This document shows positions 1 to 64,000 of a DNA stretch of 64,000 bases, in pieces; position 1 is the first letter of the stretch, and the number at the start of each line of letters is the position of its first letter. Made by a program: the position numbers and the translations under genes. The notes under the pieces were generated by a model. The model saw only the letters and a program-made list of their open reading frames with translations, was not told the DNA's origin and did not search any database. Source of the DNA: Candidatus Latescibacterota bacterium (lineage in GTDB: Bacteria > Latescibacterota > UBA2968 > UBA8231); contig OZ241867.1 of the NCBI GenBank assembly GCA_965203175.1, forward strand, positions 3,648,001 through 3,712,000, in the 5' to 3' direction.

Positions 1-2
1 AT

Positions 3-1097
3 TTCTGCCCTGGTCAAGATCACACTATTCCTCGTCCGCCGAACTACGAGCGCCACCGCGACCAGCAGCCCTACACCTTGACCTTGCAGTACGCCCGCGG
101 CCTGCGCACGTACCGATTCTTCGAGACTGCTGGTGACTTGCCCGGCTCCTTTTGGGCCTACCGCCGCCTATTGTGCGCCGATCAATTCGTCGAGGGACAG
201 GTGCTTGGAGATGTGGCGTTGATCAACTGGCAGGGTAATGACTACACCGGCGGCACCCTCATCGACGTGCCGCCCGCCGAGCAAGCGCAGCAGATAGCCG
301 CGGCCAAGGAACTGAGCTTGGGATTGTTGTACTGGCTACAAACTGAGGTGCCGCGCGACGATGGCGGTCGCGGTTATCCCGAACTGCGACTGCGTCCCGA
401 CATCATGGGGACTGCCGACGGCTTCTCCCAGTACCCGTACATCCGCGAGTCTCGGCGCATCGAAGCGCGCAAGACCATTGTCGAGCAAGAGGTCGCCGCT
501 GCGCACCAGCCCAATGCGCGCGCCGCTCCTTTTAGCGACAGCGTTGGCGTAGGCTGGTACGCCATCGACATCCACGGCCAAGCCACTGACGTGGTGTACA
601 CTGCGCCCACTAAGCCCTTCCAGATCCCGTTGGGTGCGCTCGTGTCGCGGCACTTGGACAACTTGCTGGCGGCCTGCAAGAACATCGGCACCACGCACAT
701 CACCAATGGCTGCTACCGCCTGCATCCCGTGGAGTGGAATAGCGGCGAGGCTGCTGGTGCGTTGGCTGCTTTTTGCTTGGGCCAGCAACGGATTCCAGCG
801 GATGTGTGCAGCAGCGCGGCTTTGCTGCGCCAGTACCAGCAGACTTTGCTGGCGGCTGGTGTGCCGCTGTATTGGTATGAGGACGTGCCGCCTGGGCATC
901 CGGCCTTTGCGGCCGTGCAGATGATGGCCGTGGAGGGGATATGGCCGGGCTGCGCCGATCATTTGCGCTTTGAGCCAGACGCCTTGGTTGACGAATCTGA
1001 TGAGCGCCTGCGGGCTGCGGGCCTGTCGCCGGATCTTGTAGGACGCGATCCCATAAGGCGCGGGGATTTGGCGCGCCGGATGGCTCAGCATTTGTAA
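3..1097 (+). CDS. FAD-dependent oxidoreductase (FAD_oxidored family), 5' end outside the window
   Basis: Frame is open from base 3 (FCPGQDHTIPRP...). Motifs PYIRESRRI, PFQIPLGALV, NLLAACKNIGTTHITNGCYRLHPVEW are typical of this family. Confidence 0.8.
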   Translation, partial: FCPGQDHTIPRPPNYERHRDQQPYTLTLQYARGLRTYRFFETAGDLPGSFWAYRRLLCADQFVEGQVLGDVALINWQGNDYTGGTLIDVPPAEQAQQIAAAKELSLGLLYWLQTEVPRDDGGRGYPELRLRPDIMGTADGFSQYPYIRESRRIEARKTIVEQEVAAAHQPNARAAPFSDSVGVGWYAIDIHGQATDVVYTAPTKPFQIPLGALVSRHLDNLLAACKNIGTTHITNGCYRLHPVEWNSGEAAGALAAFCLGQQRIPADVCSSAALLRQYQQTLLAAGVPLYWYEDVPPGHPAFAAVQMMAVEGIWPGCADHLRFEPDALVDESDERLRAAGLSPDLVGRDPIRRGDLARRMAQHL

Positions 1098-1129
1098 AGG
1101 ATAATCCGATGGCGTAGATTTGGGAGTGA

Positions 1130-1205
<76 letters not shown>

Positions 1206-1364
1206 ATAAAAACAAGGGGTTATGACAGACACGCCATAGCGACGCAAAGCTCGTATCAGCAATATGTCGGCAGTAAGTAGAAGAAACCCAATGCTACGTA
1301 TGCTGTTGAAGCTGTTGTCGCTATTTGGTCGTGGGCTTCTTTGAAATCTGAGAGGACTGAAAAC

Positions 1365-1393
1365 CCCCCGTGCCGGGAGATTTGGCACGGGGG
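1365..1393. repeat. 10-bp-stem hairpin, copy 1 (REP-like or bidirectional terminator)
   Basis: CCCCCGTGCC-GGGAGATTT-GGCACGGGGG flanked by A and T runs. The same stem recurs at 5698-5726. Confidence 0.75.
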
Positions 1394-1432
1394 ATTTTCT
1401 TTAAAATAGCCCTCGGCAAAAAATAATTGAAT

Positions 1433-1484
1433 AAAATCATAATAAAAATCACGAAATAAAACGTGTAGATCACGTAAATATCAC
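1433..1484 (+). promoter_or_regulatory. Phased ATCA(C/T) direct-repeat array, copy 1 of a duplicated upstream element
   Basis: AAAATCATAATAAAAATCACGAAA...TGTAGATCAC. ATCAY occurs at 1436, 1448, 1469 and 1480. Near-identical text is found at 4640-4690. Confidence 0.55.
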
Positions 1485-1505
1485 ACACAAGCCTTATAGA
1501 GGTAT

Positions 1506-1955
1506 GTGACCGGTGATGGTGAATTGGCTCCGCCAATAGAAATTTTCTGGCACAGGGACTTTGCCGACCTTTGGAATAGAGACGAGCCACGGCCAGATGG
1601 ATTGACCAGAATAGGCTCCCATTTCTATTATCTGCCGTGGAATATCAACCTAGAGGAATTGGAGGCTCTAGGTGAAATGCCCCAGGACGACCGAGTGCTT
1701 TTGCTGCCTGCATTTGCCGAGGGGTATTCGGCGTTCTTGGGCTTGGAAGATTCATCGCTGGATGATCCGTCGGCTTCAACCGATCCAAACGGTCTACTTT
1801 CCACTAAAACCCCTACCATCTGGATGGACTGGCATGTGCTCTCTCGGCTTTTTCGTCAGTCCGATCTAGACCCATGGGATACTAGGCACACTAAACGGTG
1901 CGATGGCCCCAATGGAGAGCAATACATCGGAGTACGCTACAAGTACTTCCAGTAG
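1506..1955 (+). CDS. Hypothetical protein (149 aa), lower GC than flanking genes
   Basis: ORF follows an AT-rich upstream region and is followed by a terminator. No family recognised. Confidence 0.5.
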   Translation: MTGDGELAPPIEIFWHRDFADLWNRDEPRPDGLTRIGSHFYYLPWNINLEELEALGEMPQDDRVLLLPAFAEGYSAFLGLEDSSLDDPSASTDPNGLLSTKTPTIWMDWHVLSRLFRQSDLDPWDTRHTKRCDGPNGEQYIGVRYKYFQ

Positions 1956-1976
1956 CCCAAGCACCACGTAACATGC

Positions 1977-2019
1977 GAAAGAGCCTGGCATCATGTTGAT
2001 GTTGGGCTCTTTCTTTTTT
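1977..2019 (+). terminator. Rho-independent terminator
   Basis: GAAAGAGCCTGGCATCA-TGT-TGATGTTGGGCTCTTTC hairpin (with G-U pairs) followed by a T run. Confidence 0.75.
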
Positions 2020-2139
2020 AGCCTCCATCGCTGGTATAACTATATAGAACATCTAATTGGCAGCTAGCCATTTTTGCATTCACCTTTCAGGAGCAATATC
2101 ATGTCTGATCCTTGCTGCACTAAGCAAAAGCAATCAAGA

Positions 2140-4521
2140 CTACTCACCTTTCGGCATCCGGTAGCCGACGCGAGACTCGGTAAAGATATAGGTGGGGCTG
2201 ATCGCGTCGTCGTCCAGCTTGAGGCGGAGCTTTCTGATGAGCGTGCGGATCACCCGCACATCTCTAGCGTCGGCCGGGTCCCATACCCTGCGCAACAACT
2301 GGTCGTAGGTCACCACCCGTCCGGCGTTGACCGACAACTCGCAGAGCAGTTTGTATTCGGTGGCGGTCAGCTTCACCGGCTGGTTGGCCACCGTCACGCG
2401 GCGTTCGACGTAGTCAATAGTCAGGTCTCCCAGCACGTAGGGTTCCGACGGCCCGGCCCCGTATGGCTCTGCCTGCCTGCGCAGGGCCGCCCTAACTCGC
2501 GCCACCAGTTCCGTCGGCGAGAAGGGCTTGACGATGTAGTCGGTAGCTCCATTCTCGAAGGCCTGGGCGATGATTTGGTCTTTGCCGTACGCGGAGACGA
2601 AGATGACCGGCACGTCGGCTATACGGAGGATGTCCTTCATCAGCTCGATGCCGTTGGAGTCGGGCAGTACTAGGTCGAGCAAGACTAGGTGGGGCTTTTT
2701 CTCCTCCGCGAGGAGGAGCACCTCCTCTGGGTTCGGGGTCACTGTTGGCGCGAAGCCCGCCTTTGAGAGCGCGGCCCGGATATACTTCAGTGCCTGCGGA
2801 TCGTCGTCCACCACCAAAATGCGGACCTCCTCGCTCTTTTTCCGCTTCCGCCGCGAGTGGGTAGCGCGTCGAGGGGACGGGGTTGTTGCGCCGCTCCCGG
2901 TCTCTTCGACCACCGGTATGGTGAAGGTGAACCGTGCGCCTTGGCCCGGCCCGTCGCTCTCAGCCCAGATGCGGCCACCGTGCGCCTCCACAATCCCCTT
3001 GCAGATGGCAAGGCCAAGACCCGCGCCACCGATTTCGCTTTCCGCGTCCTCGTCGGTGCGGGAAAACTTCCTAAACAGGTGCGGCAACCGCTCGGCAGAT
3101 ATCCCGGTGCCCTCGTCGGCGACGGAGACCGCCACGTGAAGGTCCTCCTGCACGGCGGTCAATCTGATGACGGACGACTCCAGCGAGTGCCTTGCTGCGT
3201 TGGACAGGAGGTTGCCTAGAACTTGGACGATGCGCTGTCGGTCTGCCATAACCGGAGGCAGGTCCGGCGTAAGGTCAAAGTCGAGGTTGTGCCTTCCGCC
3301 ACCGCTCAGGAAGGTGTTCCTAGCCCGGTCCACCAGGGTGGCGACCTCGGCTGGTTCGAGACTAACTGGCAGCGTGCCCGTCTCAATGCGCGCCACGTCG
3401 AGTAGACTGGCAATCAGCTTGCGCATGTGGTCGACCTGATTGACGATGATTTGGTGGAACTGGCGCAGCTCAGCGGGATCTAAGTCGGATGAGTCGTCCA
3501 GCAGGGTCATTGCGGAGCCTTTAATAGAGGTCAGTGGAACGCGCAACTCGTGGCTGACCATACCTAGGAGATCGGCCCGCAGCCGCTCCAGCTCCTCCAG
3601 CGGCGTCATGTCCTGTAGCGTGATGACGACCGACTCGATCTCGCCGTCCTGCGAACGGATGGGCGTGGCGTTGACCACCGTGGTCACCGACCGGCCATCG
3701 GGGTTCTGCACGACGATCTCCTCAGCGCGGACGGTCTCGCCGGTGCTCAACACCTGCTCGAGGGGGAACTCGTTCAGAGCGATCTCGCGCCCATCGGCAC
3801 GCCGGACGGTGACCACATCGGCGAGTTGCTCTACGGGGGATCCCGGCGTCTGTAGCTCTCCCATAATCCTTCTGGCCTCCCGGTTGAAGGACACCGGCAC
3901 GCCGGTCCGAGCGTCGAAGACCACCACGCCCACCGGCGAGGTGTTGATCAGGGTTTCGAGGTCGGCTCTGGCTCGCTGCTCGTCGCGGTGCCTACGGGCG
4001 TTGCCGATGACTAGGGTCGCTTGGGACGCGAACATGACCAAGGTATCCTCGTCTTCGCGGGAGAACTCCTGTCCAGGTTTGCTCTTTCCCAGGTAAATAT
4101 TGCCCACATTCTCGCCCCGGTGGCGAATCGGAGCCCCTAGGTAGGCGTGTATCTGAACGGGCAGGCGGGACTCGGGCAGGTCCTGCGATCTAGTGTGGCT
4201 GGCAAAGTCCGGGACTCTCAGCGGACCTGGAATAGTAGTTAGGTATTCGAAGATCTTCAGCGCCTCGGGCATCGCAAATAGCTGTTGGATATCCTCGTCC
4301 GTCAGACCGGACGCCAAAAAGTCTTCCACCTGACCTTCATCATCCAGGGTGACAATCACGCCGTACTGAGCGTCGGTTAGCGATTGGGCACTATCCAAAA
4401 TCTCCTGCCATACCGTGTCGAGGTCGAGGCTCTCGTTGATGCGCAGGCTGGCCTCGCTCAGCTTGGAGAGGCGGTTGCGCGGCGTCTCTCCCTGTTGGTC
4501 ACGCTCGTCGGTGTTTTTCAA
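2140..4521 (-). CDS. Hybrid sensor kinase / response regulator: GAF-PAS-HisKA-HATPase-receiver-OmpR-type winged helix
   Basis: H box SHELRVPLTSI, N box NLLSNAARH, G boxes DEGTGI and GAGLGLAIC, receiver VVDDD...LLDL...KPF, C-terminal wHTH LTATEYKLL...ESRVGYR. TTG start at 4521 lies behind GGAGGT. Confidence 0.92.
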   Translation of the reverse strand: MKNTDERDQQGETPRNRLSKLSEASLRINESLDLDTVWQEILDSAQSLTDAQYGVIVTLDDEGQVEDFLASGLTDEDIQQLFAMPEALKIFEYLTTIPGPLRVPDFASHTRSQDLPESRLPVQIHAYLGAPIRHRGENVGNIYLGKSKPGQEFSREDEDTLVMFASQATLVIGNARRHRDEQRARADLETLINTSPVGVVVFDARTGVPVSFNREARRIMGELQTPGSPVEQLADVVTVRRADGREIALNEFPLEQVLSTGETVRAEEIVVQNPDGRSVTTVVNATPIRSQDGEIESVVITLQDMTPLEELERLRADLLGMVSHELRVPLTSIKGSAMTLLDDSSDLDPAELRQFHQIIVNQVDHMRKLIASLLDVARIETGTLPVSLEPAEVATLVDRARNTFLSGGGRHNLDFDLTPDLPPVMADRQRIVQVLGNLLSNAARHSLESSVIRLTAVQEDLHVAVSVADEGTGISAERLPHLFRKFSRTDEDAESEIGGAGLGLAICKGIVEAHGGRIWAESDGPGQGARFTFTIPVVEETGSGATTPSPRRATHSRRKRKKSEEVRILVVDDDPQALKYIRAALSKAGFAPTVTPNPEEVLLLAEEKKPHLVLLDLVLPDSNGIELMKDILRIADVPVIFVSAYGKDQIIAQAFENGATDYIVKPFSPTELVARVRAALRRQAEPYGAGPSEPYVLGDLTIDYVERRVTVANQPVKLTATEYKLLCELSVNAGRVVTYDQLLRRVWDPADARDVRVIRTLIRKLRLKLDDDAISPTYIFTESRVGYRMPKGE

Positions 4522-4639
4522 TTGATTACCTCCATCAGGATGTGAGATACCCGTGGTTGTCGTCGGGCGTCGCTTAATGATACAACGGGATTTGAGGCGC
4601 AGTAGGCCTAAAGGGGGCAATTATACTATAATTGGGCAA

Positions 4640-4690
4640 AAAATCATAATAAAATCACGAAAAAGAGCTTGCAAATTACTTGTAGATCAT
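4640..4690 (+). promoter_or_regulatory. Copy 2 of the duplicated element, AAAATCA direct repeats with 11-bp period
   Basis: AAAATCA at 4640 and 4651, TGTAGATCAT at 4681. Lies in the divergent intergenic region between the regulator and the muramidase. Confidence 0.55.
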
Positions 4691-4766
4691 ACCTGGGCCT
4701 TATTTATTATAAAGCATAAGGCTGTGAAATTCTTAGGTCACTATATTCCCCAAAGGAGTAGTAAAC

Positions 4767-5330
4767 ATGGAAGACTACTTTGAAGAATCTTACGATAAGG
4801 TATTCCATCACGAGGGCGGCTTTGTCGACGACCCGGACGACCGCGGTGGGATGACCTTCATGGGGATCTCGCGCAGGTTCTGGCCCGACGAATCGCTTTG
4901 GGAAGCTATCGACGAGGCTCTTGACGCAGGGGAGAACCCCAATGAATTGATCGACCGGATGCGACCGCTTGTAGGCGACTTCTACCGCAGAGAGTTTTGG
5001 AACAAAGGGCTATGCGACCAGATCGGTCACCAAGAGTTGGCCAGCTCCCACTTTGATTTTTTTGTTAATGCCGGCGCACAAAATGCTTTTCGCGCCCTGC
5101 AAGTGGTGGCCAATGCCGTCGGCGGCCAGGACATCGACGAGGATGGGCTCGTGGGGCCGGCCACGCGGGCGGCAGTGGACAAGCTCAACGGCCTCGATGA
5201 GCAGGGATTTGAAAGGGCACTGCTTGTATACAATGCCTGTCGGACGATCCACTACGTCACCCTCGCCCGCAAAGACGCCTCGCAACGCAAATTCATAAAT
5301 GGTTGGTTGAACCGCGTCTTAACCTCCTGA
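4767..5330 (+). CDS. Glycoside hydrolase family 108 muramidase with C-terminal peptidoglycan-binding domain
   Basis: HEGGFVDDPDDRGGMTFMGI catalytic motif, DGLVGPAT, C-terminal QRKFINGWLNRV. AAGGAG RBS. Confidence 0.9.
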   Translation: MEDYFEESYDKVFHHEGGFVDDPDDRGGMTFMGISRRFWPDESLWEAIDEALDAGENPNELIDRMRPLVGDFYRREFWNKGLCDQIGHQELASSHFDFFVNAGAQNAFRALQVVANAVGGQDIDEDGLVGPATRAAVDKLNGLDEQGFERALLVYNACRTIHYVTLARKDASQRKFINGWLNRVLTS

Positions 5331-5360
5331 CGGAACAACCAAAAAAGGAGATCTGACGCT

Positions 5361-5549
5361 ATGGAATGGATTATGTTCGTCTTACTCGTCGTCCTGCTCT
5401 CGTTTTTCTGGCATGACCTGCGCTCGCAACTTCGCGTCCATCACCACGGAATAAATACACGCCTTGACGCCCTGAGCACGCGGCTTAGTGCCGTCGAGGA
5501 GCACTTGACGCGGATCGAGGCCTTGTTGGATTTCGATGATGAGATATAG
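5361..5549 (+). CDS. Small single-TM coiled-coil protein (holin-, i-spanin- or XhlA-like)
   Basis: AAGGAG RBS, N-terminal hydrophobic helix, heptad repeat RLDALSTRLSAVEEHLTRIEALL. Confidence 0.7.
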   Translation: MEWIMFVLLVVLLSFFWHDLRSQLRVHHHGINTRLDALSTRLSAVEEHLTRIEALLDFDDEI

Positions 5550-5697
5550 TCGCTCCCATAGGTTTATTCACGCCGCCGGATTGGCTTGCGCGCTGGTGGT
5601 CGCTGGTTGCGGCCCACGGATCGCGTTTGTCCCCACACACGAGCGATCCTATGACTCATGGGACGGAACCTGGAACCTTCGATATTTCACAAGGTAA
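5536..5697 (+). CDS. Small 53-aa lipoprotein, absent from the ORF track (o-spanin-like position)
   Basis: Hand translation: MMRYSRSHRFIHAAGLACALVVAG-CGPRIAFVPTHERSYDSWDGTWNLRYFTR*. Lipobox VAGC. Overlaps the upstream stop, and its TAA abuts the hairpin. Confidence 0.6.
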   Translation: MMRYSRSHRFIHAAGLACALVVAGCGPRIAFVPTHERSYDSWDGTWNLRYFTR

Positions 5698-5727
5698 CCC
5701 CCGTGCCAACTCCCCGGGCACGGGGGT
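5697..5727. repeat. 10/11-bp-stem hairpin, copy 2 (inverted relative to copy 1); likely terminator between convergent genes
   Basis: ACCCCCGTGCC-AACTCCCCG-GGCACGGGGGT. Confidence 0.75.
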
Positions 5728-5755
5728 CTTAATTTCACAGTAGCCCATTACCGTC

Positions 5756-6580
5756 TTATTGCCTACAATCCACAGTCAGAGCAATCAGGGCAGCCTGTTC
5801 GGCTGTTTTTGAGACTGCCTCCAAGCTCCAATAAAGATTGCTCGTGTAGTAACTCGTATTCAATGCGGTCCGAAGCACATTATAGCGAGCCGCCTGATCT
5901 AAGCGGCCAGCTAGTCCGTACGCGAAGCCGAAAAATTGCGAGGACGGCATTGGGGCACACATTTCGAGATACGCATCAGAGAAGGCCAAGATAGCAGCCC
6001 GGTATCCAACGGAAGCATCGGGTGCATCCAAAGACAAAATGGCGTCGTTGTAGAAAGCGCAGTTAGCCTCGTGCGCGGCAGCGGCGGCTTGTTTGGTTAT
6101 CTCTTTTCCCGCCGCGTTAAATCGATCCCAAGCTGGGTAATACTCGTTGCCCCAGATGGCTATTTCCGCTGCGGTTAGACGGTGCATAACACCGGCGGCG
6201 TTAAAAAGGTATTTACCGCCTGCAAAAGCGCCGCTCAACGCGGTTTCGTCAATGGGAGTGCCTACTGTGTAGAAAGCCTGTTTGGCATCCATGTATTGAT
6301 CGAAAGCCGCCGCGGCCTCGGGGCCGAAGGTGGTGTGCAAAGAGGCAAAGAGCGAGTCATAGGTAGCATAGGCGACCGAATCGACGACGGCCATAGCAAT
6401 GGAATCGGCAAAGGTATCGGCAACGACTCCGGCTTCCTTGAGATTTTGATAGGCGCTTGATGCGTCACGGGCGGCCAAGGCGGCGATTTCCTCGGTGGTA
6501 CAGTCGGTCGCATGGCCCTGCGCGGTGTTCGCGCGATTAGCACACGCAACAAAAGCGATGAGTAGAACAAAGCGAATCAT
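5756..6580 (-). CDS. Hypothetical secreted, Ala-rich helical protein
   Basis: 274-aa ORF with signal peptide MIRFVLLIAFVAC (possible lipobox). No family recognised. Confidence 0.65.
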   Translation of the reverse strand: MIRFVLLIAFVACANRANTAQGHATDCTTEEIAALAARDASSAYQNLKEAGVVADTFADSIAMAVVDSVAYATYDSLFASLHTTFGPEAAAAFDQYMDAKQAFYTVGTPIDETALSGAFAGGKYLFNAAGVMHRLTAAEIAIWGNEYYPAWDRFNAAGKEITKQAAAAAHEANCAFYNDAILSLDAPDASVGYRAAILAFSDAYLEMCAPMPSSQFFGFAYGLAGRLDQAARYNVLRTALNTSYYTSNLYWSLEAVSKTAEQAALIALTVDCRQ

Positions 6581-6595
6581 CTAACAGACCCCTCA

Positions 6596-8737
6596 CTACC
6601 AAGAGAACAGGAAGTTGCCGGTGCGCCCCGTGAAGTAGTCGATGATGAGCCAGAGGCCGAGGGTCAGCATCTGACCGGCGATCATCCCGAGGAAAAACCC
6701 CTGAGTACGGGGGTAGAGGTTGACGCCTCCGCACCGGACGATGATGACCTTGATGAACCAGGCGACGAACACGCTGGTAATGATGTGGGGCATCAGGTCC
6801 ACGGCCGCGACCGGGAAGCCGATCGGGTGGAGAGGCCACCAGGGCAGGCGGTGGCGAGCCCAGTAGAGCAGGGCCATGATGCCACCGCCACCGAATAGGA
6901 AACCGATGCCCGGCCAGTAGATGCCGGTAGGTTCTAGGTTGCGCACAGCGTTGTCGTAGGCGACCGTCGGTCCCATCTTGAAGAACCAATAATCGAGGTT
7001 GACGCCGCCGTAGCGGTAGGCGGCGTGGAAGATCATCCAGAACGAGCCCAGCGTCCCGATCAGCAGGGCGAGGATGAGAGCGAGGAAGACCAGCCGCCGG
7101 CTGCGCGCGTCCATATCCTCGATCAGCTTGAGGGCGTTCGTGCAGGTCGCCATGGCGAATGACCGGACCTCGTCGGCCCAGATGTAGGCCATGGCCATGT
7201 TGAACACGCCGGTGGGACCGACTAGAGATGAACCGAGACCCATGACGACGAAGTCGGGGGCGTTGACGGGCGTCCGCAGCGTCGCCAGCCCGGCTTCGGC
7301 GATGATCCGGGTGATGCCGATAAAGATCATCATGGCTAGGACGATGAAGAAAAGGGAGACCCATAGCGGTGTGCCCATGATCCACAGCCACAAGGTCATG
7401 ACCGCGATCCCCCCGAGGGTGCCGATCACGGCGCTGCGGTAGGAGAGGATCTCGTCCCGATCGTCGACGAGGGGTGCCCGGCCCAGGGCCTTGAGCCAGA
7501 CCGCCTTCAGATGCTCGCGGGCCGTCCACAGCACCACCGCCACCAGGACCAGCAGGGCACCCAGCCCCTCGTAGCCCACTAGGGGTGAGTCGGGGACGCC
7601 GTGGAAGTGCACCTGCTCCGATTTGATCCCGGCAATCGCCAGCGCGCTCTTCTGGAGCCTGCCGAGCAGGTAAAACACCCACACGCTGCCCGATATCCTC
7701 GTGTCGATGAGGTAGGTGAAGCCGGTCAGGGCGAAGTTGACCTTGCCGTCTAGGTACGGTATCGACAGGCGCATGGACACCATGGGAATGGAGGGGTTGT
7801 AGTTCGACATGGCCCTCAGGCTGCCGACGATGAACGGGATGGCCATGCCGATCCACACGGACGGACGCTTGAAGAAGCCGTTCACCAGCCTGTTTTCGTC
7901 CTCGCCGCGTATCATAGCCAAACCGACCTGGGCGATGGGATAGCTCAGCCGCTCCCGCTCCATCCACTGGCGCCGCAGGATCACGGCGATCGAGATCATG
8001 CAGACGTACAGTGCCAGCAGGAAGACAGCCCACCACAGCAACGGCTCGACCCAGGTGCCGTAGGGGATGCTTTGGCCGGGCTCGGAGATGCCCTCGTAGA
8101 ACAGGACGTTCCCAGCGCCGTCGTCGACTAGGATGTCGCGCTCGGGAAAGTGGGGGAAGAGCTTCTCCCGCCACTGGTTCTCCGGCGAGGCGTAGTAGAA
8201 GATGGCGGTGAGGGTGGGCAGGATCAGCTCGGTCAGGCCCATCGTACACACGGCCGAGACCATCGCCAGCATGGCATACACCATGATCAGTTCGGCGCGG
8301 TTGAGGGCTAGGCTGCGACCGGACCAAGCCAGCGGCACGTTGCCGAGGGCGCAGAGCAGCGCGAAGGTGGAGAAGATCAGCCCGGGCGAATGCACATCGA
8401 CGTCGTTCAGGGGCCAGTAGGAGTAGAGCCAGGCAGCCCCCACCGCCAGGGCAAAAGCGAGGGCTATTTCCCTGCTGCGTGCGGCCAGCTTGAAGGCTAG
8501 GTTGAGTAAGCCGATCAGCACGACGAAGACGAAGATGGCCCCCGGGGTGCTGATGTCGGCGGCCACGTAGGCGCCCTTGATGACCATGTTGCTGTAGGGG
8601 GCGCTGATGGCGAGGAAGAAGCTCAGGCAGCCCCCCACGAAGAACCCCCGCCACGTCAGGCGGTGGCGCGATTCGAGGAGGGGCTCGGAGCGCGACCGCA
8701 GGTACTGGCGGTAGAGCAGGGGGATTTTCTCTTTCAC
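6596..8737 (-). CDS. Polytopic inner-membrane protein, DUF6785/DUF6784-like (putative transporter)
   Basis: Many hydrophobic helices. Motifs ILRRQWMERERLSYPI, TRIIAEAGL and WWPLHPIG resemble this family (recalled, not searched). Confidence 0.75.
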   Translation of the reverse strand: MKEKIPLLYRQYLRSRSEPLLESRHRLTWRGFFVGGCLSFFLAISAPYSNMVIKGAYVAADISTPGAIFVFVVLIGLLNLAFKLAARSREIALAFALAVGAAWLYSYWPLNDVDVHSPGLIFSTFALLCALGNVPLAWSGRSLALNRAELIMVYAMLAMVSAVCTMGLTELILPTLTAIFYYASPENQWREKLFPHFPERDILVDDGAGNVLFYEGISEPGQSIPYGTWVEPLLWWAVFLLALYVCMISIAVILRRQWMERERLSYPIAQVGLAMIRGEDENRLVNGFFKRPSVWIGMAIPFIVGSLRAMSNYNPSIPMVSMRLSIPYLDGKVNFALTGFTYLIDTRISGSVWVFYLLGRLQKSALAIAGIKSEQVHFHGVPDSPLVGYEGLGALLVLVAVVLWTAREHLKAVWLKALGRAPLVDDRDEILSYRSAVIGTLGGIAVMTLWLWIMGTPLWVSLFFIVLAMMIFIGITRIIAEAGLATLRTPVNAPDFVVMGLGSSLVGPTGVFNMAMAYIWADEVRSFAMATCTNALKLIEDMDARSRRLVFLALILALLIGTLGSFWMIFHAAYRYGGVNLDYWFFKMGPTVAYDNAVRNLEPTGIYWPGIGFLFGGGGIMALLYWARHRLPWWPLHPIGFPVAAVDLMPHIITSVFVAWFIKVIIVRCGGVNLYPRTQGFFLGMIAGQMLTLGLWLIIDYFTGRTGNFLFSW

Positions 8738-8843
8738 GGGAGGCGCGTCAGTGGGTGAGGGCGGAGACCGGCCTCCCGCCCGAACGGACCCGAGGTTGGA
8801 GCGATGATGGCGACGCGCTTGCGATCCGCCTTGGTTGATCGCA

Positions 8844-10538
8844 TCACTGTTCCTCTTGTACCAAGGTTCTCAGGTTCTCTTCGTAGATCTTGACCTGGGG
8901 CTTGTACTGGTGCCGCAGTTCGCCTAGGTACCGGAAGAAGGCCGCATCGCGCTTCCGACGCAGGACTATGGCCCGGGCTCGAGGCGCGACCTCGGCGAAG
9001 GGCTTGGGGCCGGCTCCGAAGGTCGACTCGACGACCCTGAACACGGAATAGTAGCGGTCTGCTGACGCCGTACCGCCGGGGGTTACCGGCACTTCCACTT
9101 CGATGGGACCTAGTAGGTCGCCCGGCGCGGCTCCCTGTGCGGCTTCGAACAGGGCTTCGTGCGCTTCTCTCTGGTACTCATGGAGGTGGAATCGCCCGCT
9201 GTCTGGTATGGTCATGCGCCGCAGGGTGTGCTGCTGTGCCAGGACCCGCAGATCCTCACCGCGCTCAATCCGGTCCCGGAGCGATACTGCTTCTTCGCGC
9301 GTTGCGACCAGGATTTCGTCCAGCGTCAGGGCCTCTTGGGGGACGAAGCTCTGGAGATTCTGGGCATAGAAGCGCCGCGCCTCGTCCTCGTCCACCTGGA
9401 CGTCGCCCGTCACTTGCTTCCTGATGACCGCCAGCAGGCGTTCATGCTCCCTGGCTTGGTGCCAGGCGGCCATCTCCGGCTCGCGGTCGATTCCGGCATT
9501 GCGAGCGGCCTGCACGGCGAGCGCGCGGGGAACTAGGACGGACTCCGCAAACCAGCGCACCTGCTTTTGCACATCTCCCGAGAACTCCCGGTAGTTCTCC
9601 CGGGCCGAGTCCACGAACTCTCCCACCGTAATGGTGCCGTTGTCGAACTCGTAGAGTACTGTGCCGCGCTCCGCTTCGGAAAACGCGTGTCCCTCGCTCT
9701 CCAGACGCGTGATGAGAAGCTCAAAACCGTCTTCTCGGGGACGCAGGTTCAGAACTTCCAGCAGTTCTCGGCCAAGCTCTATGGATCGCAGGCGGGCCTT
9801 CTCCCGGTGGAGTTCGGCCCTCACCAGACTTCGCACTCGTTCGAGGGGAACGGGAACCTCGTCCACGACCTTGAACACGCCGTAGGTGCCGTCCGACAGG
9901 GGTATGGGTTCGGAGATCTGGCCCTTCGCGAGCGGAAAGACCTTTTCCCGCATGATGGGCTCGGGCATCTGGTCCTTGGTGGCGGGGTGCCCGGTGAACC
10001 GGCCGCCCCGCTCCGCGGTCGGGCGGTGGGTCGAGCGCTGCCGCGCCAACTCCCCGAAGTCGGCACCGCCCTGCAACAGGCGCACGATCTCCTCGGCTTC
10101 TTCTCTGCTCTCGACCTCGATCTTGCCCCCGATGATCGCGCGGTTCCGTCCGGTCTTCAGGTAGTGGTCGCGGATTTCCCGCTCTTCGACCTCGACCTTC
10201 GCGTTCACTTCCCGGGCAAAGAACTCGTTGACCAGCCGTTCGGTCCATTCGCGCTCCAGCTTGCGGCGCATGTCGGGGTCGCGGTCCCATCCCCGCGCTG
10301 CCGCTTCCCGAATGAGGATCTCCTTGTCGATCAGGGCCTGCAGATGCTGCCGTCGGCCTTCGATGCCCGCCTCCTTGGCTCTCAGGCTTTCCGCCAAGTG
10401 CTCTTCGAAGCGGCGCAACTGCGCTGCGTGAATGCGGGTGTCTCCCACCTCGGCCAGCACCGGCCCCTCCTCTCCTGCGCAACCCAACAGGAAGGTGCCC
10501 AGCACCAGGGCCAGCGGCATTGCCGCGCGTTTCATCAC
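8844..10538 (-). CDS. Parvulin/PpiC-type peptidyl-prolyl isomerase lipoprotein (SurA/PrsA-like), two rotamase-like halves
   Basis: Lipobox LLGC. Motifs GADFGELARQRS, GQISEPI, GEDLRVLAQQH, GDLLGPIE. Confidence 0.85.
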   Translation of the reverse strand: MMKRAAMPLALVLGTFLLGCAGEEGPVLAEVGDTRIHAAQLRRFEEHLAESLRAKEAGIEGRRQHLQALIDKEILIREAAARGWDRDPDMRRKLEREWTERLVNEFFAREVNAKVEVEEREIRDHYLKTGRNRAIIGGKIEVESREEAEEIVRLLQGGADFGELARQRSTHRPTAERGGRFTGHPATKDQMPEPIMREKVFPLAKGQISEPIPLSDGTYGVFKVVDEVPVPLERVRSLVRAELHREKARLRSIELGRELLEVLNLRPREDGFELLITRLESEGHAFSEAERGTVLYEFDNGTITVGEFVDSARENYREFSGDVQKQVRWFAESVLVPRALAVQAARNAGIDREPEMAAWHQAREHERLLAVIRKQVTGDVQVDEDEARRFYAQNLQSFVPQEALTLDEILVATREEAVSLRDRIERGEDLRVLAQQHTLRRMTIPDSGRFHLHEYQREAHEALFEAAQGAAPGDLLGPIEVEVPVTPGGTASADRYYSVFRVVESTFGAGPKPFAEVAPRARAIVLRRKRDAAFFRYLGELRHQYKPQVKIYEENLRTLVQEEQ

Positions 10539-13426
10539 TCCCTCAAACCTCCGTATACGGTGAAGTAAGTCAGGCCGCTCGTGTCCGTCCGGCCTTTGTG
10601 GACGAAGATGTCGATCTTCCGCCTGTCCACCCGAATCCCCAAGGTAGCCATCAGCCGATAGCCCGCGTAATTGCTCGCATTGGTCAGCTGCAGGGCGACG
10701 GAGAGTTCGTTGAAATCGCCGGTGGGATCGCCCGGATTCAGGCCGGCGAGGGGGTCGTCATCGAAGGCCACCTCCCGTTGGGCGAAGTCGCGGAAGATAA
10801 CCTGCTCTAGGCCGACGATTACCCTGCTGTGTCTCAATACTGGGATGTCCAGTCGCAGGGAGGCCAAGCCGGCCCACTCCTTGCGCTCGAACACCCGGTC
10901 GTTCAGGAGCCATTCGGTGTTGAACGGGGTATCGTCTAGGAACAGCTCGTGTTTGACGCGCGGACGGAGTTGGATTCCATTGCGCAGAGGCCAACGCCAG
11001 TCCAGCTTGTTGATCAAACCGAGCCGCCGAGTGTGCTGCGAGATCTTCCGGCCCGTCTGGTCCGCGGTGAGCTTCTCTCGTTGCCGCAGCACCTCATAGA
11101 TCAGCTTGTTCTCGGAGTTGATGCCGGCATGGCCCCGGCGCTCGAAGGTTAGGGACAGCTTGTTGACCCAAGTATTCGGCATGCCCAGCGGATCCGGGAT
11201 CGGGGTCATGCCCGCGTCCCTGAACCTTCCGTGCAGCCATTGGAAGAGGTCGTCGGCGATGTCGTCCTCGACCCGCTTCAACATGTTATAGACCGTCAAC
11301 TCGCCCACGTTGGGATAACTGCGCTCGAACGCGAAAAGGGTATAGCTGCTCACGTTGGTCTCGCCGGTTGAGGGACGGCGCACCCGCTGGTGGCCCGCGG
11401 TGATCTTGGCGCTTGGCACGATCCACGCACTGCCGTACACGTTGAATCCGCGGCGGTCGCGCTTGTACGGGTAGTCAGGTTCGTTGTCGTTCTCGAAACG
11501 GTCGCCCCAGCCGTTGTTGTTCATGTCGAGGCCGAAGAGATACTCGGGCCGGTCCACGCTGTAGCGCAGGAAAGGCTCGGCGTAGTCGGGCACATTGTTG
11601 GGCCGCACCCGGGTGTTGTTCTGGTTGAAATCGGAGATGAAATCGTTGTTCTCGTCGAGGCCGGGAAAAACCGCCTCGTCCGCGTACCCCTCGAACCCGC
11701 GCTGGATGCCGGTGCCCCGTTCCTCTTGGGTGCGGCCGTCGTCGAATATGCGCTGCTGGTCGTTCTTGCGGTCGTTGTCGTCGTTGTCGTCGACGAAGTC
11801 GTAGAGGTAGCGGGAATTGGCCAGCGGTGTGTCCGCGTAGTTGACCCGGCCCGCCGAGTCTATGAACCGCATGGTGGTCGAGTATGCGGCGTCCATGCCG
11901 AAGGCCTCGCCGAAGAGGTAGTACGGATGGAAATCCCTGGCCACGTTGACCATCCACCCTGCGGCGGAGGGATTTCCCCGAATGCCCGATGAGGTGGTGT
12001 GGGTGGTACGGCTCACGTCGGGGTACTTGCGGTACTGGTGGTTCACGTTGAACTCGCCGTAGAGCCTGAACCCGGCCAGATTCTCGGCCTCGACCGTAAA
12101 GCCGAGGACCTGGGTGGCAGTGGGCAGTCCGTAGTCAAAGACCACGGTGCCGAGGTTGGAATGGTCCTGCACATTTCCCTCAGCCCGCACCATGGTCCTG
12201 AACACCGGGCGCGGTTCGTAGAGGGCGTTGTCGGTCTGCTGGTCGGAAGTGACTTCGACCTTGTAGTCATTGCTGAGGATCATCCGGAATCGGACCTTGC
12301 TGATGTTGTTGATCACATCGGCTAGGGGCACCACCGTTTCCAGATCGTCGAGGATCGCCGGGTCCGGATCCGCCAGCACGTAGTCCAGTCGAATCCGTGC
12401 CAGTTCGCCACCGCCTTCGGCTGCTAGGAAGCCATCCCGAGAGACGCCTCCCGAAACCCTCGGATGGAAGCCGATCTGGCTGCCCACCAGCACCGTGTCC
12501 AGTTCTCCTACCCGGGTCGTAATCTCGATATCGTGGGCGAAGAGGGCGGGACCTGACTCGCCGTCTTCTGGGGAATCGTCGATAATCCGCACGGTGATCC
12601 GGTTGATGCGCGCGCCCGCCTGGTGGGAGCTCAGCCTGCCGGTGTATGGACTCCCGTCGAAGGGCTTGGTCGAGCTCCGCGCGTTGTGCGCGTTCACAAA
12701 GGTTCCGCCGAGGCGCGCGAAGTCGGCCACGTTCCAGACGGCCCGGAGACCGACGAGCGTGGTGAATTCGTCGATGAAACTGGACCTTGGCTCGACCAGC
12801 GGGACATTGATTCTGGACATGAGGGCCGTGGCCGAGCCGCGATCCGACATGTAGTCGAACTGGACCCCGTTGAAGGCCGTCTTGCGCAAGGTCATGGGCG
12901 TCAGGGTCGTGCTGATCTCGTCGCCGATGCTCACCCGGAAATGGTGCTGCCCTTTGGCGTCTGCAGAGACTACGAGGGAGCTGAGAAGGTTCTTGTAATC
13001 TTCGGTCTTGTGGAGCAGATTCCCCTCAGAGGTCCGGGGCCGGCTCTGTTGCCAGTCGTAGATCAGCCAGCCTCGGGTCAGGAGCCTGCCGTAAAGATCG
13101 TAGTGATAGTCGCCCTCCTGATCGGTGGCTAGGTAACGCGAATAGCGCTCGAAGGCGTAGTTGGTCGCCTCCCACTGCCAGCGGTATTGGTTGGCGACCT
13201 CCTGGGGCATGTACCATTTCTTGAGGGAAGGATCGAAGGTGTCCGTGCGCATGCTGGGACCCGCCGGGTAGTAGCTCACCCGGCCGCCTTCGCGGATTCC
13301 GAGGCGATTTCCGTAGTCCGACTGGGGCGAGCCGGGCTCGGCACCCAACGCGACTGCGAGGCCGACGAGGATTAGGGTTCGGGACCCGGATTGCACGGTG
13401 TGCACTTGGGGGGACTTGTTCATCAC
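10535..13426 (-). CDS. Large uncharacterised exported protein, probable outer-membrane beta-barrel with Asp-rich insert (paralog B)
   Basis: Signal-peptide-like N-terminus, alternating amphipathic strands ending TYFTVYGGL, motifs DDNDDNDRKND and DENNDFISDFNQN. Colinear with 13423-16227. Confidence 0.7.
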   Translation of the reverse strand: MMNKSPQVHTVQSGSRTLILVGLAVALGAEPGSPQSDYGNRLGIREGGRVSYYPAGPSMRTDTFDPSLKKWYMPQEVANQYRWQWEATNYAFERYSRYLATDQEGDYHYDLYGRLLTRGWLIYDWQQSRPRTSEGNLLHKTEDYKNLLSSLVVSADAKGQHHFRVSIGDEISTTLTPMTLRKTAFNGVQFDYMSDRGSATALMSRINVPLVEPRSSFIDEFTTLVGLRAVWNVADFARLGGTFVNAHNARSSTKPFDGSPYTGRLSSHQAGARINRITVRIIDDSPEDGESGPALFAHDIEITTRVGELDTVLVGSQIGFHPRVSGGVSRDGFLAAEGGGELARIRLDYVLADPDPAILDDLETVVPLADVINNISKVRFRMILSNDYKVEVTSDQQTDNALYEPRPVFRTMVRAEGNVQDHSNLGTVVFDYGLPTATQVLGFTVEAENLAGFRLYGEFNVNHQYRKYPDVSRTTHTTSSGIRGNPSAAGWMVNVARDFHPYYLFGEAFGMDAAYSTTMRFIDSAGRVNYADTPLANSRYLYDFVDDNDDNDRKNDQQRIFDDGRTQEERGTGIQRGFEGYADEAVFPGLDENNDFISDFNQNNTRVRPNNVPDYAEPFLRYSVDRPEYLFGLDMNNNGWGDRFENDNEPDYPYKRDRRGFNVYGSAWIVPSAKITAGHQRVRRPSTGETNVSSYTLFAFERSYPNVGELTVYNMLKRVEDDIADDLFQWLHGRFRDAGMTPIPDPLGMPNTWVNKLSLTFERRGHAGINSENKLIYEVLRQREKLTADQTGRKISQHTRRLGLINKLDWRWPLRNGIQLRPRVKHELFLDDTPFNTEWLLNDRVFERKEWAGLASLRLDIPVLRHSRVIVGLEQVIFRDFAQREVAFDDDPLAGLNPGDPTGDFNELSVALQLTNASNYAGYRLMATLGIRVDRRKIDIFVHKGRTDTSGLTYFTVYGGLRE

Positions 13427-16227
13427 AGTCCAGCATACACGGTTATGAAGGTGGTGCTCAATTCGCGGCCCCGGTCTTCCTGCACCGACTCTCCTTGGTT
13501 ACCGGCGGCGATGAACTCGTCCCAGACCCGGGTGTACATGATGCCGAATTTGGTGGTCAGGGTGTAGCCTTGGTATTCCCGGACGTTGGACCACTGGGCG
13601 GCCAGCACTAGGTTGCGGGAATCACCCGTGGCCCCCACTCGGTTGGCGGCGAGGGCCTCCTTCTCGTCCAGCATCAGATCCGCAACCCGGTGGTACTCCA
13701 GCCCGGCCTCGAGAGACGACGCTTTCAACATGGGATGCCGCAGCAGCAGGATGCCCGTTCCCGTCCACTCTTGGCGCTCGTCACCGCCCAAGATGAACGG
13801 CGTCTGGTTCAGGTACTCGCTCTTGATCTTGGGTTGGACCTCTAGGCCGCCGACGCGGTAGGTGTAATCCGCTTTGTTGATGAGCCCGAAGAAGTGAGTG
13901 CGATCCTCGAGTACGGGGCCGACGCCCCGCTCGTGGGCATCTCCCTGCTGAGCATACAGGTCGTACTTGATCTTGGTAAGCGTCTTCAGTTTGCTGACCG
14001 GGCGATAATCCAGTTCCAGATAAGTCGAGTTCACCCAGGTGTCGCGGGCCGGGAGCACGTCCTCGATGTTGATTAGGTTGCCGGCGGTCAGACCGAGGTA
14101 AGGAGTCATCTCCCGGCGGTCGTCGGGTATGGTGTCCCTGGTCCGCTTGAGCATGTCGTAGACCCGAACCGCTCCGAACCGGGGATCGTCGCGGGTGAAG
14201 ATGACCAGCCCGTAGGTCGTGTGGTTCTTGCGATTGGAAGACAACGAGTTGACCCCCAAGCGCCCTAGGGCAATCCTGATGTCGGGCGTCAGGAAAGCGC
14301 CGCCGTACACGTTGTACCCCCGCTGGTCCGCCTTGTAGGGATAGTCGGCCAAATCGTCGTTCTCGAAGCGGTCCACCCAGTTGTTGTTGTTCAGGTCGAT
14401 GCCGAAGAGGAACTCGGGCCGGTCCGAATGGAAGCGGAAGAAGGGCTCCTCGTAGTCGGGAATGCGATTCGACAGAATGGCGCTGTCGTTCTGATTGAAG
14501 TCCGACACGAAGTCGTTGTTCTCGTCCCATCCCGGGAACACGTTGGCATCGCCGGAGCCTTGCTCAAACCGAGCCCAGTCGGGAAACCGGTCCTGGTCGT
14601 CATTGTCCTCGACGAACTCGTAGAGGTGTCGGGACGAATGGTCGTAGAGGATGTCCCCCTGGCTGTCTACGAGGTACGCCGTAGTAGAGTAGTCGGGGTT
14701 CGTGCTGAAGGCCTCGCCGAAGGCGAAGAACGGATAGGCCACCTTCGACACATTGACCATCCACGCCTCTGCCTCTCTGGAATAGCTGGACAGGGCGCGG
14801 TCTGCTTGGGCCAAGCTGGGGTTGGGGAACTGGTGGTAGGACCGGCTGATGGCCAGTTCGGCGTAGGCATCAAACCCCATCACATCCTTGACGTCTGCGG
14901 TGAATCCGTAAACCATGTTCGCCGTGGGCAAGCCGTATTCGAAGACGAGCCGGGTCTGGTTGGAGTTGTCCGGCACATTGCCTGCGGCCCGGGCCACTTC
15001 GAAGAGCGCCGGTGCCAGTTCGTCGATATCCTCGCCGCTGAGCGGCAGGTTGGGCATGGAGCGCAATCCAGTCTGACGGTCGGACCATACTTGGATGCGG
15101 TAGTCGTTGGCCACCACCAGATCGAAGGTGATCTTTGTGATGGTGTTCGGACGCGGCCCGATGTAGGCGATGTCGGTGAAGTCGTAACTGATTACGATCT
15201 TCTCGTCCCCGTCCGCGCTCTGGTAGCCCTCGTGGTGGAATCCGCCGCTGACTACGGGCCACTTGGCCGGATCGGTCACCATCGCCTGCTGGCGGATCTC
15301 CTCCCGCCTCCCGGTGGCCGGATCCTCCGTGGTTACGATGATCTCGTGCGAGAACAGGGCCGCGCCGGCCACGCCGTCCTCCGGTGAATCGTCGCTCAGA
15401 ACGAGGGCCAGGCCGCGCACCGGGACCGCCCCCTGGTTGGCCGCCAGCGTGCCCTTGAGCGGGTTCCGCTCGAAGGCGTCCTCAAAGGTCTGGGAGTTGT
15501 GGGCGTTGACCAGAGTCGCCCCCACTTGCACGAAGTCCCCAACCTCGGCGACGACCCGCCCTCCCATTAGGTTGGTGCCATTGGTCGTCGTTACGGGTGC
15601 GTTCCTAGGCGTAGTACCTGCGACGGCAGAGCTGATCCGGGAAAAGAGCAGCGTGCCGCGGTACTTGTCCGAGGCGAAGTCCATCTGTATGCCGTTGAAG
15701 TTGGGTTTGGAGAAGGTGAGCGGCGTCAACGCCGTTCTGATCTGATTCCCGGCCGTTATGGCATAGTAAAACTGGCCCTTGGAATCCGAACTCACCAGGA
15801 CGCTGTTGAACCAGCCGGCGAACCTGGGATCCTTGTAGAGCGAGGAACCGAACTGCCCGGGCTGGTTCTGGTTCCAATCGTAGACCAGCCACCCCCGGGT
15901 CAGGTAGTTGCCGTATAGATCGTAGAAGGGGTCGCCCTCGCGGTCGGTGTTTACGTACCGCTGGTACTGTTCGCGGGCATAGTTGGAGTACTCCCACTGC
16001 TGCCAGCCGTACAGCTCGTACAGCTCCTGTGGCACGTACCACTTCTTGAGGGCCGGATCCAGGGCGTCGAAGATGACCCCAGGTCCTCTCGGTGCATAGG
16101 TTATATCCCGCCCTCGACGCTGTCCGAGACGCCGGTCGGAGGACTGACCGCACACCTCGGATACCTGCATCGTGGCGATGAGCGCGAACGCGCTCAGTAC
16201 TCCCGCCGCCTTGCCGGTCGTCAACAT
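13423..16227 (-). CDS. Large uncharacterised exported protein, probable outer-membrane beta-barrel (paralog A)
   Basis: Shares DPxLKKWYxPQE, TRGWLxYDW, DDSPEDG, YGLPTA, DRFEND and GLINKxD with the adjacent gene. Ends FITVYAGL. Start could be 16257. Confidence 0.7.
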   Translation of the reverse strand: MLTTGKAAGVLSAFALIATMQVSEVCGQSSDRRLGQRRGRDITYAPRGPGVIFDALDPALKKWYVPQELYELYGWQQWEYSNYAREQYQRYVNTDREGDPFYDLYGNYLTRGWLVYDWNQNQPGQFGSSLYKDPRFAGWFNSVLVSSDSKGQFYYAITAGNQIRTALTPLTFSKPNFNGIQMDFASDKYRGTLLFSRISSAVAGTTPRNAPVTTTNGTNLMGGRVVAEVGDFVQVGATLVNAHNSQTFEDAFERNPLKGTLAANQGAVPVRGLALVLSDDSPEDGVAGAALFSHEIIVTTEDPATGRREEIRQQAMVTDPAKWPVVSGGFHHEGYQSADGDEKIVISYDFTDIAYIGPRPNTITKITFDLVVANDYRIQVWSDRQTGLRSMPNLPLSGEDIDELAPALFEVARAAGNVPDNSNQTRLVFEYGLPTANMVYGFTADVKDVMGFDAYAELAISRSYHQFPNPSLAQADRALSSYSREAEAWMVNVSKVAYPFFAFGEAFSTNPDYSTTAYLVDSQGDILYDHSSRHLYEFVEDNDDQDRFPDWARFEQGSGDANVFPGWDENNDFVSDFNQNDSAILSNRIPDYEEPFFRFHSDRPEFLFGIDLNNNNWVDRFENDDLADYPYKADQRGYNVYGGAFLTPDIRIALGRLGVNSLSSNRKNHTTYGLVIFTRDDPRFGAVRVYDMLKRTRDTIPDDRREMTPYLGLTAGNLINIEDVLPARDTWVNSTYLELDYRPVSKLKTLTKIKYDLYAQQGDAHERGVGPVLEDRTHFFGLINKADYTYRVGGLEVQPKIKSEYLNQTPFILGGDERQEWTGTGILLLRHPMLKASSLEAGLEYHRVADLMLDEKEALAANRVGATGDSRNLVLAAQWSNVREYQGYTLTTKFGIMYTRVWDEFIAAGNQGESVQEDRGRELSTTFITVYAGL

Positions 16228-16264
16228 GAAGAGGCCCTCTCTCGGTGAAATCGCCAAACCAGGT

Positions 16265-18448
16265 TCAGTATACCACTTCGACCACGGTGGTGGCCGTCTC
16301 AGCGCTGGCGCTGCTGTGTACGTCTATGCGAGCCAGATAGATCCCGGGCGGCACGAACTCACCACTGCTGTTGGTTCCATCCCATGGGATTGACCAGTGA
16401 CCGCCTCCTTGCTCGCCGGAGAAGAGACGGCGGACCAGGCGGCCGGCCAGATCGAGCACCTTTACCTCAACGGGTATGGGACCGATTACGCGCGACAGGT
16501 CGTAGGAGATGCGGGTCCGGTCGTTGACCCCGTCGCCGTTGGGGCTGAAGGGCCGCGGTCCGGTCCGGGTATTGATCAGGACGTCGCCGCCCGAAAAGGG
16601 CACGTCCACCGACAGCACCCGCGGATCCTCCGTTCCCACCGGGGGAAAGGTGGCGTCCTCGGGGCCGAGGTGGGCCGCGTTGCCGGCGAGGATCTTCTGA
16701 CCGGTGATCCCGGTCTCGGTGTTGCCGGCCCACCCGGTAAAGGTCGTCCCGTATCGGAGGACGCGGCAGCGAAACCGGATTCTCAGGACGGCGGCCTCGT
16801 CGGCCCCGAGGTCGCTATCCGCTATGAGCGGGAAGCGCACCCGGAACCGCCGTTCCTCGACCGCCTCGATGCCGAAGTCCGCGGCCGGATCGGTGGGCAG
16901 CGCCGACGGGCTCAGATCCCAACCGGAAAAATCGGCCGCCTCGGTGCGACCGTCGCGGAAAAGGACCTGGACCGAGTCGATCACTTCGACCCGGACCGGC
17001 GTGGCGATCTCGAAGGTGTCAAAGCCGCTGTCCCGGCCCGGCCGTATCCGGGTCGGCATGACCGCGTAGGTGAAGGTTTCCGCAACGGCCAGCTCGACCT
17101 GACGAGGGTAGATCTCGCCGACGATCCGCTCGGCCGCCGGCGAGAACACTGTGAAGGCCAACTGCCCAACCCCAGTCGCTGCCTTTAGGTCACGGCTCAC
17201 CATTTCGACCCGGACCTGAAAATAGCGCCGTGGGCCCGGAGTGGTGACGACCGCTCCAAGCTGCGCGTCAGCGATGTTCTCGACCGTGATGCCGCTGGTG
17301 CCCTCCTGTCCATAGGGAGCCGACCACGGCGTCCAGGCGTCTGGATCGTCCCGGATCTCGCCCCGTGGCTTCAGGCCGCGATAGTCCTCCAGGGTCAGAG
17401 CAACCCGATTCTTCTCTGTTAGCGGCAGCGCCCGGTAGGCTCGCAGCGCATCGAGCGGCTCTAAATCGTCCAGGGCAATCTGCTCTCCCGCGGCCGTAGT
17501 GGCGACCGCGCCCTGCTTATAGGGGAGATTCACCGAACCACCGGGACCGGGGCGGGTGAATTCCAAAGGCGTATCGTCGTGCCCGGCGCGCGTCGCAATG
17601 CGGGCCTGCGCCAGCCCTGCGGGACCGAAGCTCTCCTCGATCCACCGGATCTTGCCCCACACGCCCCAATTGTCCCCTAGATCGTAGACATTGGAGATGT
17701 ACTGGGCCCCGGGCACGAACCCCGCCCCGAATACCCGAAACTCGGCGATTTCGAAGCCGACGACCGTCTGCGACTTCAGTCGCAGGAAGCGCAGGTACTG
17801 GGGGGGAATTTGCAGGTCGACCACGGGATGATCGTTCTGCAGCTCTAGCTTGAAGCTGGTCAGCACCGGTCTGCCGGACTCGTCTGTGGTATTCTCGCTG
17901 CCGTCGTTGACCAGCAGCTCGTACGCGCGCAGATAGTCGTTCTGGAACGGAAAGTCGGGCGTCGCGAAACCTGGGGCGTTCCGCGGAAAGAACTGGATCC
18001 GGTTCACCCCGAAGGGCGCGCCTAGGTCAATGTCGAACATGGCCCCGAAGGCGAGGACCGGCGGCCCTCCCGCTTCGCCCTTTTGGGTGAAAGCCGTCTC
18101 GAGATCGCCGTCCACCATCAGGAGCAACTCCTCGGCGATGCCGAGCGTCAAGATGTTCGGCGAGGTCAGCGTGGCTCCAGCCGCGATATTCCTGGTGGAG
18201 TCGGCTCGCTGGGGGAAAATCCAGCCCGATTTGCCGGGGAAGTCGAAGTCCACCACATCGCCCGGGGTGTTGGTGATCGCGGCCTCGTCGACACTGATCT
18301 GCACCGCGGCCGGGATTTCTCCGCCGCCGCCGTTCCAGGGTTGGCCGCTGGTGCCGCCCAGCACCCGGCTGTCGGCGGCCAGATTCTGGGCCATCAGGCA
18401 GAATGTCCCGAGCAGGCCCAAGCTGAGGCTGATCCTCTGAATTCTCAC
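16265..18448 (-). CDS. Secreted protein with discoidin/F5-8-like region and C-terminal FlgD-Ig-like domain (paralog 3)
   Basis: Signal peptide; DGDLETAF and DLGAPFGVNRI; C-terminal FSPNGDGVND...DLAGRLVR...WDG...VPPGIY. Confidence 0.8.
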   Translation of the reverse strand: MRIQRISLSLGLLGTFCLMAQNLAADSRVLGGTSGQPWNGGGGEIPAAVQISVDEAAITNTPGDVVDFDFPGKSGWIFPQRADSTRNIAAGATLTSPNILTLGIAEELLLMVDGDLETAFTQKGEAGGPPVLAFGAMFDIDLGAPFGVNRIQFFPRNAPGFATPDFPFQNDYLRAYELLVNDGSENTTDESGRPVLTSFKLELQNDHPVVDLQIPPQYLRFLRLKSQTVVGFEIAEFRVFGAGFVPGAQYISNVYDLGDNWGVWGKIRWIEESFGPAGLAQARIATRAGHDDTPLEFTRPGPGGSVNLPYKQGAVATTAAGEQIALDDLEPLDALRAYRALPLTEKNRVALTLEDYRGLKPRGEIRDDPDAWTPWSAPYGQEGTSGITVENIADAQLGAVVTTPGPRRYFQVRVEMVSRDLKAATGVGQLAFTVFSPAAERIVGEIYPRQVELAVAETFTYAVMPTRIRPGRDSGFDTFEIATPVRVEVIDSVQVLFRDGRTEAADFSGWDLSPSALPTDPAADFGIEAVEERRFRVRFPLIADSDLGADEAAVLRIRFRCRVLRYGTTFTGWAGNTETGITGQKILAGNAAHLGPEDATFPPVGTEDPRVLSVDVPFSGGDVLINTRTGPRPFSPNGDGVNDRTRISYDLSRVIGPIPVEVKVLDLAGRLVRRLFSGEQGGGHWSIPWDGTNSSGEFVPPGIYLARIDVHSSASAETATTVVEVVY

Positions 18449-18464
18449 TCGATAGCCCCTAGCG

Positions 18465-21011
18465 TCAATACGCTACGTAGACCACGCGGTGCGCCTTGCG
18501 GCTCGATACGTCCGCGTCCACATCCACCTCGATCTCCAACAGGTAGGTCCCGGGGGGCACCAACCGACCGCTCTGGTCGTGGCCGGACCAGCGGACCGCG
18601 TAGGATCCGCTCGCGAGGGGACGCCGCTCCTCCCACTCCCGCACTAGGCCGCCGCCCAGATCGTAGAGGCGGGTTCTCACCGCGCGCTGCCCGCCGAGTC
18701 GGAAGACTGAAAACTCGAACCGCGCTTCGTCGTTGATTCCATCCCCGTTCGGGGTCAGGATCAGAGCACTGATCGTCAACGGGCCCATCACCCGCCCGTC
18801 TGCCAACGGCCCTCGCAACAGCATCCCCTGACTCGATGCCAGGGCGGTAGCATCGCCGGGATCCACCCGTTGCCACTGATCGGCCTCGGACGAATTTCCC
18901 AGTTCCGCCTGCAGGATGGTGCCGGGGCGGAACAGGGTCGTGGTGAACCGCACTTCGATCAGGTCGACGTCGGGGCCCACCGCCGAATCTAGGCGCACCC
19001 ACAGCGAGTCCGATCCGGCTGGGACCAACTCCAGATCAGATGGTCCCAACTCGGCCACCGGGCCGGTGGCCCACTGCGACTCCCGGCCCATGCGGAGGAG
19101 GTGAAAATCCAGGTCCACCCCCGGAGCGTACAGGCGAATCTGGTCCATTCCCGGGCCGCTCCGCAGGAACTCGGCCTTGACGAACAGAGATAGGGTGTCG
19201 ATGGCACCCAACTCGGATACCAGGTCCGGCTCGAGTTCGCCCCGGACCTGCCGGGCTAGGGGATCGAGAAAGTTCAGCCGAATCGACTGCAGGGAAGCCG
19301 TCTGGTGCGGATTACTGGTCGTCAGCCAGGCCTGGAGCATGAGGTACTCCCGGGGGCTCGGCGACGTGATGGGGGCTCCGGAGAAGTCGTATTCCTCGCT
19401 CCAGTCGCTCCAGTCACCCCCGGCCACCTGCTCAGTCACTATGTCGATATCCTTCTTGGCGAATTTGTTCAGCTTGTTGTACTGCTCCTCCGTTATCTCG
19501 CTGCCGTCCTTCTTGAAGTAGCGGAGGACATCGGCGAGCTGGTTGCCGGTCCGACTGCGCAGCGCGATGGAGGTCCCAGGGGGCGTATCTCCCTCCCATT
19601 CGATCGAACTCAGCGTCCGGGCACCGTCCAGCGTGATCAGGGGGGACGTGAGTGAAACGCGAGGCTGGTAGCCCTCGCCGTAGAACTGCATCTCCCGCGT
19701 GTCCGCCTGGCCTCCCGCCATGCCGCCGGAATAGGGAATGCTGATGTAGCGGGCGACCGTGGGTTCGAACACCTTGGCGTGGTAATCCATGCCGTCCTGA
19801 CCCCCGAGTGCTTGGCTGGTCCAGGCCAGTGTTCCCTCGGGTGTCAGGCTCCCGTCCGAGGTCCTGATTTCGTACTCGGTGATGGGTCCCTGAAAGCCCT
19901 TGTTCTGGAAGAACATCTGCACTCGATCCACCCAGAAAAAGGCACCTAGGTCGAAGAAGAAGAAGCGCAGGGCGGGCGTGCGGACCGTGGTCCCCACCGT
20001 CGTTTCGTACAGGCCGTCCACCAAGCTGGTGACTGCGGTGGTATCCGTCTCTATCTTTTGCGCCACTCCCCGGCGGCCCGTCAACCCCAGGGCGATGTTC
20101 TCGCCTATGGTCCGCACTTCCATCGCGGCCAGACGGGGCCGCTCGCGGCGGAAGTACCGGACCTCGCCACGCGATCCCGCGTCGATCGCCTCGTAGATCT
20201 CCGGTTCGACCCGGATGCTCCCATCGGCCACCTTCTTATAGTAGTCCACTGCCCCCTGGCGGCCTAGCTCCAAGGCGTCGTAGACTTCGCGGGATACTTC
20301 GGTGCCTCGCACCGAGTCACTTTCCGTCACCACGAGCTGAACGTAGCGGATTTCGTCCCCTCGCCACTCGGGATCGCGGGAGTCTCCCGACGGTTTCAGC
20401 TCGATGTCGAAGGAACGTTGGCTCTTGTTCGCGCCCGAACTTGCGTAGGCGACGACGTAGCTCTTGACGTCCCTCAGGCCCTGCTCGGGACGCTCGCCGT
20501 CCGAGGTCAGAAGGGTGTACTGGAGAAAGGGGTCCCCGAGATCCTCGTCCACGAAGGTCAGGAGGATCCTGGTGGCGGACACGACCCGCCCTAGATCCAA
20601 CTCGAACCACCAGTCGCGCAGTGGCTGGTCCGGGTCGGGCTGCCAGTACGAGGTCAGATCCCCGTCAAGGAGGTTGGCTACCCCGGCCGCATTGGTGCCA
20701 GCACTCACCGCGTCCAGCAAGTCGACGTCTTCAGCCTTGACCCCTTTGGGCGGGTTCCGTCGCAGGTGCCCGACAAGGTCCTGGGTCGCGTCGATGTCCT
20801 TGGCCACAAAGTTCGGTCGAGCCGCGTCCGCCGGGGCGAAGAACTCCACTGTGCCGACTGGGAAATCCCAGGTTTTCAGGTGGCGGCCCTCTACCACGAT
20901 CTGGTTGCCGCGGATGACGTACCCTTGGCCCCAGACCGCACTGCCACACAGGATCCAGAGAGCCAGTGCCGTGCTGATCCTGCCGTTTATGTTGCCACAC
21001 CTCTTTCGCAT
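18465..21011 (-). CDS. Secreted protein with two discoidin-like regions and C-terminal FlgD-Ig-like domain (paralog 2)
   Basis: LLDGDLTSYW...ELDLG, second copy LVDG...FDLG, C-terminal LTPNGDGINDE...VPPGTY. ATG at 21011 precedes a signal peptide. Confidence 0.8.
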   Translation of the reverse strand: MRKRCGNINGRISTALALWILCGSAVWGQGYVIRGNQIVVEGRHLKTWDFPVGTVEFFAPADAARPNFVAKDIDATQDLVGHLRRNPPKGVKAEDVDLLDAVSAGTNAAGVANLLDGDLTSYWQPDPDQPLRDWWFELDLGRVVSATRILLTFVDEDLGDPFLQYTLLTSDGERPEQGLRDVKSYVVAYASSGANKSQRSFDIELKPSGDSRDPEWRGDEIRYVQLVVTESDSVRGTEVSREVYDALELGRQGAVDYYKKVADGSIRVEPEIYEAIDAGSRGEVRYFRRERPRLAAMEVRTIGENIALGLTGRRGVAQKIETDTTAVTSLVDGLYETTVGTTVRTPALRFFFFDLGAFFWVDRVQMFFQNKGFQGPITEYEIRTSDGSLTPEGTLAWTSQALGGQDGMDYHAKVFEPTVARYISIPYSGGMAGGQADTREMQFYGEGYQPRVSLTSPLITLDGARTLSSIEWEGDTPPGTSIALRSRTGNQLADVLRYFKKDGSEITEEQYNKLNKFAKKDIDIVTEQVAGGDWSDWSEEYDFSGAPITSPSPREYLMLQAWLTTSNPHQTASLQSIRLNFLDPLARQVRGELEPDLVSELGAIDTLSLFVKAEFLRSGPGMDQIRLYAPGVDLDFHLLRMGRESQWATGPVAELGPSDLELVPAGSDSLWVRLDSAVGPDVDLIEVRFTTTLFRPGTILQAELGNSSEADQWQRVDPGDATALASSQGMLLRGPLADGRVMGPLTISALILTPNGDGINDEARFEFSVFRLGGQRAVRTRLYDLGGGLVREWEERRPLASGSYAVRWSGHDQSGRLVPPGTYLLEIEVDVDADVSSRKAHRVVYVAY

Positions 21012-21043
21012 CTGGGAGCCGTTGACTAAAGTTCCTGTGGGCC

Positions 21044-23011
21044 TCAATACGCCACCGCGATCAGGCGGGTTTCGCTGTCGCGGCCCCCTTCGCGATCGAC
21101 CGCGACCCGGCATACGTAGAGCCCCGGCGGCACCAACTGGCCATCCCTGTCACGTCCGTCCCAAGGCTGGATGTACTGACCCGAATGGTCCCGGCCCACA
21201 TACACCTCCCGCACTAGCCGGCCCGATAGATCCCATACCTCGACCTCCACCAGCCGGTTCTCGGTCAATTTCAGCAGGTCGTACTGAATCGCCACCGCGT
21301 CGTTGATGCCGTCTCCGTTGGGTGTAAACGCGGCCGGCTCGATCCGCAGCCTGCCCACAATTGACGCGCCCAGCGACAGCGTCTCGACCGACAGACGGTT
21401 GCCGTCCAGCGCGTTGGTCGCATCGCCGCCCCGCACCGGTTGCCAGACCTCAGCCGGCGCTTGGCTGTCGAAAACGCGACCTTGGAAGGTCGCCGCATAC
21501 CGATACACTTCGCCCCGCAGCCGAACCTGCAGCAACTCGCCGCTCTGGTTCACCTCTAGCCGCGGAAAGCTCACCACCACCCGGTTCTCGGTGCGCAGGC
21601 TGTCCGCTTCCGTGAACGCTACCGCCGCTCCCGCCATCTCGACCTCGACCACCTCCACCACCCGGCCCCCCTGAAAGCGCAACTCAAGGCTGTCGAAACC
21701 CCGATCCTGCAGCGACAAGGTGGGCCGCACCGCGTACGTGAACTCGGTCAGCTCCGACGTCTCGGCCTGCCACGGATCCACCTCTCCCACCAGATCCGTC
21801 GCCGCCGGCGGCGACGAAACCGCGAATTCGAGGAAATTCACCTGCCCCCCATCTAGAAAATCACTGGCGAAGTCAAGCGAAAACTGCACGTAGTTGCGCG
21901 GCCGCGGTGCCACCATCGGCACCCCCAGACTGTCGCCAAATGAATACGGTGCCGACCACAGGTCCCAGTTTGCTGCGTCATGGGTGATGCGGCCTTTCTC
22001 TTTTTCCTTCAGCTTGTCGTACTGCGCTCGGGTCAGCGGCGATCCGTCCGCCCCATACGGGACCTCCTCGTCGCCCCGGAAGGTCCGCCGCCAGTACCGA
22101 GATGGCTCTGGATCGTCGCCGCCATGACTGCGAATCGCTACCCGGGCCGACTCGTCTTGGCGGCCCGACCAGCGCACCCAGCCCAGACTGGAGGGGGAGC
22201 CCAGCGGAATGGTGTTCGAGGTATAGCTAGCGAACGGTACATACCCCTCGGCGAACGCCTCCATCTCCGCAATCTCCCACGCCTGCCGCTGAAACGGGTT
22301 GACCCACAGCGCCAACTGTCGCACCGGCGTCCGGTCGAGGGGGATCTCCACCACTGGGCTTTTGTTCTGCGTGATCTCCGTCACCAGATCGAAGTCGAGC
22401 GGCGTTTCTCGAACGAGTTTTCTGTGGAATTCAAGGTGAGATCGGTTCGGCGTTCCCCCATGGGGTACGCCACTGCCGGTGGCGATGGCCATGTGCTCGA
22501 TGTAGTGCGGGGAGCCGGGCCGCGGCGACACCCGCACCCGGTTCACCGGGAACAGGCCGCCCAGGTCGAAGTACAGGGTGAAGCCGGTGATACCGCCGCC
22601 CGGACTGTAATCCGACAGCGACGCATTGTGTTCCAAGAAGAAGGTGGTGAAGTCCCCATCCGCGACCACGTCCAGGTTCGGATCGTGGCCATAGCCCGTA
22701 TAGCGCTCGGTCCTCAAGAAGCCGCCCCGTTCTTCCGCTGTGGCCAGGATGCTCTCGTCGCTGCCGTAGTAGAAAGGTGCCAGCGCTCCAGCTAGGTTGA
22801 CGCTGTCGAAGTCGCCGGCCCGGGCGGGATCCACGTCGGTCCAGCTCAACTGCTCGAACTCGACGCTGCCGTCTGCTACCTCCGGGAGCAGGGGAAAGCT
22901 CGCGTAGTCCTCGCCGCCCAGCCGGTAGATCTTGACCGCATCTGCGGGACGCCACATTCCCGCGCCCACCACTAGGCACAAGAGCAGGCCTGCCAATCGC
23001 GCTTTTGCCAA
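21044..23011 (-). CDS. Secreted protein with discoidin-like region and C-terminal FlgD-Ig-like domain (paralog 1)
   Basis: TTG start at 23011 behind GAGGGT, then signal peptide. DGDFTTF, FDLGGLFPVNRV, FTPNGDGIND...WDGRD...VPPGLY. Confidence 0.8.
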   Translation of the reverse strand: MAKARLAGLLLCLVVGAGMWRPADAVKIYRLGGEDYASFPLLPEVADGSVEFEQLSWTDVDPARAGDFDSVNLAGALAPFYYGSDESILATAEERGGFLRTERYTGYGHDPNLDVVADGDFTTFFLEHNASLSDYSPGGGITGFTLYFDLGGLFPVNRVRVSPRPGSPHYIEHMAIATGSGVPHGGTPNRSHLEFHRKLVRETPLDFDLVTEITQNKSPVVEIPLDRTPVRQLALWVNPFQRQAWEIAEMEAFAEGYVPFASYTSNTIPLGSPSSLGWVRWSGRQDESARVAIRSHGGDDPEPSRYWRRTFRGDEEVPYGADGSPLTRAQYDKLKEKEKGRITHDAANWDLWSAPYSFGDSLGVPMVAPRPRNYVQFSLDFASDFLDGGQVNFLEFAVSSPPAATDLVGEVDPWQAETSELTEFTYAVRPTLSLQDRGFDSLELRFQGGRVVEVVEVEMAGAAVAFTEADSLRTENRVVVSFPRLEVNQSGELLQVRLRGEVYRYAATFQGRVFDSQAPAEVWQPVRGGDATNALDGNRLSVETLSLGASIVGRLRIEPAAFTPNGDGINDAVAIQYDLLKLTENRLVEVEVWDLSGRLVREVYVGRDHSGQYIQPWDGRDRDGQLVPPGLYVCRVAVDREGGRDSETRLIAVAY

Positions 23012-23067
23012 GATGTCACCCTCTTGTCGTGTGGGCTCAACCCGCGCACCGTTGGGCTGATTATTAG

Positions 23068-23101
23068 GGAAGGGGGGATGTGAGACCACATCCCCCCTTC
23101 C
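23068..23101. terminator. Perfect 15-bp intercistronic hairpin (terminator, attenuator or mRNA stabiliser)
   Basis: GGAAGGGGGGATGTG-AGAC-CACATCCCCCCTTCC. Confidence 0.7.
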
Positions 23102-23150
23102 TTCGCGCTATGGAGCTCGAACCGCTAGCAGCGAACCTGCTCGTCGCCAG

Positions 23151-24065
23151 CTACTGAGTGAACGCAGCCTTGATGCGGCCCCAGCTCTCGGCTTCGACTG
23201 CCGTGCCAAAATCGACATCCTCCAACGGAGCCAGCAGGAAGTCGGTGGATACCGACGAGGTTTTCCAAACCGTTGCCTCGCCATTCAGGATCCACTGATC
23301 TCGGTCGTTATTCTCCGTATTGTCATAGTCGGTGATCTCCCAGTTCAGACCGATGATATCACCTTCTACCATGTCGTGCACCACACTGCCGTCTGGGTCA
23401 TCCCACTGCAGGTCGTCCCACAACGTGAGCATCCACTCTGCATGGCCGGTGACGTCGGCGGCGTTGAGCGCGGCGGCATCCGACGAGTACCCATTGTCGG
23501 CCCACGGCAGTTCGCCGGTCCAGGTAGCTTGGCTCTGCCAGTACCAGGCCCACGCCGTCGCCTCGTTGTTCACGTTCGGCGACGAAGGATCGATATCCGG
23601 GAGGCGGAAGTGGATATTCTGGGCCCAGCGCGAGCCGTTTTCCGGCTCTGCTCCAGGGTCATACCAGGAGTCTTCGCCGCCGTGGTCCCCGTCGACGTTC
23701 ATCTCGAAGCTGTCGGGTAAGTTAGCTTCGGCAACGAGAACGGAGACGTCCCGCTTGCGGAAATTGTCGAACACCTCGTGGTGCATATAGAGACGATCGG
23801 TACTTGCGCTATAACCGACGATGACCTTGCTGTTGAGACTGGACAGGTCTGTCCACTTCTCGCCGGACGGAGACGCGTAGTACTCTGGCCCAATCCAGTA
23901 GTCCGCGGGAACCACGGCCCACTCGGACAGATCCCCGTCCAGGGTCGGCTCGGCACCCGCTGGGAACTGGAACGCGAGCAGAACTTGGCCCTCTGGCACA
24001 TGGCCCCAGGCGGAAAAAGCAAAGCCCACAGTCAGGCACAGGGCGATAAGCATAGCCTTCTTCAT
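23151..24065 (-). CDS. Secreted CBM9/DOMON-like acidic protein with C-terminal TAVE..SWGRIK motif
   Basis: ATG at 24065 behind GGAGG, signal peptide MKKAMLIALCLTVGFAFSAWG, PTLDGDLSEW, DSFEMNVDGD, GDIIGLNWEITDYD. Confidence 0.75.
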   Translation of the reverse strand: MKKAMLIALCLTVGFAFSAWGHVPEGQVLLAFQFPAGAEPTLDGDLSEWAVVPADYWIGPEYYASPSGEKWTDLSSLNSKVIVGYSASTDRLYMHHEVFDNFRKRDVSVLVAEANLPDSFEMNVDGDHGGEDSWYDPGAEPENGSRWAQNIHFRLPDIDPSSPNVNNEATAWAWYWQSQATWTGELPWADNGYSSDAAALNAADVTGHAEWMLTLWDDLQWDDPDGSVVHDMVEGDIIGLNWEITDYDNTENNDRDQWILNGEATVWKTSSVSTDFLLAPLEDVDFGTAVEAESWGRIKAAFTQ

Positions 24066-24205
24066 TATGTGGAACCTCCACGATGCTGATTCCCCGGCCC
24101 TAGGCGCTCTAGGGCAGCAGGAATCGGGTTGCATGAACATTTTGTAGTAATGTATAAATTGGTCTTGGTGCGGGGCAATAAAAAAACCGAGACCGACCAC
24201 ACTCG

Positions 24206-25744
24206 CTAAGGGGCGAGTTGTGCCATGCGTGCCTCTAGCGCTGCAAGCTGACGGGCATCTCCCCGCCAGTAGGCGACCGCTAGCCGGTATGCCCGCAGTG
24301 CCGCATCCACTTGGCCCGTCTGTTCGTATGCCTCTCCGAGCGCGTAGTGGGCCTTCGCGTTGGTGGCGTCCAACCTCTCCACGGCCTCGAACACCGCGAT
24401 CGCTTGGTCGTAGGCTTGCTGGCGGAGGTAGAACTGTCCGAGGCTCAGGCGGGGCTCGACCCAATTCGGCCGGTGGCGGATCGCTGTCTTGTAGGCCTGC
24501 TCGGCCTGGTCCAGGCGTCTCTGAAGCAGCCCCACGTTGCCTAGGGCGTGGTGGGCTTTGGCAAACGTCGTGTCTACTTGTAGGGCCTGCTCGAAGGACC
24601 GACGGGCTTGGTCCAGGTGTCCGTTCTGGACGGCGACGTAGCCGATGGTGAAGTGGGCCTCGCAGGCTTCGCGCTGATTCGGGGCTTGGGTGATCACCTG
24701 GCGGGCCAGCGCCACCGCTTCGTCTAGGTTGCCCTGATTCAGGTAGGCATGGCCCAATCCTGAGAGGGCTCTGACATGCTCGGGCTGGCGCTCCAAGACC
24801 GCCCGGTACATTCCGATGGCCTGCTCCCACCGGCCGAGCTCGCCGTAGGAGCGCCCCGCCGCCAGATAGGAATCTAGGTCGCCGCCGGCCTGATTTACCT
24901 GTTTTTCCAAGGCTCGCACTTGGGCGGCCCGCCGGTTCAGCTCGGCAAAGCGGTCGAGCAGTATCTGGGCTTGCTCCTCGCGCCCTTGGGCGGAGTAGAG
25001 ATTGGCCATACTGTAGTAGGCCTCGGGATAGGCCGGGTCGATCTCGAGAGCCCGGCGCAGCATTCCTTCGGCCTCCTCGTAGCGCTCCGCGTAGGTGTAG
25101 AGCACCCCGAGTTCCCGGTGGGCCTCCTTGTTGTCGGGATCGAATCTGACAGCGCGCGTCAACAGATCCTCAGATTCTGCCCGGCGTCCTTGCAGCCGAA
25201 AGAGTCGGCCCAAGCTCCACAGCGCCTCAGCATCGGCTGAATCGGTCGCCACGGCCCGCACTAGGGCCTCCTCGGCCCGGTCGTACGCCCCCTGTTCCTG
25301 GTGCAGACCGGCCAAAAGACGGTACGAGGGAGCCGTGCCCGGATCGATGCGCACGGCCTCTTCCAACAGGGCGACCGCCTCCCGGTGGCGTTTCATCTCT
25401 CCGTAGGCCACGGCCAGATTGTGGTAGGCCAGAACAAGGCTCGAATCCAGACGAATGGCGGCCAGATACGCGGTCTCCGCCGAATCCCTGCGGCCCAACT
25501 TCATGTAGGCCGTGGCCAGATGGCAGTGGGCTTCCGCGGAGAGGGAGTCCAGGGCCACTGCCTGCTGATACGCGGCGAGTGCGTCGCGGTACCGGGCTTG
25601 GCGGAAATAGGTGTGCCCGAGCGTGCGAAGCCGGTCTTTCTCTGGGTCCGGTGCCGGCGATTCAGGTGCTTGGCACGCGCCCAGCCAGATCGCCATCAGG
25701 GCAGCGGTGGTGCGGCGAAACAAAACTGCGTACGTCGAATGCAT
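24206..25744 (-). CDS. Tetratricopeptide-repeat lipoprotein
   Basis: Lipobox LGAC followed by about a dozen TPR units (AHxxLG...A...Y..A...DP). Confidence 0.85.
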   Translation of the reverse strand: MHSTYAVLFRRTTAALMAIWLGACQAPESPAPDPEKDRLRTLGHTYFRQARYRDALAAYQQAVALDSLSAEAHCHLATAYMKLGRRDSAETAYLAAIRLDSSLVLAYHNLAVAYGEMKRHREAVALLEEAVRIDPGTAPSYRLLAGLHQEQGAYDRAEEALVRAVATDSADAEALWSLGRLFRLQGRRAESEDLLTRAVRFDPDNKEAHRELGVLYTYAERYEEAEGMLRRALEIDPAYPEAYYSMANLYSAQGREEQAQILLDRFAELNRRAAQVRALEKQVNQAGGDLDSYLAAGRSYGELGRWEQAIGMYRAVLERQPEHVRALSGLGHAYLNQGNLDEAVALARQVITQAPNQREACEAHFTIGYVAVQNGHLDQARRSFEQALQVDTTFAKAHHALGNVGLLQRRLDQAEQAYKTAIRHRPNWVEPRLSLGQFYLRQQAYDQAIAVFEAVERLDATNAKAHYALGEAYEQTGQVDAALRAYRLAVAYWRGDARQLAALEARMAQLAP

Positions 25745-26101
25745 CGCGCAGTTTTCCGTTGGGTCACGAGGTTGACCGGGGGCGACATGACGTGAGGAGG
25801 GCTAGAGTCGGGGAAGAGAATTGCCACCCGTGGACGTCTTCGCGTCGCCGACCGAATATAAGCCATCGGCACCAACCCCAACAGCTTGAGTGCTGGTATC
25901 AGCAGGGCCGTTTCGTCGGCCTCGTTGACCAATGTACCCGCTGGCTTGGTCAAGTTGGCTTCGCCAAGTCTAGGCGATTGACGCGTCCGGTGCCGATCTC
26001 TAGTATAGGTGCCCGCGTGGGGCAGGGGACCGGAGAGCTTGGACGCCTAATACAACTTCAGCAGGCCGGACCAGCGGCGACACCCCGAGACGGAGCAGAG
26101 C

Positions 26102-28039
26102 GTGACTTGGCAGGAACGAGCAGCAGTCCTGTGGGGCCGTGGACGCAACCGAGCCCCGGCCGGAGTCGAGAGCGGGGGAGTGGGCGTCAGCGGATTACTG
26201 TCCCCCATGGCTTGGTGGATCGGGGCCGTATTTCTTTTGGCCTTGGCGGTCCGCGTCGTCTACACCCTAGAGATCGATGCCAGTCCACTATTCGCCCACC
26301 CAGCGGTGGACTCGCTCACCTATACCCAACATGCCGAGCGCTTGGCGGCCGGCAACTGGCTGGGACGGGGCGATGGCCCATTTTGGCAGCCGCCGCTTTA
26401 TCCCTATCTGCTCGGCGTGCTGAAGACGCTCTTCCCGGGGTCCTTCTTCTACGCCGTGCGTTTGGTCCAGGCGTTGCTTGGTGCCCTGACCTGCGCCCTG
26501 ATCTACTGGCTGGGGCGGCAGGTCGCCCGTCCGGCGGTTGCCGCCGCGGCAGCCGTGGCCACGACCCTGTGTGGCCCGTTGATCTTCTTCGACGGCGAGC
26601 TTTTGCCCGCGTCCCTGGCTACCTTCCTCAATCTGGCCGGCCTCTCCCTTCTCTGGCAGACGCTGCATCGGCCCTCGGGACCTGGCTTTCTGGGCGTCGG
26701 CCTAGTCTTCGGATTGGCCGGACTGGCCGTGCCCACGGTCCTCGCCTTCGTGCCGGTAGCCGCGGCTTGGATCGGGTGGCGGTTGCGCGAGTGGGGCGGA
26801 CGGCGGGCCGCGATCTGGGCTGGGCTCTTCTTGTTGGGCGCTGCCCTGACGATCGCGCCGGTATCCCTGCGCAACGCTGTCATCGGCGGCGACCGCGTCC
26901 TCATCTCCTATAACGCTGGCATAAACTTCTACGTGGGCAACAACCCGGACTACGACAGCACCGTCAATGCGCGGCCCGGTTTGGAGTGGGGCCGCATCGT
27001 GGGCTTGGCCCGCAAGGCAGGCATAGACCGACCGTCCCACCAGTCGCACTTCTTCCTAGCCCGGTCTTGGGACTACATCAGCTCCCAACCCCTCGATCAT
27101 ATCTCACTGCTGGCCCGGAAACTCTTCCTCTTTTGGCACGGAGACGAGATTGGCCGGAACCAAGACATATACTTCTGGCGCAACTACTCGACGGTCCTGG
27201 CGGCGACTCTGTGGAAGGGGGGGATAGCTTTCCCATTCGGGGTCATCGCACCGCTGGCGCTGCTCGGCCTGCTGCTGTCGGGGCGGCGGCAGGAGTTCGT
27301 CCTCTTCGCCGTCTTCGTCGGCGTGTACTGCCTCTCGGTAGTCGCCTTCTTCCCGACGGCCCGCTACCGCGCCCCTCTCCTCCCTCTGATCGCGTTCTTC
27401 GCGACCCTGGGTGCCTGTTGGATCTGGGCCGGCCTCCGGGCTCGGCAGTATGGTCAGGCCGGCCTAGCTTTGGCCGTGGTTGTCGTGTTCGCGGCAGCCG
27501 TCAACCATCGGCTAGCGCCCATGGACATGGCTGGAAACGCGGCGATCCACTACAATTTGGGCACCGCCTTCGGCGAGGTGCGCGAGTTCGAACAGGCGCA
27601 GCGCGAACTGGAGCGGGCCGTGGAGCTGGATTCCACCTACTGGCAGGCTTGGCTCAACCTAGGAAGTGTACTCGGGGTCCGAGGCAACCTGTTAGAAGCG
27701 GCCCGCATCTTCGCGCGGGTCCTGCAGGAATCCCCGGACCAGGCCAAGATCTGGCTCAACTTGGCCCATGCCCGGCGGGCCTTGGGGGAACGGCCAGCAG
27801 CCCTGGCAGCCTACGAGGGGGCCCTGCGGGCCAATCCCCAAGAGCGGGGAGTCTACTTGGAGCTGATAGACTATCACCTGGAGGTAGGCGATGAGAAGGG
27901 GGCCGAGGGGATCTTGGAGCGAGCCGTGACCCATTTGCCCGGCGACGCCGCGCGCCTGCGGCATGTATTCGGATTGGCCCGCGACCGCTACCGGAAGGGG
28001 CGAGGCACTGAGGGCCATACGGATGGAGTGGACCCATGA
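26102..28039 (+). CDS. GT-C (PMT/ArnT-like, GT39-type) membrane glycosyltransferase with C-terminal TPRs
   Basis: DSLTY acidic loop, FWQPPLYPYLL, multiple TM helices, NFYVGNNP, ARYRAP, then TPRs. Exact start uncertain. Confidence 0.8.
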   Translation: MTWQERAAVLWGRGRNRAPAGVESGGVGVSGLLSPMAWWIGAVFLLALAVRVVYTLEIDASPLFAHPAVDSLTYTQHAERLAAGNWLGRGDGPFWQPPLYPYLLGVLKTLFPGSFFYAVRLVQALLGALTCALIYWLGRQVARPAVAAAAAVATTLCGPLIFFDGELLPASLATFLNLAGLSLLWQTLHRPSGPGFLGVGLVFGLAGLAVPTVLAFVPVAAAWIGWRLREWGGRRAAIWAGLFLLGAALTIAPVSLRNAVIGGDRVLISYNAGINFYVGNNPDYDSTVNARPGLEWGRIVGLARKAGIDRPSHQSHFFLARSWDYISSQPLDHISLLARKLFLFWHGDEIGRNQDIYFWRNYSTVLAATLWKGGIAFPFGVIAPLALLGLLLSGRRQEFVLFAVFVGVYCLSVVAFFPTARYRAPLLPLIAFFATLGACWIWAGLRARQYGQAGLALAVVVVFAAAVNHRLAPMDMAGNAAIHYNLGTAFGEVREFEQAQRELERAVELDSTYWQAWLNLGSVLGVRGNLLEAARIFARVLQESPDQAKIWLNLAHARRALGERPAALAAYEGALRANPQERGVYLELIDYHLEVGDEKGAEGILERAVTHLPGDAARLRHVFGLARDRYRKGRGTEGHTDGVDP

Positions 28040-28064
28040 AGTTTAAGATGAGGGAGACAGCGGC

Positions 28065-28973
28065 ATGGCTGCGACGATCGGACTGAGCGGCGGCTCCTTC
28101 AGGGGCCTCCTCCTCGACAACGAGGCGAACGCCGACCGCCAGGGGAGCGGCTTCACCCCCCTGTGCCATCTGCGCTACCCGGACCACAACCTCTACCGGG
28201 ACGACGCGGTCGGCCTCAACTTCGAGCACATCATGAACGGCGCGGCGGCCGATGCCGCTCGCTCGATGTTCACCCCTCGGAAGGACCGCTGCCTCCTCCT
28301 CTCCCACGCTCCCGGCGAAGCATCGGTCTGCCATTCGGCCGCGGACTCCTCCTGGGGGATCGAGAGCGAGATGCGCTATTGCCTTGGGCCGGACTGCGTC
28401 GATATGGAGTTCACCGCCCGCCTGACCGACGAACGATGTGCCCCGTTCGGGTACGTCGCCTTTATGTGGGCCTCCTACATGAACCGCACCTGCGGCCGGG
28501 CGATCCATTTCTACGGGACCTGCGAAGGGGAGGAAGGCTGGATCCGCTTCGGCGAAGACCATCCGGACGGCCGCTTCGAGACCGGCACCATCGCCCACAC
28601 CTCGGTTGATCCCCTCCCGTGCGAAGAAGGGGCCGAAACCCTCAACATCGTCGAAGATCCCCGCAAGCGCTTCCTCCTGCCGTTCTACTACGGTCTGGCG
28701 GACGGCGACGGCGACCTGTCGAGCGCGAGCGACCGGATGGTCTATGCGATGATGTTCGATCAGGAGGCACCCATCCGCTTCGCCCTGTGGAACTTCATCC
28801 GGGACGAGCGCGGCCGGCCGGACCCGCACAGCCCGGCCTGGGACTGGCAGTACGTCATCCGTGCCCCAGAGATCGGCCAGACCTACCGCTACCGGGCGCG
28901 GCTCCTATACCGGCCGTTCGTCGATCGGGAAGCGGTGCGGCGGGCGTATGAGGAATGGACAGCCGAACTGTAG
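28065..28973 (+). CDS. Hypothetical protein (possible beta-supersandwich / mutarotase-like)
   Basis: 302-aa ORF behind GAGGGAG. GLNFEHI, MWASYMN and PAWDWQYVI look conserved. Function not recognised. Confidence 0.6.
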   Translation: MAATIGLSGGSFRGLLLDNEANADRQGSGFTPLCHLRYPDHNLYRDDAVGLNFEHIMNGAAADAARSMFTPRKDRCLLLSHAPGEASVCHSAADSSWGIESEMRYCLGPDCVDMEFTARLTDERCAPFGYVAFMWASYMNRTCGRAIHFYGTCEGEEGWIRFGEDHPDGRFETGTIAHTSVDPLPCEEGAETLNIVEDPRKRFLLPFYYGLADGDGDLSSASDRMVYAMMFDQEAPIRFALWNFIRDERGRPDPHSPAWDWQYVIRAPEIGQTYRYRARLLYRPFVDREAVRRAYEEWTAEL

Positions 28974-28984
28974 CGCTTCGACCT

Positions 28985-30871
28985 TCACCACGGCGGGGCC
29001 AGACTCGGCTCGTGGACGAAGCGCTTCATGCCTAGCACGAGTCGGGCCTGGGTGCGCGGCGGCAGAGCCAGCGCGAACGTCTTGCCGCGCACCGGAACGC
29101 GCTGGGATGTCCCGTCGACCTCGACCTCGGTGAACTCGTGTTCTCCCATGCCCCCCGCTTGGATCAGCACCTCCCGGCGCTCCGTCGGGCTTGCGTTCAC
29201 CACGGTCAGTTCGGCCCGGGCGTCGCTCAGCCCCGACACCAGCGCGGCCACGTTGGGCGGAAGTCCCGGACGACGGCGCTGGGCGTCGAAGTGGCGCAGT
29301 CTTGTGACCAGCAGGCCCCCGTTGTAGTGGGGGAGGGGGGCACCCATGGTGAGCTGCACTAGGCCTTCACAGGTAACGGGATTTCGCTGCTGGAAATAGG
29401 CGTCGCCATAGGTGGCCGGGTCCTGCTCGTCCTGCGCCATGAAGTCGAGGCGCGCCTGCACCTGAGCCAGATTGTGTTCGAGGATCCGCTCCGGATACTC
29501 GGGAAACTCGCCGTGCAGGTAGGCCATCCAGCCCCAGTCGTGCCCGCCTTGATCCTTGGTGTGGTGCCACGAGTTGACGGCGAACGGATCACCCGAGTGC
29601 TTGCGGGTCTGCTCGAATCGCCGCGAATCGGATCGGGCCATCGACATGCACCACAGATGGGCGATGTCGGACGGGTACATAGGCATGAACTCGAACCAGC
29701 CATCCTGCTGCAGGGCGGTGCCGTCCTCCTTGCGGATCGGGTACCACATCCACTCGCCCGGCTCGTAGGCGACCAGCCCGGGATCATCGTACTTGTGGGG
29801 CACGTAGAGCTGATCGTCGCGCTCGATCCCGCGGGAAATGAGGCCGTCGATCTGCGACCGCGGAAAGTCCATGTACTCCAGTCGGCGCGTCAGCAGGGCA
29901 CAGTTCTGGGCTGCAACCCCCACGGCCTGCCCCACGCTGTGCCAACCGTGGGGCCAGGCCCAGCCGTAGCTCGACCCATACCACTTGCCGTTGGTGTGTT
30001 CGCCCACGACACCGGAGAGGCCGGCGTTGTCGGGCACGATGCCGCCGTTGGCGTCGGTGCGCTCCATCCAGGCCTCGGTGTATTCCAGGACCCAGTCGCG
30101 GTACTTCCCGTCCGCCGTCAGCAGATAGGCGTTGGCCCCTAGGGTGGTCGCCAGGAGGTTGACCACGGCGTCGCCGCGGCCCATGCGGTCGCGCATGGCC
30201 AGGCCCAGCCGCGCGGCCAACTCGGGACTACCTCGCACCGCCTCGTGATTGGTGCATCCCGGCACGTCGTAGAAGGGCAGGTTGTACCCCTCATAGGGCC
30301 AATGCGGACCTTCCTCGAAGGCCCAGTAGGCCGGCCCTTTGCTGCCGTTTCTCGCGCACCGGATGATCCGGTGTTCCGGGTCGTAGTTGGGCGCTTCTGG
30401 ATCCTCTCCGAGGAACAGCCCGGCGAAGCGCCGGGCCCGCTTGATGTTGGTACCGTTGGTCGGATCGGCCATGCAGAGCATGTAGAACAGGTAGTTGCCC
30501 TCGCCCTGATGGAACCAGTCGTAGCCCGGCTGGTACTCTCGCACCACCATAGGGTAGCCGTGTCCCGTGCCATGCTGGCTCATTTGCTCATTGATGACGT
30601 CGAATTCCCGCTGGGCGTCGGTTAGGAACTGGTCGCTGCCGCCGAGCAGGTAGAAGAGCGGCCAGTTGTGGAAGCTCTCGTAGCAGTCATCCAGCGCGTC
30701 GATGCTCTGGAAGTCGGGACTGGGGGGCCAGAGCAGGCGCCCATCCGGATGGGTGTACCTCTCGAGCGCCTGCGGAGCGGCGTCCTCGATTGCGTCGAAT
30801 AGCTGGCGCTGAAGCAGAGCCCACTTCGGCGGTGTCTGGGCCGATTCGCGCGCCTCTAGGGTGATTGCCAT
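28985..30871 (-). CDS. Conserved hypothetical protein, probable (alpha/alpha)6 toroid enzyme
   Basis: Long Trp/Tyr-rich ORF with DDCYESFHNWPLFYLLGG and YDWFHQGEG. The fold is an inference. Confidence 0.65.
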   Translation of the reverse strand: MAITLEARESAQTPPKWALLQRQLFDAIEDAAPQALERYTHPDGRLLWPPSPDFQSIDALDDCYESFHNWPLFYLLGGSDQFLTDAQREFDVINEQMSQHGTGHGYPMVVREYQPGYDWFHQGEGNYLFYMLCMADPTNGTNIKRARRFAGLFLGEDPEAPNYDPEHRIIRCARNGSKGPAYWAFEEGPHWPYEGYNLPFYDVPGCTNHEAVRGSPELAARLGLAMRDRMGRGDAVVNLLATTLGANAYLLTADGKYRDWVLEYTEAWMERTDANGGIVPDNAGLSGVVGEHTNGKWYGSSYGWAWPHGWHSVGQAVGVAAQNCALLTRRLEYMDFPRSQIDGLISRGIERDDQLYVPHKYDDPGLVAYEPGEWMWYPIRKEDGTALQQDGWFEFMPMYPSDIAHLWCMSMARSDSRRFEQTRKHSGDPFAVNSWHHTKDQGGHDWGWMAYLHGEFPEYPERILEHNLAQVQARLDFMAQDEQDPATYGDAYFQQRNPVTCEGLVQLTMGAPLPHYNGGLLVTRLRHFDAQRRRPGLPPNVAALVSGLSDARAELTVVNASPTERREVLIQAGGMGEHEFTEVEVDGTSQRVPVRGKTFALALPPRTQARLVLGMKRFVHEPSLAPPW

Positions 30872-30930
30872 GGTCTCTCTCTTTCCGTTTTCTTCAGATA
30901 AAGAATACGTCGCGCTGTGCAAGCTCGTCC

Positions 30931-32220
30931 TTAGAGCGCGGCGTTGCCCATCTTCGTCCGCAAGCTGTGCCGGCCTTCCATATGCGCGTGCCAGTCCATG
31001 CCGATCTCCGGTCGCGGCCGGGTCGGTCTGGGCAGCGCATTCGCCTGCTCCGCCACGACCGCCGGCACGCCCACGTCGCTCAGCAACTGCGCCAGATACT
31101 CCATCCGCACCAGCGTCTCGCTCTGGTACAGGCTCATGCCGTCGACCCCTGCCGCGTACTGCCGCGCCGCCAGCGCATAGGTCGGTTGCGGCGCGTAAAA
31201 ACCCGTATTCTCCTCTACCCAGCTCTCAATCAGCCCCTTAGATCCCACACCACCAATGCACAGTTTGCCGTGCTTATGCGCCACCGCTGTGTGGTAGCTG
31301 ACGTGTAAATCCAGATCCTCGCGCGTCAGAGGAAAGGGACTCAACATCAAGCCGTCGACCAGATCCTCCTCGCACCAGCGCTCGCTGTCCAGTCCGTAGG
31401 CCAGCATCAGCCAGCGTGCGTTGGCGGGCACCCGGGCGACGATCGGGCAGCACCGAGCCAATTGGTCCTCCTGAGCGCGCACCGCCCGCCGCAGTTCGGT
31501 CATAAACCCGGTCAGTACGTCGGCCCGGTACTGGAACCACGCCCGGTACTGCTCGAAGTCGTCCGAGTCGATTGCGCGCGGATCCACCCCCGTCTTTGCC
31601 ATAAACGGCTCGACCAGCGCCGGATGGTACAGCAGCATCGGCATCTGCCGGCAGAAATCGAGCACCAACCCGTCGACGCCGATCCTCTGGCACTCGAGCA
31701 AAATATCGATCCGCTCGCGCCGCACCTCCACCAGCGCGTAGCACAGTCGGCTGGCGTCCTCATTGCCTGGCTTGGTCACCTCCCTGAACACCGGATTGTC
31801 CAGCGCTAACTTGGACGTGACCCCTATCCAGTCTGCCCGGCCGTAGTGGCGGTTCATCCCTAGGCGGCCCCAAAGTTGCGCTCCGTGCCTATGGCATAGC
31901 GCCAGCGCATGGCGCAAAGGGCACACCTCGTCCATCACTTTGTGAACGAAGCTCCAGGAGATGCTTCCGACTCGGTCGCCGTTTTCGCACATCCGCGTGA
32001 CATGAGGCAACTCGGACCAGTAGTCCACTACCGAACGCCCCAGATTCCACACCAGATGATCGCAGCCCGCCTGCAGGTGTAGGGCGACGCACTCGTCCAG
32101 CGCTTTAGGCCCTGGGCACGGCTTGCCGTAGTTGGCGTAGTAGCACATCCACTCCGAGATGCCGAACACCGGTTTTTCGTTGCCGCTTGCCGTGCGCAAT
32201 TCGAGTTGCTCTTGTGCCAT
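30931..32220 (-). CDS. Glycoside hydrolase-like TIM barrel (GHL10/DUF187-like)
   Basis: RLGMNRHY, LCYALVEVRRE, GVDGLVLDFCR, AAGVDGMSLY. Confidence 0.65.
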   Translation of the reverse strand: MAQEQLELRTASGNEKPVFGISEWMCYYANYGKPCPGPKALDECVALHLQAGCDHLVWNLGRSVVDYWSELPHVTRMCENGDRVGSISWSFVHKVMDEVCPLRHALALCHRHGAQLWGRLGMNRHYGRADWIGVTSKLALDNPVFREVTKPGNEDASRLCYALVEVRRERIDILLECQRIGVDGLVLDFCRQMPMLLYHPALVEPFMAKTGVDPRAIDSDDFEQYRAWFQYRADVLTGFMTELRRAVRAQEDQLARCCPIVARVPANARWLMLAYGLDSERWCEEDLVDGLMLSPFPLTREDLDLHVSYHTAVAHKHGKLCIGGVGSKGLIESWVEENTGFYAPQPTYALAARQYAAGVDGMSLYQSETLVRMEYLAQLLSDVGVPAVVAEQANALPRPTRPRPEIGMDWHAHMEGRHSLRTKMGNAAL

Positions 32221-32237
32221 CTAAATGTCGGCGTCCA

Positions 32238-33167
32238 TTAAGCGGGCCATCGCGCGGTTCCAATGGCGTAATACTTGTGTACGAAAGGGGGTGCCGGGCG
32301 CGAGGCGTACCAGATGCGGAGGGAGCCGTCGTCGAGGCGCAGTATCGATTGGCTGGTCGTGTAGTGGGATTCCCAGGTCCGCGATGGATCGGGAGCGAAA
32401 ACGGGGTTGTCGGGGTCCTTGTGCCAACGCAAGCCGTCGTCGCTGTAGGCACAGCCAATAGCGGTTTTCATTTCCTCGCTGCCGTACTGGCTGTAGCTGC
32501 CGTACCACATCCAGTACTGGCCGTCTATGACGACAACCGTGGGATAGACGAGGCGGTCGTGTTCCCAGGATTGGTCGAGCGTCAGAACCGGGTCGGCTGT
32601 GACCTGCCAGTTGTACCCGTCGGCGCTTTGGGCATAACGTATGCTCCAGGGCAGAGCCTGGACGTCGGTGTACCAGAGTTTGTAGTGGTCGGCTTCTTTG
32701 ATAAGGGTCGGTGCGTATGCGTGTTCGAGTTGCGGAGCCGATGGCGCATCCCACTCGCTGCCGTCGTCGCTGGCGGTTTCGTGCAGGGTGTGCATCCGGT
32801 CGCCGGAGGGGAAGTTGCAGGAGGAAAACCACAGACGCAGGCGGCCTTGCTCCCTGCACACCGAGCCGTCGGGGTGGCGGAGGAGCGTGGGGGTTAAAAT
32901 CGAGCGCGTGTCCGTGAGGCGGCACACCGGCGAGCGCGGATCTTTGCTAAAGCGGACGCCGTCGGTGGAAGTAGCCAAGCCGAGGGTGAAGGCGCGATTG
33001 TCCACGCGGTCGCGGTCGTTGACATTGTGGCGCGATCCGCTGTACCACATCGAGTACACCCCATCCTCGTAGGCAACGCAGGGGGCGAAAAGGTGCATGT
33101 CGTCGAAGGCTCCTTCAGAGCCTAGGGAGATGCAGGGGCCTTCGTCGCGCTGCCAGTTCTGGATCAT
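32238..33167 (-). CDS. Five-bladed beta-propeller glycosidase (GH43/GH32/GH130-like)
   Basis: Repeated blades P.V...DG.Y.MWY and A.S.DG..W.K...NPV. Confidence 0.8.
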   Translation of the reverse strand: MIQNWQRDEGPCISLGSEGAFDDMHLFAPCVAYEDGVYSMWYSGSRHNVNDRDRVDNRAFTLGLATSTDGVRFSKDPRSPVCRLTDTRSILTPTLLRHPDGSVCREQGRLRLWFSSCNFPSGDRMHTLHETASDDGSEWDAPSAPQLEHAYAPTLIKEADHYKLWYTDVQALPWSIRYAQSADGYNWQVTADPVLTLDQSWEHDRLVYPTVVVIDGQYWMWYGSYSQYGSEEMKTAIGCAYSDDGLRWHKDPDNPVFAPDPSRTWESHYTTSQSILRLDDGSLRIWYASRPAPPFVHKYYAIGTARWPA

Positions 33168-33357
33168 GCGTTTTATCCCGTGTATGACGCCCCTCTAGCA
33201 AACTCGCAGTTGACCGGAACCAAATGTAGCTTAGCTTGGTTCGCTCAGTGCCTGCGGGCGTCGGCGTTCCAGTCCTCGCTTCGGCACCATTCTAAGCCAA
33301 TAGTTAGTCCCTCACAAGATGACGCATATACAAAACCACGACCTCCGCAAAGATCGA

Positions 33358-34491
33358 ATGACAACCGTTTTTCCCATCACCCAACCGCCTGGATTCCACT
33401 GGTTCAGCTACTACGACAAGTTCCAGTTCGACCCAACGGACCGCTACGCCCTCGGCATGCGCGTAGACTTTGAGCATCGCCTGCCGACCGAGGAAGATGT
33501 GGTTGCCATCGGCATGATTGACCTCGCCGACGGCAACCGGTGGATCGATCTCGGCCAGTCGCGCGCCTGGTGCTGGCAGCAGGGTTGCATGCTCCAGTGG
33601 CGCCCCGGCTCGGATCGCGAGGTAGTGTGGAACGACCGCGACGGAGACGGGTACGTCAGTCGCGTCCTCGATGTAGAGACGCGAAAGATGCGAACTTTGC
33701 CCCGCCCGATCGGCACGCTCAGCCCCGACGGAAAGCTCGCCCTCTGCGAAGACTACAGTCGCATCTGGAACTTCCGCGCCGGCTACGGATATGCGGGAAT
33801 CCCCGACAGGTTCAAAGAGGAGCTCGCCCCAGAGGAGATAGGCGTTTGGCGCATGGATCTCGACACCGGGGATGTTGAGCAACTGATCTCACTCGCCGAG
33901 TTCGTGCGCATCCCGTACCCCGGCCAGACGCCGGAGGACAACCACTACGTCAATCATCTCTCGTGGAACCCCTGCGGCGAGCGGTTCCTCATGTTCAACC
34001 GCTGGGCGGGAGGAGGCCAGCCGACGCGCGTCTTCACCATGGCCGCCGACGGCAGCGATCTGCGACTCCTGTCGGGCCATGGCGCGTCACACTGGACCTG
34101 GTGCGATTCCGATTGCGCTCTCATCTGGGGCGAGGGCGCGTACAAGCTCTACCGCGATGATGGTTCCGGCGAGGCGTGTGAAGTTCTGTGGGAACACGTG
34201 AATGGGCACCAGAGTTATGTGCCTGGGACCGACAACGAGTGGTTGCTGACCGACACGTATCCGGCGAACGACCAGCAGGAACTCTGCCTCTACCACATCC
34301 CGTGCAAAAAGAAGGTCAGCCTTGGGTTCTTCGATGCGCCTTCTGCGTATCGAGGTGAGTGGCGCTGTGATCTTCACCCGCGACTGAGCCGCAGCGGCAC
34401 GAAGGTGGTAATCGATTCGCCGCACCAAGGAAACGGTCGCCAGATGTATCTCATCGAGATCGAGGATGTCTTGGCTCAGGGACGGGCCTGA
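33358..34491 (+). CDS. Oligogalacturonate-lyase/TolB-like beta-propeller protein
   Basis: HWFSYYDK, AWCWQQGCMLQW, NGHQSY, DTYP, RCDLHPR. Confidence 0.7.
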   Translation: MTTVFPITQPPGFHWFSYYDKFQFDPTDRYALGMRVDFEHRLPTEEDVVAIGMIDLADGNRWIDLGQSRAWCWQQGCMLQWRPGSDREVVWNDRDGDGYVSRVLDVETRKMRTLPRPIGTLSPDGKLALCEDYSRIWNFRAGYGYAGIPDRFKEELAPEEIGVWRMDLDTGDVEQLISLAEFVRIPYPGQTPEDNHYVNHLSWNPCGERFLMFNRWAGGGQPTRVFTMAADGSDLRLLSGHGASHWTWCDSDCALIWGEGAYKLYRDDGSGEACEVLWEHVNGHQSYVPGTDNEWLLTDTYPANDQQELCLYHIPCKKKVSLGFFDAPSAYRGEWRCDLHPRLSRSGTKVVIDSPHQGNGRQMYLIEIEDVLAQGRA

Positions 34492-34501
34492 GCGCACTGT
34501 C

Positions 34502-35590
34502 TTACTTGGTCAATCCTCGCTTGACTTTCCGCTCAAACTCGCGCATCTCATCCACTCCGTCTAACACGCCGATTTCCATGTTGAACTCGCGCACCTCGCC
34601 CGATTCGATGTACTGCAAGGTCCCGTGCTTGCGGTTCCAAGCGCGACCGAGCACTGAGCAGTTGCCCGGCTCAATGCCGGTGACGTAGGTGCCCTTGTGG
34701 AAGTGCTGCCAGTGGTTGACGATGGGGATCTCGCTGTGCTTGAACTGCCAATACAATCCCAAGCCGAGCTTTTCGTTGAGCAGGCCGATGTGGACGCGCC
34801 CCTGGCGGTCGGTGCGGGGCCGATGCACGTACACATCGTCGTGGGCGCGCGGTTGCGGCCCTTGGGCCACAGTGTAGTCCTCGGGGCTGACGGGGCGGTC
34901 CGCGGTCCACTCGGTGCTCTCGCGGCTGTAGAGGACGAGGCGGGTCCCTTCGTCGAGGAGGGGAAAGCCGGGGTTGCAGTGGTACACGAACATGAGCGGC
35001 GAGCGATCGGCGGCGAGGTTTTCGATGCGGTCGCGGATATGGATGCTGCGCTCGCCGAGTACGGTCGAGATCTCGCGCGACAGTTCTAAATTCTCGGCAA
35101 AGACCTCAGCCTGGCGCATTTGGCCGCGGATGCGCACGACGTAATTGCCGCCCTCCCAGCCTTCCTCAATGCCGACGTTTTTAGCCGGGATGTACGAGAG
35201 GCGACCGTGCAGGGGCATTTCGGCGTTTTCTTCTTCGGGATCGACTTCTGGGTGGCCGACAAAGTCGAGTCCGCAAGAGGTAACCAGCCCGCCGAACCAG
35301 CCGCGTCCCCATTTGAAGCCCTCTGGCTCGTAGAAGGCCGGCCCGACGTCTCCGGGGCCGGAGCGGAAGCACAGCGACTGGCCCTTGTAGTGGGCCGAGG
35401 CAATGTCGAGGGCGCGGCCGGGCAAGACGGAAAACCCCAAGCCCGAAGCGTTGAATACGTCGATGAGATCGGCGCCGCGCTCAAAGCCTTCGCTGCGCTC
35501 GGCGCGGCGGGCGTACATGAGCTGGCTGATGTCACCGACGCGGTTGAGCAGTTGGCGGCGGGTGAAGTTGCGGCCGAAAAGCTTGGGCAT
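34502..35590 (-). CDS. Aldose 1-epimerase family protein (DUF4432-like)
   Basis: GRALDI, GGLVTSCGL, LHGRLS, YHCNPGFPLL, YVTGIEPGN. AGGAGG RBS. Confidence 0.85.
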   Translation of the reverse strand: MPKLFGRNFTRRQLLNRVGDISQLMYARRAERSEGFERGADLIDVFNASGLGFSVLPGRALDIASAHYKGQSLCFRSGPGDVGPAFYEPEGFKWGRGWFGGLVTSCGLDFVGHPEVDPEEENAEMPLHGRLSYIPAKNVGIEEGWEGGNYVVRIRGQMRQAEVFAENLELSREISTVLGERSIHIRDRIENLAADRSPLMFVYHCNPGFPLLDEGTRLVLYSRESTEWTADRPVSPEDYTVAQGPQPRAHDDVYVHRPRTDRQGRVHIGLLNEKLGLGLYWQFKHSEIPIVNHWQHFHKGTYVTGIEPGNCSVLGRAWNRKHGTLQYIESGEVREFNMEIGVLDGVDEMREFERKVKRGLTK

Positions 35591-35715
35591 GAAGAACCTC
35601 CTGTGTGAATGATAAACCTTGTAAGGGTCTGGGTTTCTCAATATAAGATATAGGGCCGAACGGGCGAATGGCTCTTCTCGGTCAATGCAAACTCATTGAA
35701 AAGGAATCAGAAGGG

Positions 35716-36627
35716 ATGGCTTTTGCAACGGCGGTACAGCTTGAAAACGTGTGGAAGCGCTTCGGCGCGGTCGAGGCCGTGCGCGGGGTGTCGCTGCGCG
35801 TGCCCGCGGGGTGTATCTACGGGCTGTTGGGCCCCAACGGCGCGGGTAAGACGACCCTTATCCGCATGATTATGAGCATCTTCTTCGCCGACTCCGGGCG
35901 CATCGGCCTGCTGGATGGGCAACAGGCCCTCGCGGTCAAAGATCAGCTCGGCTATCTGCCCGAGGAAAAGGGTCTGTATAAGAAGATGAAGGTCGCCGAG
36001 GTGATGATTTATTTCGCGCGGCTCAAGGGGCTTGCTGCGGACGTGGCTCAGCAGCGGGCCGCCGAGTTGTTGCAGCGCTATGGCCTCGGCGACTATCAGG
36101 ATCGGCGCTGCGAGGTGCTTTCCAAGGGCATGGAGCAAAAGGTGCAATTGCTCTCAGCGCTGATCCACGAGCCTGAGTTGGTCATTCTCGACGAGCCTTT
36201 TTCCGGGCTGGACCCGGTCAATCGCGATCTGATGCGGGACGTCATCTTGCAGATGCGCCGCGATGGCAAGACGGTGATCTTCTCGACCCATCTCATGGAG
36301 CAGGCCGAGCAGCTATGCGATTTTGTCGCACTGATCAACAAAGGGCAGAAGGTCGTCGATGGCCCATTGGGCCAAGTGCTCGCCAGCGGAGGGCGCGCCG
36401 CAGTGCTCGACTACGATGGCGACGGGCATCTGCTGAGCGATCTGCCGGGCGTGACCCGGGTCAACGACTCGGGCAAGCGGGCCGAGCTTTTTCTGGCCGA
36501 AGACGCAGACTCGCAAGCGCTGTTGGCCGCGCTCGTCCCCAAGGTGCAGATAAGGGGCTTTGCCCTGCGCACGGCCTCTTTGCACGAGATCTTCATCCGA
36601 GCCATAGGGGAGGCCGACGATGCGTAA
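35716..36627 (+). CDS. ABC transporter ATP-binding subunit (NatA/YhaQ-like exporter)
   Basis: Walker A GPNGAGKT, signature LSKGM, Walker B ILDEPFSGLD. Confidence 0.92.
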   Translation: MAFATAVQLENVWKRFGAVEAVRGVSLRVPAGCIYGLLGPNGAGKTTLIRMIMSIFFADSGRIGLLDGQQALAVKDQLGYLPEEKGLYKKMKVAEVMIYFARLKGLAADVAQQRAAELLQRYGLGDYQDRRCEVLSKGMEQKVQLLSALIHEPELVILDEPFSGLDPVNRDLMRDVILQMRRDGKTVIFSTHLMEQAEQLCDFVALINKGQKVVDGPLGQVLASGGRAAVLDYDGDGHLLSDLPGVTRVNDSGKRAELFLAEDADSQALLAALVPKVQIRGFALRTASLHEIFIRAIGEADDA

Positions 36628-38152
36628 AATTGCTTTGGTTGCCCGGCGCGAATACGCGGAGCACGTCCGCACCAAGGGGTTTTGGATCGGCGTTCTGGCC
36701 TTCCCGCTCATCCTCGCGTTGAGCGTTGTGGTGCCCATTCTATTGAGCGGAACCAAACAGGCGCGCACCTATGCCGTGATCGACCATTCGGGTTTTGTGC
36801 TACAGGAGGTGGAAAAGGGCATTTTGGCCGAGGATCTGGGCATAGTGCTGCGGGATGCGGCGGAGCGCTATCGCGACGGGGGTCGGGCTTGGGAGCGCTT
36901 GCCGGATGCGGTCCGGGCCGCCGCGAAGGGCTATGTGAGCTTGGCGGAAGCGGAGCGGCCGGCGCTGGTCCAGGACCTCGCTGTGGGCGGAGATGAGGTC
37001 GTGCCTGGTCTCGTCGAATGGTGGCAGCAGGTCTCGGCTGAAGAGTTGGAGGCCCTCGACTTGGAACTCTCGCGCAGCCGCTACGTTCGGGTGGAGGTGC
37101 CCAGCGGCGACGATCCGCCAGCCGTGCTCAATCGCATGGTAAACGACGGCTCGCTCTTTGCGTACTTCGTCATCTCCCCAGATCCAGTCGCCAGCGACGA
37201 GGGGTGCAAATACATCTCTTTGAACCGGACCGATCAGGACTTGCGCCGTTGGTTTGCAGACCAGGTGTTTCAAGTGGTGCGGGCGCGGCGCATTGAACAG
37301 GCGGGTCTCGACGCGGAAACCAGCGACTGGTTGCAGTCCTCAGTGCATTTTGCGGAGCGCAAGGTCGATAAGCGCGGCGACGAGGCCGAGGTTTCCACAG
37401 TCGATAGGGTCCAGCAGTGGGCCGTCGTACCGTTCGTTTATCTATTGTGGATGGCGATATTTATCAACGCGCAGACGCTTATGACCAATACTGTGGAGGA
37501 GAAGTCGTCGCGCCTCATCGAAGTGCTGCTGTCCGCGCTCTCGTCCTTTGAATTGATGGCTGGCAAAATTGCCGGCACGGCCGCGGTTGGGCTGACCTTG
37601 GTCTTTACTTGGGTCGCGTGCGTGGTGGTGGGAGTGGTGATCGCGCCGGCCGCGTTGGGGGACGATGTGGCCTCCATCGTCGGCATTGCCGGTACTCCGC
37701 TGTACTTGTGGTCTTTTATTTTTTATTTTTTGGCTGGATTCTTGCTGTACGCCTGCCTGCTGGTGGGAGCTGGCTCGCTGTGCAATAGCTTAAAAGACGC
37801 GCAGAGCCTGATGTTGCCGCTCCTCGTGCCGCTGATGGTGCCGTTGCTCACCATGATACCCATCACTCAAGACCCCAACGGCACCTTGGCGCGAGTTATG
37901 TCCTACATCCCGCTTTTTACCCCTTTTGTCATGATGAATCGGGCCGCTGGTTCACCGCCGCTGTGGGAGTATTTGGTGACCACAGTGCTGCTTTTGTTAT
38001 CCATCTACTTAGCAGTGCGGGGGGCGGGCAAGGTCTTCCGCATCGGTATCTTGATGACGGGCAAGCCGCCGAGGTTGGGAGAGATCATGCGCTGGTTGAC
38101 GGCCAAAGAAGACATCAGCCCGGCGGAGCGCGAAGCGGCCCAGGTCAGTTGA
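36620..38152 (+). CDS. ABC-2 type permease (NatB/YhaP-like)
   Basis: RREYAEHVRTKGF, VEEKSSRLIEVLLS, LMAGKI, SYIPLFTP. Overlaps the ATPase stop. Confidence 0.9.
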   Translation: MRKIALVARREYAEHVRTKGFWIGVLAFPLILALSVVVPILLSGTKQARTYAVIDHSGFVLQEVEKGILAEDLGIVLRDAAERYRDGGRAWERLPDAVRAAAKGYVSLAEAERPALVQDLAVGGDEVVPGLVEWWQQVSAEELEALDLELSRSRYVRVEVPSGDDPPAVLNRMVNDGSLFAYFVISPDPVASDEGCKYISLNRTDQDLRRWFADQVFQVVRARRIEQAGLDAETSDWLQSSVHFAERKVDKRGDEAEVSTVDRVQQWAVVPFVYLLWMAIFINAQTLMTNTVEEKSSRLIEVLLSALSSFELMAGKIAGTAAVGLTLVFTWVACVVVGVVIAPAALGDDVASIVGIAGTPLYLWSFIFYFLAGFLLYACLLVGAGSLCNSLKDAQSLMLPLLVPLMVPLLTMIPITQDPNGTLARVMSYIPLFTPFVMMNRAAGSPPLWEYLVTTVLLLLSIYLAVRGAGKVFRIGILMTGKPPRLGEIMRWLTAKEDISPAEREAAQVS

Positions 38153-38987
38153 GCGGGATCAGGCGATTGGCAAGGACGCGGATGTTGTGCTCAATGGTGG
38201 GGGCGTCCGGGGCATCGCCGGCTTGACGGAGGTACTCATTAAATGCCTCAATGGCCTTGAGGTACTCGCCGGTGTGGTGATAGAGGAAGCCGAGGTCGCG
38301 GTAGTTTTCGGCTTCGTCTGGCTGTAGATACGCGATTTTCTCGGCCCAGCGGATGGCGGTGGAAAACTCGCGGGCTTGGAAGTGGAGGCGTTTGAGGTTG
38401 CGGAGCATGCGCGCCAATATGTGCAGCGACGAGGTCGGCTCGATGAACTCAGGGGCCAATTCGAGCCGGCGTCCCTCAATGACCGGTAGCCGCTCGCCCA
38501 AGGACTTGCCATCGACAAAAGCGCCGTCGGCAAAGGGATCGACGAAGAGCGGCTCGTCGCCTTGGGTGCTGCGCACGAGGAAGTGGTGCGGAAAATTGAC
38601 CCCTGCGAGGGGGAAAGACAGCCGCTTGCCCAATTCTAGATAGACGACCGCTAGGGTGATGGGAATGCCGAGGCGGCGATCGAGGACCTCGTTGAGGTAG
38701 CTGTTGCGGGGATCGTCGTAGTGGGCGCGGTTGCCGCGGAAGCCGAGGTCGCCGAACACGTATTGGCTCAGGTTGGCCAGCGAGGCCGACAGGGAGTCGG
38801 CCGCGGCATAGCGGGAGCGAAAGTCCTCGCTGAGCGCGTCGAGTTGCCGCAGGTAGTGCTCGATATCGAGGTTGGGATACGCTTGCCGGGCGATGAATAA
38901 GGCTCCGCGGGCGAGGTCGATCTCGCCGGAGGAGTCACGTGCTTTTTGGACGAGCGCGAAGAAAGGATCGGAAGGCCGTGGGCGCAT
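38145..38987 (-). CDS. SirB1/YchA-like transglutaminase-like protein with TPR
   Basis: GFRGNRAHYDDPRNSYLNEVLDRRLGIPITL, GVNFPHHFLVR, C-terminal TPR. Confidence 0.88.
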   Translation of the reverse strand: MRPRPSDPFFALVQKARDSSGEIDLARGALFIARQAYPNLDIEHYLRQLDALSEDFRSRYAAADSLSASLANLSQYVFGDLGFRGNRAHYDDPRNSYLNEVLDRRLGIPITLAVVYLELGKRLSFPLAGVNFPHHFLVRSTQGDEPLFVDPFADGAFVDGKSLGERLPVIEGRRLELAPEFIEPTSSLHILARMLRNLKRLHFQAREFSTAIRWAEKIAYLQPDEAENYRDLGFLYHHTGEYLKAIEAFNEYLRQAGDAPDAPTIEHNIRVLANRLIPLN

Positions 38988-39004
38988 AAAAGCTGCGGCC
39001 TCGG

Positions 39005-39994
39005 TTAGACGCTGCGGTTGTGGATCCAACTAAACCGCAGCGGTGCGGTGCCATTTAGCCGCCGCTCATTGCGCTCGGCTAGTCTGGCGTAGCGCGGCCC
39101 GAGCGAGCATAAGTAGTCTTGGGCGGCGGCCGCTTCTCCGGTGAGGCCGCAAAGCGAATCCAACTCCCACTGGCGGACTAGATGCTGGATGATTTCTGCG
39201 TAGTGCTTGGCCGTGTACACCCCGAGCCGCTGGGCTACAATCGAGAAGTGTTCAAAAAGGTCGGGATCTTGCCCGTCGGTCATTAGATGAGCGGGCATGA
39301 CGACTTGGCGTTTCATCAGGTCGCGGAAGGCCAATATTGCGCCGGTGGGATCTAGCTCAAAAATTTTCTTGATAAAGTTCGTGTACGCTTTTTCGTGGCG
39401 GGCTTCGTCGCCGGCCACGACGCCGCAGATAGTCTTGAGGTGCGAATCTCCAGCCCTTTGCGCCAAGCGGGCCACGTTGCTGTGAGAGATGCGGGTCGCC
39501 CGCTCTTGGAAAGACGTATAGACGAAACCCTTGTAGGGGTCTTGGGCGGCTTGCGGGTTGAAGCCGTTGCGCAGCAGGTATTGGATCGTCGTCTCGATGG
39601 CGCGCATATCGACGCGACCGGTGAGGAAAAGGTACTTGTTGAGCAGGTCGCCGTGGCGGTTTTCCTCGGCCGTCCAACCGCGCGACCACTGGGCCCACGG
39701 GCTGGGATCCGTGCCGGTGGTGTCTGACACGCCTTCAAAGCTGTTGAGCAAGGTCTGATAGGTGGGCAGAGCTTCCTCGGTGATCATGTCGCCGACTAGG
39801 ACGACGAGGACGTCGTCGGGAAGCGCTTGAGCGCGGGTGCGGAATTCGCGGATGGAGTCTTCCCAGTTTTCCTCGCCCACATTGGGGAGAAAATCGTCGG
39901 GCTGCCAACTATCCTCTACGGATTTGAGCAACTTGAGCTGGTCCCTAACAAAATCCTCCATGCTCGCGATGACTTCTCTCTTGTGCGGATTCAA
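39005..39994 (-). CDS. Soluble di-iron acyl-ACP desaturase (plant stearoyl-ACP / mycobacterial DesA type)
   Basis: WQPDDFLP, GDMITEEALPTY, WTAEENRHGDLL, YTSFQERAT, DEARHE. Confidence 0.93.
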   Translation of the reverse strand: MNPHKREVIASMEDFVRDQLKLLKSVEDSWQPDDFLPNVGEENWEDSIREFRTRAQALPDDVLVVLVGDMITEEALPTYQTLLNSFEGVSDTTGTDPSPWAQWSRGWTAEENRHGDLLNKYLFLTGRVDMRAIETTIQYLLRNGFNPQAAQDPYKGFVYTSFQERATRISHSNVARLAQRAGDSHLKTICGVVAGDEARHEKAYTNFIKKIFELDPTGAILAFRDLMKRQVVMPAHLMTDGQDPDLFEHFSIVAQRLGVYTAKHYAEIIQHLVRQWELDSLCGLTGEAAAAQDYLCSLGPRYARLAERNERRLNGTAPLRFSWIHNRSV

Positions 39995-40172
39995 CTGAGT
40001 TTCTCCATCACTAAGTGATAAAAAAATACCCTAACCGGGTACTCGGGCGGCATGGTTTTGTAGACATAAATACTGAATATAAGACAAAATGTACAAGTTG
40101 AGCTATCGATTCAAGCAGTTTTTACTCGGTAGCCCTTTGTTGAAGCAACAAGCGAGTATATTGCAAAACGAA

Positions 40173-40210
40173 TGTTTTGTATATAAAACAAATGTAATAT
40201 AATATAAACA
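40173..40210. promoter_or_regulatory. Two tandem 18-bp TGT-N12-ACA boxes (candidate enhancer for a Fis-HTH activator)
   Basis: TGTTTTGTATATAAAACA (40173-40190) and TGTAATATAATATAAACA (40193-40210). Confidence 0.55.
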
Positions 40211-40363
40211 AATTCTTTTAGCCCGTCAACGCGCGCCGCAATGTACGAGCGGCTGGCGACAGTCGCCAAAAGTGGCGAACGCCGCCATAAACGCGGGCGA
40301 TGCTCACGCACCTCTTAATCTTATCCGGTTGTTTACAAATAAGTTATGATCTGAGCAAAACGG

Positions 40364-40379
40364 CGGTACGCCCTTTGCT
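40364..40379 (+). promoter_or_regulatory. Sigma54-type -24/-12 promoter
   Basis: CGGTACGCCCTTTGCT fits GG-N10-GC, about 45 nt upstream of the HTH-pspA operon. Confidence 0.6.
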
Positions 40380-40423
40380 GATAAACGGGGTGAATCCCTT
40401 ACCCCAACAAGGAGGATACCTTG

Positions 40424-40618
40424 GTGAACAGAGGATTTAGTAGGGAGCAGATCGAGCGCGTAGCGCGGATGTACAAATGCAATCAGGACGCCAGCCGGGC
40501 GCTGGGGATCACGATTCGCAGCTTTAGCCGGCTCTGCCGCAAATACGAGATTGAATCGCCTTTTGCGCGGCGACGGCGGCAGCGCGGTCAGGCGACCCAA
40601 AGCCCTAACTTTGAATAG
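40424..40618 (+). CDS. Small stand-alone Fis-type helix-turn-helix protein
   Basis: AAGGAGG RBS. NQDASRALGITIRSFSRLCRKYEI resembles the Fis-type HTH N.S.AA..LGI.R.TL.RK..KY. Start is TTG 40421 or GTG 40424. Confidence 0.7.
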   Translation: MNRGFSREQIERVARMYKCNQDASRALGITIRSFSRLCRKYEIESPFARRRRQRGQATQSPNFE

Positions 40619-40628
40619 GAGGCATATC

Positions 40629-41294
40629 ATGGGAGCAATAGAACGGATCGCCGCCATCTGGAAAGCGAACCTCAACGAGGTGCTGGACCGGATCGAGGAT
40701 CCAGCAAAGATGGTGGATCAGATCGTCCGCGACGCAGAGCGCGCCGTTGACCAAGCGGTAGCCTCGCTGGTCAAGGCGCGGGCCACCAAGCGGCGTCTAG
40801 AGCGCGACCTCCAGCGCAACGCCGAGCAGATACAGATGTGGCAAGCGAAAGCCACAGCCGCGGTGGAGGCCGGAAACGACGAGGGCGCGCGGCTCGCCTT
40901 GATACAGAAGACGGAGCTGGATCAGGCGCATGTGCGTCTGGAACCGGCCCTCGCAGAAAGCTGTGATACCGTGGCTGAGCTAGAGGAGCAGGTCGAGGTC
41001 CTGCGCCAAAAGCTGCGCGATATCCGCGCGCGGCGGGGCAAGCTAATCGCCCGCTGTTGCGCTGAGCGCGAGCGCGGTGTAGCATTCGGCGAAGACACGT
41101 CTGCGCATCGCTTTGACGCGATCGCGCAGCGGGTGCAGCAGAGCGAGCGCGAGTTGGCGCGCTTTGAGGAGGAGGTCGATCAGGCCGTCGCCGAGGCCGA
41201 AGTGCTGCGCGAATTAGCCGCTAAGCGCCGCGCCGAGCGCGACCACAAAGTCGCGGAGGAACTGGCCGCACTGAAAGCGGAAAAGATATCGTAA
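40629..41294 (+). CDS. pspA: PspA/IM30 family protein
   Basis: MGAIERIAAIWKANLNEVLDRIEDPAKM, A..A...G.DE.AR.AL, coiled coil, ELAALK end. AGGAGG RBS. Confidence 0.9.
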   Translation: MGAIERIAAIWKANLNEVLDRIEDPAKMVDQIVRDAERAVDQAVASLVKARATKRRLERDLQRNAEQIQMWQAKATAAVEAGNDEGARLALIQKTELDQAHVRLEPALAESCDTVAELEEQVEVLRQKLRDIRARRGKLIARCCAERERGVAFGEDTSAHRFDAIAQRVQQSERELARFEEEVDQAVAEAEVLRELAAKRRAERDHKVAEELAALKAEKIS

Positions 41295-41306
41295 AGGAGG
41301 CCGGTC

Positions 41307-41675
41307 ATGTTGGCCAGAATACTAGGTGTGCTATTGATAATTGGGGGCGTTGCTTGGGGGATCGAACTGATTTGGCCCTTGTTCGGCGGCCTCTTTGGTT
41401 TGCTCGGCGCGGTCGCGGTCGTCCTCTTGGCCGCCGGGGCGCTCTACATAGGTCTGCGCTTGTTGCGCGGCGAGAGCATCTTGGGTCGGGTCGTCGGGGC
41501 CTTGATCCTGCTCGCTGGGATCTGGCTGGCCTTTTGGGCGGCGTTTAGCTTGGTGGCCGGTGTCTTTGGGGCTGCGTTTTTGCTGTTGCAAGCCGCCTTG
41601 GTGCTGGCGCTGCTCTACGTGGGTTGGCGGTGGCTGGACAACGGCGAGTTTAGCCTGCGGAGATGGAGAATTTGA
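41307..41675 (+). CDS. Small four-TM membrane protein with internal duplication
   Basis: AAGGAGG RBS. Two repeats: LARILG...LYIGLRLLRGE and LGRVVG...LYVGWRWLDNGE. Confidence 0.8.
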   Translation: MLARILGVLLIIGGVAWGIELIWPLFGGLFGLLGAVAVVLLAAGALYIGLRLLRGESILGRVVGALILLAGIWLAFWAAFSLVAGVFGAAFLLLQAALVLALLYVGWRWLDNGEFSLRRWRI

Positions 41676-41709
41676 GGGCGAAAAAAACGCGTTGCAAGGA
41701 TTAAATTGC

Positions 41710-41762
41710 TTGACAACTGCACTTGTGTTCAGTATATTTTAATTACTGAACACAAGTGCAGT
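41710..41762 (+). promoter_or_regulatory. Near-consensus sigma70 promoter overlapped by a perfect 19-bp inverted repeat
   Basis: TTGACA (41710-41715), 17-nt spacer, TATATT (41733-41738). Arms ACTGCACTTGTGTTCAGTA (41716-41734) and TACTGAACACAAGTGCAGT (41744-41762). Confidence 0.85.
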
Positions 41763-41827
41763 AAAGCGATTTCCCAAGTCCTTTCTGGCGCACTCCCGAG
41801 CGCCAGTACTCCCTTAGGAGGTTTTCA

Positions 41828-42121
41828 ATGCACAGGCAGCGCGCATTCCCCATGTCCCCATCGATATCCCGTCTGGGCGGCGAGCTCAGTGCGGTCATCA
41901 ATCGGGTGCGGAGCGCTTTCGGCCCCATTCCCATGCACGGCTCGGCCGCCCGTCCCCAAGTCCAGCGGGCCGAGCAAGTCGTCGACCAAACTGCCCGTCA
42001 GCTTCTGCGCGGCGAGGCGGATTTGAGCGCGTGGTATCGGGTGCTGCGTCAGTACGAAGATGCTTGGATGCTAGAGTTGGAAAGGATTCGCGGTACTCGG
42101 ACCGAGCGCTGTGCGGCTTAG
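41828..42121 (+). CDS. Hypothetical 97-aa protein
   Basis: AGGAGG RBS and a strong promoter upstream. Converges on the BMC genes. Confidence 0.7.
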   Translation: MHRQRAFPMSPSISRLGGELSAVINRVRSAFGPIPMHGSAARPQVQRAEQVVDQTARQLLRGEADLSAWYRVLRQYEDAWMLELERIRGTRTERCAA

Positions 42122-42381
42122 TCGAGGCGTATCTCGTCCACCTTGCCGACGATAGCTGCATCCACAGGCAGGGGAGGGGTGAAGGCGTTGCAGGCTTCGC
42201 GCGCGACCTCGACGATCACCGCGTCTCCCTCACGCAGGGCTGCCCACGTCGCGCAGACCTCGGCCTCGCCCATAGGCTCTAGACGCTCGTCGATGTCTTG
42301 GGTCAGGTGCAATATCTGGCCGTGGAACGGCTCAATGCACTGCGAGAGCACTACGGTGCCCACCACCTTGGCTAGCTTCAC
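42118..42381 (-). CDS. EutN/CcmL family microcompartment vertex protein (BMC-P) 3
   Basis: MKLAKVVGTVV...PVDAAIVGKVD. GTG start at 42381 overlaps the upstream stop. Confidence 0.85.
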   Translation of the reverse strand: MKLAKVVGTVVLSQCIEPFHGQILHLTQDIDERLEPMGEAEVCATWAALREGDAVIVEVAREACNAFTPPLPVDAAIVGKVDEIRLD

Positions 42382-42641
42382 TCGGCGACCTCCTCTTCGT
42401 CGATAATGCCCACGATCACGCTCCTGCATGGCGGGCGCTCAGCCCCGGTCACCTCGGTCCCGGCAGCTCCTGACTGCACGACTAGCACTTTGTTGCCGAC
42501 CCCCGCCTGAACCCCATCCACCGCCACCTGCAAAGCGCCACTCTCCTCGTCTTCAGGGCGCACTACCATGATCTTCTGCCCGGCGAGCAAGGGATGTTTG
42601 CTGCTGGCGACTACGTGGCCAATGACGCGGCAAACCCTCAT
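42378..42641 (-). CDS. EutN/CcmL family microcompartment vertex protein (BMC-P) 2
   Basis: VIGHVVASSKHPLLAGQK, VAVDGVQAGVG, IVGIID. Confidence 0.9.
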   Translation of the reverse strand: MRVCRVIGHVVASSKHPLLAGQKIMVVRPEDEESGALQVAVDGVQAGVGNKVLVVQSGAAGTEVTGAERPPCRSVIVGIIDEEEVAE

Positions 42642-42940
42642 GCGACTTGCTTTTCTAGGGGGCGTCCAAATGCCTGTAGCGAATCTACGATGCCGATGAT
42701 CAGCGCATCTACTGGCATCTGATCCATGCCCGGTGCCTGCCGCGCCGAGCTGCCCTGTACGACGACGACGAGTTCGCCCTCGCCCGCTTGCACGCCGTCA
42801 ATGCAGACGATGTGCTTTTGCGTGCGCTGCAAGCCTTCGGGCGTGGCGGCGAGGATCTCGACTATTAAGAGTTTCTCGCCCTCAAGGGCATCTACCTTGG
42901 CGCTGGAGACTACATGACCTTTGACGAGGCCGAGTATCAC
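42638..42940 (-). CDS. EutN/CcmL family microcompartment vertex protein (BMC-P) 1
   Basis: GHVVSSAK..L.G.KLL, DGVQAGEGE, GSSAR, PVDALIIGIVD. Confidence 0.92.
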   Translation of the reverse strand: MILGLVKGHVVSSAKVDALEGEKLLIVEILAATPEGLQRTQKHIVCIDGVQAGEGELVVVVQGSSARQAPGMDQMPVDALIIGIVDSLQAFGRPLEKQVA

Positions 42941-44193
42941 GGGCTTTCCTCAAAGAGTTGCAAGCTGGCGGTGTCGATTGCTTGCGCGTCGTACCCGTAT
43001 AAGCCAACGACCTTATCTAGCACTTGGTCCATGAGGACATCCGGGCAGGATGCACCCGAGGTTATGATCAGTCGCACGGGCAGGGGACGCGGTAGCCAGC
43101 CTTCGCTCTCGATTATTTTCTTAGAGTGGACGTCGAAATGGCGGATGCGCTGGTCCGATAGGATCTCGTCGCTGTTGGCGATGAGGAAGCTCGGCATGGA
43201 TTGGAGACACAGCTCGACTAAATGCGAGGTGTTCGAGCTGTTGTAGCCGCCAACGATCAGCGCCAAATCGGCACCGGAGCTTAGCAGCGTGCGCGTGGCG
43301 TTTTGGTTTTGGTGGGTGGCATAGCACAAGGTGTCGTTGGTGTCGGCGCAGTGGTAGTCGAGGTTTTCCTCGCCATAGCGCTGGCGCATGGCGCGGCGCA
43401 AAATGGCGGCCACTTCCTGCGTTTCCTCGGCGAGCATGGTCGTCTGGTTGACCACGGCCACTCGCTCTAGGTCCTTTTGCGGGTCGAAATCCTCTGAACC
43501 TTTACCGGCAAAGGCGCGCTCAAAGTCGGCAAGCGGCAGCGCACCCGTGATGTACGCGGCTACCTTCTCGGCTTCGGCGGCGTCGAGCACCACTAGGGTT
43601 TTGGTGTGTTCTTCGGTGTGCGAATGAGTCGCTTGGGTTTCCTCGTGGTTGTACTTGCCGTGGATGATGATGGTATAGCCTTGGCGGCCTAGCTCCTCGC
43701 CGCGCTTCCACACCTTGGATACAAAGGGGCAAGTGGTATCGTAGTTTTCCCGGTATTCCTCAGACTCGATGTCGATGCCGCTTTGGCGGAGCGAGTCCTC
43801 GATCTGCATAGTGGTGCCAAAGGCCGGGATGAGCGCGAGGTCGTCGCTGCTCAGTTCTTCCTCGGAGACTTGGCGGTCGCCCTCGGAGTCGTAGATGAAG
43901 CGGACGCCTTGCTTTTTGAGGTCGTTGTTGACTAAGGGGTTGTGGATGATCTCGTTGACGAGGTACGCGTTGCGATCCGGGTTTTCCTTGACGGCTGAAA
44001 AGGCCATGTGAATGGCCCGTTCTACCCCAAAGCAAAAGCCAAAGTGCCGGGGGATTAAGACCTGTAGCTGACCGATTTGCAAGAGCGTCGGGCACAGCGA
44101 GCGCTTGCCGTTTTCTAGGCGGTAGTCCTTGACGCGCTGGATGGTGGGGCCGGCGTAGTGATTGGGAACCTGGTCGAATTGCTGATACGCCAT
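42937..44193 (-). CDS. ispH: 4-hydroxy-3-methylbut-2-enyl diphosphate reductase (long form)
   Basis: GFCFGVERA, EIIHNP, DTTCPFV, HEET, NQTTM, DTLCYAT, NSSNTSHL, SGASCPD. Confidence 0.95.
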   Translation of the reverse strand: MAYQQFDQVPNHYAGPTIQRVKDYRLENGKRSLCPTLLQIGQLQVLIPRHFGFCFGVERAIHMAFSAVKENPDRNAYLVNEIIHNPLVNNDLKKQGVRFIYDSEGDRQVSEEELSSDDLALIPAFGTTMQIEDSLRQSGIDIESEEYRENYDTTCPFVSKVWKRGEELGRQGYTIIIHGKYNHEETQATHSHTEEHTKTLVVLDAAEAEKVAAYITGALPLADFERAFAGKGSEDFDPQKDLERVAVVNQTTMLAEETQEVAAILRRAMRQRYGEENLDYHCADTNDTLCYATHQNQNATRTLLSSGADLALIVGGYNSSNTSHLVELCLQSMPSFLIANSDEILSDQRIRHFDVHSKKIIESEGWLPRPLPVRLIITSGASCPDVLMDQVLDKVVGLYGYDAQAIDTASLQLFEESP

Positions 44194-44326
44194 GCGAACT
44201 CCTTGTGGAATTTCTATGGAAGTACATAGTACAGCATCAGGTTAAGCTGTCAATAGTGCGCCCTGCTCGGGGCCGGGCGATTGGTTATATTGCTCGGTGT
44301 CGGATTTATCTATACAGGAGCAACCA

Positions 44327-45406
44327 ATGAAATTCGTCATTCGCGCCGGAGGGGTCGGCACGCGACTGTGGCCTTATAGCCGAGCGCGCAAGCCCAAGCA
44401 ATTCCACTGCATGGCCGGCGAGCAGACTATGCTGCAAGACGCGGTCGCCCGCATTGGCGCAATTGCCGCGCCAGCCGATGTGTACATATCGACCGGACAC
44501 CCATTGCGGTCGCTGGTGAGCGAGCAGGTGCCGACGCTGCCGCCCGAGCAGCTAATCGTCGAGCCGGCGCTGCGCAATACTGGACCGGCCATCGGCTTGG
44601 AGTGCGCGCTGTTAGAAGCCCGCCATCCAGGCTGCACGGTCGCCAGTTTGGGATCGGATCACTACATAGGTCGGCCCGAGGAGTTCTGCCGCTTGTTGCA
44701 GGTCGCCGACCAAGCCCTAAATAAATGGCCCGACTACTTGTTTACGCTTGGGGTCAAGCCGACGCGCGCTGAGACTGGTTATGGCTATATTCGCCGCGGC
44801 CCTGTGCTAGCAGAGGTGGACGGAACGCCCGTGTACGAAGTCGCCGAGTTTACTGAAAAGCCCGCCGCACAACAGGCGGCCGAGTACGCGGCTAGCGGCC
44901 ACTATTTGTGGAACAGCAACATGTTTGTCTGGAAGGCGGCGACCGTGCTGGAGCTTTTTGCCCGCTTTGAGCCGGAAATGCACGACGGATTGCAGCGCAT
45001 CCAAGCCGCCGTTGGCACGCCGGAAGAGGAAGCGGTCATCGCCCGCGAGTATCCAAAACTCAAACCGATCTCCATCGACCACGCCTTGGTCGAGCGCACC
45101 TCCAAGGTCGCCACGCTAGAGGCCGATATCGACTGGGGCGACATCGGCTCTTGGGCGGCGCTGACGGATGTGTTGCCGACGGATGCGGCGGGCAATTTGC
45201 TATCGGGCGAGGTGGTGGCGTTGGACGCGGCCCGTTCGACGGTGTACGGGCAGGCCGACAAGGTCGTGCTGCTGCTGGGGGTGGAGGACTTGGTGGTGGT
45301 GGATACCGAAGACGCGCTGCTGGTGTGTGCGAAGGGGGCGGCTCAGCAGGTGAAAGACGCGGTGGATCTGCTAAAAGAAAAGCAGGGGTACGAGAAATAT
45401 CTCTAG
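44327..45406 (+). CDS. Mannose-1-phosphate guanylyltransferase
   Basis: AGGVGTRLWPYSR..PKQF, RNTGPAI, TGYGYI, FTEKP, WNSNMF, WGDIGSW. Confidence 0.92.
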   Translation: MKFVIRAGGVGTRLWPYSRARKPKQFHCMAGEQTMLQDAVARIGAIAAPADVYISTGHPLRSLVSEQVPTLPPEQLIVEPALRNTGPAIGLECALLEARHPGCTVASLGSDHYIGRPEEFCRLLQVADQALNKWPDYLFTLGVKPTRAETGYGYIRRGPVLAEVDGTPVYEVAEFTEKPAAQQAAEYAASGHYLWNSNMFVWKAATVLELFARFEPEMHDGLQRIQAAVGTPEEEAVIAREYPKLKPISIDHALVERTSKVATLEADIDWGDIGSWAALTDVLPTDAAGNLLSGEVVALDAARSTVYGQADKVVLLLGVEDLVVVDTEDALLVCAKGAAQQVKDAVDLLKEKQGYEKYL

Positions 45407-45408
45407 GT

Positions 45409-46167
45409 TCACTCTACGTCGAGGATGTAGCGCGCTAGCGGCGAGAGCCGTTGGGCGGTTGCGGGCCGCAAGTACTCGCGCTGGTTGGTCTGCTGTGGGT
45501 GCTCGCGGGCGATAAAGGCGCAGTGCAGGGTGCGGCGGGGGGCGTTACTGTCGTTGCGATACGAGCTGTGCCAGAGGCTGCCGTTGAACACGGCGACCGA
45601 GCCGGCGCGGCCCGTTAACTGCACTTGCTCGGGGTGATCGGCCAAGGGATCGGCCACGTGGTCGGCGACCCTGCCGGGTTTGCGGTGACTGGCGGGGACG
45701 CAGCGGGTCGCGCCGTTGACTTGGGTGAAATCGTCGAGCATCCACATGGAGTTGACGACGTGGTACGGCCCGCCGGGCACAGTGTGTTGACCCCAATCCG
45801 CATGTAGGGCTTGTAAACCGTTGCCGGGCAGTGGATCGTGCCCATTGAGCGAGTGCAGCTTAAACGGCCGCTGCAAGACGTGGAAGACTGCCGTCAGCAG
45901 CGTCGGTTGTAGGTACACGGCGTCGAAGACCGTTCCTTTGTTGACCAAATCGGCGAGGCGGCGCACGCCTTCAACTTGGGAGACCTCAGCGCCGGCTTTG
46001 TCGCCTTCGCGGGCAAAGGTCGCGTCAAAAGCACGGCGCAACTCGGCCAGCCAGTCGGGGGCGATGACCTCTTCCAATATGACGAAGCCGTTGGTGTCCA
46101 GCGCGCTGCATTGCGCGGGCGTCAGCGGCTGGGGGACGAACCCTCGTTGCAACAGTTCGCTGTCCAA
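45409..46167 (-). CDS. Phytanoyl-CoA dioxygenase (PhyH) family Fe(II)/2-oxoglutarate oxygenase
   Basis: LHAD, WMLDDFT..NGAT..VPASH, LWHS. TTG start at 46167 behind AAGGA. Confidence 0.88.
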   Translation of the reverse strand: MDSELLQRGFVPQPLTPAQCSALDTNGFVILEEVIAPDWLAELRRAFDATFAREGDKAGAEVSQVEGVRRLADLVNKGTVFDAVYLQPTLLTAVFHVLQRPFKLHSLNGHDPLPGNGLQALHADWGQHTVPGGPYHVVNSMWMLDDFTQVNGATRCVPASHRKPGRVADHVADPLADHPEQVQLTGRAGSVAVFNGSLWHSSYRNDSNAPRRTLHCAFIAREHPQQTNQREYLRPATAQRLSPLARYILDVE

Positions 46168-46184
46168 AGCGGATGTTCCTTCGC

Positions 46185-47348
46185 TTAGCTTCCGGCTTGT
46201 TGCGCGAATTCGCAGATGGTGGTCACGCCGCGGCGGATGTGTTCTTCGGAGGCGGCGATGGAGATGCGCACGTGGTCGCGGCACATCTGGCCGAAGGTGC
46301 TGCCCGGGGCCACGGCCACGCGCTTTTCTTTGAGCAGTCGGATGGCGAATTCGCCGGAGTCCATGCCAGCCGCGGAGATGTCGATCATCAGGTAGATCGC
46401 GCCGCCTGGGGTGTAGCGGTACAAGTTGTATTCTCGCAGGACATCAAGGGCAATGTCGCGGCGGCGCGCATAGGCGCGGCACATGGCGGCTACGTCGTCT
46501 TGCGGGCCATCGAGCGCGTCGGCTGACGCGAGTTGGGAAAATCCCGTGCCACACGAGATAAACGGCTCTTGGAGCTTGGTAGCTAGTTCGATGTACTCGG
46601 GATTGGCACGGGTGAAGCCGACTCGGTAGCCGGTCATGGCATAGCTTTTGGACATGCCGGAGACGATGATGGCGCGTCCGTCCGCATCGTGCGGCAGCGC
46701 GCTCTGATGCGGTTGATCGAAGACGATCTGGCCGTAGATCTCGTCGGACAGCACCCACAAATCATGGCGCTGGGCCAAGTCCATGAGTTGGCGCATCAGG
46801 GCCTCGTCGTACACTTGGCCGGTGGGGTTAGAGGGCGTGCAGAGGAGGAGGAGCTTGGTGCGGGGGCTGACTAGGCGGTCGATTTCGTCGAGGTCGGGCA
46901 GAAAGTGGTTTTTCGCCCGCAGATTGTAAAAGACGGGTTGTCCGTGGACGATGGAGACGGCCATCTCGTAGTTGGGCCAGCCTGGGTCGGGTAACAGGAC
47001 CTCGTCGCCCGGTTCGAGCAGGGCAAGGAAAGTGGTCGCCACGCTCATGACGGCTCCAGGGGTGACGAGGATGTTTTCGCTGGTGGTGGACACGCCGGTG
47101 CGGCGCTCAAAGTAGCGGGCTGCGGCCGCGCGCAACGCATCGACTCCGGCGTTGGGGACGTACTTGGTGTGGCCGGCGCGCGCGTAGCGGCAGGTGGCTT
47201 CGACAATGGACTCTGGGGTGGCAAAATCGGGTTGCCCGACTTCGAGGTGGATGACCTCGCCCGTCTTTTCGACGGCCCAAGCCAAATCCATGATCTCGCG
47301 GATGCCCGAGCGGGGAATAGACGCGGGGATGCGGGCAAAAGGCTTCAT
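46185..47348 (-). CDS. PLP-dependent class I/II aminotransferase
   Basis: GQPDF, PSNPTG, SDEIY, SKSYAMTGYRVG. Confidence 0.92.
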   Translation of the reverse strand: MKPFARIPASIPRSGIREIMDLAWAVEKTGEVIHLEVGQPDFATPESIVEATCRYARAGHTKYVPNAGVDALRAAAARYFERRTGVSTTSENILVTPGAVMSVATTFLALLEPGDEVLLPDPGWPNYEMAVSIVHGQPVFYNLRAKNHFLPDLDEIDRLVSPRTKLLLLCTPSNPTGQVYDEALMRQLMDLAQRHDLWVLSDEIYGQIVFDQPHQSALPHDADGRAIIVSGMSKSYAMTGYRVGFTRANPEYIELATKLQEPFISCGTGFSQLASADALDGPQDDVAAMCRAYARRRDIALDVLREYNLYRYTPGGAIYLMIDISAAGMDSGEFAIRLLKEKRVAVAPGSTFGQMCRDHVRISIAASEEHIRRGVTTICEFAQQAGS

Positions 47349-48142
47349 CGGAGATGAATGCCCGGGCCGGTCGCGCCGATCATCTGCACGGTGTTGTAGA
47401 TGGAGACCGGTGTCGAGGCCCCGGTGACTCCGGTGATTCCCTCGCTGCGCGCAACCTTGAGGTCGAGGCCCGGGCCTTGGGCGTGGATTTCGACGATGGC
47501 TTCGCTCCACTCCGGGCTTACCAGCAGCAGCGAGTGCGTGCGGTCAAAGCCGATGCCGGCGTAGGCGATGGCCGCGTGGGTATTGACGTTGCGCGGGAAG
47601 AGTGGACAGATGCCGCGCGTCGGGCCGTCGTAGAGAACCGTTTCTTCTTTGATGTCGTCGGGATCGAGGCCGGCGGCCGCGCAATCGACGTTGTGCGGGG
47701 GCTTTTTCATCACCACATCGACGGACTCCCACACGTCGCGGTTTTCCAACAGCGCGTCCATGCCGACTACGCCTCCGTGCGGGACGAAGGCGCGGGTGCC
47801 AGCGCGGCGGGTCGTCTCCTCAATGGTGGTTTCGACGGCTCGGTCGGCGAGGGCGGTCACTGAGATGAACATGTAGTTGGTTTTTTCGAGAATCGTCTGG
47901 CCCCATTGGCGGGTGACGTCTGGATGGGCCATCTCGACGACGAGGTCGGGCTGCCGCGATTCAAAGTCGCTCAAGTCCGCTAGGCAGAGGTCGGCGGGGA
48001 GGTTTTGGACGGCCGCGGCCATTTGATCGTGGACGAAGACGACCTCCATGCCGTTGTCTGCGTCAGCGTCTATCATCTTGTGGACGACTTGGCCGATCTG
48101 GCCGTAGCCGATTAGGCCGATGCGGGTCGATTGTTGGCGCAT
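47345..48142 (-). CDS. Aspartate dehydrogenase-like (NadX/DUF108) oxidoreductase
   Basis: GLIGYGQIG, PDLVVEMAHP, GGVVGMD, FPRNVN. Confidence 0.82.
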   Translation of the reverse strand: MRQQSTRIGLIGYGQIGQVVHKMIDADADNGMEVVFVHDQMAAAVQNLPADLCLADLSDFESRQPDLVVEMAHPDVTRQWGQTILEKTNYMFISVTALADRAVETTIEETTRRAGTRAFVPHGGVVGMDALLENRDVWESVDVVMKKPPHNVDCAAAGLDPDDIKEETVLYDGPTRGICPLFPRNVNTHAAIAYAGIGFDRTHSLLLVSPEWSEAIVEIHAQGPGLDLKVARSEGITGVTGASTPVSIYNTVQMIGATGPGIHLR

Positions 48143-48295
48143 GATTTGGCTCCTCAAAACGGGGTGAAAGCAGAAGTAGCGAATATATGCACTGGCCGGG
48201 GATATGGCGAACAAAGGGCGCGTTTTGGCTGGCAGGAAAGGTACCCGCCGCCATTGTTGAGAAGCGCAGCGTAGCGACGGCGGACAAGCGGCCTC

Positions 48296-49312
48296 TCAAT
48301 CCAGCCAATCGACGACCATCCCGACGATATTCCCATCCCGCTCTCGCTTAATGCGCTCGAACATCGCCGGCATCTCGGCGCACCCTATTCGATGGGTAAT
48401 GCAGTGTTCCCATTTGAGCACTCCCATCGCCATGTTCTTGATTACAGCGCGGCGGCAGGGCTGCCAGCCGTCATCGCAGGGAAAGAACATCTGTAGCCGC
48501 TTGCCGTGTGGCGTAGGAAAGTCCAAGGCGATCGGATCGTCCCCGTAGTGGCCCTGCCAGACGAAAGAGCCAAACCGCCGACAGAGGGCAATCGCCGGAT
48601 CGATGCACTGCGGGTGTCCGGTACACTCGAATACTACATCGGCACCTTCGGGCGCGAGCTCTCCTACTACAGCGGCCACGTCCTGCTTTTTGCCGTTGAT
48701 TGCACAATCCGCTCCCAGCGCCTTGGCGACTGCCAGCGGTTTTTCATCAATGTCCACTGCCACCACCACGCACCCCCGCTGTGCACAAGCTGCCACCACC
48801 CCTAAGCCAATCATCCCCACCCCGTGCACCACCACCGTATCTCCCATCCGCGGATTGGCCATATCGACGCCGTAGAGCCCCACGGCCGGCATCACAAACA
48901 AACTCGCCACATCCATCCCCGCTCCGGGCACCATCTTGGCCACGCCATGCGTGGTATTGGGCCGAGTTACGATGCGGCTGCAATGCCCCCCGGAAACGCA
49001 CCCAACTTCCGTCCCGTCGGCCAGTCGCATCGCGTCATTGCCGCGAAAATACACTTCGTCGCCGACCGCAAAATTGTCGATATCGGCCCCGACAGCTTCT
49101 ATGGTGCCCGTGCCCTGATAGCCGGTGCACAACGGAAAGGGGTTGCGGTTCATTTTGCTGATCTTGCCGCTGATCAGTCCGAACTCGGTGCCGATACTGA
49201 CCCCGGTGAAATGGGTGCGGATCGCGACTTGGTCGGGGGCGGGATCGTTCAGTACGACCTTAGTCAGCGCGAAATTTTGCTGCTCGTCGCAGATGAGCGC
49301 TTTGGCATCCAT
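48296..49312 (-). CDS. Zinc-binding (MDR) alcohol dehydrogenase family protein
   Basis: SIGTE, GYQGTG, GVGMIG, DVVFECTG. Confidence 0.88.
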   Translation of the reverse strand: MDAKALICDEQQNFALTKVVLNDPAPDQVAIRTHFTGVSIGTEFGLISGKISKMNRNPFPLCTGYQGTGTIEAVGADIDNFAVGDEVYFRGNDAMRLADGTEVGCVSGGHCSRIVTRPNTTHGVAKMVPGAGMDVASLFVMPAVGLYGVDMANPRMGDTVVVHGVGMIGLGVVAACAQRGCVVVAVDIDEKPLAVAKALGADCAINGKKQDVAAVVGELAPEGADVVFECTGHPQCIDPAIALCRRFGSFVWQGHYGDDPIALDFPTPHGKRLQMFFPCDDGWQPCRRAVIKNMAMGVLKWEHCITHRIGCAEMPAMFERIKRERDGNIVGMVVDWLD

Positions 49313-49335
49313 GAAAATCCTTTCGGGTGGTTAAT

Positions 49336-51804
49336 TTATTTTCTTTCGGCGATTTTGCAGACCCAGATGCTGATTTCGTAGAGCAGGAGCAGGGGCAGGG
49401 CCATGAGGAGCTGGGAGACTGGGTCGGGCGGCGTGAAGATCGCGCCGAGGACGAAGATGCCGATGATGGCATAGCGGCGGATACGGCGCATCCGCGCGGC
49501 AGTTAGCACCCCGACCTTGGCCAAAAAAAGCGACAGCACGGGCATCTCAAAGACGATGCCAAAACCGGCGATCAGCCGCAGCACAAAGCCGATGTACTCG
49601 TCGGCCGCCCATTGCGAGGTCATGTCGGGCGGTTCTAGCGCGAGGAAAAAGCGCAACCCGAGCGGGAGGACGATGTAATAGGCGATCAGCGCGCCAATCG
49701 AGAAGCAGAGGACGCTCAGCGAGATGATGGGCAGCGTGAGCCGTTTCTCGCGCTGCAAAAGCCCTGGGGCGACAAAGCGCCAGGCTTGGTAGAAGATGAC
49801 CGGCAGCGCCAACAGCAGCCCGCCGACAAAGGCGATTTGCAGGCTGATGAAGAAGTAAGTCATGGGTCGGAGGGCTTGCAGGCGGCGCGCTGGGGGCAGG
49901 TCGGGGATGGGCGCGTCCGGTTCGGGCGCAGCATCGGGTTGGTCCAACCACTGGCTCACTAGTTTTTTGACCGCCAGCACCACGCCCGAGGATTGCTGGC
50001 TCTCCAAGCTGAGGACGGCCTCTTCGTACGGACGGGTCAAGATCTGCATAATCGAGTCGGAGAAGGCGAAGCAAATTACCGCGCCCACGACGAGCGCGGC
50101 TAGGGCCTTGAGAATGCGCCAGCGGAGTTCTTCGAGATGGTCGAGAAAGGGCATGTTGGCTTCTCGGGGTGAGTCTGGGGCGTGGGAGGCTTCTATGTCG
50201 TGATCAACTTCTGGATCATGGTCAGCTTCTATGTCGTGATGAGTTTCCGGTTCGTGGTCGGCAGCCGCTGGCTCGCGGGCGGGTCGCGGTTTGCGGAAAC
50301 GGGCGACAAAAGCGATCAAGACGATCAGCAGGCAGTTCCAGGCGAAGAGGTCGCCGTGCCGAGTGTAAAAGGTCGTGGGTTGGCCGACTGGCACGGTGGC
50401 AACTGCGACTGCGGGCGTGAAGAGATCGGTCGCCTCGTAGGTGCGGCCAAATGGGTCGATAAACAGGGAAATGCCGGTGGTGGCGGAGCGGGCTATGGCT
50501 GTGCGGTTTTCAACGGCGCGCATGGCGTTGATGAGTGCGTGTTGATAGGGGCCCGCGCTGCGGCCAAACCACGAGTCATTGGTGATGTTGACCAACACGC
50601 GCGCCCCAGCCGCCACGTGCTGGCGCACCAGATCGGGAAAGATGGACTCAAAGCAGATGAGCACGGCAAAGGGATGCCGGGGATGGGCAAAAACCGCGTG
50701 CTCTGTGCCGCGCGCGAATTCCGCTGGGCCTAGGTCGCCGGTCAGGCGGGTCCAGTCGATGTCGCGCAGCAGGGGGATGGCGTCGCGGTAGGGCGTCCGC
50801 TCGCCAAAGGGCACCAAGTGCATCTTGGCGTACGAGGGCAGGGTGGTGGCCCCGGGTTGGACGAAGAAGGCCGCGTTGTAGTTCGCGTGCGGCGCGCCGG
50901 TCAGCAAGGGGATGCCCAGCTCCTCGACGAGCGCTTGGATGTGGCCCTGGCAACTGGCCCGGCGCACGGGATCGCACGGCACGGCAGTCTCGGGCCAAAC
51001 CAACAGCTCGGGATTGCGCTTGGCTGCTTGGCGCGAGAGGGTGGCAAGAGCTGAGAAAGTGCGCTCCAGCCCGTTGGGACCCCATTTATCGACGTACGTA
51101 GTGTTCGGTTGGATCAGACCGATGCGCAGGCTCTCGGTCGGGACGGCGGTCGCCATAGCGCTCTGAGCGTGGACCCAAGGCAAGAGATAGCCCAAGGCAA
51201 CGCCCGCGAGAAAGACGCGCCGCTCGACGAGCGCCAAGTACAATAACGCGTTGAGGCCGACGACCCAGCAGGAGACGCCAAAGACGCCGGTCCAGGTGGC
51301 GTACTGGATGAAGTGGGGCAGGGCCGCTTGGCTGTGCCCCAGCAAGAGCCAGGGAAAACCCAACTCCCCGAGCGAGAGCAGATATTCCTGACCGGTCCAC
51401 AACAAAGGCAGCAGTGCGAGTGCCTTCGCGCCCCACCGCGCGGCGAGCACGTTGAACAGCCCGGTACAGAGACCGGTAAAAAGGCCCAAATAAGCGGCCA
51501 TTAGCCCGGTACCTGCGACGACGGCGGGCCCGCCGCCTTGAGTATAGGCCACCCAGTACAGGGATAGCAGATTCCAGACCAAGCCGCTGATCCAGCCCGC
51601 GGCAAAGCCGGCTTTGAAGCCGCGGCCTTTTAGCGCGAGCAGCAAAGGCACCAGCGCACAATGGGCCCAGAGCGGATGAAAGAGAAAGGCGAGGGGGTGA
51701 TCGGGGTGGCTGGGAAAGGCCAGCGAGAGCAAGGCCCCGCTCAGTGCGGCCAGCAGCAGGCGGTAAAGCGGGGTTAGGACCAGAACAAAGCGCGGGTTAG
51801 ACAT
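49336..51804 (-). CDS. lnt-tatC: Fusion: apolipoprotein N-acyltransferase (Lnt) + twin-arginine translocase subunit TatC
   Basis: Lnt triad motifs WPETA, KMHLVPFGE, ICFESIF plus TNDSWFG. In frame, from ATG 50154: MPFLDHLEELR, FVAPGL, FEMP, TPPDPVSQ. Confidence 0.9.
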   Translation of the reverse strand: MSNPRFVLVLTPLYRLLLAALSGALLSLAFPSHPDHPLAFLFHPLWAHCALVPLLLALKGRGFKAGFAAGWISGLVWNLLSLYWVAYTQGGGPAVVAGTGLMAAYLGLFTGLCTGLFNVLAARWGAKALALLPLLWTGQEYLLSLGELGFPWLLLGHSQAALPHFIQYATWTGVFGVSCWVVGLNALLYLALVERRVFLAGVALGYLLPWVHAQSAMATAVPTESLRIGLIQPNTTYVDKWGPNGLERTFSALATLSRQAAKRNPELLVWPETAVPCDPVRRASCQGHIQALVEELGIPLLTGAPHANYNAAFFVQPGATTLPSYAKMHLVPFGERTPYRDAIPLLRDIDWTRLTGDLGPAEFARGTEHAVFAHPRHPFAVLICFESIFPDLVRQHVAAGARVLVNITNDSWFGRSAGPYQHALINAMRAVENRTAIARSATTGISLFIDPFGRTYEATDLFTPAVAVATVPVGQPTTFYTRHGDLFAWNCLLIVLIAFVARFRKPRPAREPAAADHEPETHHDIEADHDPEVDHDIEASHAPDSPREANMPFLDHLEELRWRILKALAALVVGAVICFAFSDSIMQILTRPYEEAVLSLESQQSSGVVLAVKKLVSQWLDQPDAAPEPDAPIPDLPPARRLQALRPMTYFFISLQIAFVGGLLLALPVIFYQAWRFVAPGLLQREKRLTLPIISLSVLCFSIGALIAYYIVLPLGLRFFLALEPPDMTSQWAADEYIGFVLRLIAGFGIVFEMPVLSLFLAKVGVLTAARMRRIRRYAIIGIFVLGAIFTPPDPVSQLLMALPLLLLYEISIWVCKIAERK
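50189..50260. repeat. 36-bp tandem duplication encoding the His/Asp-rich Lnt-TatC linker
   Basis: GCTTCTATGTCGTGAT at 50189 and 50225. Encodes DHEPET-HHDIEA-DHDPEV-DHDIEA. Confidence 0.8.
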
Positions 51805-51976
51805 CGGCAGTGGGGGGTAATGCGCAAAAATATAGGAGGGGGATCGGGGCGGAGCAAGGTGCTGGCACAGATTGTGCTTATACGTCGGTTGCGTCTAGTA
51901 CCCACAGACTCGTGGGAGCTGGGCGCTACATTCGCGTGGTTTTTTTGCTACAGCTTTGCTCAAGGAGGAACGCGCC

Positions 51977-52696
51977 GTGCCAACGCAAACTCAGCCCATT
52001 GACTACGACTTTGCCGCCCGCACTGTGGGCGAGGGGCCGCCCGTCCATCGCGGCGAACTGCCACGAGAGCGGCTCGCGCGCCTGGGGCCGCAGGCGCTCA
52101 AAGACCAAGAGCTGTTGGCCGTGGCCTTGGGGACGGGGTATCGCGGCCGACACGTGATGGACTTGGCCGAGAGCATCCTCGCTGATTATCCAAAGGAATC
52201 GCTGGTGGACATGGACTTAGGGCAATTGAGCCGGATTAAGGGACTGGGCAAGGCCAAGGCCGGGGTCTTGGTCGCGGCGTTTGAACTGGCGCGCCGCGGG
52301 TTGCACAAGGGCTTGGGGGTGCGGCCGGTGATTAGTGCGCCCGGCGACGCGCTGTCCATGCTGTCCGACATCAAGGATCAGCAGCGCGAGCACTTTCTCT
52401 GCTTGTATCTCAACGCCCGCAATCAGGTGATCCACAAGGAGGTCGTGTCCATCGGCAGTCTATCTTCGGCCATCGTGCATCCGCGCGAGGTCTTTCGCAC
52501 GGCTGTAGCGCAGGCTGCGGCCAGCGTGATCTTGGCGCACAACCATCCCTCCGGCGACGTGTCGCCCAGCCAAGACGACATCAACTTGACGCGGCGCTTG
52601 GTGCAGGCCGGCGAAATTATGGGCATTGACGTACTCGACCATCTCATCATCGGCAGCGATGATTTTATCAGCTTGAAGGAGCGCGGATTGATATGA
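51977..52696 (+). CDS. radC: RadC family JAB-domain protein
   Basis: PRERL, GLGKAKA, VHPREVF, HNHPSGD..PS..D, LDHLIIG. GTG start behind AAGGAGG. Confidence 0.93.
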   Translation: MPTQTQPIDYDFAARTVGEGPPVHRGELPRERLARLGPQALKDQELLAVALGTGYRGRHVMDLAESILADYPKESLVDMDLGQLSRIKGLGKAKAGVLVAAFELARRGLHKGLGVRPVISAPGDALSMLSDIKDQQREHFLCLYLNARNQVIHKEVVSIGSLSSAIVHPREVFRTAVAQAAASVILAHNHPSGDVSPSQDDINLTRRLVQAGEIMGIDVLDHLIIGSDDFISLKERGLI

Positions 52697-52773
52697 AGAA
52701 AGAAAATTGTATTTGCCCGGCAAAAGCCTATATTACTGACAAACGCAGCAATTTATACAAGGGTACGCGAGCG

Positions 52774-53472
52774 ATGAAAGACGAAGAAAGTCATCTAATT
52801 CCAGTGTACATTTTCGACATGTACCCCTATCCAGACTCGGAACAGGGTTTGGGCATGCCGCAGAAGTTCTTGGTTTTGCTCAAGGGCACGGAAAACAGCG
52901 TGGTGCCCATCACGATCGGCCACTTCGAGGGCCAAGCCCTCGCCATGGCCCTGCGCAAAATCGCCTTGCCGCGACCCCTGCCGCACGATCTGTTGTGCAA
53001 CCTGCTCAAGCGAATCGACGCCGTGGTCCACAAGCTGGTGGTCCACACCCTCAAAGAGGATGTTTTCCACGCGTACCTGCTGGTCCAAGCCCAAGGCCAG
53101 TCCTTTTACCTCGACTGCCGCCCGAGCGACGGTATGATCGTGGCCACGCTCTTGGGCGTGCCGCTCTTTTTGACCCCAGAGGTCATGGAGGCGGCTGGCC
53201 AACCGCTGGAGCACTCCGACGAGCGCGAAGGGGCTAGCAGCGAACAAGCTGCTGCGCCCGAGGTGGTCCAGGATGCGCCCGCAGAGGACAAAGCGGCTGA
53301 GTGCGAAAGTGCCGCGAATAAGCCGGAGGCGTTCGTGGATCCGCAGACGGGCGAGCCGATAAGCCAGTTGGAACAGCTCAAGGCGCACTTGGACTGGCTC
53401 ATCGCCTGCGAGGCCTACGAGCAGGCAGCCAAGGTCCGCGACCGCATCAGCGAGCTAGAGTCCGACAGCTGA
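52774..53472 (+). CDS. Bifunctional nuclease family (DUF151) protein with C-terminal UVR domain
   Basis: PITIGHFEG, RPLPHDL, DCRPSD, C-terminal EAYEQAAKVRDRI. Confidence 0.88.
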   Translation: MKDEESHLIPVYIFDMYPYPDSEQGLGMPQKFLVLLKGTENSVVPITIGHFEGQALAMALRKIALPRPLPHDLLCNLLKRIDAVVHKLVVHTLKEDVFHAYLLVQAQGQSFYLDCRPSDGMIVATLLGVPLFLTPEVMEAAGQPLEHSDEREGASSEQAAAPEVVQDAPAEDKAAECESAANKPEAFVDPQTGEPISQLEQLKAHLDWLIACEAYEQAAKVRDRISELESDS

Positions 53473-53496
53473 GGTCATTCTCGCTGCGCCGCGCTT

Positions 53497-53538
53497 AGAC
53501 GCTCTTGTACGGCTGTTGTCGTGCAGGGGCGTTTTTTT
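53497..53538 (+). terminator. Rho-independent terminator
   Basis: AGACGCTCTTGTACGGC-TGTT-GTCGTGCAGGGGCGTTT stem (with G-U pairs) followed by a T run, between convergent genes. Confidence 0.75.
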
Positions 53539-53545
53539 GTGCGCG

Positions 53546-55429
53546 CTAGGTGGCGGATCGAGTGCGGGCGTGCAAGAAGACCATGAGCGAAGCGAGGTCC
53601 GCGGGCGAGACTCCGGAAATGCGCGAAGCCTGTCCTAGGGTCTGCGGGCGGATGGTCTCGAGCTTTTGGCGCGCCTCAGTTGAAATGTTCAGTCCGGGAG
53701 CGGCGAAGTCAAAATCGGTCGGCAGGCGCAGGGATTCGAGGCGCTTGAGCTTTTGCGCTTGGGTTTCTTGGCGCTTGATGTACCCCGCGTATTTGATCTC
53801 GGCCTCGACGTGTTCGGCCGCGTCTGGGGACAGGGGCTGTGGAGGCGGGGCGAATTCGCAGAGGTGGTCGTAGTTGAGTTGGGGGCGGCGCAGCAACTCG
53901 GCGAGCGAGGTCGATTCGGCAATGGGAGCAGTGCCCTGCCGCGTCAAGACCTCTTGCACTTTTTCAGTCGGTTTGACGCGCTCGTGTTGTAGGCGTTCGC
54001 GCTCGGCACCCACCTGTTGCTGCTTGGTTTGAAACTGGTGCCACAGGTCGTCGCCGATCAATCCCAGGGCCCGGCCCTTGGCCATCAAACGGTCGTCGGC
54101 GTTGTCCTCGCGCAAGAGCAGGCGGTGCTCGGCGCGCGAGGTGAAGATGCGGTACGGCTCTAGCGTGCCTTTGGTCACGAGGTCGTCGATTAGCACGCCG
54201 ATGTAGGCGTCGGCGCGCGTGAGCACGAGCGGGTCGTCGCCGCGCGCCTTGAGTACGGCGTTGATACCGGCCATAATCCCTTGGGCCGCGGCTTCTTCAT
54301 AGCCAGTGGTGCCGTTGATCTGGCCGGCGAAGAAGAGATTGGCCACGCGCTTGGTCTCTAAGTGGGGGTAGAGTTGGGTCGGCGGGGCGTAATCGTATTC
54401 GACTGCGTACGCCGGGCGCAGGATCTCGGCTCGTTCGAGGCCGGGCAGGGAGCGCACGATCTGGGGCTGCAGGGTCTCCGGCAGGCTCATCGACAGGCCG
54501 TTGAGATAAAATTCGAGAGTGCGCCGCCCCTCTGGCTCGACGAAAACTTGGTGTCGTTCCTTGTCGGCAAAGCGCGCGATTTTGTCCTCTATGGAGGGAC
54601 AGTAGCGCGGGCCGATGCCCTCGATGCGCCCACTGTACATGGCCGAGTGCGCTAGGTTGTCTTGGACGAGCTCGTGGGTGTGGGCGTTGGTGTAGGTGAT
54701 CCAGCAGGGCATTTGCGGCTGGATGATCTTTTGCACCGCATAGGAAAAGGGGCGCGGCGGGTCGTCGCCGGGCTGTTCTTCGAACGCGGCAAAGTCGAGG
54801 GTGCGGCCATTGACGCGCGGTGGGGTGCCAGTCTTGAGCCGGCCGGTTTCAAAGCCGAGCGCGACCAAGCCCTCGGCGGCCTTTTCAGCGGCAGTCTCGC
54901 CGGCGCGGCCTGCGCTATAGGAGAAATCGCCGACGTGAATTTTGCCGCGCAGGAAGGTGCCGGTCGTGAGGATGACGGTGCGGCTGCGGTAGGCGATGCC
55001 GCCCTTGACGCCGATGCCTTGGACGGTTCCGTCCTCGATTAGCAAGCTCTCCATCAGGCCCTGGCGGATGTCGAGATGTTCTTGCTGTTCGCAGGTGTAC
55101 TTCAGTTCGAATTGGTAGTCCTTTTTGTCGGCTTGGGCTCGCGAGGCGCGCACGGCTGGGCCGCGCGAGGTGTTGAGGCGGCGGAATTGGATGCCGGTGC
55201 GGTCGATGTTGACGGCCATCTGGCCGCCGAGCGCGTCGATTTCCTTGACGATGTGCCCCTTGCCGATCCCGCCGATAGCCGGGTTGCAGGATAGCTGGCC
55301 AATGGTATCCAAGTTCATGGTCAGGAGCAGGGTCTCGGCTCCCATGCGCGCCGCGGCGAGCGCGGCCTCGGTGCCGGCGTGGCCGCCGCCGACGACGATG
55401 ACTTGGTACGCTTTGTCGTAGAAAATCAC
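53546..55429 (-). CDS. mnmG: tRNA uridine-5-carboxymethylaminomethyl modification enzyme MnmG/GidA
   Basis: [50 protein letters not shown]. Confidence 0.97.
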
Positions 55430-55707
55430 GATCGTTTATACTCGGCGAGGATGCGGTCGCCTTCCTCTTCGGTTTCGCGCAAGAGCGTTTGTAGCACGTC
55501 TTCGGGCGTGCCGGCGCGCTCTTGCTTTGCGGACCAGTGCCACTGATCCAAATAGGCGTCGGTGCCCACCTGTCCCTCCTGCATGGCGATGCGGTCGATC
55601 GCGAGTTGGAAGCGGCCGGGCAGGGTGTGCGAACTCGGTCGGCGGCCGGCAAAGAGCTTGATTTGCACGGGAATGTCGCGCCAGTAGAGGATCTGGTATT
55701 GAATCAT
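55426..55707 (-). CDS. Small 'virulence factor' family protein (associated with corrinoid/MTHFR loci)
   Basis: YWRDIPVQ...[14 protein letters not shown]...YLDQW. Confidence 0.8.
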
Positions 55708-56693
55708 GGGTTGAGTGCTCGGCGAAAGGCGCGGATGTGATCCGGCGTGGTGCCGCAGCAGCCGCCGATGATCTGGATGCCAGCGGCTGCTAAGTTTGGG
55801 ATAAACGCGGCCATTTCCTCGGGACTTTGCGAGTAGATGGTACGGAGGGCGCTGTTGAGCTGCGGCATACCGGCATTGGGATAGATCATCAGCTTCTTGT
55901 CGAGGCCGCGCTCCTGCATGGCGGCCTTAAACTGCTCAACGCCGTGGAGGGCGTATGGCATGCCGGTGTGCTCGCTGCGCCGGGTTTCAGCGCCGCAGTT
56001 GACCCCGACGAGGTGGACATAGTCGAGGAGATTGTCGCCGCCGGAGTATTGGCCCGAGGCGAGTACGTCCAAAAGGTCGGCGACCGAGTGACCCCAATCG
56101 GTGCGATAGACGACCTGCTTGCTTTTGCGGTCCTGCGTGTATTTGAGCGCGAGGTTGACGGCAATGGGCAGGCCGGTCTGGCGGGCGATGTCGCAGACCA
56201 TGGCCGCTTCGACGGCTGAAAACTGGGTCTCAATGGAGAAAAAATCGACTCCGCCTTCGCAGAGCGCGTCGATGATGCGCTGATGCGCGGCGCGAACCTT
56301 GTCGTTGGCAATGCCGAAATCCGTACTACCCGCGTCGGCCTCGATGGCCCCGGGGGAGGGGCCGATGGAGCCGGCGATGAAGACATCGCGCTCGCTGCGA
56401 TCCCGGGCGCGCTGTGCCAACTCGGCCCCGCGCCGGGCCAGCGCACCGGCTTGGGTCGGGTCTTTGTCGGCCATGGCGAGGTGCAGCTCAGAGGCGACAA
56501 AGGTGTTGGTGCCAATGCAGTCGGCACCTGCGGCAATGTATTCGGCGTGGATATCGACGACCTCCTCTGGATAGCTTTCGTTGGCAAGGGTGGAGTTGGT
56601 CAGTTCGATTTGGCGGGCGAAAAGCTCGGAGCCAAAACCGCCGTCGTATAAGAGAGGGCGCGGGTCGTCAAGGCGCTGGAGGAAAAGGGACAC
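55704..56693 (-). CDS. Homocysteine S-methyltransferase domain protein (stand-alone MetH N-terminal module)
   Basis: DGGFGSEL, TNTF, AGSIGP, GVNCG, YPNAG, GGCCGTTPDHI (Zn ligands). GTG start at 56693. Confidence 0.9.
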   Translation of the reverse strand: MSLFLQRLDDPRPLLYDGGFGSELFARQIELTNSTLANESYPEEVVDIHAEYIAAGADCIGTNTFVASELHLAMADKDPTQAGALARRGAELAQRARDRSERDVFIAGSIGPSPGAIEADAGSTDFGIANDKVRAAHQRIIDALCEGGVDFFSIETQFSAVEAAMVCDIARQTGLPIAVNLALKYTQDRKSKQVVYRTDWGHSVADLLDVLASGQYSGGDNLLDYVHLVGVNCGAETRRSEHTGMPYALHGVEQFKAAMQERGLDKKLMIYPNAGMPQLNSALRTIYSQSPEEMAAFIPNLAAAGIQIIGGCCGTTPDHIRAFRRALNP

Positions 56694-56707
56694 AGATTGG
56701 TCTCCGT

Positions 56708-57625
56708 CTAAGATAGGGTGTCGGCGCGGGAGGCGTTGAACAGCCATTCGAGCAAGCGTTGGCCAAAGTCCGGCGCAAAGTGCGGTACGTGCGTGCCTTG
56801 CTCTATGGTCCACAGCTCGATGGTGACGTCGTTGCGGCAGCCCGTGCGGTAGCGAGTGCGGACGGTCTCGGAGCCGTCGAGTTTTTGGTCGAGGTCGAGT
56901 GGGGGGAGGGTTTCTGGATCGGTGAGGTCGCAGCGTGCGAGTGCAGCCCAGCGCAGCGCGACTTCTTCTGCGCCTGCGTACTCATTTTCACCCGTGCTGC
57001 CGTCGTAGGCTACGACCTTGTCGTTTGTGCCGTGGATTTGTAGCACCGAGACTGGGGATGCGAAGGCACAACGGGAGGGGTCGCTAAAGGAAGTGCCAGC
57101 GAGGCTGGCAATGGCGACTAGGCCCGGGATGCCTTCGCAGGCGAGTCGGTAGGACATGAAGCCGCCGTTGGAGTGCCCGAGGGCGAAGATGCGCTCTACG
57201 GCGATGTGCGTGGCGGCCTCTTCGAGTAGTCCGGAAAGGTATTTCACGTCATCGACTTGGGTGTTGTGGAGATCGCAGCAGAAGTCCGTGGCGTTCCAGA
57301 AGCGCTTGCCATCGGGGTCGCGCGTGCCGTTGGCCATGATGAGGGCGAAGCGATCAGCATTCACCCGCTTCGAAAGACCAAAATAGCGGTCGTGTTGGGC
57401 CAAGTGGCTGGTGAAGCCGTGCAGGCTGAGTACGAGCGGAATGGGCGTCTCGGGGTCGTGATCGGCTGGGAGGACCAAGAAAGCCGGGCGTTGATCGCCC
57501 AACGTGTGGACGATGTGATCCTTGCTCAGGTCGGCGACCGGTTCGGTATGGGATATTTCTTCGCCGCAGGCGATGAAGGTCAACGACAGCAGAGCAGCAA
57601 AGGTACAGATTTTGTTGTTCCGCAT
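56708..57625 (-). CDS. PHB-depolymerase/LpqC-like esterase lipoprotein
   Basis: Lipobox FIAC, LVLSLHG, WNATDFCC, DDVKYL, GHSNGG, IHGTND. AGGAGG RBS. Confidence 0.85.
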   Translation of the reverse strand: MRNNKICTFAALLSLTFIACGEEISHTEPVADLSKDHIVHTLGDQRPAFLVLPADHDPETPIPLVLSLHGFTSHLAQHDRYFGLSKRVNADRFALIMANGTRDPDGKRFWNATDFCCDLHNTQVDDVKYLSGLLEEAATHIAVERIFALGHSNGGFMSYRLACEGIPGLVAIASLAGTSFSDPSRCAFASPVSVLQIHGTNDKVVAYDGSTGENEYAGAEEVALRWAALARCDLTDPETLPPLDLDQKLDGSETVRTRYRTGCRNDVTIELWTIEQGTHVPHFAPDFGQRLLEWLFNASRADTLS

Positions 57626-57728
57626 ATTGACCCTCCTTTCTGTTCGCGATCTACAGGCCGACGGCAACAAAGTCCGCCCTGAGCTTCAGTTTTTAATCTA
57701 CGGGATAAGGCCAATAATAACCAATGCG

Positions 57729-58757
57729 CTAGGCAGCGAGTTCGCCTTTGCGATAGGCGCGCAGGAAGGAGGCGCAGTACTCGTCTCGGCCTAGCAACAT
57801 ATCCTCAGCTAGCTGGTAGGGACGGGCTTGGCGGTCGAGGGCAAAGATGTCGGCTAGGGAGGTGGTAGTCGGGTCCATGATCGCGCTGTCGGCACCGGCT
57901 TCGACGGCCAGCAGCAAGAAGACATCGTTGATCAAGTGGCGGCAGGGCAGGCCGAAGGAGACATTGGAGAAGCCACCGGTGATATGGACGTCGGCCCCTA
58001 ATTCGCCGCGCAGTTGGCGGATGGCGTCAAAAGCGTGGTGGCCGAATTGTGCATCAACCGAGATGGGGAAGATCAGGGGGTCGATGTAGAGGTCAGAAAG
58101 CGGCAGGTCCAATGCCTGTGCCTTATCGACCATTTGCCGAGCGTGGTCAATTCGTTCCTCGGCGCTTTGCGGCATGCCGGACTCGCCCGCCGAGGTGATG
58201 ATGACTTGGGCGTTGTACTGTTTGGCCAGCTTTAGGGCTTCGGGCCGCTCTAAAGACGCGGAGTTGAGCAGTAGGCGCTGGGGGTGGTCGGCCCCGGCTT
58301 CAAGGCCGACGGCGAGGGTGTCTAGCTGGGAGGAGTCGATGGCCAGCGCCGTCTGCGATATGGCCGATACCGCCTGTACCAACCAGCGCATGGCCTCTTG
58401 CCGCTCTGCGGGCTTGAGGGATATCTCATCGACATTGAGGTCGAGGAAATCGGTGCCAGCCGCTTCTTGGCGCTGTACTTGGCGACGGAGGTAGTCGAGG
58501 GCATCTGTGTTGCCGAGCATGGCTTGTTGCACGGCGATTTTGAGGTGTTTGACGCGGCCTTCCTCGTAGTCTTGGGTTGTTTTGACTGACTCGGGAATCT
58601 GGAGGAAGCGGCGCTTGTTATTGGAGTCGCGGAAGCGCACCGATTCGACGCCTTGGGGGTCTGGGCCGATGAGCTTGCCTTTGCGCAAGACGACGCGGGT
58701 AGTGTGGATGTTTTCGCCGATGACGAAGAAGGGACGGTCCGTACCGGGGATGTTCAT
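57729..58757 (-). CDS. Pterin-binding methyltetrahydrofolate:corrinoid methyltransferase (AcsE / MetH folate-domain type)
   Basis: IGENI, FLDLNVD, AIDSS, LLNSAS, YIDPL, GFSNVSFGLP, SAIMDP. Confidence 0.9.
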   Translation of the reverse strand: MNIPGTDRPFFVIGENIHTTRVVLRKGKLIGPDPQGVESVRFRDSNNKRRFLQIPESVKTTQDYEEGRVKHLKIAVQQAMLGNTDALDYLRRQVQRQEAAGTDFLDLNVDEISLKPAERQEAMRWLVQAVSAISQTALAIDSSQLDTLAVGLEAGADHPQRLLLNSASLERPEALKLAKQYNAQVIITSAGESGMPQSAEERIDHARQMVDKAQALDLPLSDLYIDPLIFPISVDAQFGHHAFDAIRQLRGELGADVHITGGFSNVSFGLPCRHLINDVFLLLAVEAGADSAIMDPTTTSLADIFALDRQARPYQLAEDMLLGRDEYCASFLRAYRKGELAA

Positions 58758-58771
58758 TGGTCTGCTCCAAT

Positions 58772-58867
58772 TTATTTCGGGGTGTAAGTTACTTCGAGTT
58801 TGATACCGTCAGGGTCGGAGAAGAAAGTCGCATAGTATCCCTCTCCGTACTCTGGACAATGTTTACC
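58772..58867 (-). pseudogene. 3' remnant of a VOC/glyoxalase gene
   Basis: Hand translation GKHCPEYGEGYYATFFSDPDGIKLEVTYTPK* matches the VOC C-terminal motif YYA.FF.DPDG..LE. No start codon. Confidence 0.7.
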
Positions 58868-59449
58868 CTATTGAGTAGATGCCTGTCTTCGTTGCAGGTC
58901 GCTCAGTTCAGCAAAGGCACCTTCTGTATCTAGGTGTGTGAGCCAGAAAGTTTGCAGTGCCTCAGTTGAGGCGCTGAGGATGATATCGTCTTTGCCAAGC
59001 ACTTCATGGCGAATTGCGTTGGGATTCTTCGCAAGCAGCTCTTGCAACCAGTCTGAATCAGGAAAACTTATCTGTAATGTTGGCTCAATTTGCTTGACGT
59101 ATGCAAAGGAATGGACGGGCAGGACGTGAAGTTGGTAGAAAACACCTTCCTGCCGATCTAATTCTGTGGGGAAAAAATCCAAAAACTTTTTCCCTTTGAT
59201 GTCCAAAAGGTGAACCGCAAGGATGCTCTGTTCGCCGTCCTCCTCGTAAACGACGCACTTATACTGTTGCTCACCCTGTTGCGAGAATTCCCATATCTCT
59301 TTTGAGTTTTCCTCTGCCCACTGGCCAATAAGGCGTGCATCAAAGATCACATTTTCATCGGTATATAGTGGGTGCAGAGACCGGACTATACATCCAGATA
59401 GCAAGAGCAAAATCCCGAACGGGAAGACCAATAGCTTTAAACGCTGCAT
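58868..59449 (-). CDS. Hypothetical lipoprotein, lower GC
   Basis: AGGAGG RBS, lipobox LSGC, SLHPLYT...FD.RLIG.W. Confidence 0.8.
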   Translation of the reverse strand: MQRLKLLVFPFGILLLLSGCIVRSLHPLYTDENVIFDARLIGQWAEENSKEIWEFSQQGEQQYKCVVYEEDGEQSILAVHLLDIKGKKFLDFFPTELDRQEGVFYQLHVLPVHSFAYVKQIEPTLQISFPDSDWLQELLAKNPNAIRHEVLGKDDIILSASTEALQTFWLTHLDTEGAFAELSDLQRRQASTQ

Positions 59450-59514
59450 GATTCATCCTCCTTTCGGTCGTTTGCTTGTCTAACCCCCAAGCCCGCGAGT
59501 TTTGTCACTGTGCG

Positions 59515-61068
59515 TCAGTCGTTCTTCTTGCCGCGGTGATCTCTTTGCAAAAAGGCGTTGGCCCAGGCGCTAGTGCCCTGTAGTGCCGCGTCCTTGATGA
59601 CGGCTGCATCGCCGAGCATTTGCTCCTCTTCGCCGTAGGCCTTGAGGCGGTCGTACGCGCGCGCCCAGATGCAGTCTTTGTCGCCGATTTCGCACTTGCC
59701 TTGGCGCGTGCCGCCGCAGGGGCCGTTGCGCTGGTTTTTGACGCACTGCGATTCCGGGCACAAGTAGGCGATGTCCGGCAGCGAGCAATCGCCGCAGTCG
59801 CGGCAGTCAAAAGCGGCGATTTTGAGCGCGTGCTCTGCGGTGTGCAGGGGCTTTTGCAGTTTCCCGCCCTCGACTTTGCGCGCCAGGGCCGCTCCGAGGC
59901 GAAATAGAGCTTTGCCCGGCTCAAAGACGCGGTCGTGGACCTGGCGATTGATTCGGTACGTTAGGGGAGCGCGGCGACGGCCACTAGGCGTCTTTGAGTC
60001 GAGATAGGCTTGGTTGACTTGGGTGGAGGCCAAGCCGGTGTTCGGGTCTTCTTCGAAATAGAAGAATTCGCCGGGGCGCGAGTAGCGGATCTGGCGGGCG
60101 AAATCGCGCCAATCATCTGCAGCGTACTCGGCGGCTAGTTCCAAAATGCGGCCGTATTCTTCCGCCCCGATGTGCCCTCCCAAGTACACGCCGCGGTAGC
60201 CTAGGCCTCGGGCAATGGCGCATTGCTGGGCGGCGAATTCGAGGAAGAAGGCCCTGCCCTTATCGGGAGAAGCGGCTTGCTTTTGCGCGACGGCGAGCAA
60301 TTCGTCGGTGACTTCGACGCCGGGGATGCGGCCAGCGTGAAAGAAGCGGGCCACGCCTCCGGACAAGACGAAGACGTTGGCGATGACTGGAACTTGGAGG
60401 CCGTGCAGAGCCATGTACTTGAGCAGTTCGTCCTGCTTGCGGGCGTCGTAGCCGATTTGGTTGATGATGAAGCGAGCGCCGGTGCGGATCTTTTTGGCCA
60501 GCTTGAAATACTGTGGCATGACCTCGGCTTCGAGCCGCTTGTGGTTGTTGACTACGGCGCCGAGAAAAAAGCGGGTGGGTTTTAACGGACGTGGTTTGCG
60601 GCCCGGCGAGGCGTCTTCGAAGCGCCCCTCGTTCATGTCGGAGAGCAATTGCAACAAGCCGACTGAATCAATGTCGAACACGCCGCCGGCCTGGCCTTGG
60701 TACCCGGCTATGGGGTAATCGCCCGACAAAGTGAGAATGTTATTGAAACCCCCATCGGCTAGCTTCCAAGCTTGGCCCATCAACCCGTTGCGGTTGAAGT
60801 CTTTGCAGGACAGGTGGATGATGACTTCTTGGCCGCTTTCTTTGAGCGGAGTTCCCAGCGCGTCCGCGGTAATCATGGGATTGCCGCCGGGGTTGTCGGT
60901 AATCGAGAGGGCGTCAAAGCGCGGGTCGGCGGCTAGGGCCTGGGCCATCTCTAGCACCCGCTTGCCGCCGCGGTCGGCTAGGGTGCCCCGGGACGTGACC
61001 AGCTCGACGCAGGTGATAAAGCGGTCGGTCTCTTCTAGCAGATGGCGCAGGGTGGCAGTTTGCTGCAT
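59515..61068 (-). CDS. metF: Methylenetetrahydrofolate reductase with fused C-terminal Cys-rich (MetV/MTHFR_C-like) domain
   Basis: ITDNPGG, HLSCKDFNR, LSGDYP, KKIRTGARFIINQ. C-terminal CRDCGDC...CPESQCVKNQRNGPCGG...CE...CIW. Confidence 0.88.
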   Translation of the reverse strand: MQQTATLRHLLEETDRFITCVELVTSRGTLADRGGKRVLEMAQALAADPRFDALSITDNPGGNPMITADALGTPLKESGQEVIIHLSCKDFNRNGLMGQAWKLADGGFNNILTLSGDYPIAGYQGQAGGVFDIDSVGLLQLLSDMNEGRFEDASPGRKPRPLKPTRFFLGAVVNNHKRLEAEVMPQYFKLAKKIRTGARFIINQIGYDARKQDELLKYMALHGLQVPVIANVFVLSGGVARFFHAGRIPGVEVTDELLAVAQKQAASPDKGRAFFLEFAAQQCAIARGLGYRGVYLGGHIGAEEYGRILELAAEYAADDWRDFARQIRYSRPGEFFYFEEDPNTGLASTQVNQAYLDSKTPSGRRRAPLTYRINRQVHDRVFEPGKALFRLGAALARKVEGGKLQKPLHTAEHALKIAAFDCRDCGDCSLPDIAYLCPESQCVKNQRNGPCGGTRQGKCEIGDKDCIWARAYDRLKAYGEEEQMLGDAAVIKDAALQGTSAWANAFLQRDHRGKKND

Positions 61069-61075
61069 GGCCTGA

Positions 61076-62968
61076 TCAGACGGAGGCCGCGGTCAGTTTG
61101 CGGGGCATGGGTTTGAATTGGCAGCCCTCGACGAAGAGCTCAAAAAAGTCGGGGGTCGTCTCCAGTTCGACGTGCTCAATGCGCTTGGCCAGCGCTTCGA
61201 TGTGGGCGCGTTTGCGGGCGGAGAGAAGCACTTCGCGCGCACCTTGAGCGGCGGCATTGCCCACCTTGGCGATGCGCGCTGTGGGCACCGGGGCCAAAAA
61301 GCCGATGTCGATGGCGGCTTGGACATCAACGTAATTGGCAAAGCCGCCGGCGAGGTAGAGCTGTTGCACGTCGCCGGGATTCAGGCCCAAGGTCCGCAAG
61401 ACGATGTACTGACCGCAGAAATTGGCGGCTTTGGCTTGGGCGAGGTTTGAAGCGTCGAGGCGCGAGAAGGTGATGCCGCGCTCGGGGACTAGCTCAAACT
61501 GGCGCTTTTTGTCGGCGAAGACGCCTTTGGGAGTCATTAAGTCGTGGCGGCTCAACTCGGCGAGGAGGTCGATTAGCCCGGAGCCGCACAGTCCCGCCGG
61601 CGCGGTGTCGCCGATGGTCTCCCACTGCCAGTGCGCGCCGTCCCAGCGGATGGATTCAATGGCTCCATCGCAGCCGGGCATCCCATAGGTGATGCCTCCG
61701 CCTTCAAAGGCCGGGCCGGCCGGGCAAGAGGCCGCGACGAGACGGCCTTGGTGGGCGACGACGACTTCGGTGTTGGTGCCCACATCGACCAGCATCGCGC
61801 TCTCGCTGGCAAGGTCCATATCGACGGCGACTAAGTCGGCGGCCACATCCGCGCCGACGTGGCTGGCAATCAGCGGCAGCGAGTACGCGCGCGCTTTGGG
61901 ATTGGCCTTCAGGCCGAGGCGGCGGGTCTTTTCAACTAGGCTGGTCGCGGTTCGTTCGCCGCTTAGGTATTCGTGCTCAATGCGCGATTTGTAGGGCTTT
62001 TGGCCGATGCTCTGCACGTCGAGGCGGAAGAGGATGTCGCGCATCGTCGAGTTGCCAGCGACCGCGATCTCGTAAATTTCCTGCCGCACAAAGCCGCCGC
62101 GCCGGCAGAGGTCTGCGATCTCGTGGTTGAGCGCCTTGACCAGGGCTTGACGCAGCTCGCCGGGGTGTTGCCCGTCGTAGGAAATGCGGTGCATGATGTC
62201 GCTGCCGCCAAAGCGCTGCGGGTTTTCAAATGCGCTCAAATGCACGCTCTGGCCCGTCTCCAGATCGACTAAGTCGAGGACAATAGTCGTGGTGCCCAAG
62301 TCGATGGCTAGGCCGTAGAGGTGGCCGCGGTATTGATCGATTTCCTCGTCGCCGTAGTAGATGGCTTGCCCGCGCCGCTGGACTACTGGGTCGATCTCAG
62401 CGGGGCGATCTACGGTTTGGGTCAGTATGCGGGGCGTGCGGAAAAGCGGTGCAAACTCGATATCGACATCGGCGTCTTCGACTTTGGCTTGGCAGGCGAG
62501 CCGGAACTCACCGCCGAGGAAGTCCTCGGCCGGTGTGGGCGCGTTGAGGGCTTGCGCGCCGCTCGTGACTTCGACGATGCACTCGTGGCAGTGGCCAGTG
62601 CGCCCACAGGAAGTGGGCACGCGGGCGCCGAGTTGATCCGCGTAGTCGAAGAGAGTGCCGTCGGCAGACAGCGGGTAGGAGGTGCCGTCGCAGCGGATTT
62701 GCCCGCGGCCGGGTGTGGCCGGGCGTTGGTCCGTCTCCCAGGCCGAGCGGTAGTCGAGTTGGTCGTCGCTGCCGCACTGGAACAGCCCGCCCGGCTCTTT
62801 TGGCTTGCGCTGGTTGCGGCAGCCGAAGTGAGCGGTGCATTGGTCGAAGCGGTTCTTGTACGGGCAGCGGAAGGTCGCCTGCACGTCGGCATGGGTGGCA
62901 ATGCCCGCGAGAATGCCCGACAGGCGGTCGAGGCTCTTTTGGTACTCTTGGGGGTCGATTTGGGTCAT
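61076..62968 (-). CDS. ATP-dependent reductive activator of corrinoid proteins (RACE/RamA, ASKHA) with 2Fe-2S ferredoxin domain
   Basis: CGRTGHCHEC...RLACQ, AIDLGTTT, VDVGTNTE, AGPAFEG, GLCGSG, LAGGF, GNAA. Confidence 0.9.
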   Translation of the reverse strand: MTQIDPQEYQKSLDRLSGILAGIATHADVQATFRCPYKNRFDQCTAHFGCRNQRKPKEPGGLFQCGSDDQLDYRSAWETDQRPATPGRGQIRCDGTSYPLSADGTLFDYADQLGARVPTSCGRTGHCHECIVEVTSGAQALNAPTPAEDFLGGEFRLACQAKVEDADVDIEFAPLFRTPRILTQTVDRPAEIDPVVQRRGQAIYYGDEEIDQYRGHLYGLAIDLGTTTIVLDLVDLETGQSVHLSAFENPQRFGGSDIMHRISYDGQHPGELRQALVKALNHEIADLCRRGGFVRQEIYEIAVAGNSTMRDILFRLDVQSIGQKPYKSRIEHEYLSGERTATSLVEKTRRLGLKANPKARAYSLPLIASHVGADVAADLVAVDMDLASESAMLVDVGTNTEVVVAHQGRLVAASCPAGPAFEGGGITYGMPGCDGAIESIRWDGAHWQWETIGDTAPAGLCGSGLIDLLAELSRHDLMTPKGVFADKKRQFELVPERGITFSRLDASNLAQAKAANFCGQYIVLRTLGLNPGDVQQLYLAGGFANYVDVQAAIDIGFLAPVPTARIAKVGNAAAQGAREVLLSARKRAHIEALAKRIEHVELETTPDFFELFVEGCQFKPMPRKLTAASV

Positions 62969-62981
62969 TGGAGTTTAGGCG

Positions 62982-63737
62982 CTACTCGTCCTCAATTTCG
63001 TTCAGCAAGTCCTTGGCCAAGGACACGCAGGCGAGGGCGTCCTTGCCGTAGCCGTCGGCACCCATGTCGTCGGCAAATTCTTGGGTTACGGGCGCGCCGC
63101 CGACCATGATTTTGACGTCGTCGCGCAAGTCGGCGTCGATGAAGGCCTCGATGGTCTTGCCCATGTTGGGCATGGTGGTGGTCAACAGGGCCGACATGCC
63201 CAAGAGCGGAGCTTCGTGCTCTTCGACGGCATCGATGAAATCGTCTTCGGAGGTATCTACGCCGAGGTCGTGGACGACGAAACCGGCCCCGCGCAGCATC
63301 ATAATGCACAAGTTTTTGCCGATGTCGTGGAGATCGCCCTTGACCGTGCCCATGATCACAATGCCGATGGGTTCGACGCCCGAGGCCGAGAGAATGGGCT
63401 CGATGTGGGTCATGCCGGCCTTCATGGCGCGGGCGCAGGCGAGCACTTCGGGGACGAAGATGAAGTTTTCGCGGAATTTGATGCCGACGATGGCCATGCC
63501 GGCGATCAGTCCGTCGTCCATGACTTCGAGGGCCTCCACGCCGCCGGCAATGGCTTGGCCGGTCAGTTCATCGACCGTTAGGTGGTCGCCGTCGATGAGG
63601 GCCGCGGCGATGTTCTGCATCTGCTCGCTGGCTTGGGCGAAGATGCCGATGATGCGCTCGCGCTCTTCGTCGCGCTCGATGAATTCTTCGATCTCATCGC
63701 GGATAAATTCGTTGGCGATATCGGTAATGTCTGCCAT
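62982..63737 (-). CDS. Corrinoid (B12-binding) protein
   Basis: FVPEVL, GTVKGDLHDIGKN (DxHxxG), MSALLTTT, VGGAP. Confidence 0.93.
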   Translation of the reverse strand: MADITDIANEFIRDEIEEFIERDEERERIIGIFAQASEQMQNIAAALIDGDHLTVDELTGQAIAGGVEALEVMDDGLIAGMAIVGIKFRENFIFVPEVLACARAMKAGMTHIEPILSASGVEPIGIVIMGTVKGDLHDIGKNLCIMMLRGAGFVVHDLGVDTSEDDFIDAVEEHEAPLLGMSALLTTTMPNMGKTIEAFIDADLRDDVKIMVGGAPVTQEFADDMGADGYGKDALACVSLAKDLLNEIEDE

Positions 63738-63750
63738 AGGATCTCTTCTT

Positions 63751-63999
63751 TTAGTTGCGCGCTTGGTCGCGGTGCCACTCTTGTACCGTGCGGGGAATGG
63801 CCTTGAGGTTTTCGATGGAAGTCTGCAAGGGGATGGCGCACTCTGGGCCGATGAGCTGGACGCCGGCTTCGAGGTTGCGCAGGACTTCGGCACCGACGAC
63901 TTCTGGCCCTTTAGAAAAAAGGGTTTCGGGGTTGTTGATGTTGCCTACTAATGAGATGCGGTCGCGCACGATTTGGGTGGATTCTTCGGGCGTGTTCTT
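63751..63999 (-). CDS. Uroporphyrinogen-decarboxylase-fold methyltransferase (MtaA/CmuA-like), 3' end only
   Basis: Frame is open to the window edge: SLVGNINNPETL...IGPECAIPLQTSIENLKAI. Confidence 0.75.
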   Translation of the reverse strand, partial: KNTPEESTQIVRDRISLVGNINNPETLFSKGPEVVGAEVLRNLEAGVQLIGPECAIPLQTSIENLKAIPRTVQEWHRDQARN

Positions 64000-64000
64000 G

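Follow-up and report, generated by a model that had tools for sequence, protein, structure and literature searches.

A multi-copy gene cassette of Latescibacterota encoding paired predicted outer-membrane barrels and putative surface proteins

Gene Content of the Cluster

The window analyzed here is a 64,000-nucleotide stretch of a Candidatus Latescibacterota genome (contig OZ241867.1). Positions 6596-25744 are filled by nine large ORFs, all on the minus strand, confirming the original prediction of nine co-oriented genes. These genes and a divergent neighbor are listed below.

24206..25744, minus strand: TPR-repeat lipoprotein; 512 aa, LGAC lipobox, Pfam TPR_1/TPR_2
23151..24065, minus strand: CBM9-like small secreted protein; 304 aa including signal peptide; no Pfam family
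21044..23011, minus strand: IgC; secreted, C-terminal FlgD-Ig/CHU_C domain
18465..21011, minus strand: IgB; longest Ig paralog, N-terminal F5/8 type C module
16265..18448, minus strand: IgA; Ig paralog upstream of BarA, FlgD_ig
13423..16227, minus strand: BarA; predicted outer-membrane beta-barrel, ~24 strands, new family
10535..13426, minus strand: BarB; paralog and constant partner of BarA
8844..10538, minus strand: parvulin-type PPIase lipoprotein; 564 aa, LLGC lipobox, Rotamase/Rotamase_2
6596..8737, minus strand: DUF6785 + DUF6784 polytopic inner-membrane protein; PF20581, PF20580
26102..28039, plus strand: PMT_2-TPR membrane protein (divergent neighbor); weak PMT_2, C-terminal TPRs

GC3 is 0.78-0.89 in eight of the nine ORFs and 0.62 in the over-long ORF containing the CBM9-like gene, whose start we refined to 24065 (MKKAML...). 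Refined starts also place IgC at 23011, a TTG preceded by an AAGAGGG site, IgB at 21011, and BarA at 16227, giving a BarA of 934 aa, a length shared with most of its closest homologs. The BarA/BarB junction reads CTGTGATGAAC and the BarB/PPIase junction GAGTGATGAAA. The 4-bp overlaps described earlier at both junctions (13423-13426 and 10535-10538) hold if a GTG start is used and shrink to 1 nt with the next ATG. The stop codon of the TPR gene precedes a stem with a T-run after it, and that of the CBM9-like gene a perfect GC-rich hairpin, suggesting more than one transcription unit; a promoter and terminator scan of the cluster returned nothing exceeding chance level.

Lipoproteins and Membrane Proteins

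Both lipoprotein assignments were borne out. The TPR protein matches its Pfam families with E about 1e-63, and the PPIase matches Rotamase_2 (E 9.6e-15) and Rotamase (E 1.5e-13), these domains being flanked by long SurA/PpiD-like regions. Beyond the lipoboxes of the window copies, lipobox-like motifs occur in 14 of 29 TPR family N-termini and 37 of 62 PPIase family N-termini. The CBM9-like label fared less well, as the protein has no Pfam or NCBIfam match and PF06452 was found in 0/25 family members at E ≤ 0.1. The label draws on an ESM-Atlas lead, the three nearest clusters carrying PF06452 on 37%, 13%, and 100% of their members.

The protein at 6596-8737 is a polytopic membrane protein, as predicted, with at least 12 hydrophobic segments and matches to DUF6785 (E 5.7e-110) and DUF6784 (E 1.5e-24). 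It is possibly an OPT-like permease, an idea prompted by an archaeal Atlas cluster, 11% of which carries PF03169. The divergent neighbor has ~11 hydrophobic segments, C-terminal TPRs, and a borderline match to PMT_2 (GT-C glycosyltransferase-like; E 1e-5, 26.2 bits vs a cutoff of 26.1); this architecture appears as two ORF clusters, present in 13/80 and 6/80 of the best 80 of 617 loci. Where glycosidase-like genes had been proposed at 28-35.6 kb, only 32241-33167 gives GH130-type matches, weak and sub-threshold. No clear CAZyme is present in the window's copy of the operon.

The Barrel Proteins BarA and BarB

BarA and BarB share 37% identity over 955 columns, which together with the barrel fold of the model upholds their description as paralogous barrel-like proteins, each of ~940 aa. 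Neither matches a sequence in Pfam, NCBIfam, or the PDB; at E ≤ 10 the sole Pfam match is one chance-level dCache_1, and NCBIfam gives none at E ≤ 0.01. Relatives of BarA fall into 961 clusters (50% identity) with E ≤ 1e-3. In a tree of the family, all 75 BarB sequences form a single clade with support 1.0 and all 80 BarA sequences lie outside it, indicating that the two are distinct, anciently diverged paralogs.

The AlphaFold2 model of BarA, built from 89 sequences (pLDDT 86.3, pTM 0.85), is a barrel of ~24 strands. In the numbering of the 944-aa ORF, residues ~257-442 form a beta-sandwich that interrupts the barrel once 6-7 strands have passed; a second insert, at residues ~520-644, is acidic and rich in Asp/Asn. 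Counting DSSP strands back from the C-terminus places periplasmic turns of 2-4 residues on one side and the long loops on the opposite side, suggesting that both inserts are extracellular. A Foldseek search with this model returned only generic giant barrels, led by SlpA, LptD, MtrB, and FimD, with PapC also listed, and TM-scores normalized to the query were 0.16-0.25. Identification of BarA/BarB as a TonB-dependent receptor, SprA, usher, or LptD was rejected on the absence of family matches and on Foldseek TM ≤ 0.25; for TonB-dependent receptors and SprA, the searches of Pfam, NCBIfam, and Foldseek agree. On the evidence of the model, BarA and BarB are a new family of predicted giant outer-membrane barrels.

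The best match, Deinococcus SlpA (8ae1, E 1.2e-7), and the presence of the S-layer deinoxanthin-binding complex (8agd, 7zgx) among the top hits raise the possibility that BarA and BarB are abundant SlpA-like giant porins forming the base of a surface layer of Ig and CBM9-like proteins. Sub-threshold SlpA_C (PF21620) matches in 6 of 18 distant family members (E 7.6e-5 to 2.5e-3, 17-22 bits vs a cutoff of 35) point the same way. We consider such a structural complex improbable, given the low TM-scores, the absence of an SlpA_C match in BarA and BarB even at E ≤ 10, and the absence of SLH domains and coiled coils from the cluster (Pfam). Several diverged copies per genome with differing enzyme neighbors are also unlike a single structural layer. 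As well as SLH and coiled coils, the OstA/LptD domain and cytochrome partners that would recall SlpA, LptD, or MtrB are missing from the cluster (Pfam, NCBIfam).

The Three Ig Proteins

IgA and IgC share 28% identity over 688 columns (E 1e-48), and IgA matches IgB between their C-terminal halves (E 2e-24); alignment of family profiles with hhalign (IgA 84-727 vs IgB 302-848) gives a probability of 100 and E 1.3e-67. All three carry signal peptides, not lipoboxes, and each has a C-terminal FlgD-Ig/CHU_C domain containing the motif F(S/T)PNGDG(I/V)ND. Matches exceed the Pfam cutoff of 27 bits for FlgD_ig in IgA (34.6 bits) and for both FlgD_ig (30.8 bits) and CHU_C (29.4 bits) in IgC, and 26/26 scanned members of the IgA family match both domains. 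The NCBIfam model TIGR04131 reaches only 20 bits vs a cutoff of 35 in IgC and is absent from IgA and IgB.

Their earlier description as three secreted discoidin/FlgD-Ig paralogs therefore stands for the paralogy and the FlgD-Ig tails. Among the three, Pfam detects F5_F8_type_C (discoidin) in IgB only (E 3.8e-8); for IgA and IgC, discoidin was a call from sequence pattern, and just 1 of 26 IgA family members gives a weak match. IgB consists of the N-terminal F5/8 type C module, an IgA-like body, and the C-terminal domain of its paralogs. Its body opens with a similar beta-sandwich, and the body of IgA is homologous.

Conservation Across Genomes

Scanning a genome set with a single representative of each species yielded 617 tblastn-confirmed BarA relatives, of which we examined the best-scoring 80 loci; presence was counted in the 61 of these with full 10-kb flanks. 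As 45 related genomes supplied all 80 loci, the counts are non-independent and silent on more distant relatives. IgA and BarA are each present in 61/61 loci, IgC in 59, BarB in 58, the CBM9-like protein in 57, the PPIase in 54, and IgB in 49. Of the 61 loci, 46 have every member of the core (CBM9-like protein, at least three Ig paralogs, BarA, BarB, and PPIase), so the families do co-occur in other genomes, and their association is far above chance. The cassette occurs in Latescibacterota genomes and in MAGs labeled Gemmatimonadota, and we found no description of it in the literature.

Gene order is conserved in one respect: BarA has IgA directly upstream on the same strand in 76/77 loci (median gap 32 nt). 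Overall, modules are shuffled into about eight arrangements between locus types while the gene set is retained. Several copies per genome are common, with 22 of the 45 genomes holding 2-5 of the best 80 loci. That these are unrelated genes merely adjacent in this genome, as the stem-loops and the chance-level scan might suggest, is refuted by the repeated co-occurrence of these families, in 46-61 of the 61 loci, in spite of the changes in gene order, and we assign it a negligible probability.

The TPR protein (35/61) and the DUF6785 protein (within 10 kb in 26/61, absent in 35/61) are facultative. The cluster had been proposed to span the envelope; since the DUF6785 protein is its inner-membrane component, this applies to a subset of loci and not to the rest. 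In one locus type (L019, L020, L022, L024, and L025) the DUF6785 genes occur in tandem pairs.

Transport and catabolic neighbors vary with locus type. Among the 80 loci, Amidohydrolase_2 lies directly 3' of BarB in 8, and other neighbors are enolase-superfamily MR_MLE proteins (7 loci), PhyH dioxygenases (6), FGE-sulfatase (5), D-Glu cyclase (5), sulfatase (4), SBP_bac_5 (4), HpcH aldolase (4), M28 peptidase (3), and 2-hydroxyacid dehydrogenase (3), with MalK-type ABC ATPases in L077. FG-GAP/UnbV_ASPIC proteins (41 ORFs in 30/80 loci), pentapeptide-repeat proteins (12 loci), and Receptor L domain proteins also recur.

Comparison with Known Systems

None of the nine proteins matches SusC/Plug, SusD, TonB, T9SS core, or pilus families in Pfam or NCBIfam, in agreement with the original prediction. 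Sus PULs exist as many diverged copies per genome, with a constant outer-membrane core, variable enzymes and inner-membrane transporters, and surface glycan-binding proteins encoded beside the barrel gene; SusC is one plugged 22-strand barrel. The present cassette resembles those of Bacteroidota in being multi-copy and diverged, in its constant outer-membrane core and variable enzymes and inner-membrane transporters, in encoding several predicted surface binding proteins beside a barrel gene, and in its occurrence in the FCB superphylum. It differs in lacking Plug, TonB_dep_Rec, a TonB box, and SusD, in having two predicted ~24-strand barrels, in including a dedicated parvulin chaperone, and in binding proteins that carry a signal peptide and FlgD-Ig/CHU_C tail instead of a lipobox.

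Other features recall systems that export proteins. Ushers are barrels of 24 strands in which a beta-sandwich is inserted near the start of the barrel. Their substrates have Ig folds and are served by a periplasmic chaperone of their own, and a genome may contain several such operons, as in enterobacteria. The BarA model has a similar strand number and insert position, and the cassette likewise combines Ig-fold proteins with its own periplasmic chaperone and is present several times per genome. In contrast to these systems, Usher and PapD families are absent, the chaperone is a parvulin, BarA lacks N- and C-terminal periplasmic usher domains, and its insert probably faces outward by strand parity in the model. 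T9SS cargo with type-B CTDs has a cognate PorP/SprF anchor, and the CHU_C/type-B-like tails and the IgA gene beside a barrel gene are reminiscent of this arrangement. Unlike PorP/SprF, BarA and BarB are ~940 aa with no Pfam match, and the NCBIfam model TIGR04131 does not reach its cutoff in any Ig protein.

The main rival to the reading favored below is a surface-display or adhesin module. In it, BarA/BarB would handle their own three Ig proteins as a dedicated translocon in the outer membrane, as an anchor, or as both, the parvulin lipoprotein would be the periplasmic chaperone, and the Ig and CBM9-like proteins would be adhesins for particles or hosts. Several cassettes per genome would form an adhesin repertoire, comparable to the multiple chaperone-usher operons of enterobacteria or to type-B-CTD cargo of the T9SS with its PorP/SprF anchor. 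The shared C-terminal tails, the IgA-BarA adjacency, the near-constant chaperone gene, the extracellular repeat neighbors, and the listing of FimD and PapC by Foldseek are all consistent with display, and the GT-C-like PMT_2-TPR neighbor could glycosylate exported proteins. An association of type B CTD proteins with PorP-like barrels is reported in one study (PMC9143113). We nevertheless regard display as somewhat unlikely. No Usher, PapD, PorP/SprF, POTRA, or TPS family match occurs in the cluster, Foldseek TM to ushers is ~0.2, no higher than to other barrels, and display leaves unexplained the DUF6785 permeases, the locus-type-specific catabolic enzymes, and the retention of two distinct barrels.

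Proposed Role in Capture and Uptake

Our favored reading, to which we give a probability of roughly 40%, is a lineage-specific, PUL-like capture-and-uptake cassette unrelated to known nutrient-capture machines. The Sec-exported Ig paralogs, whose modules are of jelly-roll or discoidin type, would sit at the cell surface together with the CBM9-like protein, docked onto the large loop inserts of BarA/BarB, and bind a polymeric substrate, perhaps a glycan or glycoprotein. Fragments would pass through BarA and BarB, which probably function as a pair, into the periplasm, and the DUF6785/DUF6784 permease, where present, would move products across the inner membrane. Dedicated biogenesis in the periplasm would fall to the parvulin lipoprotein and, in loci that encode it, the TPR lipoprotein.

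Several observations favor capture and uptake: the 617 BarA relatives, and the core set kept despite shuffled order among the loci with full flanks; binding-type modules (the F5/8 type C module of IgB, the IgA/IgB body homology, and the CBM9 lead); the DUF6785 permease and catabolic neighbors specific to locus types; multiple loci per genome; the confident barrel model; and the old BarA/BarB split. Weighing against it, Pfam and NCBIfam detect no TonB box, Plug domain, or other energy-coupling part in the cluster, the permease is missing near more than half of the loci, and the window operon lacks a clear CAZyme, with one weak GH130-like gene nearby. In addition, carbohydrate binding is weakly assigned for 3 of the 4 predicted surface proteins, and the constant partners (PPIase and TPR lipoprotein) and the PMT_2-TPR, FG-GAP/UnbV_ASPIC, and pentapeptide-repeat neighbors resemble envelope biogenesis or surface display more than catabolism.

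In the passages considered here, the 2015 Latescibacteria genome paper predicts outer-membrane uptake by non-specific porins only and does not mention SusC (PMC4454575), which to that extent leaves polymer uptake in this phylum as an unfilled role. The multiple diverged copies per genome with differing neighbor enzymes suggest a function parallel to that of the Sus-type PULs of Bacteroidota. If capture and uptake is correct, the cassette would be a PUL equivalent built from unrelated parts, without a TonB-type plug.

Gene Content and Layout of the Cassette

The cassette is a lineage-specific, conserved, multi-copy envelope system, with a core of two distinct giant barrels, three secreted paralogs that share a C-terminal tail, one small secreted protein, and a parvulin. 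In the window it comprises nine large minus-strand ORFs, arranged head to tail at 6596–25744; GC3 is 0.78–0.89 in eight of the nine. Domains were called with Pfam and NCBIfam.

Genes of the cassette in transcription order
24206–25744, minus strand: TPR lipoprotein, first gene (Pfam/NCBIfam)
23151–24065, minus strand: CBM9-like small secreted protein; true start within a longer ORF
21044–23011, minus strand: secreted protein IgC (Pfam/NCBIfam)
18465–21011, minus strand: secreted protein IgB (Pfam/NCBIfam)
16265–18448, minus strand: secreted protein IgA (Pfam/NCBIfam)
13423–16227, minus strand: barrel protein BarA
10535–13426, minus strand: barrel protein BarB
8844–10538, minus strand: parvulin PPIase lipoprotein (Pfam/NCBIfam)
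6596–8737, minus strand: DUF6785+DUF6784 membrane protein with at least 12 hydrophobic segments, last gene

The sequence GTGATGA spans the stop codon at both the BarA/BarB and the BarB/PPIase junctions, bearing out the 4-nt overlaps of the original prediction; each overlap is 1 nt if the start codon is ATG. Between the CBM9-like gene and IgC (~23011–23151) is a perfect GC-rich hairpin with arms GGAAGGGGGGATGTG and CACATCCCCCCTTCC, and the TPR gene is followed by a stem and a T-run (~24066–24205). These two elements may break the cassette up into more than one transcript or may dampen read-through. A scan of 6400–26300 for consensus promoters and terminators gave sites no more numerous than in shuffled sequence.

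BarA and BarB Match No Described Barrel Family

The two barrel proteins share 37% identity along their whole length, measure 934–963 aa, and have about 24 strands. Apart from a chance-level dCache_1 match (E 0.14), they gave nothing in Pfam at E ≤ 10, nor anything in NCBIfam at E ≤ 0.01, and a BarA profile returned nothing useful from PDB chain sequences. A poor AlphaFold model of BarA from an 18-sequence alignment (pLDDT 58) was superseded by a confident one built from 89 diverse relatives (mean pLDDT 86.3, pTM 0.85). The latter displays 23 long antiparallel strands plus short N-terminal ones, consistent with a 24-strand barrel finishing at the protein C-terminus.

Two inserts interrupt the barrel (positions on the 944-aa ORF). 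The first, of ~185 residues (~257–442), forms a β-sandwich and contains the invariant motif DDSPxDG. The second, of ~125 residues (~520–644), lacks regular structure; among its residues are 30 Asp/Glu and 13 Asn, and nowhere is the sequence of the barrel family better conserved. Counting strands in the DSSP string back from a periplasmic C-terminus would place both inserts outside the cell and all turns of 2–4 residues in the periplasm. The N-terminal ~100 residues are conserved and aromatic-rich, with model confidence low in part.

Foldseek comparison of the BarA model with the PDB retrieved generic giant barrels only, namely SlpA and its complex, LptD, MtrB, FimD/PapC, TonB-dependent receptors, and SprA, all with query-normalized TM scores of at most 0.25; the best match was 8ae1 (TM 0.25). 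For TonB-dependent transporters and SusC, neither barrel matched Plug (PF07715) or TonB_dep_Rec (PF00593), and BarA aligned to TBDT chains with TM 0.12–0.20. No SusD-family match was present in any of the nine cassette proteins in Pfam or NCBIfam. The SprA/Sov translocon of the T9SS is a 36-strand barrel of ~2,400 aa; BarA and BarB, with their length and strand number, have no match to that family, and BarA aligned to SprA (8gl8_A) with TM 0.22 query-normalized and 0.12 target-normalized. The original prediction recognized no TonB or T9SS core genes in the cassette; the barrels match neither TonB-dependent receptors nor SprA, with no Pfam or NCBIfam family match and TM scores of at most 0.22, which agrees with this. 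SprA, PorV, and GldK/L/M/N were all absent from the 64-kb window.

Matches to a fimbrial usher (PF00577), to the PapC N- or C-terminal domains, and to a PapD-like chaperone were likewise absent. Ushers work with a PapD-like chaperone, whereas the cassette encodes a parvulin; they also carry a PapC C-terminal domain, whereas the barrel of BarA runs to the protein C-terminus. LptD and the BamA–TamA (Omp85) proteins were rejected on the absence of OstA/LptD, POTRA, and Omp85 matches in Pfam and NCBIfam, and the TM scores of BarA against LptD were 0.17–0.21. As for giant porins of the SlpA/OmpM type, BarA and BarB have no SlpA_C match and no SLH domain. SlpA_C (PF21620) did appear below threshold in 6 of 18 distant barrel relatives (17–22 bits, cutoff 35), which we take as a lead to remote kinship, not as membership.

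The Secreted Proteins, the Parvulin, and the Membrane Protein

Judged by their alignments, IgA, IgB, and IgC are mutually paralogous. IgA aligns with IgC over 688 columns at 28% identity (E 1e-48), and the C-terminal halves of IgA and IgB align with E 2e-24. An hhalign comparison of family profiles paired IgA 84–727 with IgB 302–848 (probability 100, E 1.3e-67), indicating that IgB is an IgA-like body with an additional N-terminal module. This extra module contains an F5/8 type C (discoidin) domain (Pfam, E 3.8e-8; PF00754, 34.0 bits, cutoff 28.2). The domain was detected in neither IgA nor IgC of the window, and only 1 of 26 IgA-family members gave a weak discoidin match. The discoidin label originally given to all three proteins is borne out for IgB; for IgA and IgC it is a call from sequence pattern.

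The C-terminal domain of each of the three bears the motif F(S/T)PNGDG(I/V)ND and matches FlgD_ig and CHU_C. In Pfam, FlgD_ig scored above cutoff in IgA and IgC, and CHU_C (PF13585) reached 29.4 bits in IgC (cutoff 27), 21.6 in IgA, and 18.1 in IgB. Both domains matched in 26 of 26 IgA-family members, with CHU_C at E ≤ 0.01. CHU_C is a type-B T9SS signal; as a type-B CTD the tail is borderline, with TIGR04131 reaching 20 bits against an NCBIfam cutoff of 35. Among PDB chain sequences, the IgA profile found only the FlgD Ig domain.

The small secreted protein had no Pfam or NCBIfam match, and its family profile found nothing significant among PDB sequences. Of 25 family members, 0 match PF06452 at E ≤ 0.1, and the CBM9-like label comes from an ESM-Atlas lead only.

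The PPIase is a parvulin by both of its domains, Rotamase (PF00639, 52.0 bits) and Rotamase_2 (PF13145, 55.9 bits). The membrane protein scored above cutoff for PF20581 (368.6 bits) and PF20580 (86.5 bits). A family-profile search listed 120 matches, all with both domains; the matches listed were only unnamed or "DUF6785 family" proteins. The profile found no match among PDB sequences. We also considered an OPT transporter (PF03169), which gave no match at E ≤ 10; the link between DUF6785 and OPT consists solely of PF03169 on 11% of the members of one archaeal Atlas cluster. Taken together, the cassette proteins fail the examined defining features of SusC/TBDT, SusD, SprA, usher, LptD/Omp85, SlpA, OPT, and CBM9.

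Conservation, Copy Number, and Phylogeny

We searched a collection of one genome per species with the barrel-family profile and confirmed the hits by tblastn, which gave 617 related stretches. The best 80 loci were taken with up to 10 kb of flank per side; by label, 61 derive from Latescibacterota MAGs and 19 from Gemmatimonadota, -etes, -aceae, or Gemmatimonas MAGs. The nine window proteins were compared with all ORFs of these loci by phmmer, and presence was counted in the 61 loci with full flanks. The counts cover the close part of the family (at least 46% identity to BarA) in related source genomes.

Presence of cassette families in full-flank loci
IgA: 61/61
BarA: 61/61
IgC: 59/61
BarB: 58/61
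CBM9-like: 57/61
PPIase: 54/61
IgB: 49/61
TPR: 35/61
DUF6785: 26/61

At least three Ig-family ORFs are present in 58 of the 61. The core set (the CBM9-like protein, at least three Ig paralogs, both barrels, and the PPIase) is whole in 46, so the families co-occur in other genomes, as had been expected. In 76 of 77 loci IgA is the gene directly 5′ of BarA and shares its strand, at a median gap of 32 nt; the single exception is a fragment at a contig edge. Downstream of BarA, BarB comes first among the labeled genes in 66 loci; in 8 the PPIase comes first and BarB after it, and in 3 single-barrel loci the first is IgC or the CBM9-like gene. The modules IgA–BarA–BarB and CBM9-like–IgC–IgB swap order and position in about eight arrangements. 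This shuffling speaks for selection on the set rather than for a single operon inherited from a recent common ancestor; chance adjacency of the genes is excluded.

We built a FastTree phylogeny of 155 barrel sequences, restricted to ORFs that had at least 750 aligned residues and scored 300 or more. All 75 BarB sequences fall into one clade (support 1.0) with no BarA within it, which indicates that the A/B duplication is older than the diversification of the cassette and that both copies have been kept. Three loci (L077, L079, and L069) have BarA only, with no BarB within 10 kb, and constitute natural tests of whether the pairing is obligatory.

The 80 loci come from 45 genomes, 22 of which contribute 2–5 loci each, a lower bound given that these are the best 80 of 617. 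A whole-library profile search extended the barrel family to 961 clusters at 50% identity (E ≤ 1e-3), 341 of them at E ≤ 1e-30. A distant-relative profile named only Latescibacterota or Gemmatimonadaceae and found, in the length range searched, no informative outgroup and no fused form. Nine of the 120 close BarA homologs listed carry names (5 Latescibacter*, 3 Gemmatimonad*, and 1 Gammaproteobacteria), and all of these are annotated "hypothetical protein".

Genes Neighboring the Cassette

We clustered the 275 unlabeled ORFs of the 80 loci and scanned representatives against Pfam. The commonest accessory neighbors are FG-GAP/UnbV_ASPIC (CRTAC1-like) proteins, with 41 ORFs in 30 of 80 loci (for example, L058:4279–6456); there are none among the window ORFs scanned. 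Polytopic proteins with PMT_2 and a C-terminal TPR form two ORF clusters, in 13 and 6 of 80 loci. One such protein is encoded in the window at 26102–28039 on the plus strand, divergent from the cassette, and others occur at L007:12933–14876 and L026:985–3195. This PMT_2-like protein, of the GT-C glycosyltransferase type, may glycosylate exported proteins. Pentapeptide-repeat proteins (12 loci) and Receptor-L-domain proteins (7 loci) complete the recurrent neighbors of envelope or extracellular type.

Metabolic and transport genes make up another part of the surroundings: Amidohydrolase_2 immediately 3′ of BarB (8 loci), tandem DUF6785 pairs specific to locus type, MR_MLE enolase-superfamily enzymes (7 loci), PhyH dioxygenases (6), FGE-sulfatase (5) and sulfatase (4), D-Glu cyclase (5), SBP_bac_5 (4), HpcH aldolase (4), 2-hydroxyacid dehydrogenase (3), M28 peptidase (3), and, in single representative loci, MalK-type ATPases and a BNR sialidase-like protein. 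These metabolic and transport neighbors differ by locus type. Such variable neighbors, together with the copy number, speak against a structural role like that of SlpA, which we regard as very unlikely.

The window's own flank at 28–35.6 kb had been described as glycosidase-like. The only GH130-type matches there, with the NCBIfam scan included, are subthreshold and fall at 32241–33167, which leaves the description weak; the ORF at 34502–35641 is DUF4432.

Several further genes deserve mention. L011:17090–19231 and seven more loci encode a conserved soluble protein of ~714 aa that matches nothing in Pfam; in one cassette type it sits 3′ of the PPIase, in the position that DUF6785 occupies in the window. 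Just downstream of the window cassette are a hybrid GAF-PAS histidine kinase with receiver and winged-helix output domains (2140–4620, minus strand) and a GH108 lysozyme with a PG_binding_3 domain (4767–5330, plus strand); neither showed a cassette link in the related loci. Farther away, an 822-aa ORF (49336–51804, minus strand) combines the apolipoprotein N-acyltransferase domains LNT_N and CN_hydrolase with a complete TatC domain and looks like an Lnt–TatC fusion. A corrinoid-dependent methyl-transfer cluster at 55704–63893 (minus strand) encodes a B12-binding protein, a RACo reductive activase, MTHFR with DUF5981, and pterin-binding and homocysteine S-methyltransferase-like proteins.

Proposed Function and Significance

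We propose capture and uptake as the role of the cassette, with a probability of about 40%. The surface proteins would bind a polymer, its fragments would pass through BarA and BarB, and the DUF6785 permease or other transporters would carry them further. This reading is favored by the multiple copies with clade-specific catabolic and transport neighbors, by the binding-type modules, and by the lack of another predicted polymer-uptake route in the available portion of the published Latescibacteria genome analyses, where outer-membrane uptake in Latescibacterota is ascribed solely to "non-specific porins" (PMC4454575). Against it, the cassette contains no plug and no TonB coupling, 35 of 61 loci have no permease nearby, and the genes that accompany the cassette most steadily resemble biogenesis or display factors.

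The main rival reading, which we consider less probable, is a display or adhesin module in which BarA and BarB would serve to export or anchor the Ig proteins encoded with them. Chaperone–usher systems are one analogue of such a module. Another is the combination of type-B-CTD cargo with PorP/SprF anchors (PMC9143113).

Returning to capture and uptake, a more specific form is conceivable, though we hold it tentatively: a Latescibacterota machine non-homologous to SusCD, with a heteromeric, plug-less pair of ~24-strand barrels of a new family, a FlgD-Ig-tailed lectin-like crown, a dedicated parvulin, and substrate-specific cassettes. If true, the PUL principle would have been invented independently here, and polymers would have a TonB-independent way across the outer membrane.

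A search of the open literature, subscription-only papers being outside its scope, turned up no account of the cassette, of the barrel family, or of DUF6785/DUF6784, and nothing on Latescibacter together with T9SS. We rate the machinery as categorically new and its functional class as only proposed.

Genome studies portray the widespread, uncultured Latescibacterota as polymer degraders. Genomes keep the cassette in several diverged copies, and it probably plays a central part in how the phylum lives. The barrel family beneath it has 961 clusters and no annotation. An uptake machine would be a second independent answer to the problem that SusCD solves; a display machine would be a novel means of anchoring surface proteins. 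The family and gene set are large, clean, and hitherto unannotated, and come from a major uncultured phylum. Under either reading, structural biology gains a new fold family of outer-membrane proteins, and there are marker genes for annotating Latescibacterota genomes and testable metatranscriptome targets.

Follow-up and report, generated by a model that had tools for sequence, protein, structure and literature searches.

The window, a 64,000-nt stretch of the genome of a Candidatus Latescibacterota bacterium, carries on its reverse strand a single open reading frame that joins an apolipoprotein N-acyltransferase (Lnt) to a TatC protein (Table 1). The frame starts with ATG, ends with the stop codon at 49336-49338 and returns a 100% self-match in the genome (G000:C1:3697339-3699804). 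The original prediction had described one uninterrupted 822-aa frame with an intact Glu-Lys-Cys triad and full TatC motifs, joined by a polar linker in a compatible topology, and had named no characterized fusion of the two proteins. The ORF listing and a translation without internal stop agree with the first of these statements, and no description of an Lnt-TatC fusion was found in the literature searched. A single gene joining Lnt to TatC is confirmed as real and intact, and a natural fusion of this kind is apparently new to the literature.

Table 1. Features of the fused lnt-tatC gene, with positions in the window.
Feature	Position	Strand	Basis or remark
Whole lnt-tatC fusion ORF	49336..51804	-	822 aa plus stop, one open frame
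Lnt module, residues 1-504	50293..51804	-	TIGR00546; reaches the natural C-terminus of solved E. coli Lnt
LNT_N membrane domain, residues 22-187	51244..51741	-	PF20154, 97.5 bits, profile positions 1-159 of 159
Periplasmic CN_hydrolase (nitrilase-fold) domain, residues 229-473	50386..51120	-	PF00795, 99.3 bits
Last Lnt transmembrane helix, residues 486-503, predicted to bring the chain back to the cytoplasm	50296..50349	-	Hydropathy, model
Linker, residues 505-550 (46 aa)	50155..50292	-	KPRPAR, then an acidic His-/Pro-rich stretch
Tandem repeat inside the linker	50189..50259		Period 18/36 nt, encodes DHD(I/P)E(A/V)-type hexapeptides
ATG for M551, putative ancestral TatC start, now internal	50152..50154	-	Aligns with residue 1 of 4b4a_A
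TatC module, residues 551-822, full length	49339..50154	-	PF00902, TIGR00945, solved chains
TatC insertion of ~43 residues (595-637)	49894..50022	-	Between the N-terminal and main alignment blocks

The Lnt module matches the lnt equivalog TIGR00546 with 316.9 bits (cut-off 132.9; profile positions 2-395 of 395; NCBIfam), and its CN_hydrolase match spans positions 3-248 of the 256 in the Pfam profile. Residues 13-505 align with chain residues 11-507 of the solved Lnt chains of E. coli and P. aeruginosa (5vrg, 5n6h, 5xhq, 6nwr, 5n6m). The expected triad is present as E272 (GAG, 50989-50991), K327 (AAG, 50824-50826) and C384 (TGC, 50653-50655), which align with the WPE, NK.HLVPFGE and IC(Y/F)E motifs of the solved E. 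coli chains; in E. coli Lnt itself the triad is numbered E267/K335/C387. All 22 fused proteins aligned, with overall identities down to about 42%, keep these three residues unchanged, as they do many other Lnt positions. Hydropathy rises to peaks ahead of residue 208 and again at 485-503, on either side of a 276-residue polar domain, and the helices of an AlphaFold2 model, in which the module mostly reaches a pLDDT of 75-95, agree with these peaks. Judged by its sequence, the fused Lnt looks like a functional N-acyltransferase.

The TatC module is likewise complete. PF00902 matches residues 555-804 with 241.5 bits over profile positions 1-208 of 208 (Pfam), the tatC equivalog TIGR00945 gives 216.8 bits against a cut-off of 132.7 (NCBIfam), and residues 551-822 align with chain residues 1-233 of Aquifex TatC (4b4a_A, 4hts_A; E about 7e-45). 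The alignment to the solved chains falls into two blocks, 551-594 and 638-822, separated by an insertion that is present in the window's family and absent from families f2 and f4, where it appears as gapped columns at about 756-826 in the alignment of the 22 fused proteins. The segment MPFLDHLEELRWR of the module aligns with residues 1-13 of 4b4a_A, and the conserved TatC N-terminal helix with its acidic HL.ELR motif is present, as had been claimed for the TatC motifs at large. The stretch P552-R561 is invariant, one column aside, in 22 of 22 fused proteins, as is the motif PFLDHLEE.RW. In TatC the cytoplasmic N-terminal helix has a role in binding the twin-arginine motif. The module opens with this cytoplasmic helix, and on the Lnt side helix 486-503 comes after the periplasmic nitrilase domain and is itself followed by RFRKPRPAR, so that the predicted topologies of the two halves are compatible. 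Six hydropathy peaks lie between residues 564 and 818; the AlphaFold2 model shows long helices here with only moderate confidence (pLDDT 50-78). The 6.58-Mb genome contains no TatC match elsewhere, which leaves the fused copy as its only tatC.

The linker is polar, as anticipated, with 14 D/E, 6 H, 7 P and 4 K/R in residues 505-550, and is predicted to be disordered (pLDDT below 50 over 505-552, no secondary structure in the AlphaFold2 model). In 17 fused members of the genus, the residues leading up to the invariant NMPFLDH differ greatly in both number and sequence, and the tandem repeat of the window's copy can be read either with period 36 (2.0 copies, 82% matches) or with period 18 (2.8 copies). 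Between species the linkers are strongly divergent, yet they stay stop-free, in frame and rich in D/E/H/P, and from the sequences compared we conclude that the linker is probably translated. It would form a flexible acidic, His-rich tether on the cytoplasmic side, the length of which may drift by repeat slippage. At its end, the M551 position holds Met in at least 90% of the 22 aligned fused proteins and is encoded by ATG in 21 of them; in the deep fused lineages it is Met in 10 of 11 and Ile (ATA) in one, L039. The residue preceding it varies (N, E, P, A, S, T).

A lost stop or a frameshift introduced by assembly or sequencing has to be considered, as the genome is a single-contig metagenome assembly and the best-matching sequencing run, X2, may be its own source. 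Record 12 of this run (12,553 nt) spans the whole stretch compared with 4 differences and no gaps. Two other studies also cross the linker free of indels: record 2 of X1 covers 50140-50415 with 0 differences and record 18 of X3 covers 50148-50581 with 2 differences. Contigs from three studies therefore bridge 50150-50330, where support had been asked for, with no stop, and no insertion or deletion across the join is listed in any of the 4 sequencing runs compared. The same open frame is found in 24 other genomes of the genus and in 59 listed genomes of other genera or families, and all three Pfam domains of the Lnt-TatC trio occur together in dozens of independently predicted proteins. An artefact has next to no probability left and is in practice refuted.

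Across a comparison set of 168 genomes of the phylum, with a fused frame defined as a TatC match in an open frame of at least 700 aa, fused frames hold 84 of the 150 TatC matches listed, beyond which there are 16 further matches. Fused frames are present in 25 of the 29 genomes of the window's genus, in all 31 genomes of family f2, and in 21 of the 22 of family f4. Among the 41 listed genomes that represent the other genera of the window's family, 7 are fused and 34 split. Separate genes in relatives together with a stop in the reads had been named beforehand as evidence against the fusion. Separate genes are indeed found (4/29 in the genus, 34/41 listed in the rest of the family); the contigs compared contain no stop. 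Exactly one lnt match (E<=1e-30) per genome was obtained in 31/31 genomes of f2 and 21/22 of f4, and in every genome present in both listings the single lnt and the single tatC share one open frame (G025, 766/766 aa, and G077, 769/769 aa, are examples). In 52 species of these two families, lnt and tatC exist solely as the fused gene, which must supply both functions there. The window's genome has a second, divergent lnt with an intact triad context (G000:C1:4623975-4625159), which in a genome search with TIGR00546 reaches 345.4 bits vs 320 bits for the fused copy, and two lnt occur in all 29 genomes of the genus with a match. Since this second Lnt is intact, the fused one need not be the main Lnt of the cell. 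In other phyla, no Lnt C-terminus was found within the 300 nt upstream of any of 44 TatC-only loci, a flank length that excludes immediate adjacency alone.

The split members of the genus indicate how the two states are related. L027-L029 have an in-frame stop directly after the last Lnt helix, followed by x-ATG and then, in the same frame, by an acidic stretch; the fourth split genome, G015, shows the same single in-frame stop in the genome match. In the sequences compared, fused and separate genes of the genus are one stop codon apart. Ancestrally, lnt and tatC would have been adjacent on the same strand, tatC beginning two codons downstream of the lnt stop, and fusion would have come about by loss of that single in-frame stop, an event that probably occurred or was reverted several times in the lineage. 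A quick tree of 44 Lnt domains (SH-aLRT support, midpoint root for drawing only), which has long branches (the standalone G046 and G157) and composition warnings, groups TatC-linked Lnt with the Lnt that other classes carry in single copy (SH-aLRT 100) and places fused rows in at least three separate positions, namely f2 with f4, g21 with part of g22, and part of g1. As far as this tree can be relied on, it implies at least three fusion or fission events. Close relatives switch between the fused and the split state, and most genera of the family are split (34/41 listed); a covalent tether can clearly be dispensed with.

Lnt has been found in a fusion before. Ppm1 of M. tuberculosis (Rv2051c) combines Lnt and polyprenol-monophosphomannose synthase in one protein, the two are encoded by separate adjacent ORFs in other species, which was read as a shared pathway, and the fusion was biochemically tested and a functional link proven (PMC3460810). 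The present protein is similar in that the cytoplasmic C-terminus of an N-terminal Lnt runs on into the product of the downstream gene, with separate genes in relatives, and it differs in its partner, which in Rv2051c is a soluble or peripheral glycosyltransferase and here is a predicted six-helix membrane protein of a translocase. The GT2 polyprenol-monophosphomannose synthase domain is absent, Pfam finding no glycosyltransferase family in the fused protein and TatC as its C-terminal domain, and we regard the fusion, on its domain content, as an analogue and not a member of the Rv2051c type. With canonical, separate Lnt and TatC it shares modules that align end to end and retain their catalytic and N-terminal motifs; unlike them it forms a single polypeptide, carries an acidic linker of 46 residues and has an early TatC insertion of ~43 residues. 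In textbook genomes, lnt lies in a ybeZ-ybeY-corC-lnt cluster and tatC with tatA/tatB. Streptomyces offers a comparison at the level of the pathway: there, Tat exports about 20% of lipoprotein precursors, streptomycetes use two Lnt, and S. coelicolor encodes two Lgt copies (PMC4941574). The window's genome is similar, with two Lgt, one LspA and two Lnt for lipoprotein maturation and with many Tat signals ending in a lipobox-type Cys, whereas Streptomyces keeps its Tat genes apart from those for lipoprotein maturation, and that paper reports no fusion (PMC4941574).

These observations are probably best explained by an inherited, genuine fusion, its two complete modules being made as a single polypeptide of the inner membrane. 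The N-terminal module would be an apolipoprotein N-acyltransferase with a multi-helix membrane domain and a periplasmic nitrilase-fold domain bearing the Glu-Lys-Cys triad, and the C-terminal module would be TatC, the signal-peptide receptor of a minimal TatA/TatC translocase. Both modules would keep their ordinary jobs, while the fusion would force equimolar synthesis, co-insertion and co-localization. By co-localization with the Tat receptor, Lnt would sit at Tat export sites, where it would serve the Tat-exported lipoproteins that the genome apparently encodes. We infer that a full-length protein of ~90 kDa is made, that both activities exist and that the tether brings some benefit.

One ORF may nevertheless give two proteins, with TatC made mainly as a separate product, either from an internal start at the M551 codon or by proteolysis of the linker, and from other in-frame linker starts in other lineages, leaving the cell with a functionally ordinary separate Lnt and TatC. 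Internal initiation has to be reckoned with because the M551 codon is ATG in all but one of the 22 fused proteins; M551 corresponds to residue 1 of the solved Aquifex TatC, its Met is conserved beside a variable preceding residue, and L039, which has Ile there, has another in-frame ATG 15 codons upstream. In several fused lineages, purine-rich Shine-Dalgarno-like stretches lie 8-17 nt upstream of the ATG (ggaggac in L032; gggggagggggag or ggaggagaag in L040 and L041), but such strings also resemble Glu, Asp and Gly codons, and the 24 nt that precede the ATG in the window's genus (ccccgagaagccaac) offer no good match to a Shine-Dalgarno sequence. The split members of the genus likely start tatC two codons after the lnt stop and still keep the downstream Met, so that conservation of this Met alone does not indicate a start. 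The predicted disorder would make the linker accessible to proteases. A scan of 47000-52300 with a simple sigma-70 consensus, a weak negative, detected no promoter-like site in or near the linker. Were separate products sufficient, linker frameshifts or stops should be tolerated, and none occurs in the 25 fused genomes of the genus, the 31 of f2 or the 21 of f4, an argument weakened because slippage of an 18-nt repeat preserves the frame by itself. On balance we consider a two-protein outcome unlikely, though far from negligible.

A different doubt concerns the acyltransferase, since the Lnt module could be non-enzymatic here and do no more than anchor TatC in the membrane or scaffold its assembly, with N-acylation left to the standalone second Lnt. 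The higher score and intact triad context of that second gene, and its presence as one of two lnt throughout the matching genomes of the genus, would suit such a division. It is, however, very improbable in view of the invariance of E272, K327, C384 and many other Lnt positions in 22/22 fused proteins, the 316.9 bits of the fused Lnt against a cut-off of 132.9, its grouping with the single-copy Lnt of other classes, and its position as the only Lnt in 31/31 genomes of f2 and 21/22 of f4.

In RNA run X17, a 995-nt contig of a relative (71 differences) covers 49352-50288 and crosses the ATG at 50154 by 134 nt. Other contigs of similar depth lie on the Lnt part; with a small word share and possible DNA carry-over, this falls short of proof of a single transcript.

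Besides the fused tatC, the window's genome has one TatA/B gene (TatA_B_E match, 74.4 bits). Ten TAT_signal_seq matches lie above the curated cut-off, and 7 of the 10 end in a lipobox-type Cys, as assigned by eye and with a loose regular expression rather than with a trained predictor. The regular expression RR.F[LIMFV] gave 54 matches in the whole genome, many of them spurious (internal or very hydrophobic), and was left unused for counts. Taking all matches with E<=1, Tat signals with [GAS]-Cys amount to 2 of 7 in G025, where the fused gene holds the sole lnt, 5 of 8 in G030, where tatC stands alone, and 2 of 9 in G050, a genome of another class with unlinked genes. Fused genomes show no larger share than unlinked ones, and the idea that fusion goes with more Tat lipoproteins was dropped, no association being seen in these four genomes.

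The original prediction had inferred from the fusion a physical coupling of Tat export to lipoprotein N-acylation. As stated, this is not supported: the linker is variable in length and sequence and predicted to be disordered, the fused state was gained or lost several times among close relatives, and the lipobox-Cys share does not follow the fusion state in four genomes. Complex prediction between Lnt 1-512 and TatC 551-822 gave 0.00 in two runs without controls and is uninformative either way. A more specific version, doubtful when taken as a whole, would have the fusion mark a physical and functional unit, a Tat translocon with a built-in N-acyltransferase in which the Tat receptor complex and the final lipoprotein-maturation enzyme act next to each other, and by which folded Tat lipoproteins are finished and passed on at the exit site. 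Under such an arrangement, the acidic tether beside the twin-arginine binding face of TatC may tune the capture of signal peptides, and the lnt-tatC neighborhood of split relatives would represent the same complex in non-covalent form.

To our knowledge, Lnt and TatC are individually well understood, and nothing in the textbook picture links them. In this lineage their genes are neighbors and have been fused repeatedly, and the logic of gene fusion, which proved right for the mycobacterial Lnt-Ppm1, predicts that Tat export and lipoprotein maturation are linked, functionally or physically. In nature, TatC can evidently bear a large membrane protein at its N-terminus. In public annotation the fused proteins are labeled only 'apolipoprotein N-acyltransferase', and as a consequence the Tat systems of these genomes are likely scored as missing TatC. 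The 150 best cluster representatives include further long Lnt proteins, which are different fusions that combine Lnt with CbiQ, SNase or LEA_2; two more carry no second Pfam family.

The gene is a single ORF, starting at ATG and translated without an internal stop, and its frame comprises a complete apolipoprotein N-acyltransferase (Lnt) and a complete TatC, the receptor of the Tat export system, each from first to last residue. This follows from end-to-end alignment with solved structures: residues 11-507 of the solved E. coli Lnt chains align with residues 13-505 of the fusion protein, and residues 1-233 of Aquifex TatC (4b4a_A) with residues 551-822, M551 falling on residue 1 of 4b4a_A. The NCBIfam equivalog models give 316.9 bits for lnt (cut-off 132.9) and 216.8 bits for tatC (cut-off 132.7). 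The motifs WPE, NK.HLVPFGE, and IC(Y/F)E, which bear the catalytic Glu, Lys, and Cys, are present in the alignment with the solved Lnt chains, and the triad of the fusion protein is E272, K327, and C384. Residues 505-550, the linker, comprise 14 Asp/Glu, 6 His, 7 Pro, and 4 Lys/Arg. AlphaFold2, run on an alignment of 22 fused proteins, models the linker region (505-552) with pLDDT values under 50 and without secondary structure; values are mostly 75-95 in the Lnt part and 50-78 in the TatC part. The compatible topology of the original prediction, with the Lnt C-terminus and the TatC N-terminus both cytoplasmic, holds within the reach of simple tools, because a 276-residue polar domain is followed by the final Lnt helix (486-503), then RFRKPRPAR, and then the TatC N-terminal helix. 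Near the fusion gene there is no tatA. About 43 residues, modelled as partly helical, are inserted early in the TatC module; this insertion occurs in the window's family and is absent from families f2 and f4 and from Aquifex TatC.

Features of the lnt-tatC fusion gene, its neighbours, and related genes (G000:C1, the single contig of the window's own genome; all other nucleotide positions refer to the window unless stated)
Feature	Position	Strand	Remarks
lnt-tatC fusion gene	49336..51804	-	822 aa
LNT_N (Pfam)	residues 22-187
CN_hydrolase (Pfam)	residues 229-473
TatC (Pfam)	residues 555-804		profile positions 1-208 of 208, full-length
Tandem repeat, 18/36 nt	50189-50259		encodes part of linker
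TatC module insertion	residues 595-637; 49894-50022	-
Zinc-type alcohol dehydrogenase, then aspartate-dehydrogenase-like gene	47345-49312	-	alcohol dehydrogenase start 23 nt downstream of fusion, same strand
RadC-like JAB protein and bifunctional-nuclease/UVR protein	51956-53472	+	upstream, divergent; genes overlap by 4 nt
Standalone second lnt	G000:C1:4623975-4625159; ORF 1327-2838 of fetched locus L002	+	503 aa
Lgt gene	G000:C1:4250477-4251208	+
Lgt gene	G000:C1:2277552-2278274	-
LspA gene	G000:C1:2944484-2944888	-
Tat-signal matches ending in [G/A/S]-Cys (starts)	G000:C1:105569, 4556716, 4708880, 2562007, 4459118, 4230426, 3254055

The fusion is no artefact, and the uninterrupted frame that had originally been reported is genuine. 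A 12,553-nt contig of sequencing run X2, which may be the source sample, covers the whole gene with four differences and no gaps, and two further studies supply contigs that bridge the linker (run X1, record 2, 50140-50415, 0 differences; run X3, record 18, 50148-50581, 2 differences). Insertions or deletions relative to the gene are listed in none of the four runs compared. The comparative evidence is stronger than that of the contigs: a protein search of 40 relatives matched residues 1-822 within a single stop-free frame in 17 genus members, and two more show two match pieces inside one open frame.

Fusion across the phylum was judged by how long an open frame surrounds the TatC match (PF00902), and frames of at least 700 aa were counted as fused. 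Among 168 genomes, 162 have a TatC match; 84 of the 150 matches listed are fused, with 16 more unlisted. In the window's own genus 25 of 29 are fused and four split (one fused frame is cut by a contig end, and the protein search shows it open from residue 302). Family f2 is fused throughout (31/31) and family f4 in 21 of 22, the remaining frame, of 506 aa in a fragmented assembly, being unclear. Other genera of the window's family are fused in 7 of 41 cases among the matches listed (g21, 2/2; g22, 5/8), and 34 of their frames are shorter than 500 aa; family f3 (0/3) and the other classes (0/24 among the matches listed) have no fused frame. Two long TatC frames in other classes were rejected as Lnt fusions, since genome G065 (553 aa) has its lnt on another contig and G042 (653 aa) has no lnt match. 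Family f10 has TatC frames of 406-464 aa (G052, G054, G055, G061, G062), longer than plain TatC and without Lnt fusion; these and the frames of G042 and G065 may reflect an extended N-terminus or a fusion of another kind. Searched with the lnt model (E<=1e-30), the same phylum genomes have one lnt in f2 (31/31), f4 (21/22), and each of the 34 other-class genomes with a match, and two in each of the 29 genus genomes with a match. In every f2 and f4 row listed in both searches, the lnt and tatC matches adjoin in a frame of equal length (e.g., G025, 766 aa; G033, 768; G077, 769; G097, 798; G040, 820), so that in these families the sole lnt and the sole tatC are one gene. The fusion joins two well-known membrane proteins and is, in two whole families, the only copy of each.

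Beyond the lineage, the best 150 hits of a profile-free search against 1.84 billion cluster representatives did not show the fusion. Both modules occur in just two of these hits, P0038, which belongs to the cluster of the query itself, and P0122 (785 aa, 45% identical), and one ESM Atlas cluster, of 53 members, has all three Pfam families. Other long Lnt proteins among the best 150 hits are different fusions: distant representatives carry CbiQ (757 aa), SNase (688 aa), or LEA_2 (622 aa) C-terminally, and two proteins of 826-842 aa have a C-terminal part without Pfam match (together P0237, P0249, P0209, P0151, and P0182). Related public records are titled as metagenome-assembled genomes of 'Candidatus Latescibacterota', older ones as 'Gemmatimonadetes/Gemmatimonadota bacterium', with no cultured organism among them. 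Where the fused proteins are named at all, it is only as 'apolipoprotein N-acyltransferase', and the fusion is a caution for annotation. It appears to be undescribed: no paper describing it was found in the literature searched, which covered few subscription journals, and the words 'fusion' and 'fused' are absent from the searchable text of a 2013 survey of TatC diversity (PMC3827258). According to the available text on M. tuberculosis Rv2051c, the nearest precedent, an N-terminal Lnt domain is there fused to PPM synthase, which is an adjacent downstream ORF in other mycobacteria and corynebacteria, and its authors took this linkage to indicate a common pathway (PMC3460810).

The fusion is genuine and old, and it has recurred. 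Three fetched split members of the genus (L027-L029, 68-71% identical) have a TAG or TGA in frame with tatC, which terminates Lnt five or six residues past its last helix. After this stop come a single codon, an ATG, 25-35 residues of acidic character, and the invariant NMPFLDHLEELRWR; genome G015 has the same single in-frame stop in the protein search. The fused and split states of the genus therefore lie one stop codon apart. Among the other split relatives, lnt and tatC are adjacent in different frames (L042, L043, L047), overlap (L044), or lie 1.8 kb apart (L046); L045 and L048-L050 have no lnt inside about 3 kb upstream of tatC, and none of 44 TatC-only loci of other lineages has one directly upstream in its 300-nt flank. 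A quick maximum-likelihood tree built from 44 Lnt domains places the TatC-linked Lnt with the single-copy Lnt found in six other families (SH-aLRT 100), and the standalone second copies of the window's family and f3 in a clade of their own at the end of a long branch (SH-aLRT 100), with the only Lnt of G030 inside. By this grouping, the TatC-linked gene looks like the original lnt of the lineage and the standalone gene like an addition. Fused Lnt stand in three places of the tree (f2 with f4; g21 with part of g22; part of the window's genus), which implies at least three fusion or fission events; the fused Lnt of f2 and f4 are sister to the f3 gene, which is adjacent to tatC and split from it.

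Across species the linkers vary greatly in length and sequence, yet in all fused genomes they are stop-free and have a high content of Asp, Glu, His, and Pro. This argues, though not strongly, that they are translated and compositionally constrained, as slippage of the 18-nt repeat alone preserves the frame. That TatC is also produced separately, by internal initiation or cleavage, seems rather unlikely. All but one of the 22 aligned fused proteins have Met at the position of M551 (ATG 50152-50154), with a variable residue before it (the fetched locus L039 has ATA, Ile, and an ATG 15 codons upstream), and Shine-Dalgarno-like purine runs precede this ATG in several lineages. However, the window's genus has no such run, and these runs are also the plain look of Glu, Asp, and Gly codons. 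Split relatives, where the tatC start probably lies farther upstream, and standalone TatC from other phyla likewise keep this Met, so its conservation is no proof of a start site. The exact TatC N-terminal string MPFLDHLEELRW is common to loci L100, L105, L113, L128, and L137, from records titled Calditrichota, Caldithrix, Eisenbacteria, Gemmatimonadales, and Latescibacter anaerobius, several with an upstream in-frame Met and a short charged extension.

The best reading is that the gene would encode a bifunctional Lnt-TatC protein, whose tether would guarantee equimolar synthesis and co-localisation. The window's genome, one contig of 6.58 Mb, has the fused copy as its one TatC match, one TatA/B-family gene about 1.8 Mb away, and two Lnt matches over the cut-off. 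The standalone Lnt keeps the triad motifs and, aligned over 492 residues, shares 36% identity with the fused Lnt; its gene appears to stem from an old duplication or to have been acquired. With two Lgt, two Lnt, and one LspA, the genome has the same doubled lipoprotein-maturation set as reported in Streptomyces coelicolor; in Streptomyces, as far as the available text goes, about 20% of lipoprotein precursors can go via Tat, and Lgt and Lnt are duplicated (PMC4941574). Ten TAT_signal_seq matches over the cut-off point to clients of the Tat system. Judged by eye, the hydrophobic stretch in seven of them ends in [G/A/S]-Cys about 16-26 residues past the twin arginines (one of the seven, a 41-aa frame, is probably spurious), and one further signal below the cut-off has a canonical LAGC. 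Counted by eye over all matches at E<=1, such lipoprotein-type signals number 2/7 in G025 (fused, sole lnt), 5/8 in G030 (tatC alone, lnt elsewhere), and 2/9 in G050 (another class, unlinked). As for the coupling of Tat export to lipoprotein N-acylation that the original prediction proposed, such signals occur across the phylum, but in these four genomes they do not track the fusion state. In the pathway Lnt is the final enzyme and follows Lgt and signal peptidase II (PMC4941574, available text), so that tethering it to the signal-peptide receptor would not alone channel substrates. True coupling is the bolder possibility, and the fusion is of interest chiefly as nature's own hint of a Tat-lipoprotein link. 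The share of lipoprotein-type Tat signals in the window's genome is unusually large; one of them, SRRNFLKLMSASLALGGLSSC, belongs to a protein in a 1029-aa frame, and a similar protein occurs in G030 in a 1006-aa frame.
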